A stretch of DNA of 64,000 nucleotides from Moniliella sp. 'wahieum'. Its lineage: Eukaryota. Shown in pieces: positions 1 through 64,000 of this stretch. The stretch's first letter is position 1; every line of letters starts with the position of its first letter. The position numbers and the translations under genes are program-made. The DNA lies in contig RSEE01000017.1 in NCBI GenBank assembly GCA_003971905.1, forward strand, positions 744,001 through 808,000, given 5' to 3'. Under the pieces are notes generated by a model. That model worked only from the letters and a program-made list of their open reading frames with translations. It searched no databases and had not been told where the DNA came from.

Positions 1-310
1 AAAGGTGGGTTCAGGGCGATTGGCTCTTGCAGGTCGCTGGGGGTTGGGGGGGGTTTGTCTTGTTGTGACCATTCCTACCCTTAAGGCTACGTTCCGAGCG
101 GTGCTACGCAATGCGTGTCTATCACCTGCAGAGTCAAACGCAGTGTGCAAGCTGAGCCACGGAATGATGGAGAGGGGTGGTAGGAGGGGTGAGGCCGGCA
201 TTGGGAAGGCGAGAATAGAGGAGAAGGTCTCGCCCACCAGATCGACCGGTATATTGTACCAGCTGGGTGGGGAGGGATCCACCCCCCTCAGTAGAGGGAC
301 TGTACGGGTC

Positions 311-1261
311 CTAAATAACCCGCGTCATCGAAATAGAGCCGGTTCGCCGATGAGCCGGGTACGGGGAAGACTGAAAGGAGCCGGGGGGGGAGAAAATATC
401 TGTCCAAAGTATACGAAAGAGACACAGGATGGTCTGGACCAGCCAACAGAAGCAGGATTGGAATTGTGTCGGTCTGGCGACGGTTGGTACGTCACCAACA
501 TTTGTGGCACGGCTGTTCCTCGCCAAGACAAGTACTGTACATTCCACTCCGTCAGGATCGGGACCTCTGTTACCTCAGTCAGGCGAAGCAAGAGGGTCAC
601 TGTGGCGGGAACAGCAACATGAACGAATGGGATGCCTGGTAGGTGGATAATGTAGACCACTTTTTGGTGCACTCGCACAGTTATTCTACCAACCACAAAA
701 CAGAGCAACATCCATAACAAAACAGTCAGGCACGTGCGCTGAAGAACTGGGGATGCGAAGAGCTTCATACCTGCGGTTTCCCTGACGAAGTTCATGAACC
801 ATGGAGAGGCGTATGTCTTCCACGTTGGAGGGTTGGGAATAAACAATAAAGGTGCGAACCGTGAGAAAGAAGCCGAGCAGGGAGCTGATTCCTGGGAAGC
901 GGTGCATCGGGGTATGAAAGACAACCCGCCCAGTATTTCTGACAACGGTAGCAGGACGGTCCCGCCCCATCGGATCGTCAGGGATGCCACCAGGAGTTGC
1001 AGCAGCAGCAGCAGCTTGGGCACCAACATTACCATTGTTATCATCAGGAAGGGATGCCGAAAGGATATATTCGCCTTGGGGGTTGACGGGGATATAGACG
1101 AAAAAACGATGGTTCGTGTCAAGGGCTATCCGCCAAAGGTGGGCTGGGATTCGGCGGCGCCGGTGGATGAGACCCTGTTGAGCTGGTAGTGGTTGCGGTG
1201 GGAATGCGTCTGGCAGTGTGCGCGAATCGATAGTGTGCGGGTGAGAAGGAGTGTGGCTCAT
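311..1261 (-). CDS. Hypothetical protein (orphan; probably spliced and frameshifted)
   Basis: ATG at 1261 (MSHTPSHPHTIDSRTLPDAFPPQPLPAQQGLIHRRRRIPAHLWRIALDTNHRFFVYIPVNPQGEYILSASLPDD...) follows a pyrimidine-rich leader, with a TATATA at about 1688-1693. Overlapping ORFs 686..1687, 325..1122 and 311..547. No family recognised and the 3' end is uncertain. Confidence 0.35.
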
Positions 1262-2477
1262 GGCGCAGGGAGGGGAGGGGGGGTAGCTGATGTGGGACGT
1301 AGGAATGGAGAGGGCGTGAGGGGGGGGGGCGAAGTACAGATGAGATGGTGGCGGCTGCGTAGAGAGCAGGTCGAGAGAGCGGACGCAAGTAGCGCATGCT
1401 GTGTATAGCTCAACGGGGCTGCGCACACGATACCGATAGAAGCGTACGCGCGGCACAAAGGGCGGTGCTTCTTCGGCTGTCAGAGAGAGCACACGGGCTG
1501 CATCCCACTGAGTTGGAGTGCATCGATTCGAATGTGCCTCGCTTAGCCCCAACCAGACCCAGGATGCCTCCCGACAGCCTCGCTTGCAGGTGACAACGGA
1601 TGGCATCAATGCTATCATAATGTTCTCTCCGTAGGCGGCACTGTGGTCTGAGGGGCCCGACAAAAAGCTGTGATTCTCCAGTGGCACTATATATGACGGC
1701 TATAAGCGCAGTACTCTTGCAGATACCGCGTGCCTTATATTATTTCTGCAAGTTCTCTTGCAGCGCGCTTACCTTTGCTTCCGTCTTGCAGCCATCACCA
1801 GGTATGGGGAAGATGGAGGCCAACACAAAATGCTGAAGAATGCGTGCTAGTAGCGCAGCGTAGTAGATATGGCCAGGGCGAGATGGCTGGACAGCATGAG
1901 ACGCCATCACAGACGGAGGCCTATGACGTACCCATGGCTAAGCGCTAATGGGATCCACCAGGCCAGAGGGGAGGACTGGCTACGTAACGCGGCAGTGGGG
2001 ATTCCCTTCTGCCGGGCTATTCGTATTCCGCCTAGTGTGGTTCCGCCTTGCTCTGGCGCTTGAGCTTCTGTGGATTGCTCTGAGACAAGTGCTCCCAACG
2101 GGATGTGGGAGGCCGGAGAAAGCACAGAACGCAACAGAAAGCAAAGAACGCAGCAGAAAGCAACAGAAAGCCACACGTCAGCGGGACGATGGATGACTGG
2201 CACCCCCCTCCATGGCTCCGTCCCCTCCCATGGCTCGGGACGTGCGTGGATGGCATGCATCGTGCGGTGGGGGGGTCGTGCGAGGGTGCGCTGTGGTGCG
2301 CCCATCTGGCGTTGTGTCACATGTCACAGGTCGTTGTCACCCTGCCGTGTCACATGTCACGGTCACACGCCATGCCTCCCAAGGTCTGCTTTTTTGGAGG
2401 CGGAACGCTGATCACGTGAAGACGTCAGTTCGAGCCATGCACAGTCCCTCTACGCTTCACACCGCCCGCCCGCCTGC

Positions 2478-2527
2478 AGCCACAGCAGGCCACAGCAGGC
2501 CACAGCAGGCCACAGCAGGCCACAGCC
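2478..2527. repeat. 10-bp tandem repeat (CACAGCAGGC)x4 plus a partial copy
   Basis: Directly visible, upstream of the kinase ATG. Confidence 0.9.
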
Positions 2528-2789
2528 ACATAACCGGCACTGCCCAACCCAACCTCTGCTGCTGCCTCCACCACCCCAACCCAACACCAACACCACTCCC
2601 CCGCTCCCATCTGACGCTCCAGCCCGACCGCCTGCGCTGTGCCGCCCATCGCCTACGCTCCCTTTCCTCCCCCGCCCACCTCTCATCCTCCCCTCCCATC
2701 CTCTCCTCTCCTCTCCCCTCCCTCCCTCTCCCCCCCTCCTCGCTGTCGGGAGCGTCGCGCTGAGCCCAGGTGCGCCGCACTGAGCGTTG

Positions 2790-5700
2790 ATGCCCTTCTC
2801 ATCCGCCCGTTCGACGCCTCGTCGACGCCTTGGCCTGCCCGCGGTGCCTCCCGCGCCGCCGCCACGCTTGGCTTTGGCTCCCATACCCACGCCTCCGCTG
2901 CGGCCAAGAACAAGAACAAACACAAGCCCCGCCCGCTTCCACGCTCGACCGCCCGCTCGGCCTGAGCCCGTTCGCCAAGGCTGCTCTCACTCGCCAGGAG
3001 GCCAAGGCCAATGCCAAGGCCCATCCCCCTCCCCCTCTCCCGTTCCAGCCACCCCCTCCCAATGGCCTTACCGGCACTGCCGCCGTGCCTCCCCGCCCAT
3101 CCCCCGCATCTGGCCTCAACTTGCCTCCCGCCCGCCCCCGCCCTCCCGTTGGCCCCGCCGCCAGTGCTGTCCTGATCTCCAAGCCCCCCGTGCCCGGCGC
3201 ATCATCTTCGGGCTCTGCTCCCCCTCCCGTATCGGCAACCGCTCCTACCCTTGCCCCCCCGCTCGCGCGGTATGTCCCCCCGGCTGCCCGTGTGGCCGGT
3301 GCGCCTGGTCGGCCGCTCGGCTTTTCTCGTTCGCCCATTCATTCGCCTGCGCTGTCTCCATCTGCCCCGCGATGGAGCCACCCGCATGCGTACTCCCACT
3401 CGCCTGCACCTGATCCGGGCTTTCCTCCCACCGCTGCGTTGTCCGCTAGCTCTCTGTACCTGCAAGCCATTGGTCAGGCCCCAGCCCCTACCTCCGTGTC
3501 GTCCTCGGCCGGCCCTAGCCCGCTCGCCTCACCGCGTACCAATCCCAATCGGCGCCTGTCCCCCTTCCCGCGTGGACCAGGGTTGTCTCCAATCCCAGCG
3601 GACGCTCCTGCGGTCATGCCCGATATGCGCCCCCTACACCGGGACCAAACTTGACGAGAGAAGAAGCGCCTCATGCGCCCCAAGTCTATCGTCCTCCCCA
3701 TCTGCGGCATAAAGACTCGATTGGCCTGCTCCCTCCCGGCGTGGCACATTACGATCGTGGAGTGCGCACCAACTCGCTGCGTGGCACGCCAAGGAGCACC
3801 CCACGTCTCGCCTCGGCCTCTGCCTGGTTCTCCCCCCTCTCAAAGGGCGAGAATGAGGAAGGAGGTGGCCAAGGCCATTTTCGTCAGCCCTCCCTCTCTA
3901 TTCAGGCGCCCGACGAGTCCTTCCCGCCTCCGTCTCAGTGCGATTCGCCGACCGAAGTCCATTCCGTTCTCTCTTCACCTAAGACTTTTGATCTGGCTCG
4001 GGAGCCAAGCTTGCATGGCCAGCGCCGGCCTAGCGCGCTGGATGGGCCCTCACCGGAAGATACGACGCTTACTGAGACCCTGGACCCACCTGCGCCAGAG
4101 CCGCGGCCATCTTGGCAGCTCGGATCGCACCGGGCCTCCTGGGCGTCGTTGGGCTCCGATCTAAGTATCCACCCTTTCCGGAGAGAGTATATGTTTGGTG
4201 TGGATGATATGGACGATCTTGATTCCAATGGAGGCAATGGCGCTCGTGGGATGGGATTCGGCCGGCCGTCACGCGGCAGCAGGGACAGCATGAGTCTCAC
4301 CGACAGCTACCTTGCGTCACGTCGGACCAGCCTCGCCTCTGCATGGGCATGGAAGGTGTGGTGGACATTTTCGAGCCGGGTGATCGATTGGCTCCCGGGA
4401 TGCGGCACGACGGCTACCTCGTTCGCGTTGCCGACACGGCTGCTGGGGTCAAGGAACGGATTTGCGAGATGAGGGCCAATTGGAGGTGGTGCGCAAGTTA
4501 GGCGAGGGGAGCTATGCTTGTGTATACCTCGTGCAAGAAGTGCCCACGGCAGAACCAAGAGACTCGCTCGCCGAAGCTGAGCGCCTTGCCGAGGAGGAGA
4601 GAGGATGAACGTCTACGCCGGCGTGCCCTGGAGCGCGATGGACAGGAACCCAGTGTAGCTGGCGCGATGGCCATCCAACCTTCGACCGCCCCTCCTGGCT
4701 CGGTTCCCAACGGTTCCGACATGTTCTCCGTCGCAGCGTCGATACGGTCGTCCAGGGTCCTCGAGGATCGGATGCTGAGGACCTCTTTGGCTCAACCCCC
4801 CTCGCGGTACCGATGGGCATGCAGTCGCGCTTTGAGGAGGAAGAGGACGAGGACGATTTTACTTCTGGCGACTGGTCTGGGTTCCAGCTCAACGAGGCTA
4901 CCCTTCGTCCGGAGCAAAGCCCCCTCGCCCTCTTTCTCCAGAAGCAGGATAAGCAGGACAAGCTGGACAGACAAGACAAACTGGACAGGCCCGATCCACG
5001 CACCCGTCCTGGGTCCAGTGCAGCGGGGAGTGTCAATGGGGGAGCATGTGCTACCTTGCCTCCGACGCCCGTGCAAGTCCCTCGTCAATTTGCACTCAAG
5101 TGTCTGTGTAAGCGGGATTTGAGCCCGCGCATGCTCGAGGTGCAACGGCTTGAGGCGTCCATCCACCAGTCCCTCCCCCCCCACTCCAACATCGTCACCC
5201 TCTACTGCACGTATGAGACGCCCGAGTGGCTCTTCCTCGTGCTGGAGTATTGTCCTGGGCAGGACATGTTCTACTGGCTAGAACAGGCGCAAGATGATAT
5301 TGACAGTCCCATGCCCTTGTATCACGAGCCGTCGTCCGAAGACGAAACTCTGATCGCGCCCGTGGCCGACGCTGGCTCCACCCCGCCCGATCCCTCGCTG
5401 CTGGCCATGACCAATGGCTTCTCCATTCTGTCGTGGCGTCGTCTCCGGCTCATCAGTCGCATGTTCCAGCAAATGTGCGAAGCAGTCCAGTTTTGTCATG
5501 ATCGCGGCATTGCGCATCGCGACCTCAAGCCTGAGAACTTTATCTTTGAGGATCGGCGAGCGTTGCCGCTGTTGTACTCTCGGCCGGCCTCACCGCGCCT
5601 TCGGATGAGGCGGGATCAACAAGTGTGGTCTCCGACACGTCTACCAGCACCACCGAGCCTGGCAAGGTAATCGTCAAACTCACCGACTTTGGCCTGGCCA

Positions 5701-7878
5701 CCAACCAGGAGCGTTGCATCGACTTTGAATGCGGATCACGGCCTTACATGTCCTACGGTACGTCCTTCTCCCTTAACTCGCACTGCGTTTCTTACTTGGA
5801 CAGTCCACTAACCCGTGCTTGGGGGGCCTAGAATGCTGCAACGATGTGGAGCCGACGTATGATCCCAAGGTGGCGGACGTGTGGTCCTTGGGAGTGATTT
5901 TGCTCAACATGCTGTTCCATCGGAACCCGTTCCAAGAGCCGTCGGTGGCCAAGTGCCCTTCCTTTGCCGCCTTCCGTGAGGACCCAGAAGGGTTTCTCAT
6001 GTCGGCCTTTGATGGCCTGACGCCTCTGGCTGCCAACTACCTCGCCACGCGAGTGCTCAACGATGCTTCGTCTGGCATGCGCGTCAGTGCGGCCGAATTT
6101 GGTACGTGGGTGGCCCAGCTCCCGGCGCACATGGGCGTTTCCTCCCCTACTCACCGGCCCGCGCCCTCGAGGGGCGCGAGTATGGGCATCACTACCCCCC
6201 TTGAGCCCTCGCGGTCAAGGACGGAATCACTTTGCTTTTCGCGTCCTCCCTCACGTACGTCCGGCCTGGCCTCGCCCGCTGCGCTGCCTGCTTCCTCCCG
6301 CCCCAGCCCGCTTGCCCCACCAATCCCCTGCGTCGCAACCTCGTGGCCTGCCGCCTTCGTTTGACCATCCGCCCCAGGGTAGTTATACATTGCACCACAT
6401 GCCGTCGACGGTGCGCGAGGAGAGCGTGGCTTCCTCCCCTTCGCCCGAGTACCCAGGCAGTATCCCCCCTACGCCCAGTGCAGCCCAATCCAATTTTTCA
6501 GAGGGGGAGACCGGTTTGCCGTCCACGGACGGTGCAAGCGACGACGACTCGTCTCTGGCCCCTCGGGGTTCTACCGTTCCTGCCCCTCCTGCTCCGGCGT
6601 CCGCTACCCCCATGCGGCCTCCGCGCATGCCCATGCTCGCCAAGCCTACCCTTGGCGTCGTCGACCCCTCCTTGGGCGCCGAGGGAACGATGAGTGCAGG
6701 TCGGGATGGCAAGGCGGCCAAGCCAGCTGAAGCATCGCTTGCCTTGGCATCCAATCCCGATCGCAGTGCCAGTTCCCCTCATTCACCCCTTGGGTTCAGC
6801 CCTTCTGTCGCTGAACCTGCCTCCGCTCCTGATTCTGCCTGTGTCTCTGCGTCTGCGTCTGCGTCTGCCTCTGCCTCTGCCTCTGCCTCTGCTTCTGCCT
6901 CAACCGTTACATCCACATCTACACCAGCTCCTGCCCCAACCTGCACTCTAACTTCAGCCTCAATTTCGGCCCCTCTCCCTCCCTCCGATCCGGTCTCCAC
7001 TACTGCTGCCATCTCTGCCCCCGCGCCTACCTCTGCGCAAGCTTCCAGTTCCGCTCCTGAAGGGGCTAGGGAGTCCTCTCCGCATCCGTCGTCATCGGGT
7101 CACGAGCAAAGTTTCTTTGACGGATCTGCGCCTTCCACGCCGATTACGGTGCAGCCAGATGATGCGCTGGAAGGATCGGATGAGGAAGGATCGGTTGTCG
7201 AGCCCAGCCGACCGCGCCGACGCAAACGCGGGCACCGCAAGAGCTCCAGCCATTCACGACCGGGTCCACTTCTCTCCTCAGCTTCGGCTTCGGCTTCGGC
7301 TTCGTCCTCGTCTGGTGCGTGGGACGATAAGCGAGCTAGTCTTCCTCCCAAGCGGTCCTGTGGCCCGACCGCGGCTCTCGATTGAGCTGTCTTCTACCTC
7401 GGACGACCAAGCCAGCATTTACACCACGGCCTCGGCGCCAGCTGCGTATGCGCGTCGGCCCAACTCTCTTCTCTCTCCTCCACCGTGTGCGGGGAAACAT
7501 TTGGGCCCCATCTCGGAGCCCAAGCGGGACCTCGATGCGTCGTTTTTAACGGCCATGTACGGTGCTCCTCCCGCCCGCGATCGTACCCGCAAGTCCAAAC
7601 CTAAACCTAAACCCATTTGGACCGCCCCGACACCCTCGATTTCCGCCCCATCCATCCACCCACCTTCTCTTTCCTCGAAAGAGTGTCGTACCCCCGCCCA
7701 GCTGCGCTGTCGTCGCACACCCCCCTTCTCTCTCCTCCGACCTCTCGGTCCGCCACAGCGACGCCGACCCCCCCCCCCCCCACCCGACCTGCCTGCCCCA
7801 CATGACGAAACTAAGTCCGTGCCGAAACGCACTGGTTTGTCGGGCAAGTCCATCAGCAAATTTTTCCGTGGCAAGTAA
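2790..7878 (+). CDS. Ser/Thr protein kinase, RAN family (Ksp1/Ran1-Pat1-like), with long low-complexity N- and C-termini
   Basis: Motifs: LEVVRKLGEGSYACVYLV (about 4480-4535), FALKCL (about 5089), HSNIVTLY, LVLEYCPGQD, IAHRDLKPENF, VKLTDFGLAT, CGSRPYMSY|ECCN, ADVWSLGVILLNMLFHRNPF. Intron 5758-5831 (GTACGT...CTAAC...TAG). Several frameshifts; the frame ending KSISKFFRGK* stops at 7878. Confidence 0.88.
6845..6903 (+). repeat. Hexamer microsatellite (TCTGCG/TCTGCC)n encoding a poly-(Ser-Ala) tract in the kinase C-terminus
   Basis: tctgcgtctgcgtctgcgtctgcctctgcctctgcc..., translating as SASASASA. Confidence 0.85.
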
Positions 7879-8241
7879 GCCCGGTTGCCCTTCCTTGTCT
7901 CCCCCTCCCTCCTCCCCCCCTCCGCCCTCACCTCTTCTCTTCTTCCCATCTACCTTGGCCGCCGCTAGCAATGCACTTCCTTCCTTTGAACTGGGACCCT
8001 GTACATGCGTACATGACATGAATGGCTATCCACATCCTTAGTCTCTCGCTACGCTCCCGTTGCAGTTGCATTAGCTCGATCTATATTCACTGTTTGTTTT
8101 GTGTAGTTCAGGTCCAACTCGGCTTGGTGGCCTTAAGTAGCCTGTATCACAGGTGTCGAGTGGGGCCTGGGGGAGTGGGGTCCAACGCTGAAACGTCGGG
8201 CTTGGTGGATGACCGTGGCGGTGCGGAAGCGGGAGGACGAG

Positions 8242-9955
8242 TTAGTTGGAGGGCACGACCACGCCCGATTCGGTGAGCGAGGTGCTGAGCGCAGCTTGGG
8301 CCTCTACGTCGGCAGGAACCGAGGTGGTGGTGCTCGTCGCATCTGCCCAGGCCGCTTCCAACGCACGCTTCTCCTCCGAAGGCGAGACAGCTGGTGCGCG
8401 GGTGCGTTTGCCTCTGTTGGGCGGCTTGGTAGTGGGTCTGAAACCAGGGCTTGAGCAAGGCATAGTGCTTCTTGGCATTGTTGATCTCAAATGGAATGCT
8501 GTAAAAGTCATGCGGCATACCAGGGAGCACATGGTGCTCAATGTCAGCTCCGGCTGCGCGGGCCGAACGAACAAAGTGGGTGCCCTCGGACAACAGGGCC
8601 TCAGCTCCGCCGTTCCCGAGCCACATGGGCGGCATGTGCGCCAACTCGTCCGCAGGCATAAAGCAGGGCGAGATCCAGGGCGAGCTGGCGGGCAACGCAT
8701 TGGACTTGATGTGCTTGTGGGTCATTTGAAGACTATCGGTACCCCAGTGCATGTAGCGCGTGGTAACAATGTCATACCGCATCGCCTTGGCCCGGCTGAG
8801 GAACAGTTCCCCTTCGTCCTCGATATGTAACCAGGGGGAAAAGAGGACCAAGCCAGCCGTACTCACTGGCGCACGTTCCGGCGCCGAGCCTAGCAACGCA
8901 CTGAATTTAGCTACCCTCTGCTCAATCCACTCGGGCGTATACGTCCGGTCAGCCACGGCAAACGATCGTGCCGAAGGGGCGTGAGGTGCGGCCAAACGTC
9001 CCGCAAGTACCGGTCCAGCAGCAAGGTGGCCAACCCACCGTACGAGTCACCACCAAAGAAGATCTGGCTCGGATCGTAGCCCAGGTCAATCACAAGGTAC
9101 AGCCAAGCACCAAACAGCTGGACGATCGTCGTGGGGTACTTGGCATAAGGAGCCAAGTCATAGTCCACGGTAAACACGTCGATATTGCCGTTGCGGGCCA
9201 AAAAGGCAGCCAACGTAGCACCCATAAACAAGTCCCCGGCTGAAAAGCTGACGCCCGCACCGCCATGGCAGTAGAGCAACGGGCTTGGTACGTTTCTTCA
9301 CTGCATCCTCGGGCAGGGGCGGGACCTTGGTCCCGCGCGACAGGTACCAATAGCACTTGGTGTGCCGCTTGGCAAAGCCCGGTTCGACCATGGGCCGGCC
9401 CCGGTAGAGCGGCGAGTAGGACAGTTGACAGTCCAGTGGCTGGGCCGTGTCCCGCACGGCCAACAGCCCCCGGAGCCAGTCAACCGGAGGCGGCGCGACC
9501 CACACCTCGTCCAGCCGACGACCATGGAGGTGGCTCAAATGCGGCACGGAACGGGTGTCGGCCCAGATGCGGCTGCCCATGCTGCGCCAGGCGGTGAGCT
9601 GGAGCAGGATGGCCAGCAGCCCGCTGTAGGCCGAGTTGCCCTGCAGCCAGCCCGACTGGGAGTGGGGGGCGGGGGCAAAGCGAATGAGGCCCATGCAGAT
9701 GATGGTGAGGCGGGTCAAGGTGGTGCTGACGCCTGTCTTGAAGGACCATGCGGGATGGCGGCGCAGAAAGGGGAAGAGGTTGCGCAGAATGACAAAGGGC
9801 GTGGCGGCGAGGACGACGGGGACAGTGAAGGCATACTGCAGCAGCAGGCGGAGGAGGTAGAGCCACAGGCGCCGGGGGGGGCGATGGGCGTTCTGCACCG
9901 CCGTGTACACTGCCGGGTCGACGGGGGCGAGGGCCAGGGTGGACTGGACGGCCAT
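8242..9955 (-). CDS. Alpha/beta hydrolase, hormone-sensitive lipase family (abhydrolase_3)
   Basis: Hydrophobic N-terminus from MAVQSTLALAP. Motifs: LYCHGGAG oxyanion motif, VDYDLAPYAKYP, FFGGDSYGG nucleophile, GLVLFSPW, GGAEALLSE, PGMPHDF. Frameshifted, and the stop position is uncertain (8242 or 8147). Confidence 0.85.
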
Positions 9956-11711
9956 GGCGGGGTGGGGGGTGGAAGCTAGTGAGGCGAGTGGAGCTAGTGA
10001 GCACTGCGACGGATATGGGGTTGGTATTGACATGATTGACATGTCAGTGCCATCACACGCGGCCGCGAGCAACGGGAAGCATAACGCGTGTCTGCCGCCC
10101 AGCCTCGGCCAGCCCGGCCCTCGGCAGCCACACACCGGCACTCCAGCCGGTCACTGTCCCCGTGCCACCCCCGCACGCGGCACGGGGTGAGTGAGCGGCA
10201 TTGCATTAACCCCGCCTCGTGAAAGTACATGCGCCCCAGCCCAACTGCAGCACACACGGCTAACCCTAGTGCGTCCTGCGTCCACCCATCCGAATGGAGA
10301 TGCACGCGCTTTCAGGCAGCACCCGCACGTGATCCTCGCTTAATTGCTCACCAGCTGGCCGCCCCCCACCCCACCCGCATCCCCCCTCCTACCCCACCAG
10401 GCCAGACTGTGCCCGCAATCGAGTGCGACATGGAGGAGAGCAAGCACCGAGTCTTGCGCAAGACTGCCCCCGTCCTCGTCGCTACGTCCTTACCTATTCC
10501 TCGCGTCTCGCAAAAGTGATGCCGACGGATTGCAGGATTGAGAAGCTGCCGTCGCTCAAGCGCTCAAGTCCCTGTGCACCCCCAGGTATCCCGCCCTTCC
10601 CTTTCCCTTTGTTCATTCTATACTGTAACCATATATCATTGACAGAGCTTAAGGGGAGATCAGGACCCTCCGGTACCCGCCATCCGTTCCCATACCCAAG
10701 GTCGAGCGTGTGGATATGGATGAGCGTGGTAGACATACGAGCGGTGAACCACATCTCCATTGAGACTCAGTTGTTTATTCTTGCCAGTTCCTAAGCATCT
10801 TGCCCCCTGTCTTGGTGGCATGGTATCCTCGCGTCGTCAGAACATAAGGGAAGGAGGGTTCTTTTGGGTGCATCTGCCAGACACTTGGCGTTCTTTTCGG
10901 ATTATGCTTGTTCCAACAGCCGAAGCAGCCCCTTCTCCCGGTGTTCCAGCAATGCGGTGCTCTCGTGCACCACCCTTCGGTACGAAAACAGCGCCTCCCG
11001 TGTTCCCGAGTCTGAGTCCCGCAAAGTGTGGTCCACACTCCATTCCTGATCCTCCAAATACTCCAGGTCCCATCACACGGTAGTCAGTACTCTTCGCCTT
11101 ATTCCTCCCCTCCGAGGCCGATCCTCTTCTTCCACAGCCGGCTCATTGTGGTGTATCTACTCCCCTCCCCCATGGCCCGTGCACTGGGCCCATCCCGCTA
11201 TTCCGTGGAGGGCTGACGCGCTGAGGGCTGAGGCTGAGCTCAGCGTTCTGAGGAAGCAAGGCACTTGGCGCTTATTAGAACTTCGATCGTAGAGAGGATG
11301 ATCGATGACATTAGCACTGATTGCACCCTCCCCCTTTTAATGACACACCCCAGCTGCCAGTCAAGCCACTTCTTAAAACGAGCGGGTATATACATTGAGG
11401 CCGAAAAAAGCGAGGAGAGGCCGGGAGGGGGCTATGTATATTGCGGCTGGGTCAGAGTTACCTTTTATGAGTTCCGCGGAGTCTGAGTTTGAGGCATGCG
11501 TGTATCAAGCTGGCTCGAAGCCTGGGGTCTGGAAGCTTAAATCGTGACACTTGCCACATTTAAGGTACGACAGTATCATATTGTGGTGGCACAACTTCGT
11601 AGCCAACCACCTGCCAGTTCTTGCCTCCCCAAACATGTGCTGCGTTGGGGCGTCCATGTAGCGCACACGGGCCTCCCTAGTATGGTTCCATTAATTGCAA
11701 CACCTTGGGAA

Positions 11712-11719
11712 TATATATA
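11712..11719 (+). promoter_or_regulatory. TATA box of the SDR gene
   Basis: TATATATA about 165 nt upstream of ATG 11883, followed by a C/T-rich leader. Confidence 0.5.
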
Positions 11720-11882
11720 CCCTCTCCATCCCGCAGAGGAACCATCATTACACCTCCCCCCCTGAGCTTCACGCTTACCAACTCTCTCCATCTATCCACT
11801 TCCACACCACCCACGTTAAGGATTCTCATCCACCAGCGTCGCCACTTTACCGGTCTAGCATCTGCAACACTATACACCAAAA

Positions 11883-12731
11883 ATGTCATTCCCCGGCCGT
11901 GTTGTCAACAAGGTTGCACTCGTCACGGGCGCTGCGAGCGGGATTGGGCAAGCGACCGCCCGGGTACTGGCCAAGCAAGGTGCCAAAGTCTGGCTTGCCG
12001 ACGTTGCCCACAGCGAGAAGGTTGCTGAGGCGATTGTCAAAGAGGGAGGCAAAGCCACCAGCCTCAAGCTCGATGTCTCGAGCGAGTCAGACTGGGAGGC
12101 TGCCCTGACTACCATCAAGCAGGCCGACCATCGCCTTGACATTCTCGTTAACAATGCAGGTATCACGGGACCCCAAGCCGAGGTTGAACATGTTTCCCTT
12201 GAGGCTTTCAACCGCACTTTGTCCGTCAACTTGACGGGCGTGTTTCTCGGCTGCAAGCACGCAGTAGAGCTGATGAAGACGAACCAGCCTCCGACCGAGG
12301 GTGGTGCAAGCATCATCAACATGTCTTCGATCCTTGGCTTTGCAGGATTCCCCTCCTTCTCCCCCCAGTGCCACCAAGGGAGGTGTTCGTTTGATGACCA
12401 AGACCGTTGCGCTGGAGGTCGCCAAACATAACATTCGCGTGAACAGTGTTCATCCTGGGTACGTACATCTCTCTCCACCCTGTAGAAGCTGTCGTAGAGT
12501 GTACACGATCCATTGGGGGGATACTAACCCCAGAGCGGTGTCATTAACAGGTTCATTCAAACACCCATGGCCGAGGGCGTCGTCAACGAGAGCATTGTCA
12601 ATATGCATCCTCTTGGCCATCTGGGTGAAGCGGAAGACATCGCCAACATGTGCCTGTTCTTGGCCGGCAGCGAGGCCAAATTTTGCACCGGCGCCGAGTA
12701 CCTCGTTGATGGCGGCTACATGGCGCAGTAG
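11883..12731 (+). CDS. Classical short-chain dehydrogenase/reductase (3-alpha/20-beta-HSD or cyclopentanol dehydrogenase-like)
   Basis: KVALVTGAASGIG, LDVSSE, LDILVNNAG, SIINMSS, (frameshift)SATKGGVR, IRVNSVHPG|FIQTPM, HPLGHLGEAEDIA, FCTGAEYLVDGGYMAQ*. Intron 12459-12550. Confidence 0.92.
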
Positions 12732-13065
12732 TCGGTGCGCGGTGCATTGATCAATCCCCTTTTGTCGTCAGCATGCATTTACCAAACCAAAGGCATGCGT
12801 GTGGGTAGGTAGTGTTGCGCTCTGCTCAGCCACAGCTGCAATGAAATGGTCTCGTCGACTGGTTGAAAGAGCTAGGGAGCTGATCATGAGCACGGAGGAT
12901 GAACGAATGTCGTGTGGAAGCGGCGTCAGTCGTGGAGAGAATTAAGACAGGAGGGGACAGGAACACAAGAGAGCACAAAAGGAAGGCGCACAGACGCACG
13001 GCCAGAACACTGGCCTCCTATAGTGTCAGAGTGTCGCACACAACTCACGGTTTGGATAGATCAAG

Positions 13066-13467
13066 TTATCGTCTCCACGTCAATATGGGACGTGAGTGCG
13101 CTGGACTTCTCGATAGAAGGACAGACCACCGTACCCAAAAGCGCGACGAGACGCGAAGCGACGAAGAGGGCACCCGACGGACCGTGCTTGTCAATCCACG
13201 TACCCCAAATCGTCGGGCCATCGTAACTGACGGTTCAATGGGAACCATCGAACTACGACGACTGAGAGGTGCAGTATCGAGAATTATCTCACACATGCGG
13301 AGTGAAAGAGGACAAAAGGAGAGGCTTTTTGTGGTGTCTAGCAGATGCAGCGTCTCATTAGTTGTATGACAAGTTGCGTAATGTATTGTACCGTCTTGGT
13401 AAGTAGTGGCATGTCTGAAGCGCGGTTCGGACTCGGGGACAGGTGAGGGGGCAGAGGGAGACATCAT
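13066..13467 (-). CDS. Possible orphan protein (low confidence)
   Basis: ACAATG start context, 133-aa ORF, upstream TATA at about 14358-14367 and an intron-like element at about 13838-13890. No homology recognised. Confidence 0.2.
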   Translation of the reverse strand: MMSPSAPSPVPESEPRFRHATTYQDGTIHYATCHTTNETLHLLDTTKSLSFCPLSLRMCEIILDTAPLSRRSSMVPIEPSVTMARRFGVRGLTSTVRRVPSSSLRVSSRFWVRWSVLLSRSPAHSRPILTWRR

Positions 13468-16400
13468 TGTTTTTGGGTTATGGGAGCTTGGAGAAACGGT
13501 GGAAGTTGGATGATTGGGTGATGGAGAAGCAATTCGAAGAGGACGATTCCAGTGGATTGAACCATAATTGATGAGAACCGGGAGGAGAAGACGCCACTAG
13601 CCATGGACCGCGAGGAGGGCACCAAACCGTTTATTACAGACAAACGGCGGGGACTAAAATAGAACCAAAAGGCCATATATAAGAACGGGGAAAAGCAAGG
13701 GATTTTGAAAAAAGCAGAAACAGGCGAGACGACCTGTGTTCCAAAATAGAGCACAGTGTGAGTTGAGGAGCAAAAGTCAAACAAACAACATGCGGCTGTT
13801 GCGTTGTCGCCATCAAGGATGCGTATAGGGTCGATGGCTACCTCGGTCCCCAGGCAAGGACGATCAGTCTGACGGGTCATGCACACATACCCACTGGCTG
13901 TGCGTACGACCCTGTGTTCTAGATCTTCCTTGACCCCTTTGTGTGTGTCTCTCTCTCATGCGTTGATTTGCCGTACGATTGCTTCTCCTGTCCCTTTGGC
14001 ATATAAGTCACCAGTCCATGCAGCCTGAATGAGTACCATAGGCATCCAAAGCGATCCCCCTTCTTCACGGTCGAAGACCGTAAGTGTGTTGACGGTGCTG
14101 GGAACGATATATTCGGGTCGGAGGGGTCAGAACCGGGAGATAAGAGTAACGGCGTGGCCTCCTGGGGAAGAGAGCCTTGTCTGACGGGGACCAGGCGTAA
14201 GCCCGAAGCGCGAGCTTCGAAACCCAAAGAGTTGTCGCCTCGCTGCCTTGCTCGCGGTAGCGTTACCAGGCTGAGTCCAAGCGAGGCCAGTTGAGGGTGG
14301 GCGTAGGACAAGACGATTGGTCGCTCGTCCGCAATACATTCTCAGTACAGAGAGGGTCTTTATATAGCCAGGCAAAGTAGGCCCGCGAGCTACACAATAG
14401 GCAAACGGCCAAGCTGTGGTCTGTTGGAGACCACATCGGTTGAAGGTAAATCCGGCGCGATCGCCTACACGGATCACGTCGATCACCGGCTAGTAGAAGC
14501 CGAGATCGTGCGATATCCAGCAGCGGTGCCAACGGAAATATTCTGGTGGCTGCTGCGTAGTATCGCCCCGTGGCACATAGGGGGGGCAGGTCGGGGGCGA
14601 GGAAGGCAAAGGGGGGGGCACAGGCTCAGGCGGGGGTCTCGACAACCTGTCTTTTCAGATGGGCCATCCGCCCCACATCTTATCTTAGTCGTCACAATCA
14701 AATGGACTAATATCGCACCGTGTTCGCGATCCCGAGAGGAGCACCATGCTTAATACCCCAGCGCATGGATGTGGTACAACATTAGGGGAGATATCCGGAA
14801 GCATCCGAAGAGTACTTCAGCTGCCGGACTTTCAACTCAAGAACCAGTTCCCCCCCATCGACCCTCATTAAGCTGTCTCTGGCCTCTGATGTATAGGCCA
14901 CACCACATCACTCCTGTTATGAGATTGTACTTTGGGGATGCTTCAAACGTGCCTATACTGTTAGTAATTCAAGACAAGGATCCCATTGGTCCTTCGACAA
15001 AAACACGGTAATATTTGGTTGTGTTTTTTTTGCCTGGACACATATGATGGGGGGACCACACAGTATGTGCACCTTACTTACTGTTGCGAAAATTCCTACG
15101 GGGTGCGATGATATAGTGTTGCGACGCTACAACATGAGCCCGAATTTGCGTCGTATTCGGTCTCGTCTCGTCTTGGTGAATGCGGGTGGGATGGGCCTGG
15201 AGAAGAGGAACGTCTGATATCGGGACCTGTGCAGCCTCTCGTTCCACTGGTAGTGGCACATGGTGCTGGCCAGATAGAAAATCTCGGTGCTACCGACCAC
15301 ATGTCCACCAACAGAGGTTATGGCTGGTATTCAGAGAAGGTGGGACGAGATTTAAGAAAGGGGGCAGCGTCATTGGAAGATATGTTCCAGCAAACCATTA
15401 TTTCCAGTGTAGAACAATCTGGAGAGCAAAACATTGTCAAAGCATACAAAGGGACCCTCCTCCCCAGCAATGGTTATCGTGCCGTGAGAGAGAAGAAATG
15501 CGGTAAACCGAACGCGTTTTCAGTTCTGGTGAGCCGGAGAAGGTCGATCACAATACTGCCACAAACCCCGCTGACACCAAGTAAAATGGCAATCAAGAGC
15601 AAGAGGTTAGATGAATCACGATAATGCTTGGTTGCTGGTGAAGAGTAGAGTAGAGAACAGAGCGTAGAAGAAGAGGAGGGAATGAAAGGAGTCAGAGAAG
15701 AAGACAGCCGAAGCGGACACAACAGCCGAAGATTCCAGAATGGGGGCGGGTCTCAAATGTTGGACTTCCGCCCGGGGAACCACTGGTTGCTAGCGGATAT
15801 GAGGAAGCCTATATGACTAAGAGCGCCCGATGCTCCGACTATGCTCTTGGCGCTCACTTGCGAAGGTCCACAGCGCCCATACTGGCATGTTTTGACAAGT
15901 ATCTTCGGATCAGTCGAAAGACCTCTTGCTATATGTCGACATTGACCCAAGCATTTCAACCCCCCTGATGCACAAATGCGCATCATTGAATTTCCTTTTG
16001 ACCTTCTCGTACAATTATATACATCAAATGCGTCCCAGACACCGTCTGTATATAACTCTACATAGAGAGAGAGGGAAGGGGGAACACACTTTCTATAGTT
16101 CGCCTAGTCGTCTTAGCCTGCACAGCCTCTGGCCCTATGTGCATCCATGGCTACATTGGAGACCGTTTTGCTGTAGCTTTCCCGAGATAATTTACGGCCA
16201 CCGGATCAGACCTGTTGCCCACACAGGCTTTTGCTTTAGAAAGTCGTTCGTACTCTTGTCTCTGTGACCCCCGATGCCACCGTTTCCCCTTCGGTAAAAA
16301 TGTATTCGATTATGCTGGTTTTGCGTCTGATATCCGAGGACAGTACAACTCAATTGATCATCCGAGTGCGAACTACAACGTTCGACGCATGTGTGTCGGT

Positions 16401-17015
16401 GTATATACATTTGTGCAACAGAGACCGCGTGCGAATGGTGGCTTTACCTCATGGAGAGAACATTTGGTATCTGCACCCTGAAGGCTTGCGTGGAGCATAG
16501 AAAGAGGGAAAATGTGCGCGTGGAGACAAAGAGGGGTCATCAGGCATCAGGGCCTCACCTGCCTTATATAGTAGTCATTCAAGTTTCGTCATCTACAAAA
16601 ACTGGGGGAGGGAGAGGAAGAGAAACAGGCTGAGACTATCATATGTGTTTCCAACTATGAGAAACAGATTGTTTCTCTCTCGCTCCCTGGCAGTCCATAA
16701 TGCTTCATGAAAAGCATGTCATCCAGAAGCATATATCCGACACAGTTGGAAACTTTGCCGATATCAAAAAGGTGTTGGTTGACACGTTGACGGTGGCTGT
16801 GAAGCACCAGGAGCGATCTCTCACTGTGGTGGACTTAGTATTCAGGCCTGTGATTCTTATACTATAGGTCCCAGGTGTAGGAGCATTTTGAGCGCTGGCA
16901 GCTGAGCTCAGCGGTCAAAGGTTGGTGAGCACTGCTTCGAGAGAGGCCGAGCGAGAAGGTGCTCTTTTATGATAAACGGATCGATCGAGATGAGCGCAAG
17001 ATAAATGTGGAGACC

Positions 17016-17425
17016 TTGAAGCTTCAAGTTGGAGCTTAAGGTGGCATGCTGAGACACTGAAGAGGCATGTGCCATGTTGTGCCATGTGACATCACCGGCG
17101 CCGAGATGCCAAGGCCTGAGCCTCAGGCCTCAGGCTGAGGCGCTGAGGCCGACCATATTGCCCGTTCATACTACGTTTCCAGTCTCAAGCCGGCCATTGG
17201 GACATCCCGTATACGCCGGAGGCCAGAGCAGGGCGGATATGCGCCCCCACAGGCCCCACAGTCATTGCAGTAGCATGATGCATGATGTCACACCATCACA
17301 AGCCACATGCACACATTACCCCGGTGACCAGTGACCGGTGACCGGTGACCAGCCTTTGGATAGCTGGTGACCGGTGATCGATTCGGTTATCGACCACACC
17401 AATAATACTCGGTCACCGGTCACTT
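17016..17425. repeat. Cluster of 7-bp palindrome micro-arrays (AAGCTT, AGGCCT, ATGCAT and ACCGGT types)
   Basis: TTGAAGCTTCAA at 17016; CCTCAGGCCTCAGGC at 17121; ACCGGTGACCGGTGACC at 17334-17350; GGTCACCGGTCAC at 17411. Confidence 0.8.
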
Positions 17426-19127
17426 TACATAATTCATCCTTGTGGCGGATTGTGGCTTGGAAACGCCGCGAGCACTTCATCGCCTTGTGTATCCGAACAG
17501 AGATGAAAGCGCTGAGAGCCCTGTGGCTGAGCGAGCGAGCGAGCGAGCAAGTGGGACATCCATCAACTAGGATGCTTGATCTGTAAGATCCCAAGTCTTT
17601 CGCGGCCCGCACGGACGCGTGCACGGTGAACACGTTTTCAACCCAGTACCCAAGCGGCTGGAGATGTGAAAAGAGAATGATCAAAAAGACCTACTCAAGT
17701 ACCTCAATGCGCAGATGACAATGTGATTGAGCACAGCAAAATGCGTTCAACCATACGTTTTGCTTTCTTCGACGCCAGGTCAAAGTGCATTGAGGTCACC
17801 GAAAAACAGGTTCAAATTGGTCTTCAGGGCACACATGCGCTCTGTGGAGTTCCTCGCGCAGAAAAAGTGTTCCACAGTTTGGACTGAGATCATTGTTGGA
17901 GTCCATGTTGGTCTGTACTTCTCCCCCAGTCCAAGTTGCGGCGTTGCACGAGGTCACATAGGGGACGACGGTCTTCAAACTTGCGCGCTCCATTCGGGAT
18001 GCATATATCTCAATGAGCCGGTTGCGGAGGGATGAGTAGGAGCCATGATAGAGGGGGACTGGGCGAGTTGTAATCGCTACCGAGTGAGCCATGGTGGGAC
18101 GACCAGGGATGTGTAGGTGGACACTCAGTATGTGGAGAACTTTCGAGTATACAAGTAAATGCGATCAAAGTTGCGGACCCGAAGGTGGAATACATGATGA
18201 GACGGCAACGCTAGTGGAACCGTGGGGAAGGTGCTGAATCGAACGTTGGAGCCAGCAGAATGTTATTACATGAAAACGTATCAGAGGCACGCTCGAGAGA
18301 TTGTCTTCCTTCTATGAATTGTCATGACAACACGCAGGTGTACTATGCCACGAACAAGACTGCCAACAAGATCTTTGAGAATTGGAAGGCTCTTACTCTG
18401 AAGAAGAGTCTCATTGAAGATGGTTCATCACTCCATATGCCTACCACGCTCATTCGTCTCAGCTCGCGCTATATAAAAATGCGGCTTCTAAGCGACTGAC
18501 TATGCGTTCAGAAAGTATTGACATGCTGGCAACACCACTATATAACCCTTTTGATTGGGTTGGGGCAACATATGCGGGATAAGGCTGAGCCAGCCCATGG
18601 GCCCAGCATTTGTTTGTCCCTACTTGGAGTTCTATATGCAATTTGGCTATGAATTCGGATGTTAACGGGGTTACCGGGTTTGATGTGAGAGTCGCGATGC
18701 GAAGAGGTGGCGAACGAGAAGATTCTTTTAGCTGTCTCGACCGGGGTGACTTTCTGTTATACTTTTGACACATGTGTATATGCATATAGCCAGTTAAAAA
18801 AGTTCTTATCAATTGACCCTCACTAGTCAGCTTCAGGCTTCGCACCATATGCAAACGCCCGATGGATACCTCTCTTCTTTGGGCGTTTGCCGTGTGTGTG
18901 GACTTCTCCCCTCCCTCCAACCACATGATTGATCCTTAGCTTAGCGCTTAACTCATGATGGTGAAGCTGCGGTCCCGAGTTGCCTCGCGGGGCTGGCCTC
19001 TGGGGATGATATAAGGACTTTGAGTGCCGTGTGCTTTATAGCTTGGTTCTTTTGCCTTGGGTCTGGGCGCCGTTTAAGCATCCCTTTATAGCGCTTAGCT
19101 CTTCAACCTTACCGGCCTTATCCTTAA

Positions 19128-21240
19128 CTCAAGCTTCAAGCTCCAAACTTGAAGTAATATAATTGAATTGCAGCTTTTCATAAGTTGAACGTTGAACGGT
19201 TGAACGTTGAACAAGACAACACCGCAGGGTTCTGTTGTCCTGCCAAGCCCTTCGGGAAAGCCGCACCGCCGGTCCAGGCGGACTCACTGAAACATGCACC
19301 CTGGCTGAAACGGGAAGAATCTTTTGTTCTTCCAAATCTTGGCACTCGGGGCCGGTGTGTAGGAGGGTGTGGTAGGGTGTGGAGTGCATGTATAGCAGGT
19401 GTAGCACTGTGTGGTGCAGTTATCGATTATCGCTATCATATATCACGCATGTCACATGCATGTCACTTGTCACATGTCACATATCATGCATCATGCATGC
19501 CGTGCGTCATGCATCATGCGTCTCTCGAGGAGACCGTATGTGCCAGATCTCATTTGGCCTTCGTGCCCCTGATATCGCCAAAACATCAGATGGTATCAGA
19601 TCTCAGATCTCAGAGCCCTACTATATATAACGTTCTACGCTCCGCCGGGACCTTCCGTGCCAAGCATCTCTCAGCCTCGGATCTTTCGGGTATTGCTAGT
19701 TGCTTCGTCACCGAGCACCCAGGGCACCCTCTTCGCTTGAGCGCATGGACCAACATGTGTATGGAGCCACCAAAAAGAAAAGCGAGAAACTTCCTTGCGC
19801 GGAGAGAAACGCAGCACACAAGTGTGGTATCTGCGCACAAGAATCTGCCAGCAGCCTGTGCGGCCCCTACTGTCCTCGGACACAGTTGCTCGCACCGATT
19901 GGGTATGAGATCGATGATCGCTGATCATCGATTATCGATCACAAAATGTTTCTAACGATCATGCATCATGCATCATGATGCAAGTGTACATGTAACTCGT
20001 GAACGCTCCGTTGCACACGTTGAACGTTGATCGGTGATTGATGATCGCGTTGTTCCGCATATGCTTGACATCATGCATCATGACAGCATGTCAGTTCTTG
20101 GCGTTGAAAAGGATGACATATTAAACGACAGAGGGGGGCAGGTCCAGTCCAAAAGGTACATGGTGACTGGTAACCGGTAGCCGGTGCGAGCAACCGAAAA
20201 GACCGTCATTGTGGCACTGAAGGGAAGTTGAAGCTTTTGAAGAACGTTATGTTGAAGCTGAGAAGTCTTAATTGAAGCTTATTGAAGCTTGCCAGAGAAG
20301 CTTGAAGGTGTGTCCGTTATCCGCTGGGTTGCGCCGCGCTTCTCGCATACATCAAGCTTTCATGCATCATGTACCAAGCTTCATGAGCTTCATGGCGCAG
20401 GAAGTAGGCCCGCTAAAAACCCACTCTACTCTTCAATAAGCGAAGTTACACATTAGGCTTCAACATAACCGGCACGGGCGAAGAGACGAGAAAAGTGCTT
20501 GAATCATCTATTAATTGTTTCCCCAGAGACGCTTGGCATGTGTACGTTTCTGATCAGGATGATGTGTGAACAAAATGTTTGGACGTTGACGTTGAGGACG
20601 TTGAGGGCGTTGCGGTGCACCTGAAGTTTTGCTCGCTATAGCTGAATGACACTCCTGTGTGACAAATGTCACACTTCGAACTTCAACTTGAAAACTTTTT
20701 GAAAAGCTTCACTACTTCGTCCTGACTATATACTAGGGCAAGGTGGTGTTGCTGAACGGATGCAAGAGGAGGGCAGTTCGTCATATTTCCATGTCTGGAC
20801 CATGTGCCGAGTGTTACTTACAGCCGAGCCGATTGGGACGTGTCGAAGACAGATTGTCGGCCACGGGCCAAGTGCGAGCAATCCCGGCGGCACCCAAGAC
20901 CTACGCTCTCACATGCACATGTCAGATCTCAGAAGTGAGTCGTGTGTCTTAGATCGTTTTTATTTCGTCACATACCACCTGTGATCTATGCACTGGGGCA
21001 CAATCGATGATCGGTGACCGGGACCTTTAAAACTTTATTTTTGGAAGCATGCACGCACACATAGATAAGTGCATGCTTGCTCGGCTTGGCAGTAACTAAT
21101 AACTGGTAAAGTGTAGCGATGGTGACCTTACCGGCCTGTGACCCGTGACTTGGTGACAGTACTGAGTGCACTCACTGAATACACAACTGAGTACTGATAG
21201 ATGAAGAGACGAAGTACACTCAGACTGAGTACACTAATAG
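19128..21240. repeat. Dense cluster of 7-bp palindrome micro-arrays
   Basis: TTGAACGTTGAACGGTTGAACGTTGAAC (19185), TATCGATTATCG (19421), TGTCACATGTCACA (19468), AGATCTCAGATCTCAGA (19598), ATGCATCATGCATCATG (19961), repeated TTGAAGCTT (20228-20306), AGTACTGAGT and CTGAGTACTGA (21158-21197). Confidence 0.85.
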
Positions 21241-22813
21241 TATACCGCTGCATCAAAAACCGACATTCTTTAATCAATCATCTAGAGATTTTGAGCCCAA
21301 TTGGCCTTAAAAATCGCCGTGATGACCGGTGCTGCATTACTAGTTACTCCAGAAGACCCATTCCACATGTGGCATCCTGCATTATATGTGGGGGCAATAG
21401 GGATCGAAGGGAATAACCGTCATGGTAGACGGCATTGCACACACATGGTATACTCTTTCTCTATGAGAGCGAACCACAAGCTTCAAAAGCTTCTTTTGTG
21501 AAATCACGCCAGCGGTGGCGGGGGGGCGAAAGAACGGAAGCAATGTGCGATGGGCGTGGAGGGTACCCGGTACCCCCCGATGCGCGAAGTAGGGGATTGG
21601 CTATCGCCGTTCGATCGCTTCAATGCCAATTTCACATGGTAACTTGACGTTGAAGTCCAAAAGCTTCGACGTTTAATTGTTGTGTTTGGCTCTTGTCTTC
21701 CTTCTGTTCGGAATTTGTCTAGTCTATACAACCCCGCGGACGCAATTTGAGTTTACAGCACGCCAAGCACAGATGTGCCCATGCCGCATTGGCATAAGAT
21801 ATTGGCATATCTAATCCTATCGATAAATAAAAATGGCGCGCCAAGGCCTGTGGAGGAGAGCCGGACCGTGCATTTTTGTGTGACGCCGTGCGGGTACGCC
21901 TGAATGTACGGAGCGACACGAATTGGAAAACGACAGACGAGCTGAGGCGCTGAGACACTGAGGTTGTTCGCAACCCTGGCGTTGCGCGTTTCGGTGGAAC
22001 GTCACGCGTGACTTACAACATGTGGGGGCCTCGGCGCCCAGACTTGCCCAGGCCAGGCTCCTTGGCGGTGGGCACGATGTGGCGGTGGGTGCTCTTGATC
22101 CTCCCCGAGGCCTGCAGCAAGGAATGACGTTGATCCGTGAGCACCCCCGTTGATCGCGATGAACGCTTGGAAAAGTCCCGTTTTACGCGCGTGAAGAGGA
22201 AGAACCCTGTATGCGGAGTCAAACCCACGCTGGTGGTATGGGGCCCCGAAGCCACCTACAGGAGGGTGCAACTGTCCTGATGTTTACGATCTAATCATTG
22301 GTGTCATTAAGCAGTCCTCAGCCTGAGCGCTCGCGCTCACTCATCGCATGCTTACAGCGCTCCATAGAGGATGGGTGCAGCAGGATGGGTTGGCCTGCTG
22401 GAGCGACATGAGCGTCAAACGCGTGCAACAGCGCTCCGGACCTGCTACGTAGCACAATCATCTTAACCGCGTTAAGCTTTAAGAATCAAAGCCACGCACA
22501 TGATGATGCATGAAAAACTTGAAGCTATTAAGGTGTAACATGGAACAGGGTGTAAACAGGTGTAACATGGACCCAGCAACCGCCCGCTATCCGACTATCG
22601 ATCATCGATGAATCATCCACATCATTTGGATCATGCATCGTACATCACACGTCTCCCTTCGGAAGTCACACGTCACACACCGACATCATACATCATGCAT
22701 CACCAATATGCGGGCACACCAAGTCTCCCTTGGGCTCAGGCCTTGGGGTCATCCGGTCATCCTCCAAGTCTTGTTATAGCCGTAACCAGCTTGTGGCTTC
22801 CGTGGCTGTCCGC

Positions 22814-22823
22814 TATATATAAA
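22814..22823 (+). promoter_or_regulatory. TATA box of the DHA1 MFS gene
   Basis: TATATATAAA about 185 nt upstream of ATG 23008. Confidence 0.6.
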
Positions 22824-23007
22824 GGTCAGCATAGCAGGGGTGTTTAACACCATCACTGCGCAAACTTCTAGCCACTCGATCCACTTCCTCTAAGCGTCCT
22901 CTCTACCGATCGCTTTTATCGTGTCAGAGGTCTCTCGCACACAATCCCCTCTCCCGCTCTGCCCACAATCTACTTTCGCCCTTCCAAAGAGCCTTGATAT
23001 ATCCGTC

Positions 23008-25571
23008 ATGGCTGGCAATCACCTCCGTCACTATTCGCAGCGACGCACTGCCGCCCCTCAACCCGCCAACAGGAGAGGCCTCCCAGGTGATGGAATCGGG
23101 CTCCCAAACGCCGGGTGATTGTTCTCCGGCCCAGTCACTTTCCAAGTCCCGGCGTCCGTCTTCGAATGACCGCCAGATCAGTTTCGGGGTGGACACCAAA
23201 ATCGACGATGCGGATGGCAAATTTGCAGGCATCACTACTAACAGCACCAATACTAGTACAACTGCCTTCTCCCCCATTCCCCCCCACAAGAGGAGCCGCC
23301 TTACAGCGTTTTTGCCCCCAGTTGGAAAAATCTTATCCTTGGGCTAGTGACCACAACCGCATTCCTCAGTCCAATGACCAGCAACATCTACATGTCGGCT
23401 ATCCCTAGTATTGCGAGGGTACGTTCCATTTTTTGATCATTGCCCTTCTGATGAAACAATAACCACTAACTGCGATGTGCCGACAGGATTTGAAGCAACC
23501 TCAGGAAAGCATCCAGCTGAGTGTAACCGTCTTTATGATCGCTCAAGGTCTCAGCCCTATGGTTCTCGGATCTAATACCGACAAGTATGTACCATTCTGT
23601 CGTCAAGTTTCAGACACTAACCAAACTCTTCCGAAGAACGGGCCGCAAACCAGTGTACATCATTTCGCTCATAATCTATTTGGGTGCCTGCATTGGGATG
23701 TACCTGCTGCCCAACGCTACGCCTTCGTCCAAGGGCGGAGTTTACGCTGGCCTCATGGTGCTTCGTGCGCTACAAGCGGTAGGAAGCAGCTCCGTAATGT
23801 CGTTGGCTCTGGTACAGTGGCGGACTTGTTCCCTAGCTCCACCCGAGCTGGACCCCTGGGAATTTTTGTGGCTTCTTATTCTGTTGCTCCCGCCATCTCT
23901 CCGCTCATTGGAGCTGCTATTACTCGGGTGCCGGATGGAGATATATCTTCCTCTTTTGCTTTTGCCTGGCCGCAGCTTGTGTTGTTGCACTTCTGTTCTT
24001 CCTGCCAGAAACCCTACAGAAGCTGGTTGGAAATGGCAGCAAGCCAGCTCCCACCCTGATGCACGAGGCCTTATTCTGCCTCCTGACGGGAAAGACCGTG
24101 ACCCAACGGACGGGCCAAGCTCGGCCTGGTTTACCACTGCCATGCGACCCATCTCGATTGGAAGGGAAAAGTCCCGTACAGCGTCGCTTCGCGATCATCT
24201 GTTACGAGGCCAAGGATATGCTCTCTTTTACTCCTCTCCGATTCTGCTGATTCCCGAGGTGGTGTTGTGCCTTCTAGGGTACGCATTCCCTTTTTCGGCC
24301 CAGATGATGATTCTTTCTACCATCGCCACCAATTTCGAGCAACACTACGGGTTCACGGTGATGCAATCAGGTCTGGTTTTTATCAGCACTGGGACCGGAG
24401 CCATGCTGGCGGCTTTTGGCACCGGCCGTGTCTTGAACTGGAGCTATCGTCGAGTCGCACAACAAACTGAGGAGCGTTTGGTGCAGCAAGACTTAGAACA
24501 GGACATGAAACCTGTCCAAATGGACGAACCCATTGAGTCGACGCTCGTTTCCGACAAGCAAATGGATCGCGAGAAGCAAGGCACCCTCTCCACGTCTGCA
24601 AGTACCGCCAAGATCGAAATCCAAGGCCCGGGAACCCAAACCCCTCGTCGCAAACCTGTTGGAACTGATGGTGCCAAGGACCTGTCCTTCCCGATTGAAA
24701 AGGCACGTCTGATGCTTTGGCCGTACATGATTGGTCTGAATGTGGTATGTTTCCTGATCGCGTTCTCTCGTTTACTCTTCTGCGACCATGCATCGGTACC
24801 CAATGCTGACTGCTTTCCTTCTGCTAGGTTGCTACTATCGCATACGGATGGAGCGTTGGACGGACCAGCTGTGCAGCCCCTATCGTATTTTTGTTCCTCA
24901 ATGGGTTTACCGTCGGTACGATTAGCACAATCTTCCAAAACCTTATGCTTGACTTCTTGCCTGGTCGTTCAGCTGGCGTCTCCGCCTCCAGCAACTTCGT
25001 TCGTTGTCTCCTAGGTGCGGCGGGAACAGCCTGCATCGAGTATATGATCAGAAGTATTGGTACCGGCGGAACCTACACGGTCGTTGCCGGGATTTCTGCC
25101 CTCAGTGTGCCAGGTGTGATTACCATTCTGATTCACGGGCCCAAATGGCGTGCAAAACGCTTTGCAAAGGAGACACCTATCCCCGGAATTGAAACGGAGA
25201 AGACCTCATTGTCCAAAACATTGTCAGAATCCAGGTTCACCCTTCCTTCTGTACTCCCCCTCCGGCGTTCAACACCTTGCCATCAGAACCGTCGTATTGT
25301 GGATATTCCCTCCGTTTCCTCTTTGATGCCTTTCAATCCACTTCTTTTCCTTCTCCACCACGGACATGAGCTTCACTTCTCCGGACACTTGACGATAAAT
25401 GGGCCTGAGTCAATAATTCACCTACCGTTTCCGGCTTTCTCGTCGGGTTCTCGACCCCTTATATTACTAGATGGGTTTAATGTCGATGTCAATCTATTGC
25501 CGAATATGCACCCTTATGTCCTCCGTAATTATAGTCATTTTTGGGTCTCTTATCGGTGTGCTCCAACATAA
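23008..25571 (+). CDS. MFS multidrug transporter, DHA1 family (Qdr-like)
   Basis: FLSPMTSNIYMSAIPSIAR|DL, IQLSVTVFMIAQGLSPMVLG, DK|TGRKPVYI, LRALQAVGSS, GTVADLF, APAISPLIG, FPIEKARL, LDFLPGRSAGVSASSNFVRCLLGAAG. Introns 23379-23486, 23585-23636 and 24745-24827. The true stop may lie before 25571. Confidence 0.88.
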
Positions 25572-27051
25572 AGTCCGTCGAGCTGCCCCCCGTGATGATA
25601 CATTGTGCAAGAAGAGTCCCAAAATACCGAGTGACATCGTTCTGTGGGCTTTCGGGGGGAGAGGGAAGAGTACAGGAAGTGGAACGTGGCCGAGATTGAA
25701 GAGAGCACGAAGGAAGGAATCAATTATGATTCTGTGGCACTAGGCTTCCGTTTCAAGCATAAGAACGAATAGAAGGCTAAAGGGCTATTTTCCTCCCATT
25801 GCTGTCAGACCTTGATCCCGACTTCGATACACCAGCAAGTGAGAGCTCCAGAGGGGATCTGGCACTCACTCGTTCGCACCTAGTGCCCACTGCCCTCTCC
25901 ATACTGCGGGCTCACAGCCAAATGCTAATAGGGATGCATTGAAAGCCTCTCGACGGAATAAGGAATGTAACGATGGGGTTTATGTGGGGAGGTTCAAAAA
26001 CACCCCAAATGGGGCGAAGACGGACCGGCAAGTCTGGCGGAGTTTATAAAGCCAAACGCATCTCCTGCGCGAGAAGGCTACGCCTCCTGCCAGATGGCGG
26101 CATCAGTTGTGTTGGACATGTGCCATTGGGAAGGCCCACAACATGGTTGGCCTTAACCGCGATCCTCGTGCAACACGGTCACCTTTGCGTGCTAGGGGGC
26201 GAACTGGGTGCACGACGCCCAAACGGACGTTGCAGGAATCCGAACAGTTGGCCATTCCCAAAGGGGGGATGCCCCGCCGCTTTTTTCATTGATCTGCGGA
26301 TTATTGTTGTGTCTAACGTCCCGATCGATCCTACTACAGGTTGTGGTACTTGTGCTCGCACTCTAAAAACCTCATCGGCAAAATGCACACCCTTTTTTGT
26401 GTACAACAAACTGTATCAACGGGCTATGCAAGAGCCGTGTACTACTACTACTAAGTAGTACTAGGTGAAGTTGCAACTTGATTCTACGCAGCAACCCTAC
26501 TTTATGAGGATCTCACTCGGCCAAATCATGGCATCTTGGTTCAGTTGATCTCGGCCATCCAGCTAGGAAGGCTGTCGCAGGGTTGTGTCTCTCGCAAAAG
26601 TATATGAACAACCTTTTTCACTGATCCCCTCAAGGCCCATCCGCAGCTAGGCTTGTGGACTGTGGACAATGTATGCGCTATACGTTACTAATCCGGTTTT
26701 AAATGCATACAGATGCTGCCAGCCTGATGTATAAACTGTGCGTATTCCATACTAGCCCCACACATAACTTTCCCCAAACACAGAGCAACGCCCGCGGTCT
26801 CTGCGTTCGTTCTGCGTCTCTTCGCCACAGTTCCGTGGCGTATCTATACGTCGCATAACATGACTTTCACACGGTCTGAGTATAAGTAGTAACAACAAGG
26901 GAATCAGATCAAGCCAAAACCACATCCTCCACAGTCATGACATCGACTGTGACACGTGAACAGGGAGAATGGGATGAGAGCTGTGTCGTAAGGGAACAAG
27001 GCAAAAACTTTTAACTTTTGGGTCGAGTGGTTCCGACTCGATGAGGAGAGA

Positions 27052-29549
27052 TCATGGTGCTGCGCAGGGGGACTTGCGCGGCAAGGGTTCAAGAAGCAAA
27101 AGGGCCGAGCAGTCCTGTCTGACCCACCGGTCGACCGCCTGCTGAGCCATGCGCTCAGCGTCACTTCGGGGCGTACGCGGAGGGTCGATGGCGAAGAACG
27201 GGGCGAGGAAGAAGATGCCTACCACGTGGGGAGGAACACGTCCAAGGCCGCTTTTAGCGTCGCGATACGTCCCCGTGCCAGGGCAATGGAGGCGCATGAC
27301 CACTTCCCAATTGGATCGTTGCTGCATGAGCATGCAAACAGGCCCAAGCAAGATGCGTCATACTTTCTTCGTCACGGCGCCCCTTGCTCGCCGCTTGAAT
27401 GAGTGGGTTGAGGTGATCCTCGCTGTATTTCAAGCTGGGAGGGAGCGAGGCCAGTAGCTCATCCATCTCTCCCCTCGACCGCAAGTCAGACTCTGAATGA
27501 GCGCGGCCAAAGCCCTTCTAACCCAGCCACATTGGCGTCAAATTCGCCAGTTGGGACGGAAGGTGAAACGCCAGCGTACAGGCACTTGCGTCCATGCGCC
27601 GCTACCGCATGGGCCAGCAGCCCCTCCTTCTTACCTTCGCCCGCTTCCACCAGGCGCCACGCACAAGTCGTGTCCAGGGCCGCTTGACGCGCTTGCCCAC
27701 TAGCGAGCGCGGCAAGTCCAACAGGGCATATGTCATCGGATGGCAGGAACTGCTCAGGTGTGAGCGCAAGGAGCGACGAGATGCCTGGGCATGAGGCGCT
27801 CCTTCATCTGGCGAAAGTGTAGCAGCGAACAAAGCATGGTGCAACGCCGGTCCATGTCAAACCGGTACCCGTCCTTGTCGTTCTCCGTCTTGGTCAAAGA
27901 GGGGAACATAACGCGAGCGGGAACCCACTTGTCCTAAACTGTGCAACGAGCTCCTCTTGCTTATCGAGAGGGGGCAGGAGAGCTACAGCCGATTGTCGAA
28001 GCATTGCCTCAATTCCTTCCGCGGGGCGATGACCTTGGGAGAAGGGGTCGTGACCTTGTTGCCGCGCGCAATGGACCAGCCTTCTGGCGAAGCAGAGGCA
28101 GGAGGCAATGCGCTTGTCCAACCGGCGCCCGCTTCGGAGGTGACGGTATCAGCCGCCCCAGGCTCCCCTGCCCTTTCGCCCAGGCTGGGCAAAGAGGAAC
28201 GAGAAGAGCGCGAGTCGCTTGATAAGGGCCCGGCCAGCGGGGGGACCACGGAGGATGCCCGTCGCACAACAGCAGGTGGTGGAGTGAGCACCGAGAGCGG
28301 CGGGGTAGCCCCTGCAGTAGGCTTGGAGGGAGCAGCAGCTTCTGCCAGGACTGCCAGTGACGAATTGTCGCTAGTAGGCTGAGGTTGAGGTGGTAGGCTG
28401 CGAGGCCCAAAGTAGGTCAACGAGCACCAATTTGGCCAGTTGAAACGCTTCTTCCAACCGCTGATTTGGGAAGTGACGTCTCTTCCCCATCCAAAGTGTC
28501 CACGGCAGATTGAAGAGAGTATGAGGAGGGCAAAGAATCGAGCCGCTTGTGCTGACTCCGGAGCCAAGACACCGGATTCGTCGCTAACATGCACACAAGG
28601 TCAGTCACCTCCTCTTCCAGCGCAAGGGAAACAGAGAAAACTGAGCGTACTAGTATTGGCACACTTTGCCGTTAAAAATACAGTTGCCACATGGCTGCTT
28701 CGGTCGCATCGACGTTTAGCTTTGTGGCAGGAAGTGCAGAACGCTGTGACCGCTTTCGCTTTCCACGCTGTGGCACATAGGCATGTCCCAACCTTCATCT
28801 CCCCCAACAAAGCTAGATGGAGGGGCCTCCCGCAATACCGACGGGTCCGCCATAACTGGGCCTAGCACGAGTGGGGTAGACGAGGTGGGGGATACATTGG
28901 TTGCCGGGGGCAGAGGTGGGAGGTGGCGGTGTGGGTCGGCGGCGATGAAATGGGACCGAGTGTGAGGGGTCGAGGCTCCGGACCAGGCAGGCGTAACCGA
29001 CCCACTCGCTTCGGTCACAGTCGAGAGTAGGTTGGCACGCACAGCATATCTGCGTGCTTGTGGCAAATCGTCAGACCAACGATGTTGGCGGGGCGGTGGA
29101 CGCTCCCCCCACCCACCCACAGGCGGGAATCGATGGGGTGGAAGCAGGAAGACGCCAGCGGCGCAGAAGAGGTGGAGGTGTGGTGGAGGTGGCGGAAGAG
29201 ACGGAGGCGCGATGGGGCGGGGGCGGGGGAGGCGGTAGGGTGGTGGATGGCAAGGAGGGACGCGACGAGGGAGTGAACGATGCAGACGGAGCTACGCTGT
29301 GCCGGCGAGGCGGGATAACAGTGAGCTGGTCGATGGGGGGCAGAGGAGTCTCGGCGGGAGACCAAGCAGTGTGAGCGTCGTGGATGGCCGGGAGCGTCGG
29401 TGCGCCGGCGTGGCGTGTTGGGGGTGCGGCGGAGCGGAGGTGGCGAGGCGGGGCGATGGAACAAGGGCCGGTTCCTCGCGGACTGCGGCAGCGGAGGCGG
29501 AGGGAGGGCTTGCCGGCGGGGGAGGGGATGATGATGGGGGGGGGGGCAT
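27052..29549 (-). CDS. Zn(II)2Cys6 binuclear cluster transcription factor
   Basis: After correcting one indel, about 28657-28738 reads CTSCHKAKRRCDRxQPCGNCIFNGKVCQY, a complete C6 cluster. Introns 28584-28650 and about 29057-29120. Pro-rich N-terminus from ATG 29549 (LPAIHD, LPPIDQL, RRHSV). C-terminal helical region (MDELLASLPPSLKYSEDHL...AWACLHAHAATIQL). Confidence 0.78.
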
Positions 29550-29687
29550 GGGGACGGGGACGGAGGGGATGGGGATGGGGACGAGGCGGGGGGGGGGAGG
29601 AGGGAAAACGCAGACGCAGAGGATGGCGGTTGCGAACGGCGGCTGGGACTGTGGGGGTTGATGCGGGGCAGGGGCGCGTGCCATTCG

Positions 29688-29695
29688 TTATATAT
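29688..29695 (-). promoter_or_regulatory. TATA box of the Zn2Cys6 gene
   Basis: Minus-strand ATATATAA in a very GC-rich context, about 140 nt upstream of ATG 29549. Confidence 0.55.
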
Positions 29696-30133
29696 GCCCG
29701 AGCGGCTGGCGTGGCCTGGGCGCCGGAGCAGCCGAGCCGGCTGGCCCGGCGGGGCCGGCGACACTGGCGTGCTGGGGCGTCCGCGGTTGGGCCCGCATCG
29801 TCGCGGGGGCCGAACATAGCGGGGTACGCGCAGAGACTGGCGCCGCCGCGGAGGGGAGGACGGTGTTAGTTGTCTCAGGCCCAACGACCCGCCCGCGTCC
29901 CCCGCTGGGCGAGGGGGCGCGCACAGCGCCGTGCCTCCCCCGCATTCGTGTGTCCACTGCGGCGCATGCGGGCAGACCCGTGGACAGCGCCCTACAGCCG
30001 CCGCAGCGCCATCGCGCGGGGGCGGCCGACGCCGACGACGCAGCAGCTGGGGGGCGCTGGCTGCTGGGCGCCACTGGCGCCGGCCCTCTGCCCCATGCCC
30101 CGGGCGCTGATGCTCAGCGCTCCGCCGGATCGC

Positions 30134-30178
30134 GCTGGGCTGCTGGGCTGCTGGGCTGCTGGGCTGCTGGCTGCTGGG
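30134..30178. repeat. 8-bp tandem repeat (GCTGGGCT)n, about 5 copies
   Basis: gctgggctgctgggctgctgggctgctgggctgctggctgctggg, upstream of the Zn2Cys6 gene. Confidence 0.85.
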
Positions 30179-32000
30179 GCACAGAAGGGTCCGCCTGTCC
30201 CGGCCCGGCATGTTCTATTCCCGCGTCACATCTCACCCATCGACATGGGCGCCATGCCGTCACGCGGCACGTGTCACGCGGCGGCGATTGATTGAATATT
30301 GAAACGTCAACATGACGGGGAAGGGCAACGCCGGCAAGGCGCTTCTAATACTGACTGCCAAGCTGCGTTGGCTGGGATTACTAGTTACGTCCGCAGCGGC
30401 TAATCGCGCACAGCGCCGATTGGCTACCAAGCCAAGCACACGCTCACTTGCTCACAGTGCCTGGGGTGCGTCAGCAGCCCTGGCCTGGTGCGCTGGCGGT
30501 GCCTGGCCACCGGACCAGTCTGACCACGCGGACCTTGTTCCGGTGCACGTGACCGGGTCAACCGGATCACCTCGCGCCAGGCTTGACCGGCTGGCCGGTC
30601 ACATGTCACATGTCACAGTGACTGTCACCGGTGACCACTCCTTACCCACACCTGCCGAAAGGCGACAGTTGCAGAGCCGCGGACAGGGGGGGGGATTCCG
30701 GCGCAGGTTTCCTTCCTTCGTCCGCATCGCCCGACAACACGCAACCTGGCGCTCCGCAGCCGCTTCTTGCATCTCTGATCTATCTATGAATGACGTCGGG
30801 TCGATGGATTGAGAGGGGTCATCGTCATCTCCATACAATCGCCAGGTTTTACCGGTTACCGGCTACAGATTACCGGTATTAACCCACCCCAACGATACAT
30901 CGTCCCTCCCGCCAGAGCCACGCCCCCATGCTGGACCCTCTTGGACCCGCGGCGAGCACCAAGGTAAAGGCAGTATGACTTAACAGAAGATGGAGATGGG
31001 AAAAGGACGAGATCATCGATATTCATCGCGGGAAAAGGAGGCGAGGTATTATATACCTCGGAGAAGATAGCGTGCGAGCTGAGTCACGAGAAAGCAGGGG
31101 AGCAGAAACAAAGGGCAAACAGGGTCTAGAACAAATGAGGGTTCATCAAACCTGATGACTATGTGACCATGTCGTTCTGATCCCGACATGACTAGGACCG
31201 TTGTACAAAGAAGCAACTCAAGTAACAACGTGGAGAAACGGAAGAAACGAACAGCTTTCTTTTTCCGGCAGGGCTTTTCTTCTCTGGTCGTCCGCTGTTG
31301 CTCTCAATCCTACCAGCCTTTTTCAATCTGCCCACCTTACTCTCTCGGAGAGATGGCGTCCGTCGTCGTTGTTCCTCTGCCATCGGTCAACTGACCTGAC
31401 ATGCTGACAGGTGAAATGGGTTTCCTGCACGTCGTCTATATCTTTTCTAGTCGATGGAGTAGTAGTAAAACAGTACGCTAACTGCTGTGGGTGGTGCCAT
31501 TATGCAGTAGAATATAAGCTGAGGCCGCTGAGGCCGTTGGCACAAATACATCCGTCCAATCTAAGATCTATAAGTGTCGATGAACCCCTGGGACCTAGAT
31601 CGTGAGAAGGTGACGAGATGATATTGATACCCGGAAGATGTAATGGTATTATCGATTATCTGCCAGCTTAATTGCTCTTCTACATGCAGGACCCTCAAAA
31701 ACCCGCTCATGCACTAACTGGCACCTTCAAACCGTTACATGTTTAGGACATAGCACCATTGGCAACCACAAACGTCATGCAATGTAGCATGCAATGCGCA
31801 GGTCCAACAGCTTAGCCATGCTTGGCCCCCCCACCCGCGTAACACATTTTGTTACCCGTTACGCGTTACCACCCCCTCCTGCGCTCTTGTGGACATGCAT
31901 GTACCCGCCGACTTTCTCGCCCTCGTTAATCAATTTGTGGGGGTCACCCCCGGTCACAAGTGACGGTGAGGTCACTCCAATATGGTGAACCAGGACCCTC

Positions 32001-33490
32001 TGTTCACGTTCAACGTTCAACGTCGTTCAACGTCCAATAACGTTCATTGCCGGTGGGATCTCATGGTATGCATTACATGTTTTACTAAGGCAGACAGTGA
32101 TATGCACCCCATCCAGTTGCGGACCGCGAGCGTCGATGCTCAGCATCTCTGTGGAGTAACCAGTAAGAGCTCAGCTTATACTGAGCATTGAGAGTTTCTC
32201 ACGGGCACACGTTCGGTCAACCTCTGTTCCCCTCCTTTGCTTTTGATCAACATGCTACAATGCTGACCACAGTTAACCACCGAGATGAGCTCCAGTTTTT
32301 CTTGATGGAGAAGTTGTGAATGACGACCCCTCACTTATGTCGCAGGCCTCACAGGCCTCACATGTCACAGAAGGCTGAGGCTGAGCTGAGGCTGAGGCTG
32401 AGGCTGAGGCTGAGCTCAGCGCCGAGGCTCACGTTTTTTAAGGGTCACCGGTCAAGGGTTAAATTTAACACTAAGCTATTATAGGGCTGAGCACGCGCTG
32501 AGCGATCCCCACAGGCCTTCTTAGACACTTTTGCGACGCCACGCTGGTGTAGTGGCGCCGGGAGCCCACGCCCGCAACCGTCGGGTTCATTAATCATTTC
32601 TTGATGCAATATTCTCCGTTCTGGAGCGAGAACATTCCCTAGCCTCTACTGTGGCCGGTGACCGGACCGGTGACCCCGTTGTCCATGGAATAAAGGACAA
32701 GTGGGAAATGGTAACATGGACCACTGCCCAGCACCTGGCAACCGGTAATGGGTAACGTTTGCGGTATGGCCTGGTATGGCCTGGTGTGCAGTATGGCGCG
32801 TTGTGCCCATCGCTCAAGAAAGTGTGAAAAGCTAATATGCGATGTTTAACAGAAGGGGGCATTGGCCAAGTGTACGCTCTAATAGCCTGGGCCTGGCCCG
32901 AACAGTGTGAAGGTGCTGACGATGACTGAATACTGACGGGTCCGTAACTCAGTACTCGGTGATTCATGATTGAATTCAGTGCACGCAGATTCCGTACTGG
33001 CCGTACTGAGGAAACTAGTAACCCAGTAACTCAGTAACTCAGTTACTCGGTGTGAGTTCTGAACGATCTAAACTCAGATCTCAGATCTAGTATCTACTGG
33101 GCAATTGCCATTATCAAAGGGACTGGGGGTGACCGGTGACCGGTGAGGCCGAGGCCTGAGGCGGCTTAGGCCGTAGCGGCTTAGGCGGCGCGGTGGGCCC
33201 AGCTGGGCACTCAGCCAGAACAGTCATGGACTTACGCTTAGCTTATTAGTCTCCTCTTCCCGCTGAGCCGCTAGGCGGCTGAGCACAATGGGCCACCACG
33301 CACCAGGGGCCGCCCTGGCCTGTGAATTCAAAAGCACCCAGCTTTAAGCTTTACGTTACGCAGCTTCAGCTCATGCATCATGCATCACCGGCCGTCACGC
33401 GTCACGCGTCACTAGTCACTGGTCCCTTATTCTGAAATCAGCATCATTAGTGCGTCACAGTATTGGGTGACGTGGGTGACGGGTGCGTTA
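32001..33490. repeat. Cluster of 7-bp palindrome micro-arrays plus (GGCTGA)n
   Basis: ACGTTCAACGTTCAACGT (32006), (GGCTGA)n at 32373-32420, CTCAGATCTCAGATCT (33073), GGTGACCGGTGACCGGTGAGG (33128), and a composite tract at 33366-33423. Confidence 0.85.
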
Positions 33491-33785
33491 CTAGAGCGTA
33501 TCCTGCGTCCCTGTGCTCCCGATTACACCCGTCGGTCGAATGCAGGAGTGCGCTGGGATGCTGCAGCTAATTCCAGTGACACATGTTGCTGTGTCAATCA
33601 GTAATTCATCCCAGCCACAATCTGAAAGCTCATATCTCCATCTCCGATATATACTCACCATCTCGACCTCTTTGTCTGCTATCTCTTGTCGGCTCTCCTT
33701 CCACAACACCTGCTGCCCTTTCTTCTTCCGCACCCACCAGGGCGATCGAAGGAGTACCGGTCTCTTCATCCGCTTTTTGGCAACA

Positions 33786-36241
33786 ATGCTTCCCCATCCA
33801 CGGGCGCACCCACCAACACCGGCGTGCGAGATTGCACTCCATGTGGCGAGTGAGGATGTTTATCTGCGCCCTGCTCCACCCCGGTCACGTTTGCCTGGCC
33901 CAGACCAGACTCTGAGCGGGGTGGTAGAGCTGATGTGTCCGACCGACCGGTCGATCCAGTCTGTCAAGGTATCACTCGAGGGGCGGCAAACACTCTATTT
34001 CCCGGATACTACCCATGCAACTGGGATGCGTTGCGAGGAAAAAGTGGTGTTCAGCACCACTCTCCATCTCGTCAAACATTACCTTCGAACGCCCAAAACC
34101 CACATGCCCGATGCCTCTCCAACACTGACAAGCGAAAATGAGACAGATGGAGCCCAATTGGCTGCCTCTTCGCTTGTTCCTGACGAGTTGGGTCATACCA
34201 CCGACCCACCCCGCAGTACGCTCCCGACACGACCCACACACCATCGGTCAAAGCCCCCCACCAGCCGCTGCAGCTCACAGCTGGCGTACACGGGTATGCA
34301 TTATGCTGTTTCCCTGTAAGATGATCGAGCCAACGCAAACTGACTTCCTTTTTTGATGGGCTCCAGGTTTGAGTATATGTTTGTCATCCCAGCCACCACG
34401 CCTGCCTCCTTTTCCCGGACTGAGGATGCGTCGCTTCGTTATGTTGTGACCGCCACGGCGTTGGGTGCAGGGAGGGGGGGTAAGTCAGACATGTCTACAT
34501 GGAAGGAAGTGTACCTCCTTACCCAGGTTCAGCCCGATGGAGGTCCTGCCCCCCTCGACATGCAATTTGAAGGTTACCATGAGGCATTGGGTCTTCTTTC
34601 TCTTTCACTTCTCTCTGCCTCACTGACGGTGGGAGGGACAGCGGCGGTGGGAGTACGTCACCATGATCCACCAGCGGGGGTGACAGTGCATACCATTCGT
34701 GTCTACTTGAAACAAACTGTGGAGCTCTTCAGTTCTCAACGACAAAAGTGGCTCAAGCTCCCAGCGAAAAAGTTACGGTTGTGGGAAAAAGGGTGCAATC
34801 CCTCCCCCTACCGTCGCCCGGACGAGGGAGTACCCGAAGACACAATTTGGTTTGCCCAAGAGGATGAGGATGGCCAGGCCACTCCGGGACGGCCCGGGCT
34901 GGGTGCGGCGGCAGGACAACCCACTGTCAGCCCCTTTGGTACCGCGCTTGACGGCACCTTTGCTCAGTATAGCGTAGCGGGCCGTCGTTCCCCACCTCCA
35001 TCTGAGACCAGTGATGGCTATTCCCTCCATTCCATCTTCCGTTTGCCCGACCATGGTGCGATGCGGCCGAGCACCGTGCGTGGATCACAGACGGACATTC
35101 GGGTTTCGCACGAGATTGGGATTGATGTATTCTTTTCGCGCTTGAGTGTACTGAACACGATGTCCAACAGTGGCACGACTGGTCTCCCCAAAGTGCAGGT
35201 CTTTTCCATGCATCGGACTGTTGCCATTGCCTCCTGTGCCTGCACTCATGACACGATCTACCTTCCGCCCTACTCGCTGGAGCCCCCGCCCTACTCTCCC
35301 CTGAGATTGCGGCAAGACAGCCCGTCGCCGACTATGGACTGCCCACAACTCTCTGACGACAGATGCAGCCCTTCTCCCCCTCTGGTGCTTACGACCAAGA
35401 GAGAAGAAAGGGCCTTGCGTGAGCGTCTGGTCACCTCCCCCGCCGATGGACATTCTCGCGACCCTTCACCTGAGCCTCGCGCTTCCTCTCCCACCGAGGG
35501 CTTTACCCGCCGCCTTGTCAAGGCCAAGTCAATCCAAACTCTGGTCCGGGCGGGGAAAGATGCCCCGCACCCGTCCACCAAGCGGCCTACCCTGCGAACG
35601 CTACACACGCTGCACTCTTTTACTCTGCCCCACGCTCCATGTTGGGTAAAAAATGGACGCTCACCGCATCCCCCAAGACTGAGACGAGTTCGGTTGAGAT
35701 GGACGTCGGCCTGAACGGCTGGAGCGAAGAAAGCGCGCCGCCTCCGCTGCCGGACTGGTCGCTCCCGTCTCCATACTACGGCGACACTGCGACACACACC
35801 TTGCACCCCCACTGTACCTGTGCCCGTGGGTCGGAGGAATTGGCACAGGGAGAGCAACGGCTCCTCATGGGCGTGTCAACTTCCCCCGGTGTATCGTTGG
35901 ACGTGCAGGAGGAAGAGGGAGCCCCCCCGACTTCTCATCTAGTGAGCAAGGTCCCTCCCCCTCCTGCCGTTTCGGATTGGGACGAGCTGGCCTTCGGCCA
36001 AGTCAAACAAGAGGGGCGAAGCTCCCCTATGCATCACTTCACTTACTGCGGTGGACGAGATCGGCTCATACTGAGACAGGCCAAAAGGGTGGCTTGCTCT
36101 ACGGATCTCGATCTCCCACTGTCAATCATGTTCTTCTTGTTCATTACTGTTTATGCCTCCAACGTCGTGTGGAGTTTGCGCTGCTCATATCGACGTTCAA
36201 CCTCGAACAATTCATATACTGTATTCTACTTTTGGTGCTAA
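33786..36241 (+). CDS. Alpha-arrestin (arrestin-related trafficking adaptor)
   Basis: EIALHVASEDVYLRP...DQTLSGVVELMCPTDRSIQSVKVSLEG, RFEYMFVIPATTPASF, LRYVVTATA, IRVSHEIGIDVFFS, and PY motifs LPPY and PPPY. Intron 34294-34366. The C-terminal end is uncertain (about 36000-36241). Confidence 0.75.
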
Positions 36242-37896
36242 GTACTGGTTACGCGACCTGGCGGCGCCTCCTACCCCCCCCTTCTCCCCTTGTGCTACAT
36301 TCGTATCCGTGGTACCGCTGCATCTGCCATCACAGTGAAATGTCATTCATCTCATCAACGCTCTTCCCTTCCATGGATATAGCCAGGATTCATACATGTT
36401 AACACGGAAAACGATTCTCCATGCACCAATCTTGAAGCTTGGCACCTGATAATCGACTTGGCCGGCATGATGCATATGACCCGAAAACCATGTATGCAAA
36501 CCAGAACAAAGACCATGATTGTGTTTTATATGATGGTCTGGTTCTTATTGAGGGCCGAGTAAGTTATTGTTATTAGTAGCCGACGACCATCGCACACAGT
36601 ATAGCTCAGACAATGACCCTGCTGTTAATGACCCTTCCGTAGGGGCCGGATAAGCACAGTGCGGGTGACATCATGGGGACACCGAAGGGGTCTCACCGGT
36701 CACCCTCCTACTTGGTACGTCTCCGACGAGGTGGTAACAAAACGCCGAAGAAAACCTCTGCGTGGGCGTAGATCTGCTAGAGTGCGGCAGGGAACGCTAT
36801 GGGCAGCACGAGTGATGAGCTATCAAGGCGTGCAAGAAGGCAGGGCAGTCAGCCACAAGTCCTTCAAGCAAGCTGAAGGGAAGGAGACAAGAGCCAAGCA
36901 AGCAAGTCATAACAAAGGGGTGGCGCAGCTCGCGCAAGGGGCGAATCACCCGAACCAGCGAGCGTCACCGATCCATTGGAGAGAGTGCAGGTGAACCCTA
37001 CCCTCTATAGCAAGATCTTGTCCAGCTTTTGAACAAAAAAGAGCTTGAAGCTTGACTTTAACTCTTCTGGTCACACAGGCCGGTCACCGGCCACCGGCCA
37101 CTAGTCACTAGAGTGGCGGTCCGGTTTGCTTTCCGGTCGTTCCGGTTGGCGGTTGCATTGATGGCAGCGTCTCCTGTTTCCGATCTATCTATCCGACCGC
37201 ATCGAGGCCGCATTCTTAGACCTTAGGTCCTTATGGTTTAGGCCGGCCTTACCGCGGTGAGATCTCAACCTCTCAACAATCTCGCCGTTTGCAACTGCCC
37301 ATCCGTGGCGAAGGCGAATTGTTAATTGCACCACACACAGCCCCCGTGCGGCGACGGCCGAATTGCGCCGTGTCGAGCGCTGAGACTGCCGCAGGCCGAG
37401 CGAGCGGCAGGATTCTGGCTGGCAGCCGCAGAGCGGCACACTGCCCTGCCGCCCCGGCCGTTGCCAGCTCACCGGCCGTATCACCCAGCCAGGAGCCTCG
37501 CGACGGTTTAACCGCCGTTTCGTAATCGAGCGCCCACCGCCGCCCACTCGCCTGCGCCGAGCTCCTGGGGCTGGAAGCGATGTATGTCACGTGGTCAGGC
37601 ACAGCACCCCTGTGCGGCCGCAACCGAGCCAGCCTGCCGCTCTGACGCTCTGCTGCTCCGCTGCTCCCTTACGGACGCTGAACCAGGCACGGGAAAAAAG
37701 AAAAAAAAAACTGCACCCTCGTGTCTCCGGTTGCACGATGTGTCACACTGACCACACCCGTTCCTTGATAGGCCGCATGAAGTAGCGTGGCCGCCTCCCC
37801 TCCCCTTATTTTCTTCCCCACCACCACCACCTCCTTCCCTTGCCGAAACTCGTTTTCGCAAGAGCTCGCAACTCCTCCTCGTCTTTTCCACACGGA

Positions 37897-37944
37897 ATGC
37901 CCCTGCTGCCCAAGCCACCATACTCCGTCTCCCGTCCCTGCTGA
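37897..37944 (+). promoter_or_regulatory. Upstream ORF MPLLPKPPYSVSRPC* in the HOL1-homologue leader (candidate polyamine/eIF5A-responsive uORF)
   Basis: ATG CCC CTG CTG CCC AAG CCA CCA TAC TCC GTC TCC CGT CCC TGC TGA, ending 39 nt before the main ATG. It resembles the S. cerevisiae HOL1 uORF MLLLPS*. Confidence 0.65.
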
Positions 37945-37983
37945 GTTGCCTGCTTGCCCCCCTCCCACACCACCCTCGGCTCG

Positions 37984-39618
37984 ATGGTCCTCTACCACGA
38001 CGAAGAGCTTCCCGGCTCCTGGGAGCTGATCTCCCACGGCGAAATCATCCTCCGCCCCGCCCCCACCGACTCCCCCAACGACCCCCTCAACTGGTCCCGT
38101 GCCCGCAAGGTATGGAATGGTATGTTGGTGTGCTACCTCGCTGCCTTAACCGCCGCTACTGCCAACGATGCTGGCTCCGGTGGCCAGGCATGAGTTCACA
38201 AGAGGGCATCTCGGAAGACTATGAAAACAAGGCGGCTGGTGTTCTGTTTGCCGCGATTGCCTTTGTATCGTTTACGACGGCGCCCATGCCATGGCTCTAC
38301 GGCCGCAAGATTCTGTATTTGCTCTGCATGTTGTCCGGCTTGGCAGGCGCCATCTGGTACGCCAAGATTACCACCCCAACCGACTCGGTATTGAACCAAA
38401 TCTTTGTTGGCGCCAGTGAAGCTGTGCAGAGGCCAACGTCCAGCTGTCTCTCAGTGACTTTACCTTTGAGCACCAACAAGGTACCGCGCTCGGGTGGTAT
38501 GTGCTCAGTACCTCGAGCGGCAACTTCCTCGGTCCCCTTATTGCCTCTTTCATTGCCGACAGCTCGATGGGCTGGCGTTGGATTGGCTGGTGGGCAGCCA
38601 TCATCAGTGGTGGCACTATCCTCGTGCTGCTCTTCTTGCAGGACGAGAGTATGTTTGACCGTACCCCTCAGATGCCGCGACGGCAGCAGCCGTGGCGCAC
38701 ACCTCTTCTGCATCCGAGGAAGATGCCGCATCCAATTCGAGTGTGGACAAGGAAAGAAGGACATGCGGAGGGGATTGCTCCGACGCTGCTTGAAGCTGGT
38801 GCGCTCGCACCCGAGTCAGCCGGGTCGCGCGCTCACGAGCCTGTCAAGACCTACTGGCAACGTATCCAGCCCATTACACCGGCTCGCAACCTCAAAGGCA
38901 CCGGCTTTGTGCAGTACTTCCGTCGGTTGCTGACCATGTGCAGTATGCTCCTCTTCCCTGGCATCTTGTACAGTGGTCTTCAATGGGGTGCACAGGACGC
39001 CTGGCTCTCTTTTATCTCTCACTCGAGGAGGAGTACTGGACGGATGCGCCGTGGAACTATGACGACGCGGCGGACGGGATCATGAACGTTCCCTCTCTCA
39101 TTGGTGCGGGTTTGGGCTGTATCTACGGTGGCTGGCTCAACGACAAGTTTGTCATCTGGCTCGCGAGGCGTAACGGTGGTCATCGCGAGGCTGAGGACCG
39201 GCTGTGGTTTATGATCCCAGCAGCCTTTGTCAGTTTTGTGGGCATGATCCTAATGGGTGTCGGAACGGCCCATGGCTGGTCTTGGCCTGTCCCTTACGTT
39301 GGGCTGGGCTTCCTTGGCTTTGGCTTTGGTTGCTGCGGTGACCTGAGTATGAGTTTTGCTTCGGAATCCTACCCTGACGCAACGATTGAGGGCATGGCCT
39401 GCATTGCTCTGATTAACAACAGCATGGCCTGCCTCTTTACGTTCATTGTCGACGATTGGCTTCAGGCGAGTGGGGTGCAGAACGCTATGATCGCCTGTGC
39501 TGTGCTCGACCTGTTTTTTATTCTTCTCTGCATTCCCATGATGATCTGGGGCAAGACCTTCCGCCGTTGGACAAAGGGAATGTACCTCAACTACATTCGT
39601 GTGCGCGATACGATCTGA
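37984..39618 (+). CDS. HOL1: MFS transporter, HOL1 family (polyamine/cation uptake)
   Basis: IILRPAPTDSPNDPLNWS, LTAATANDAGS, LYGRKILY, NQIFVGASE, STSSGNFLGPL, GWRWIGWW, YSGLQWGAQDAWL, FYLSLEEEYWTDAPWNY, GGHREAEDRLW, FGFGCCGDLSMS. No intron apparent; several indels. Confidence 0.85.
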
Positions 39619-40134
39619 ACGGGGTTCCTACATCCCCTCTCTCAGATCCCCACTCCATCTTTCTTCATCTCTACAAAAACTGATGCCCCTCCGTGGCCGC
39701 CTCTCTGCTGCGCGTTTACTTTCCGCTTTATTTGATCCGCTGAGGCATGCATTTCGGTCCTCAATGCAACGATGATAATGCCTATCTTTGCTCCCTCCCC
39801 TACCTAACTCACACCTGCTCTCAAACCCGAGTTCCACTGGCGTATCTGCATAGCCACCGTAGCAGGCCCTCCGTTACTAACCGCCTACCGAGTGGTGGCA
39901 GTGCTGCTACATTCTGCCAGGTAGGAAGGTGTAGTTAGTAAGGGCTAAGCTTTCTGGCAACTCCCTGATTAATGATTCGTAATGAAAAGTTGTTACCGGT
40001 GGGTATAACGCCAATGACGTCGTGATGACGTATTAAGCTTCAAATGGGAACCGTTCCGCATAGCATGCACATCAACTGCATCATCCGAATGCCCATCCAA
40101 CGGCGACAAACCCCTCTAATTAGCGCATCATCAG

Positions 40135-40740
40135 CGGCTCAGGCCCTCAGTCCCAGTCGGAATGCGTTGAGCGCCTTGAAGCTCTTGAAGCCTTGAAGCT
40201 TGGAGCTTGAAGTTTGAAGCTTGAGAGCTCAAAGAGCGCTTGAACCTCCGTTTCAGCCTGTTTCAAGCCTCAGGCCTCACACACTTTCGCACAGCGTACC
40301 TGCGCCTACCTGCGCCCCTCCGCCCAACCCAAACAGGCAGCAGGAGGTCAAAAGCGCAGTGTTGGCCCAGCGCGCTCAGCCTCAGCGCTCAGCGGCTCAG
40401 CAGCTGTGAACCCAACGTTCAACCCGTTCCCAGCAAGCCTCTGCTGGCGTCTGGGCTCCGACGGATGCAGTGGGATGGAGGCGAGCGAGCGTGAAGCTTG
40501 AAGGGATCATGATGATCGATGATAGATCGAATTGATCCTGCCCTCGTGGGCGTAAGACACTATCGCATTCGACTGAAAAGAGGGGGGCGGGACAGGGTGG
40601 GATTGGCAGCCGACCGATCGATGATCGATGAATCGATTATCTTAGGGGTGTTTCAGTCATCGATGGCCCACCTCTGTCATCGACTTCATTAATCATTGAT
40701 GAATTCCTCAATCGGATGTGCGCTGTTGATGATCGATGAG
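40135..40740. repeat. Cluster of 7-bp palindrome micro-arrays upstream of ROT1
   Basis: About 6 degenerate TTGAAGC units at 40176-40224; GCTCAGCCTCAGCGCTCAGCG at 40374; CAACGTTCAAC at 40413; ATCGATGATCGATGAATCGAT at 40617. Confidence 0.8.
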
Positions 40741-41030
40741 CTTTTTTGGATGGACAGCTCGGGCTGAGCCTCAGAAGACGGTAGACGGATGGATGGCCTT
40801 TGATGGCCTTTCCGCCACCGCCACCGTCGCCACCCCCGCCTCGCTATCCTCCGCTTTTGCAGCTGTCGGTGCTCTTCGCGTGCTCTCGACGACCCGCTGC
40901 ACCTCCTTCCCCGACCGGCCCTCCGTTCACGATCATCCCCCATCTGTCCCTCCTGTTCCTAGCTACCCTCCGCATAACCCGATCGCCCCCCCTGTCTAGG
41001 CCGCTGACCGTGCCTGATCCTCTACTACCC

Positions 41031-41885
41031 ATGCCGCGGCCTGCGTCCACACCTAATGTGTCCATGATGACCACCAACGAAAGCCACCTGTTTTCTCCGC
41101 CCCTTGTTCCCGCCATCAGCCGACCAAGAGCGAGCTCGTCGCGTCGCAGATACCCTCGCACCCGACCATCTCGCTTGACGAAGCTGGGTCGTGCAATTGG
41201 CTGCGCGGGCCTCGCACTTTCTCTTGCTGTGGGGTTGGGCGTGCCATGCTCGGCTGCCGGGTTAAAGAACAACGTGACGTCGATTGAGGGTACCTGGAGT
41301 TCTGGCTCTGGCGCTGTGAGCACCGGATTGGTACGTGTGTGCTCCATGGCCTCGCATTGCAGAACGGTAGCTGACCCGCACTGCCGTGCTCTGCGCCTTG
41401 AAGAGCTTTTTCAACCCCATGACGTTTGAGTTTGCTGTACCACCATCTGGCGGGGTGAGCTACAGTTTCACCGACGATGGGTTTTGGGAGCAGAGCAAGT
41501 ATCTCTTTTCCAACGACCCTACCTACAACCGATGTGTCAATGCCACGCTTCTGTGGCAACACGGCACCTACACCTTCAACTCCAACGGATCCCTCTCCCT
41601 TCGTCCGTTCCCGTCCGATGGCCATGTGCTCACTGTTGATATGTGTGGTGGACAGACCGTGCAAGAAAACTGGTACACCCAATTTGAACTGATTCCGAAT
41701 GGTCGATTTACCTCGAATCCAGTACCGGCTTTAGTCAGCCAGTCGGGTCGGCGTACGCGTTGCAAATGTACCAAGACGGAGGGAAAGGCGAGGCGGGCGC
41801 AGCCATGTCCCCGCTCTTCCTTCAAGCTCGACCGCCAGTCATGTTGCCGACACAGCAATTGCATGAGCCTGTGCTCAATGGTTAG
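41031..41885 (+). CDS. ROT1: ER chaperone Rot1
   Basis: NNVTSIEGTWSSGSGAVSTG|(L)SFFNP, GVSYSFTDDGFWEQSKY, CVNATLLWQHGTYTFNSNGSLSLRPFPSDG, LQMYQDGG...LFLQARPPVMLPTQQL. Intron 41331-41403. The start ATG could be 41031 or 41064. Confidence 0.88.
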
Positions 41886-42053
41886 CCCCCCCCCCCCCAT
41901 TAAGCCTAATCATCTGCCCTCCCTCCTCTCGTTCCCTTGGGGCCTTCCTTTCCCCTCCTCTTCTGCTTTCCCCCCCTTTGCTCTATGTCGCATGCTGTTG
42001 TGGATTCCCTTTATTTGCGTCGCTATTTGATATGGCACGACGGTTGGTCGTTT

Positions 42054-42092
42054 TTTGCTTTGCTTTGCTTTGCTTTGCTTTGCTTTGCTTTT
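42054..42092. repeat. Pentamer microsatellite (TTTGC)x7
   Basis: Directly visible 3' of ROT1. Confidence 0.9.
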
Positions 42093-43309
42093 GCCTCTGA
42101 CCATTGGCTCTGCTCTTTGCTCACGTTATGTCGCCTCCCCCTCCCCCCGACTCCCTCTTCCTCCCTTGTCCTGTACATACCTCATCCCCTCTCCCTATGC
42201 CCCACCGCTGCAAGGTGGGGCCATTCAAGCTCAACCGAATGGACTTGCAACCGTTACCCTTCATCTTAGCACCCCTGCTTATTTGCGCTCTCCTCTTTTC
42301 GCCCTCTTCTTCACATTCAGCTGGAAGCTCACCCCCCGCTCCCGCCCCGGTATCAGCTGTATACCGATCGAAGCACATATATGGGATGTAGTACTAGTAG
42401 TGCGTGCCTCATTCCCGGTTGCCAAAGCTGTCAGAGTACGCTAACAGTACTAGTACCGAAAAATCACGCATTTGTTGGTTCGGAAACAGATTCCAGCTCC
42501 AATTCGCGTGCCTCACGGTGCCGTAGGAACGTCTTTCATCCAGCTCTTTTCAAATCTTTCTTTACCACGAGCTGACCTAGTTGACTGTGGTGCCGTCGCT
42601 TCGCTTTCCTCTTGTACCGTCAACTGTAGCCTCTCCGCCCTGCTGCTGAATCGCCACACACACAGCCTAAAGCCATCGATGTTCCCCTCTGAGTGATGCT
42701 TCTTTTGCCTGACTATGACACTGCCTGACTCCTGCGTGTCGACTTGGTCTCTCTCCGCCTTGCAGGGTGTTAGAACGTAATTGGTCTTGGGTTGGGTTAG
42801 TATGTTTGACTTTGAGCGAAGAAAAGAGACGGAGGGGAGGCATCCCTGCTCAGAAATCTGATGAGATGGGAGGGCAGTGGTGAGGGTAGTGGAGTCCAGT
42901 GTCCTTGGAATCGCAGGTCGGCGTGTGTTATGAATCTGCTTTTTTGCTGTTCACTTTCACTGTCCACCGGGCCCCATCCAAGCATAATGCCCCAAGGCCG
43001 ATACCTTTTGATCACGTCGATCCCGTTCCCTCCTCCAGATTCATCGAGCTTCATTGGGGCAGTCGCCCAGTGAGCCACACCATCCAGCCATCGACCGACT
43101 AACTCCAGTCACTAGCAACTAGTGATTAGCAAATAGTAAGAGAGGCACCTGAAGAGCTATGGAATGCTGCCCTCGGCCACGCGAAAGCCCACAAGATGAA
43201 TAGTAATAAGAATTGTTCTTGCAGGAATACCAGGTACAACATGAAGCTGGGGTGACCAAAACAAAATACAACCTAAGCAATGAAGCCTAGCCAAGCCTTA
43301 TGCGTAACG

Positions 43310-45409
43310 TTACGCCTCAGGCACCAACCAATCGTTGAGCAACGCATATGCCTGGCGGGCGCGGTTGGTGCTGTGGGTGCTCTGCTCGCCAGCCGCATCA
43401 AACTGACGCACCGATTCAAACAGTTCGCGCTGTGCCGGGGTGAGCGCCGGTAGTAGCAACAAGTACCGCCGACTCACCTCGGCCGAAAACAACCCCTGCT
43501 CCAAATCCGTCAAGATGATGCGCGAGCTGCGCGTCACACTGCCCACCGTCGTGTCGTCGGCAAGGGGCGCAGAGCAGGCCGCCGCACTGGCACCCTTACC
43601 GGCGTGGTCGCTACCACCGTGTACGGGCGAATGGAGCGGGGGGAGCGTTGAGGTAGGACGAACAGGACCACTGGGCGCGTACCGGTCGGTTCCGGGTGAC
43701 CGCACGTACGGAGGGGAACGCGCGTACGGGGGGGAGCGGCGCACGTTCAATGGTTGGAGCGGAGGAAGAACAGCGTGCTGCGAAGGGTCGGTAGAGCTGG
43801 GGGGACGGTGCATGGTAGGGCCGGAAGGGTGGGGGAAGCGCGAGGAGGGGGAAGGTGGTACGAGGGAGGCGAACGGTACGTGAAGCGCGGATAAGAGTAT
43901 CCTTCCCTTGCTGCTCCTGACCCGGAAACGGGAGGGGGAAGGAATCGTTGATCAAAGGTGCGAAGCGTGCCCGGTGCAGGAGCAGTGGGAGCGGTAGCGG
44001 CAGGGTTAGGGTCAAAGTACTCGGGCCCAAGGTAGTGGAGTAAAAGGTCGAAGGTAGGTCGGCATCCGAGACGGCGAGCATGCGAAGCCAAGGGTAATGT
44101 GCGCGCATCAACGGTTGCGCACTTGCGGGTTGCGAATCTTGCCCCAGGTCGTTTCGGCCTCGAGACCGGGCGCGACATGCAGACGTGCCTCCCTGTCAGA
44201 CCACACAAATGCGCTCGTTCGCCGAAAGAAGCTTGTTCACCTGCGCTGCGTACCCCTTCAGTTTCTTCAGACGGTGCCGGGCCGAGTCGCCAGCCTCCCG
44301 CTCCTCGCCCACTGTCAACGCGGGTCCAAACACGGAGCGGACAATCCTGCGCCACACACTGCTCGTTGGTCGGACCGTCGGTTCAGACGGCATCAGCGCA
44401 CGGTTCTCCATGTAGCACTGCACCAGCGCTACATCCCGTTCCGTAGTCCAGGTACGCTTCCCCTGCCCAGGGTGGTCAGGGCGCCAGTTTTGGAAGGTTC
44501 GGGCGCAGCGAGGGTCTTTTCGTCATCCGACTCGGAGCGAGCGATACTGGCGTGACGAGGACGTTTGGGGTGAGGGTGGTCTTCGTTCGTGTCACTCGGT
44601 GTGGTGGGTTCGTCGCTAGAAGTGGAGGAAGAAATGGACTGGCCGGTCGAACGGCGTTTGCGCGACTGCTCGGTTGCAGACGGGGCAGGTGGCGAACAAA
44701 GTGGGCGTCTGCGCCTGCTTCAAGTCGGCCTCGTCAATGTGCTGAACCAAGAGCGGGTACCAGGCAAAGACGCCATCCCGCACCCGGTTACGCAGCTTGA
44801 CATTGCCAATCAACGACCAAGCCGCCGCGTCGGCGGGAGGAGCATGAGCAGGGATCACGCGGGCGGTAACAGGGTTCCAAGTAAACGTGCCCGAGGGATG
44901 GTGAAGAATAAGACGGATTTGGGCAGCGTATTGGCGCAGACGCTTCAGCCTGTGGCGCGACGAGTCGCACATCTCGCGTTCGTCCTCGTGGGAAAGGGAG
45001 ATGGGCGCATTGGCCGAAAGCATGTCCTTGACTACAGCTGGCCAAAAGTTACGTGCAGGCTGGCAAGACGAGTTAGGCAAAGGACCTGGATCTCCTGTCG
45101 GAGCGCATCCCAGGAGAGGAAAGAAGGAGGACATACTGGTGGGCCCGCAGGGGAGGGGTTGCTGTGATGGGAAAAGGCGCGGACAAGAGCCATGTCCATC
45201 TCGGCCGTCCAAGCACGGCCGGGCGTGCGCCAAGAGCCCGGGATCGGGGCGGGGTGGGCGGGGGGCATCCTGGCGGAGGCCGCTAGTTGTGGCGGCGGGG
45301 GGAGGGCAGGGTGGGAGTAGGAGGCAGAGGGGGCGTAGGCTGGCATGTGGTGGTAGAGGTGCGGGTGGACGGGGGCAAAGGCGGGGGCCGCAGGCATGGG
45401 AGCAGACAT
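43310..45409 (-). CDS. Protein with two tandem Myb/SANT-like DNA-binding domains (Myb_DNA-bind_3 / PIF-Harbinger ORF1-like)
   Basis: Repeat 1: RAWTAEMDMALVRAF...PARNFWPAVV...SRHRLKRLRQYAAQIRLILHHPSGTFTWNPVTARV...VFAWYPLL. Repeat 2: RTWTTERDVALVQCY...SVWRRIV...ARHRLKKLKGYAAQVNKLL...HYPWLRML. Intron 45060-45136 restores the frame. TATA-like element at about 45586. Confidence 0.7.
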
Positions 45410-47291
45410 GGTGGCACGCAGCTGCGCTTGGGACACCAGCAACAGACGGGGAGGAGGCGGGTGCGGGTGGGGACGAAGGGCAGGAGATGCTGGTGGCAGC
45501 CAGGCAAGCGGTGGTGGGGCACAGACAGGAGCAAGCAGCGGTGGGGCGATCGGAGGGAGGCAAAAGGCGTGCCGGGAGACGCTGCTATATACTCTTGGCG
45601 CCAGCCCAGTCCATCTCCAGGCCTCTTTGGGCGGCCCAGGGCCCACTGCCCCCCTGGCCCGAGTTGCTGCGCTGGACCAGCACGCATGCTAGCAGCACTC
45701 GCACTGCCCCCGTGCCGCCGCGGCATGGCCTCGTCGGCGAGCGCGCCTTAGTGTGCCCCCGTGCGCCAAACGCGAGCTTGCATGGCGCCAGTGCTGCTGC
45801 ACTCTTGGCACTCGCGCCGACGGCACCACGCCGCAGCCTGCTGGCGCCTGCTGCAGCCCGCCGCAGCTGAGCGCTCAGTCGGAGCACTCAGTGCTCCCTA
45901 GTGCTGAACCACTCACCACCGCCCAGCGCGCATGCGCAGCACCAGCACGCCCTCCCCGAGGGCGAGCGGCTCGCGTGTGCTGCTGCTGCGCTCCCCCGTT
46001 CCATCACACTCAGCGCCAAGCGGCAGCCATTCTCGCTCGCCAGCCGCCGATATCTCACAGTCGCACCGTGCCTGGGCTGGAGTGCCATCGCCTGCCGAGG
46101 CCCACGCCGTGCACGCAGCCGCCGTGCCCCCAACCCCCCTGACCGGTTCGCTTGCGGAGGCAGCGCCCAACGGACGCTCGCCCTGTGGCGCTGCCCGCCC
46201 TGCGCGCACAAGCCCGCCCTGCCTGCACTACTCGCGCCCACTGCAGCATTCCGCTCTGTGCCGTGGAGCTGGAGCTTGGCGCAGCAGCGGGCGGCGCGGC
46301 AGCCGCACTCGGGGTTCTCACACTGCCCCCATGCCCTTATCGTGTTTTCTTCCAGCTCCTGTGGCTCCGCGGCAGCCTCAGGCCTAGGGTTCTTGATACA
46401 GCGCATGTGTCTGCGGGCGCGGTACCTCGAAATCAGTGCGGCCAGGTGCCTGGAGTCGCACCTCTCCTGCCGTGCTGGAGGGACAAGGGGCTGCCTCGCC
46501 TCGGCGTATGGACGACAAAGCCTGCCCGGCTGGCCAGACAGGGCCAGATCCATCGGCTAATCGCATCAGGAGCTGCTAGGATCCAGCCAGAACAGCGTGG
46601 ATTTCGATTACCGATTGTCGATTATCGATTGCCGAATCCCGCAGTGCACTCGCCCACGCCATCTGGCAGCCACACCATCGGCCAGCTACCGACGTTTCTT
46701 TTTCTTCGCCTGGCCTTTCCTGTTCGCAAAAATACTCCTATGCCTATGCACTGGGCCACTCAGTAGTGCCCAACATGCTCTCATTCAGCAAACAGTACTC
46801 AGCACCCTAAGTCCCTCACTACTCGCCGATGCCAAGCCCCGACGGCCCCGACGACATCCCCCAGGTCACTTCTTCCTCGAGGCCTTTCCGTCTCACGTAC
46901 CTTTCTTCAAGCTGCCCCCGCAGGTCGTCCATGCCAAGTTCTAAGGATGGCCGTCAGTTGGATTAACGTCGAACGTTTTCATCACACGCAGCAACCTCGC
47001 CGGCGGCCCCAGTAAACTTCAAGCGCAGCTAACCACGTAAAGCACGCACCCGAGACGGTCTGCGGTCTGCCAAGCCCTAACTGCCCCAACCTCCAACTAA
47101 GCCAAGAAAACCCTCCGGAGCCCTGCGGAACCCCAGCGTCCATTCGCATCAAGTCGCTAGCTCTCTGCTGTTGACACTTCCTCGTGTGACATGTGACGAA
47201 GCCTGGACAGCCAGAACGCCGGAGCACCTGGGCGTCGGAGATGATGCATATTGCGAACAATAAGGTACGAAAGGGGACCGAGATGGTTGCG

Positions 47292-47635
47292 TCAGAGGCT
47301 GAGCGTCAGGCCTCAGCCTCAGGTGTCTAGATATATGTACCTGAAATTGCTTTGCCAAGCCCGTGTGGACTTTTAAGTTCAGGCTCCACGCTTCAGTACC
47401 TCAGTACACTCATCGGTATTACTCCGTTCATGGGGTTCTATGGGTCTTGAGCGATTTGAAGCCAAGATGCGCGCGCGATGTATACTAGATGCGCAATGTA
47501 CCGACGCGGCGCGATCTTGCATGACTAGTGACTAGTGACTAGTTACTAGTGACCATTGAATTGAACGTTCTTGAACACACGCTGAGCGGCTAGATGTATC
47601 GTGAACGTGTTGAACGTTGAACGCATTGAACACGA
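47292..47635. repeat. Cluster of 7-bp palindrome micro-arrays
   Basis: TCAGGCCTCAGCCTCAGG (47306), ACTAGTGACTAGTGACTAGTTACTAGTGAC (47524-47553), TTGAACGTTGAACG (47610). Confidence 0.85.
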
Positions 47636-49793
47636 CGAGGTTGTGGCCTGTTGTAGCATGTGGTCCCTATCGAGTTGCCTACCTCCTACACGTATCTCTA
47701 TTGCGGTATGCATGTGTGCTTTTCGTCTCCCACAGTGCCGCATGATGATACATCCCAAAAGTTACATGTCAATGTCATTGTCCGAGGTTGTGTTCTATGT
47801 TGCAGGCGGGGCTACGAAACGAGAGGGAAACCAAAGGTCCACAGTCAGAACAGGGGGGAGTGACAAAAGACCACTCGTATTGGAGGGAAAGAGGCATCTC
47901 GTACAAGGAACAAGAGTGTCGCGGAATCAGACAGGGTCAGACATACTTGGTCACAAACATATAGTCACCAGCTTGACTAAACGCTAAACACGCTGACAAT
48001 AATGTGAGCGATGTTTTGTTGTTCTGCAGACCCTGATTTCTCCCTCGTTCATGGTGCTTAAATTCTCCGATCTGGGCTCTCGATCAGATGTCATCTTTCT
48101 CTCTATGAAACACAGCTCACCTGGTCCCTGCTTCTCAGAAATGAATATGATCCGTCCCCTTTCCTTCTTCATATCCATCGATAATGAGAGAAAAGAGCAA
48201 ACGGGAAAAAAGGGAAGAACGAGACGAAGTGTACATAGGAAGCAGGGGAATTGGGGCGAGCTTGAATCACAGTATAGAGGGAGGTTCGGCAGCGCCCTCT
48301 TCGTTCTGCGTGGACCACAGACTGGGGGCGAGATACCAAGAATGTACAAAATCTCTGTTTTCTTGGCGCTATAGCTCACCGTCCGTATTACTCTCGGTCA
48401 CCGAACAGCACGCCCAGACCGGCGTCAAAACAGATCGAGGGTGTATCGTGTCTCCTAGCTCTCATGTTAATCGTCCGCGAAAAAGGATCATTTCACGGTG
48501 TGTGTTGGATATACGTAGCCTCTGTTCAACGTTCATTGGCAAAATGAACGTGCACCCCCTCTCCTCTCAGTTTGCCATTGCGGCTCGTCATTAGCGTCTC
48601 AGGATATGTGTGACCTTTCTGTACGTGTCTTGGGGTTGGGCGGCCTCTTTGTGCGTCACTATTAACTAATGCGAGTACCGTCGATGGTATCAGTAGCCTT
48701 TTGGGACGGGGTATCAGCAATGCCGGCGGGTGGAGATAGCCTACCGGGTGAGGACCAAGAGAATAAGGGTGTCAATTTACGTTGGTCTCTAGAACAAGGG
48801 CAGCGATAGATGACGTAGGCCCGAAGTTGGCAAATTCACCTGGCAAGCCGTCGTCATCCTCTCCCTCTCTCTAAAATTGAACATCTATCAGTTCTTCCCC
48901 AGTATATATGCTGGGGAGATAATGCTCACACAAAACCACAGCAAAAGAACGAGAAAAGATCACTGGAAGAATGGAAATGTGCGTCATATACATTAGAAGA
49001 CTCGGGCGCGATGGCTGATATCATAGTGAATGGAGAGGAGACGCCACAGGTTGTGGAACCTATGAAACGTGACGGAAAGAGAATGGGTCTGAAGAGCAGT
49101 TAGCGGTTAGCAGTCAGCCCATGGTATTCAGAGTATTGTGGTTCTTTTGAATTGACATCCTTCATCTCATCTGAACGGATGAATACGCATCCGTTTCCTC
49201 TGCAGCGCGTCGTGGGATTGCAGACCCCCGACCCAGCGCCTACGCTCGCCTTTTTGTCCCTCTTGTCGGAATTGCATCGATGTCACTAACTGGCTAGCTC
49301 GTCTGAACGATGTTGAACAAACCGGTGTACTCCCTTGTGCCAAAACTGAGCATACGTAGTGAGCATATGTTGCTTTTGGTCTATTATATAGATCGTGGAT
49401 TGAGTCCCCTTTCGTTTCACACCCCATTACAACTGGGCTATCACCAGTGGGTTGTGTTAGTGATGAGGAAGTTGTCAGACTTATTTCAGGGCTTATTCCT
49501 CCGTCAAGCGGCCTTCTCTCACCTCCCAGCGTTCTGTATGTGGGTGGCGCAACGAACTCGCAAGGAAAACGCGAGCAGTGCACAAGCGGCGTGGAGTATC
49601 GATCATCTCTTAACTGGTGGTTCAGATATTTGCATGCCTGTGTATTCCTTAATAGAGGTGACACCCTTTCGCCAACCATGGACCTGTACGTGGTTATGCA
49701 TGCCCTTCACGGTCCCTGCCACTAAAAGCCTCATCCCACCAATGTACGCGATAGACGGTCTTTGCGACATCTCTGAACGCTGTGCATTTACAT

Positions 49794-51167
49794 TTACTTG
49801 AACTTGCGCGCCTGGAGCTTCCAGATCGTCTCGAGCATGATGTTGTGGGTGCCCTCGTAGATCTGGCCAATCTTCGAGTCACGGAGGTATTCTCAATGCC
49901 CATCTCACGGTAAACCCGATCCGCCGCACCACTCGACAGCGCGAGCCGAAGCACGCTCGGCAGTGTTGGCAGCAAACAGCTTGGCAATCGCCGCTTCTTC
50001 CACAAACGGACGACCTTCCTCCTTCAACCGTGCTGCATTGTACACCAGCGCACGCGACGCCTCAATCTGCATCGCCACCTCGGCCATCTGGAACTGTATG
50101 CCTTGAAACGAGGCGACGGGGCGACCAAACTGGTTGCGCTCCAGCGCATACCGCACATCCTTCTCGTACGCCCCCTGGGCCAGACCCCATCTGGGCACCA
50201 ATGCCTACCCGGCCTTCATTCAGGATCTCAATCGCAATCTTGTACCCTTTCCCCTCCTCGCCAATCAAGTTCTCAGCTGGACCCGGACATCGTCCAAATT
50301 CAGCGTGCAAGTCGCCGATGCCTTGATACCCAGTTTCTTCTCCTTTTTCGCAATCTCAATCCCTTGCTCCTTCTCCACGGCAAAGGCAGAGATGCCTTTG
50401 TACCCCTTGGACGGGTCGCCCTGAGCAAGATAATAAGAATCCTGCTTCGGCAGCATTGGTAATCCACATCTTGCTGCCGTTGAGAATGTAGGAGCCATCC
50501 TTGTCCTTCTTGTACGACGTCTTCATCGCGAACGCGTCCGACCCCGACGACGGCTCCGACAGGGCAAAGGAGCCAAGCGTACCCTCGGCAGCAAAGGTAA
50601 GTACTTGTCCTGCGAGGCCTTGTTGGCGTACTTGCGCATCACCGTTGCTACCAACGTGTTATGCACATCGCACAACACAGACACGGAAGGGTCCACCTTG
50701 GCCAGCTCTGGAAGGACAACAGATTAGCACACTGCGGCCAAAACAGGAAACAAAGCACGACAAGGGAAGGCAAGGCAAAGCAAAGCAAAGCCAGGAAGGA
50801 AAGAACCCCACCCATCGCACGCACGTACCCTCAATCACAATGATCGCCGAGGTAAAGGACGATCCGCTCCACCATAGTCCGGATCCGTCTCGATGCCCAT
50901 AAAGCCATTCTCAAACAGACCTTGATGATGGCCGGGTCCATCAGCTCCTTCTCGTCCATCTCCGCAACCTTGGGTGCAATCACTTCCTGGGAAAACGAGC
51001 GGATCGAGTCGCGCAGATCTCTTCTTCCTCGGAAAACTTGTTGAGCGAGTTGATGCCAAACGGCGAGTCAAACTCGCGCGCGGGCACCGAGGAAGTCAAC
51101 GTGCGCACGCGTGGGCACAGGCGGATGGCGGGCCCAGCCGAGCGAGCGGCAGTGCGGGCAAGCGCAT
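49794..51167 (-). CDS. Short/branched-chain acyl-CoA dehydrogenase, mitochondrial (ACADSB-like)
   Basis: IAPKVAEMDEKE, GLFENGFMGIE, EELAKVDPSVSVLCDVHNTL, GSFALSEPSSGSDAFAMKT, NGSKMWITN, EKKLGIKASATC, LNEGRVGIGAQM, RNQFG, RDSKIGQIYEGTHNI. Intron 50708-50828. Confidence 0.93.
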
Positions 51168-53113
51168 GGGCACAGCAGGAAGAGGATGCCAGGCAGCAGA
51201 AACGCACAGGTGGTACCAATCGACAGAGACGGCGGAGGCGAAGGCAGATGCACAGGCAGAGGCACAGGCGCGGCCCGCAGCGTGGACAAAGATTTATCCC
51301 ACCCCTTCCCGCGCCTGACGCCATGGTTAACGGATTCCATGGACAAGGAGGGCCGGAGCAGGGGATTGCCGAGGACCGAAGCGGACGGGTGGGAGCAACA
51401 GAGCAGCACGCACGAGCACACAGTCTTCCGCTGTGGCTTCCCCACGGCCCGGCTTTGCCGGCTGCCGGGGCTGACATGCTGCCGCACTAGGGCAGTCTTC
51501 ATTTCCCCCGCGTCTCAGACAGACAGAAGGAGGCGAGGTGAGCGCAGGGAGCATTATGCCACTGTTGCGTGGGAGTTGATTTGCTGGGCCATTAATATTA
51601 TTCGCATGCTGCTTGTCCTGGGGTTGGGGTCGGCCGTAATAGCCACTGCGCTAACCGCTGAAGCGCTTATTCCCGGAACCGAAGTATCCTCTGATGTGTA
51701 AGCGCTACAAGGTAACGACACCCACAGTAACGTATTGGCGTTCAACACGTTCAACAGGCCAGGCGCTACCACACGACCCACCCACATTGCGAAACAGGGA
51801 CAAAACAAATTGAAGAAAGCTTCAGATGGAGCTGGTATTAGGTCTGAAGTTGATCTGAAGCTTCAAGGTCCAAGATTGAAGCTTGACGAAGTGCCGTTGG
51901 GACACAGACCACAGACAGTCGTAAGAATGAGAGTCATCCTGCGGGTAGACCTAACGTCCTCAAAACGTTCAACATACCCCAAATCTTCTTCCTGAAGCTA
52001 AAGTAATGCATATTGTCACAGCCTACCGTATGATAGAGGCAATCGCCGTACGAGTAGCAGGCGCACACAAACGCTTGCCACCACTCCTTCCGCACATGTA
52101 ACACATACGCCCAATACACCCTGTAAGCGCTACAAGTCAATCAAACGGGGCCTTATACGGATGGAGGGAGGTTGATCATCGACAGATATCCCTCTCGACG
52201 TTTCTTCTGTTACTGTCTCCCTACATCAGCCACACAGAAAGAGATTCGTCCGCGAAAGGGAGGAGAGAATAGTACCAGCGGTGTCGGGGGTTGCAATGCC
52301 TGTAGTACGTAGGCCGCGACGCCTTACCACCCGGTCGTGGCCCCTTAACTTCTGAAGCCTATACGTGCTTACACCGGTCCTGTTGTAACGGTCTGGTTCC
52401 CGAGAGAAAAAAGCAACCTTGCCTGACGGGGCCGAGAGGGGGCCAACTCTCTGCCTGTCGAATGCGAAAAGGAGATGGGTTCTTTCACTCCCCCCCGTGC
52501 TTTGACGACCGGAATCGGACCTTGAAGCGGGCTGGGTCAATTCTCGCCCGCGCTGAGCCATTGGCGTGGCACGACGGACGGTCTTTGGTCCGATTGCTCC
52601 TCCTATGAGATGGGGATGGAACGATGGTCTCCACGTACGACTGTCTTGTCCCCGCGCCTAGGGGCAGTTTAGCTGGTTCCTTGCGCTTGGGGGCGCACTG
52701 GCTGCCCTTGGTGCTGTTTAATTTGCTTCGTTTTCCGGTCACCCGTAAAGCGTAACGTGCCTCGACCTTTGGCTACCCCCCAGAACAATACACCAGTATA
52801 TACCTGCACCCTGCTCCACATGCAACATGATGCCGCCAACGTTTCCTCACTAAATTGATTGACTGACCAGATCTCTACCCCTGCATCCGACTCAGTCCGA
52901 AAGCAGTTTGCTCTGGCCTTGGCTTGACCGTGGGACGTAGTCCCATGTGGCTTGTGTGATGTTCGTCCACACAGGAAGCAGAGCTACGCTGCTACGAATG
53001 GCAGCCCCTCCACGCCAAACCCTGTTGGAAGCGATGGCGTGCAGGAGCTGCTTACGGAGAGGTGCCCAGGGCAAGGGGATGAGAAGCCTAGTGAGGCCGG
53101 TATACACTTACAC

Positions 53114-53498
53114 TTAGTGCTTGCCCGCTGCCTTCTCGGCCTTCTCAGCGTCGGCGACGAACTTCTTGATAAAGTCCTCCTCCTCACTGTTGCGTGCACG
53201 TTCACGTTAGTATGTGCGCAGGGCGGGAGCGCGGGGGGGGAAGATACGCACGTGCTGGAGGCCGAGATGACGGGCTCGGTGGGGCCCGGGGCGGTACCGG
53301 CCTTGGGGCGGCTCATGAAGAAGGCGATCCCGCCGTAGAGGCCGAGGATGCCGGCGGAAAGGAGCGGCTTGGACACTTCGCGGCCTGGGGGACGGAGAGA
53401 GGACAGACGGAAGGGAGAGTCAGCAGGATGCGGGGCTGGGGCCGTGGTGGCAGCGCGCAGCAGCAAACACACGAACGAGTAGGAGTAGTAGCAACCAT
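53114..53498 (-). CDS. ATP19: Mitochondrial ATP synthase subunit k
   Basis: Three exons (introns 53385-53476 and 53187-53251) give M...YYSY|GREVSKPLLSAGILGLYGGIAFFM...VISASS|TEEEDFIKKFVADAEK...*, matching the fungal Atp19 pattern (I.ASS.EEE.FIK.F). Confidence 0.8.
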
Positions 53499-53885
53499 GG
53501 CGAACAAGCGGGGTGGGTGAGAAGAACAGCGGCTGCCCTCGCTTCTGCCTCTTGGCGTCGCTTCTGCCTCGCTCACTCGCCCCCCGCCGCGGCGTCCACA
53601 GTGCCGCCTGCCCAGCGCCCTGCTGGCGCCCCAACCCTAGCACGTGTCCGCTGACAAAACGCGTCGGCAGCGTCCGCGTCGGCTGCGCTGGCGCCTTACG
53701 TCAGGCGCTGGGCAGCAGCGGACGTTCGGCACGTGCGCCATCTGCCACTTTCAAATTCCGCGCCGTCGCGCGGTGGGTGCTGGGTGTGCTTCCTGAGCGT
53801 TAGGCCGATGCGAATGCCGAGCCCATTGCCAGTGCGAGAATGCCCGTGCGATGCTCGTGCGAATCCCAATGCGACTGTCAGTGCG

Positions 53886-55027
53886 ATGGCCGCCACGCGC
53901 GCCGCTGCGCGTCCACCTCGCCCCCCCGCGGCTGCCCCAGCCCGGCTTTACGCCACCCAGCCACACCCGCCCATCGAGCTGGCTACGCACAACGGCTCCT
54001 TCCATGCCGACGAGGCGCTCGCCGTCGCCCTCGTCCGCCGCCACCCACGCTTTGCTTCCCTCGCCCTCACCCGCACCCGCGACCCCGCCTTGCTGGATCG
54101 CGCAGCCCTCGTCCTGGACGTGGGGGGCGTGTACGATCCATCCACCCTGCGCTTTGACCACCACCAGCGTAGCTTCGACTCCACCTTTGACGCCGCCCAT
54201 ACGGTGTGGTGCGTCTCTCTTCGGCTGGCCTGTGTGGAAGTACGTCGTGTCCTCCCCCCCCCTCCCCTCTTCGCCGCGAAAACTAAATGGAAAACACTCC
54301 CAGACACTTTGGCCAAGACATCCTCGCACACAACTTTCCCCATCTGACCCCACTCGAGAGTGGAGACGGTTTGGATCAAGCTCTACGACGATGTGGTCCA
54401 ATCCATTGACGCGATTGACAATGGAATCCCACGTAGCAACCCGCCTTCCCACTATTCCATTCGCACCGACCTTTCTTCTCGCATTAAGCGGCTCAACCGC
54501 GCTGGAACCAAGTGGTGACCGATGCCGAGTTGGACACCAAGTTTGCTCAGGCCAGCGCGATGGCCGGACAAGAGTTTTGGGACATGGTGGAAGACACGGT
54601 GCATTCCTGGATTCCCGCACGCGCCGTGGTACATGAAGCCATGTTGACGCGCACCAGCAAGGTACCCGGTGTCGAGGGACAGGTACTCGTGCTGCCCTGT
54701 GCGGCTCCGTGGAAACAGCACCTGTTCAATTGGGAGCGCGCTCTGGCTGTGGATCAGCCCATCCTCTATGTGCTGTACCCGGACGAACACGGCCGCTGGC
54801 GCGTACAAGCCGCCCCCGAGTCGTTAAGAGAGCTTTGCGTGTCGCAAAGCGCTGCCAAAGCCGTGGCGGGGGTTGAGAGACGATGTGATAGCCAGCGTTA
54901 CTGGTATTCCGACTGCACGTTTGTTCATGCCACCGGCTTTATCGGAGGCAGCCTCACCTATGAAGGGCGGTCGCCATGGCACTTCAGGCACTGGCATGGA
55001 ATCCCGAAGGGAATACATGAATACTGA
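53886..55027 (+). CDS. MYG1: MYG1 / UPF0160 family 3'-5' exoribonuclease, with a probable mitochondrial presequence
   Basis: LATHNGSFHADEALA, TRTRDP, VLDVGGVYDP, RFDHHQRSF, RLSSAGLVWK|HFG, IDAIDNGI, YVLYPDE..WRVQA, FVHATGFIGG. Intron 54240-54303. Confidence 0.92.
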
Positions 55028-56026
55028 TGCATAGCCAAGGCGAGCAAAGAGGGTATGGGATGCGCTTAAAACGCGTGCTTGCACTGGCGACCACTGATTG
55101 GAATGTTTGGGAACCTGTACAACCAGGTCAATGTACTAAGGACACAGAGCAAGCACGGCGAGGCAAACGTGCGCCCTTGCTGCGTTTGTTAGGCGATACA
55201 GCTCCTTTTCCCGCATGATCCATCCTTGTCGACCTGGCCCGCCTTGGCTTTGGTCCTCATCTCCTTGGCAAGGCGCTTCGACTCGTGCCCTGGCTCGTTG
55301 TACCATCCCCCCTTTGTGCGACGAGCCGGGGGAATGGCTTGGACCGGCTCGGCCGTCGCACGCTGGCCGGCAGCACCAACCTTTGTTCAACGCTGAGAAC
55401 GAAGAGGTAGAACTTGGCTAAAGCTTCTAGAAACGCGTGTTGGCGGTGTACTCGGTCGCCTCATGCAAATACAGCTGCTCATTTAATGTAACAGGTTCTA
55501 CCCATTTTCATCGCAAACAAAACAGCGTTTAACCCCTCAGTACCGTTTTCGACAGTGGAAGAAGTGCGAAAACGTTTTGGCCGAGGCCTGGGGCCAAGCG
55601 GCGACGCCCAACCTGGACCGGTTTGTTTGCGCTTCACGGACGATGCACTGCAATTGGCCCAAGAATCCAAACCAAACTGACCAAGCACATCTCAACCGAG
55701 CAGTTCAACTCAACGGTCAGACCTGACATGTATACCGCCTTACCACAACAATACACGTTTACCATGCCACCACACGCACAGAGCAAGCGTAGTAGAATGC
55801 GTGCGCAAGGTGGTTTTGCAGAATGTAGGCCTATGTGACCAGGGGAAACACGATCCTATACAAAAGGGACTGCGATGGACAGTTATGGACAGTTCCAGCA
55901 TCCAGGCACGAGGGCCGATACGAGGAGAGACGACAAGGCAGAGCATAACGGAACAGAGGGAGGAAGAGCGTAACCCGGCATGGAAACCAGAACGGGATCG
56001 AGCCCAGAATCCCAGAAAATGCCAGT

Positions 56027-56325
56027 TCACTTTCCCTTTTGGCCTTGGGGTCCCCCACCTTCGGCGGCGCGGGCAGCCTTGCCTGGAAAGAAGGTACGAT
56101 GTCAGTCGAGAGAATGCCAGATGTCAGGATGCCAAAAAGGGTCGCGCAGGGCACCCGGGCGCGCGACGGACAGACTTACAGCCATCTTTTGACGGATAAT
56201 CTCCGCGTCCTGCTCGCGGCGCGGGCAAGCGAGGTGGCGGACTGCTTGGCCTTGCCCTTGTTGGCCGCTGCGGCTTTCTTCTGCGCCTTGGCCCGGTCCT
56301 GCTCACGCTGGTTGCCGCGGGTCAT
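56027..56325 (-). CDS. SERF/4F5 family small EDRK-rich protein
   Basis: MTRGNQREQDRAKAQKK...REQDAEIIRQKMA, intron about 56083-56179 (GTAAGT...CTGAC...CAG), and a short terminal exon. Confidence 0.85.
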
Positions 56326-56533
56326 GGCGGCGGTGTGGTTGGGCAGGCAGACTAGCGGGCGGTAGAGCCTGTAGAGCACCCGCCGTGCCTCTGCGCGCCG
56401 CGAGGAGAAAATGAGGCGTTGGGGCGGAATTACATAACCCTTAGTCCCGCCTGGCCACGGCCGCCACCAGTACCACTTCCAGTGCCATTAGATTGCAGCT
56501 TGGCTCTGCTTTGCCGCGTTGCTGCACCGCACG

Positions 56534-59739
<3,206 letters not shown>

Positions 59740-60199
59740 GACTAGACTCATCGACGTGTTAGACGTTGAGTGTCAATGCGTTAATGTCATCATGGATGCG
59801 ACGCCGCCCTCTCTGTTTCGGCGACGGCACGAAGGCACAGGAGGGAGGTCCGAGTAGTACTGGCAGACAGAGGGACAGATGGCCCCACATAGCAAGGCAT
59901 CGAATGGGGGAACAGAGACAGATTATACACACCACGCGCAGCGCTTTTTAGGGCCGGTACCACCGGCTACCCATCGGGGGTGGGGGCAAGACGCCGGTTG
60001 GGGGTGGCCGGCTACGGCCCGCAGCCACAAGCGCCACGAAGCATCAATCTTCTTGCGGATGGCACTGGCCGCAGGCCTGGGCTCGCTTAGTTGCCTGGCG
60101 GTCGCCGCATCGCTGAAGCGAGAGGGAGGCAGGGCTCCAGGGCGCGCCGCTTCAGGCCCCGGCAGTGCGTCGGGCCGGTGCCCATCAGTCCTTGATTAT

Positions 60200-61597
60200 C
60201 CGCTTCTCCGCCCTCCTCCGTATCCGTCGCCCGCCACCAGCGCTCGCCAAGTAGTAGCCACTAAGCACTTATAGTACGCTTGGGCGCATGCCTGCTCGGG
60301 CGACTGTAGCTGGCTTGGCGTGGCTCTGCCTCTTTCTGCGCCTCTGACCGCCTAGCCATCCCCCGTCCACCTGCCCCTGCCTGCCTCCCCCATGGTCGTC
60401 CCCTCGTGCACGCGGCTGCCGCCTCCGCCGCTCCGCCGCCGTCGAGGGCGTGTTCATCCTCATGGCGCCCGCACGCCCACACCTCCTTCAACGGCGCGCT
60501 GGCCAAAGCCACCGCGCCCCAGCTCGCCGCCAAAGCGATCCAGGCCGCCGTCGAACGCGCTGGCGTGGCCGCCAAGATGTGGAAGAGGCCTTGATTGGCA
60601 ATGTGGTGCAGGCTCGCTGGCCAAGCTCCGGCCCGCCAAGCAGTGTGGCTGCTGGCTTGCCCGCCTCGACCGAAGCGACGACGATCAACAAGGTGTGTGC
60701 GTCGGGGCTGAAAAGCGTGGGCGTTGATGGCGTCGCAACTGGCTTGGGCCATCGTGCCCTGGGCATTGCAGGTGGCATGGAGTCCATGTCCAATGCCCCG
60801 TTTTATGTCAAGCGCGGCGCGCCTCGGGCTTTGGCCATGGCCATCTCACCGACTCGTTGGTGCAGACGGATTGTTGACGTGTACAATAAGGTCATGATGG
60901 GCGTCTGTGCTGAAAAGACAGCGGCCGACCTGAAGATTGGACGGGAGGCACAGGACGATTACGCACTCAGTCGTATCGCCGTGCCGCTGAAGCCTGGGCT
61001 AACGAGAGTGTTTGATGCCGAGCTTGCACCCGTGACGATTACCGACAGCGCAAGGGCGACCAGATCGTCCGTCGGACGAAGGGTTTGAGAATGCCAACGA
61101 GGCCAAGATCCGTGCCTGAAACCTGTCTTCCAAAAAGATGGCACGGTGACCGCCGCCAACGCCTCGAGCTTGGCCGATGGAGCGAGCGCACTGTTGTTGG
61201 CTATGAGAGCGCGGTGGACCAAAAATCGTACAAGCCTCTAGCTCGCATCCTCTCCTTTGCCGACCACGCGCTCTGGCCCCGATGGACTTTGGCATTGCCC
61301 CCGCTGGGGCAATTAACAAGGCGCTGGCCCGCGCCGGGCTTACCAAGGAGGATATTGCCTTGTTTCGAGATCAACGAGGCGTTTGCCGTTGTACCGCTGG
61401 CTAACATCCAGCTCCTTGGCCTGGACCCCGCCAAGGTCAACGTCTTGGGCGGCGGGGGGTCTGGGCCACCGATTGGCAGCTCGGGCAGCCGAATCCTCGT
61501 CACGCTCCTCCACGCCCTCAAGCCGGGCCAAAAGGGGGTCGCGGCAGTGTGCAACGGAGGCGGCGCGGCCACTGCTTTGGTAGTGGAGAAGCTTTGA
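60200..61597 (+). CDS. Acetyl-CoA acetyltransferase (thiolase II; ERG10/ACAT1-like)
   Basis: ARTP..SFNGAL, GNVVQA, TTINKVCASGLKS, AGGMESMSNAPF, MGVCAE, REAQDDYA, GTVTAANAS, EINEAF, KVNVLGG, LGH(P)IGSSG, VCNGGGAA. The start is unresolved; there is a probable intron at 60274-60355. Confidence 0.9.
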
Positions 61598-61705
61598 GCA
61601 GGCTGTCTCGAACGGAGGAGGGTCGGCGGGCACGTTGTCAGCTACTAAGTATGCGCCGACATGATCCGCTGTAACAGGCTATGGCTCGAGGAGACGAGAA
61701 ATGGC

Positions 61706-61742
61706 TGTGTGTGTGTGTATGTGTGTGTATGTGTATGTGTGC
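61706..61742. repeat. Imperfect (TG)n microsatellite
   Basis: tgtgtgtgtgtgtatgtgtgtgtatgtgtatgtgtgc. Confidence 0.85.
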
Positions 61743-62196
61743 GACGGAGGGCCTGCGACGGAAGCAACAAAAGCGATCCCCTGCGGTGCCCCGATGTTAG
61801 ATGCCGGAACACAGAACCCGAGATTAGGCAAAAAAGCAGCGTGCTTGCGTTCCCCCTTTCCCACTGCAACCTGCAACCTGCGCCTCCCCACCGAATCAGT
61901 GAATAGTGATATTGAGCCTAGAGTAGGGCTGAGATGGCCTGGTTTTCTTTCTAATGGCGAGTGCACGCATGCGCTGTCCTTGGGTTGTCCCAATAGCTTT
62001 GTCCTTCAGTAGCATCATTCATTGCCCCCTCGCCCAGCTCCACCCAGCTCTGGTCCAAGCCGCCACGCCCGTCTTGGTCCACCTGTCCTCTGCGGTGATG
62101 CTGTTGGGGGAGGCGACCCGCCGCGGCTCTGGCTGCTCTGGCTGCCCAGACCCCGCTGTTCCAGCGCGCGCGCTCACGTCCGCCGCTCTCTCCTCC

Positions 62197-63958
62197 TCAT
62201 TCCTCCTCTTTCAACGCCGACGACGGAGCAGAGCGCAGCACCTCGTCTCCGTCGGCACTGCTGCCCGTCTCTAGGACGAGGGACATCCAAGTCGGCCGAA
62301 CCGGGGCCCGAGGGGACCGGTGCAGGCCCCGACGCTGCGCCCTGCCGGGAAAAGTTAACTTGGTACCCTTGTACTCGCTCCACCCCATTGTCCCGTTGAC
62401 CAGCGCCGAGTGGGACGGTGTACGCCGTGGTCCCTCTTGCCCCGCCCCATGACGGCGCCGGCGCCGGCGCCCCGACAGAGGCAAGCGCGTCTGGATCTGC
62501 CGGATAAAGTCGAAAGGCGCTGGTACAATGCCTCGATCCACGCCACCACAGGTTGCGGCAGCTTGGCCGCGACCGCAAGGCGAGCCTGGCTCCACGCTTG
62601 CCACAGCGGCTCAACGTCCCGCCCACACTGGGATCCCGGAGGCTCACCCGCATCCGTGGCCGCAAGGGCCGCTCGGCATCCGAGGCAAGAATCAGGTCCA
62701 ACACGGTATCCGTCACGCGGTGGCTTAGCGGCTCCTTGTCCGTCCAGGTCGCCTTGGCGTCCGGCGGGCAAGGAGAGGACAGTGAAGCGCAACAGGCGTA
62801 CGGCTTGAGCGTTGGCTTGGGCCGAGGCACGTTCCGAAGCTGACTGGCGCAACGTCGAGGCCGCACTCGTCGCGCCCTCGGCTACCAAACGGGCCACATT
62901 GCCCGACGCAGTGTGCGCCGCCGCGCCATCAATCAGGGTGAGAACAGTGAGCGGCGTCAAGTATTCTGGGTTTTGCGTGTAAATCCGTTGAGGTCCCAAG
63001 CGCAGTTCGGGAGCAACGCCGAAATCGCCGCGACGGGCGCGGTCACATGAGCACTGAGCGTACGCTGCAGCGATGCGCCGGCACTGGCGGCCGAAGTGGC
63101 CAGGTTGGCCATGCTGCCCTCCTCGGCGGTCGGAGACGAGGCGGACATGTACGACAAGGCATTCACAATGCCAATCAGGATCACCCCATCGCCGGGCGCG
63201 CAAACGGGTCGCCCGACGCATGGAGCGGGAACCGAAGCGCCAAGGCCGACTTGACATCCGCCACAAACCCATCCACCACCGACCGGCAGCGACGCCAGAT
63301 CAAAGTGCCGCACCGCCACATACCCACGACTGGAAGGCAACAGCTGCGTGTCCAGGCTGCGGAAACTGGCGGGATTGCTGACGGCCGCAATGACGATCAG
63401 GCCCTCGGAGGTTAAACTGGTGACGAGCGCACGCCCCAGCGGGGTGTCGGCACCCAGGACGATGACGGCCTCGCGGCGAATGCCATTGCGTACGCGGGCA
63501 GGGCGACGACAGGCGCACAGCACGACCGCACAGACGGTTCGCCACGGCCCGGGTGGCGTCGGGGCAACATAGTGGCAGGCGAGGCCGAGACCGACCGAGG
63601 TGGCGGCTGCGCCGGCAACGAGGGCCAAGGGTGGTCCCTGGCCCAGCCGAGCGGGGCAGATAGCAGTGTCGGCGGGGGCGGGGGCGGGGGCGGGGCGGGG
63701 GGAGGGTGGAGGGAGAAGCTTGCCCTGGAGCGTGTGGAGCCCCTCCTGGACGCTGTCGGGCCGGGGCGGTAGCGGGCGAGCTCGTCGGCGAGGGTGTGGT
63801 AGTACGACTGGGCCGTGTCGGCGACGTGCTGCGGGAGGTCGCGCTGTGGTGGTGGTGGTGGGGGGGTCAGCAGCAGGTGGTGTGGGAGGGGGGGGGGCGT
63901 ACCAGACTGTCGGGCCAGTGGGCGTCGAGCCACTGCTCCATGTCGGCTATACTCGCAT
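62197..63958 (-). CDS. Conserved fungal protein with a Rossmann-like region (DUF1776-like)
   Basis: Transmembrane-like segment ALVAGAAATSVGLGLA, then VRNGIRREAVIVLGADTPLGRALVTSLTSEGLIVIAAVS, SSRGYVA, LRFPLHASGDPF. Frameshifted. Confidence 0.6.
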
Positions 63959-64000
63959 GGCGGCGGCGAGGCAGGCAGCGGTGGCGGCGGGCTGGTCTGG

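Follow-up and report, generated by a model that had tools for sequence, protein, structure and literature searches.

In the accessible parts of the sources cited in this paragraph, the P nucleotides of V(D)J coding joints (RAG and Transib, with opening by Artemis) are described as loop-free mirror bases, mostly two in number, with one end kept and the other trimmed (PMC2175297, PMC3299998). Artemis cuts hairpins chiefly at +2 (PMC2175297), Pso2 and Artemis incise 2 nt 3' of the apex (PMC3299998), and opening at +2 leaves a 4-nt palindromic overhang (PMC2175297, PMC3299998). Among DNA transposons, hAT elements (Ac/Ds) combine a target duplication with short P insertions derived from flank hairpins, short palindromes are reported in Candida, and the fungal hAT7 elements make duplications of 7 bp (PMC5873905, PMC12730594). 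The CMCT clade (EnSpm/CACTA, Mirage, Chapaev, Transib, Plavaka, and ESTA), next to which CNEST of Cryptococcus is considered here, has motifs in common with RAG1 (PMC12730594, PMC12810828). Duplications of 7 bp are also described for Kyakuja (KDZ) (PMC12730594), for which no report of excision footprints was met in the literature searched. The MULE Muta1 forms flank hairpins as well, although its excision is precise in >90% of events (PMC5499845). In Ustilago maydis, intergenic '10-bp repeats' have been cited as suggested transposon footprints, the accessible text giving no mechanism (PMC4081816).

This article describes heptamer tracts in Moniliella sp. 'wahieum', a relative of the smut fungi, taking as case study a window of 64,000 nt (assembly GCA_003971905.1, contig RSEE01000017.1, positions 744,001-808,000, forward strand). 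The tracts are regarded as scars of a familiar type whose geometry and scale are unusual, and each of them probably marks a donor site that was repaired after a cut-and-paste DNA transposon had left. A first-pass annotation of the window had noticed TCA or TGA recurring every 7 nt around palindromic tetramers; all 13 units that it quoted were found where it had placed them, and the enrichment of palindromic spacers that it expected was borne out. The spacer was palindromic in 69 of the 131 T[CG]A-N4-T[CG]A pairs of the window, against means of 3.7 to 5.4 (orders 1-4), 9.0 +/- 3.0 (order 5), and 19.3 +/- 4.1 with a maximum of 29 (order 6) in Markov simulations of orders 1-6 (60 per order), and the 62 non-palindromic pairs were close to the null (39-57). 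At the genome level, TSAACGTTSA occurs 4755 times and its reversed control 228 times; the tract total, by extrapolation, is about 50,000. The density of scars is very high (0.74 per kb). The period of 7 thus described holds, whereas the anchor is not restricted to TCA and TGA but is T-N-A, since TTA and TAA also work, with a per-site rate of about 40% of that of TCA/TGA. The AT-only tetramers reported as missing do occur (TTAA at 32587, 39966, and 40686; ATAT at 30293; TATA at 19436), and in 854 kb 16/16 palindromic tetramers are represented. Apart from TNA and a weak leaning toward G/C at +/-3, no target preference was observed. Deamination of TCA was rejected as the driver because there is no strand bias (TGA 381, TCA 377) and pure TTA/TAA pairs exceed mixed pairs.

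As read from the letters, the basic event is the duplication of a 7-mer, xyTNAab, whose copies are joined through two mirror-image (P) bases of one end. Among the isolated palindromic pairs in 854 kb (n = 397), one flank was copied in 254, both in 66, and neither in 77, the last class counting against an origin by transposition; in 160 of the 254 one-sided pairs the flank copy ends at exactly 2 nt. Plain in-register 7-bp duplications were present in 16 of 452 isolated non-palindromic pairs (about 1 expected by chance, as estimated). When both 7-mers were intact, P bases were found in 68/81 junctions with a 1-nt filler (chance 40), in 72/98 with a 2-nt filler (chance about 18), and in 6/22 with a 6-nt filler (chance about 0), while the control centers ANT/GNC/CNG gave 54/119, 14/135, and 0/68 for the same fillers. 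Since the 6-nt junctions split as 4+2 or 2+4 in 44 cases and as 3+3 in 1, the P bases come in twos from one end. Junctions of period 7 fitted this model in 749/1465 cases (115 +/- 9 after shuffling of flanks), those of period 8 in 110/623 (8.8), and those of period 9 in 75/818 (2.5). The duplicated stretch extends 2 nt past TNA; the scars taken alone may also reflect a 9-bp target duplication from which one base was lost per side. PIF/Harbinger elements make a 3-bp duplication at a TNA target. The scar duplication does not agree with this, since it reaches 2 nt beyond TNA, and PF13359 gave no candidate.

From these junctions we infer an element that would insert at xy-TNA-ab with duplication of those 7 bp. 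On excision the transposase would seal each flank as a symmetric-tip hairpin, as RAG and Transib do, and a host nuclease of the Pso2/Artemis type would open them at a point 2 nt 3' from the tip, so that each flank is left with a palindromic 3' overhang of 4 nt, ab b'a' at the left side and y'x' xy at the right side. Usually one of these overhangs would survive end joining while its partner is lost; the product is then either TNA-[ab b'a']-TNA or TNA-[y'x' xy]-TNA, with a gain of 7 bp, and other trimming would produce the 6-, 8-, 9-, 10-, and 13-bp classes as well as the plain duplication. A filled site is symmetric, so that on a new visit its two overhangs would pair perfectly and again add exactly 7 bp; slippage may additionally lengthen the arrays.

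The same net product can be written as a template switch or snap-back during replication, in which two bases are copied backwards and synthesis restarts at TNA through T:A microhomology, and 49 of 184 opposite-center pairs are perfect 10-bp palindromes. This route is nevertheless very unlikely: it fits poorly because the geometry is fixed, with a period of 7 only, and because the mirror has no loop. Palindromic spacers are at chance for periods 5, 9, and 11 (49/181, 8/373, and 3/232), and ANT, CNG, and GNC centers show no excess, unlike TNA. The plain 7-bp duplications and the intact 7-mers with P bases would also be left unexplained. The mutational or repair mechanism suggested in the first-pass annotation (hairpin or template-switch synthesis) is supported in its hairpin part, with which the 7-bp TNA duplication and the two P bases agree, and disfavored in its template-switch part, against which the fixed period and the loop-free mirror speak.

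Excision of a transposon through hairpins, the preferred reading, would bring the tracts close to V(D)J joints, with the differences that the tract ends are copies of one 7-bp TNA-centered target, that their joints are inherited and run to tens of thousands, and that the agent is only putative. In Ac/Ds, as described in the accessible text, the palindrome is odd and centered on the complement of the border base (PMC5873905, PMC12730594), whereas the mirror of the tracts is even-centered and the border base is kept; odd palindromes at period 8 amount to 28/288 (about 18 by chance), and the even-centered N4 dominates. A Transposase_21 gene and elements with CA..TG ends, as in the CMCT clade, are present in this genome. 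The duplications described for that clade in the available text, however, measure 2-5 bp (PMC12730594, PMC12810828), and those seen in this genome 2 bp, against the 7 bp to which the scars point. The 10-bp repeats of U. maydis belong to the same subphylum, are intergenic, and have been proposed as footprints, and TNA-N4-TNA also spans 10 bp, the likeness being one of description and not of sequence (PMC4081816). No earlier description of such tracts was found in the literature searched, which lies mostly outside subscription papers, nor was a combination of RAG-like chemistry with a 7-bp TNA-centered target found in print within that literature. The 10-bp repeats are said to come from a paper by Laurie in 2012, and the old suggestion that they are footprints becomes testable by the same flank tests. 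Excision footprints are usually seen in numbers of a few hundred per reporter assay. The natural footprints extrapolated here would record hairpin opening and joining in a basidiomycete with V(D)J-like precision. They would also show concretely how new tandem repeats can arise without slippage, would be among the main sources of the indels that lie upstream of genes, and lead to the prediction of a transposase that combines RAG-like chemistry with a 7-bp TNA-centered target.

The element was sought in about 1.05 Mb of sequence, or 1.5% of the genome, where no element with inverted or bare CA..TG ends and a 7-bp TNA-centered duplication was detected, a result that counts against the transposon reading; CA..TG ends with a 7-bp duplication gave 65 chance-level candidates, with one 9-mer end seen twice. 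The MULE model PF10551 gave no candidate (the control was found in 3 of 14 genomes, and frameshifts lower the sensitivity), nor did Harbinger PF13359 and the Plavaka models; the hAT models PF05699 and PF04937 and the KDZ model PF18758 gave no match, with controls equally silent. Recent cut-and-paste activity is evident from a 118-bp MITE (40 scored copies, five of them 100% identical). This MITE and a 2.7-kb CACGGGCG element were rejected as agents because their duplications are of 2 bp; the CACTA-like elements seen in this genome likewise make duplications of 2 bp. Solo-LTR-like repeat families were likewise set aside, with 5-bp duplications wherever readable. The only clear-cut CACTA transposase, a match to Transposase_21 (PF02992), lies at C17:557095 (E 1e-12) and is not linked to the scars; this CACTA-type gene has a haplotig copy at the same position on C62, and no close relative was found in protein collections (best E 9e-21, 29% identity). 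Element ends were found neither in the two copies at this position (C17:556-559 kb) nor at a weak match on C34.

These observations bear on a different agent, a nuclease acting without any element, for instance a domesticated RAG/CACTA-like transposase, which might cut on both sides of TNA and seal the ends as hairpins, the 7-mer being duplicated by unequal rejoining (e.g., of sister chromatids). Such an origin is considered unlikely, even if 0.74 scars per kb coexist with no matching element in the 1.05 Mb and the CACTA-type gene, which lacks visible ends and lies at one position in two haplotigs, has features that are also RAG1-like (score 0.92). The haplotig differences of this gene (19 synonymous, 63 non-synonymous) indicate neutral evolution, against synonymous:non-synonymous counts of 13:9, 9:2, and 8:5 in host-like ORFs picked by eye, and the gene, which is decaying, was rejected as the domesticated agent. 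To our knowledge, no single-cut chemistry duplicates 7 bp and also seals both ends, which counts against this route. In its furthest form no transposon would land at all, and a free RAG/CACTA-like nuclease would cut host DNA around T-N-A, with its cuts offset by 7 bp and the ends closed as hairpins. It would thereby be a permanent mutator biased toward promoters and would generate heptamer arrays that renew themselves, with the U. maydis repeats as its frozen product; this picture is regarded as doubtful.

Empty and filled alleles were observed by comparison of two haplotigs (C41 and C42; about 94% identical, 2.6% substitutions, 35 kb compared). Their indels include 15 of 7 bp, 11 of 6 bp, and 2 of 8 bp; 13 of the 15 7-bp indels match the model by eye, and in 8 of these a single site has been newly filled in the P-type manner. 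It tells against the excision reading that most polymorphic events come from a single haplotig pair and its one hot spot. Among diverged repeat copies few indels fit and the 7-bp peak is absent (6/899 gaps). About 25 events in 35 kb at 2.6% divergence would require a very high flux of insertion and excision if transposition is the cause. The assembly is rich in indels, with frameshifts and with 311 and 111 indels of 1-2 bp in 35 kb, which weighs against that reading too. Slippage of the usual kind, or an artefact of the long-read consensus, could draw on these small indels and on arrays that differ by whole units between haplotigs, and slippage can explain the growth of arrays. As a general cause it is extremely improbable: 526 of 635 tracts have two TNA copies only, the filled alleles bear mirror bases that are missing from the empty allele, and the tracts avoid conserved blocks and occur in both homeologues.

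The distribution of the tracts along the window begins at 1939..2359 (1939, a TAA-GCGC-TAA that precedes the start given in the first-pass annotation, 2317, and 2350), followed by isolated footprints at 10026..11308 (10026/10037, 11220, and 11299), of which that at 11220 is a plain 7-bp duplication without P bases. The densest cluster (17017..22702) lies upstream of an MFS transporter gene (MFS_1 match), with 30 tracts in 15.7-23.0 kb. It contains a three-copy array, TGA-CCGG-TGA-CCGG-TGA (17332..17348), a one-sided footprint, TCA-CTAG-TCA (18820..18829), in which neither flank is copied as it stands and which is read as having a decayed or mutated flank, and a footprint of the 9-bp class with both 7-mers intact and two P bases, gtTGA[GG AC GT]TGAgg (20591..20606). 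A second cluster (30293..33418; 17 tracts in 29.5-33.5 kb) includes AT-only tetramers at 30293, 32459, and 32587 and ends in a mixed array, TCA-CGCG-TCA-CGCG-TCA-CTAG-TCA-ct (33395..33418), in which the tetramer switches to match the right flank, suggesting that one TCA was hit twice. Three scattered tracts (36693..37267; 36693, 37046, and 37258) precede a cluster upstream of the Rot1 gene (39966..40739), where the interval 39.7-41.2 kb holds 10 tracts and the footprint at 40175 is of the 9-bp class. Next come a cluster of 7 tracts (45868..48535) with a five-copy TNA-CTAG array at 47522-47552 and the final tracts at 51740..51886, of which that at 51740 belongs to the 9-bp class and those at 51856 and 51877 to the 7-bp class. 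No tract occurs past 52,900, in accordance with the tract-free compact gene block noted earlier at 53-64 kb.

Clustering upstream of genes (4.1 per kb before the MFS gene and 6.7 per kb before Rot1, against 0 in 25.2-27.0 kb) and the avoidance of conserved blocks could also suit a cis-regulatory or chromatin code under selection, recognized by a factor that binds TSA half-sites 4 nt apart, as had been proposed from the tracts alone. Such a code is not supported and is judged highly improbable. Non-palindromic spacers, which a half-site reader would accept, are near chance, the N4 is set by the neighboring bases, and tract length is kept between the haplotigs in only 10/34 and 9/31 tracts (hot-spot neighbors partly counted twice) at 2.6% divergence; avoidance of conserved gene blocks together with this fast turnover argues against it. 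Some tracts may be used secondarily in regulation. None of the 74 window tracts falls inside the 12,884 bp conserved with the homeologous contig C33 (18 expected, p about 1e-9), which is 70-80% identical and aligns to the window within gene-like blocks only; the density on this contig is similar (103 sites in 80 kb; the 64 kb window has 86).

Tracts of at least two TNA triplets spaced by a palindromic tetramer (N4) with period 7 are a real feature of this genome, and the observation made in the first-pass annotation is confirmed with two corrections. All 13 heptamer units quoted in it occur where it placed them, and palindromic N4 are enriched, accounting for 69 of the 131 T[CG]A-N4-T[CG]A pairs of the window, above Markov nulls of orders 1-6 (3.7-5.4 pairs for orders 1-4, 9.0 for order 5 and 19.3 for order 6, where the highest of 60 runs reached 29). 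Pairs with a non-palindromic N4 stay close to the chance level. Genome-wide, one motif was counted 4755 times vs 228 for its reversed control. Sampling of 854 kb (80 stretches, window included) gave 635 tracts, or 0.74 per kb, which extrapolates to ~52,000 in the whole 69.5-Mb assembly (223 contigs). Two TNA copies are present in 526 of these 635 tracts and nine in the longest. All 16 palindromic tetramers were found, AGCT being the commonest (120) and AATT the rarest (5), so that the earlier exclusion of AT-only tetramers was wrong. The tracts shun conserved blocks (0 of 74 vs 18 expected in the comparison of the window with its homeologous contig) and none lies beyond position 52,900; their absence from genes is attributed to selection against frameshifts. 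Clusters occur upstream of the MFS and Rot1 genes of the window, and open chromatin or local hopping may account for such clustering.

The two anchors of a tract are almost always the identical triplet, which indicates that the anchor is duplicated and not mirrored. In 464 kb, the spacer is palindromic in 372/669 same-centre pairs vs 49/184 opposite-centre pairs, and no excess of palindromic spacers was detected at periods 5, 9 and 11. The other correction concerns the anchor, which is TNA and not TCA/TGA alone: P-type events, which carry inverted copies of adjoining end bases (mirror bases), occur per 1000 triplets at 15.7 for TGA, 15.6 for TCA, 6.7 for TTA and 6.6 for TAA, and at ≤0.74 for any non-TNA triplet once non-TNA matches overlapping a TNA event are removed.

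The flanks of the tracts reveal the underlying event. Among 397 isolated palindromic pairs, the two bases beside TNA are copied on one side only in 254, on both in 66 and on neither in 77 (in the window: left 24, right 25, both 16, neither 6), and the copied flank ends at exactly two bases in 160 of the 254 one-sided pairs. This pattern implies the conversion of a 7-bp target xyTNAab into xyTNA-ab b'a'-TNAab, or the mirror form xyTNA-y'x' xy-TNAab, where primes denote complements; the original site need not be palindromic before the event. With low-complexity cases excluded, fillers between two intact 7-mers consist of mirror bases in 68/81 (1-base), 72/98 (2-base), 7/14 (3-base) and 6/22 cases (6-base), against chance values of 40, 18, 0.9 and ~0 and control centres at 54/119, 14/135, 3/106 and 0/68, respectively. 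Both mirror bases derive from one end in 44 cases, and one derives from each end in a single case.

Loop-free mirror bases beside a duplicated target are the expected residue of a transposon whose insertion duplicates the target and whose excision closes the flanking ends into hairpins. On this sequence evidence, the tracts are quite probably scars left by the excision of a transposon that forms flank hairpins and has a 7-bp target centred on TNA. Enzymes of the hAT, Transib, RAG and MULE types form hairpins of this kind (PMC5499845). Hairpin opening by Artemis is mostly at +2 (PMC2175297), and the cut made by Pso2 and Artemis lies two bases 3' of the apex (PMC3299998), a position that would yield the 4-nt palindrome of the tracts. 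Insertion would thus duplicate the 7-bp target, excision would seal both flanks as hairpins, and opening two bases 3' of each apex would produce 4-nt palindromic overhangs; retention of one overhang and loss of the other would give the dominant 7-bp gain. The filled site, now symmetric, would provide two matching overhangs on the next visit and presumably lengthen by exactly 7 bp. In mixed arrays, for example window 33395-33418, the tetramer switches to fit the new flank, which points to repeated hits; slippage can add array units too. The 7-mer duplication and mirror-base fillers support the hairpin-repair origin initially proposed, while its alternative, a regulatory code, is not supported.

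Empty and filled alleles were compared between contigs C41 (195-230 kb) and C42 (200-235 kb), which align at 93.5% identity (915 mismatches in 34,720 columns). The 67 indels of at least 5 bp include 15 of 7 bp, seven of 14 bp and one of 21 bp. On visual inspection, 13 of the seven-bp indels match the model and two do not: the fitting ones comprise eight new P-type single-site fillings, one plain duplication, one approximate case and three array steps. Six of the eight fillings are at TNA (one with a substitution in a copy) and two at the near-cognates TTG and GCA. Array steps also account for 4/7 of the 14-bp indels, and single indels of 9, 10 and 13 bp read as a full 7-mer plus 2, 3 and 6 mirror bases. 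Two sequences do not reveal direction, but mirror bases must be gains. Length is kept in 10/34 C41 tracts and 9/31 C42 tracts (neighbours in the hot spot partly double-counted). This hot spot (C41, 212.3-214.2 kb) holds most events, with ~20 length differences in 2 kb, of which almost all are at TNA tracts. At a TCA site (C41 ~206,702), C42 carries a 29-bp AT-rich insertion, possibly filler captured during end joining.

The scars are notable for their geometry, scale and capacity to build arrays, and no prior description of the pattern was found in the literature searched. By analogy, they would form as V(D)J coding joints do, but at a transposon donor site. In Ac/Ds palindromes the complement of the border base forms the centre (PMC5873905), whereas the tracts are even-centred and hence not Ac/Ds-like. 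Fungal hAT7 and Kyakuja generate 7-bp target duplications (PMC12730594), matching the scars in length. The CMCT clade shares motifs with RAG1 and makes 2-5 bp duplications (PMC12730594); its chemistry matches the scars but its duplications do not match the 7-bp target. The CNEST duplication is 2 bp (PMC12810828). No transposon family agrees with the scars on every count. U. maydis carries 10-bp repeats that have been suggested as footprints (PMC4081816) and that may or may not be the same as the tracts.

Searches with Pfam models of MULE, hAT (two models), KDZ, Harbinger and Plavaka came back empty in this frameshifted assembly, where hAT and KDZ controls were also silent. Transposase_21 matched at C17:557 kb and, more weakly, on C34. 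The C17 CACTA/EnSpm transposase gene (556-559 kb) has a haplotig copy at the same position on C62, with 19 synonymous and 63 non-synonymous differences; it evolves neutrally and is decaying, and no element ends are visible at it. Heptamer tracts lie immediately upstream of this gene. Two CA..TG-ended families make 2-bp target duplications. The young 118-bp MITE (L025:2069-2186 on C19; also stretches L051-L080) has 15-bp inverted ends CATGG..CTATG and duplicates 2 bp of any sequence (27/31 copies by eye); there are 81 candidates, 40 scored and five 100% identical. It is probably CACTA-like and recently active, and no autonomous partner was found. The 2.7-kb element (L082:2909-5629 on C2) has inverted ends CACGGGCGGTCGA and a 2-bp duplication (TC); a similar end is present in stretch L058. 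Scans of 1.03-1.05 Mb revealed no element flanked by 7-bp TNA-centred duplications; by rough estimate, a few dozen copies at ordinary transposition rates could supply the flux, and the 1.5% of the genome scanned could miss them.

The window spans C17:744001-808000. The best named relatives of its Prp2-like helicase fragment are from Malassezia and Ustilaginales (51-60% identity), which makes the organism a smut-related basidiomycete. Frequently broken reading frames point to a long-read assembly that was not polished. C33 carries a syntenic homeologue of the window (~70-80% identity), and certain contigs are paired at ~94% (C41/C42, C17/C62); these two duplication levels suggest that the genome is hybrid or duplicated and that its haplotypes are in part uncollapsed. 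A similarity search with window 17-36 kb returned no 94% partner. Pfam matches, obtained in 11/44 window frames, are a kinase, an alpha/beta hydrolase, two MFS transporters, Rot1, MYG1, helicase and thiolase. Positions 8150-10150 (hydrolase), 37752-39618 (second MFS gene) and the compact gene block at 53-64 kb have no counterpart among blocks aligned to C33:60-140 kb; their counterparts may be lost, moved or outside that stretch.

Other repeats were also recognized. A solo LTR (window 30981-31188) belongs to a family with >30 scored copies (73-84% identity), three of which show 5-bp duplications and a TG..TA end; in stretch L026 a four-copy TCA-CATG array begins at the last bases of such an LTR. 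Dispersed repeats at window 36778-37007, 13870-14061 and 10655-11096 have copies at other loci, and the first two resemble solo LTRs. A short dispersed repeat (~79 bp), 85-97% identical among stretches L010, L026, L034, L040 and L042, could represent a small RNA gene or the head of a SINE.
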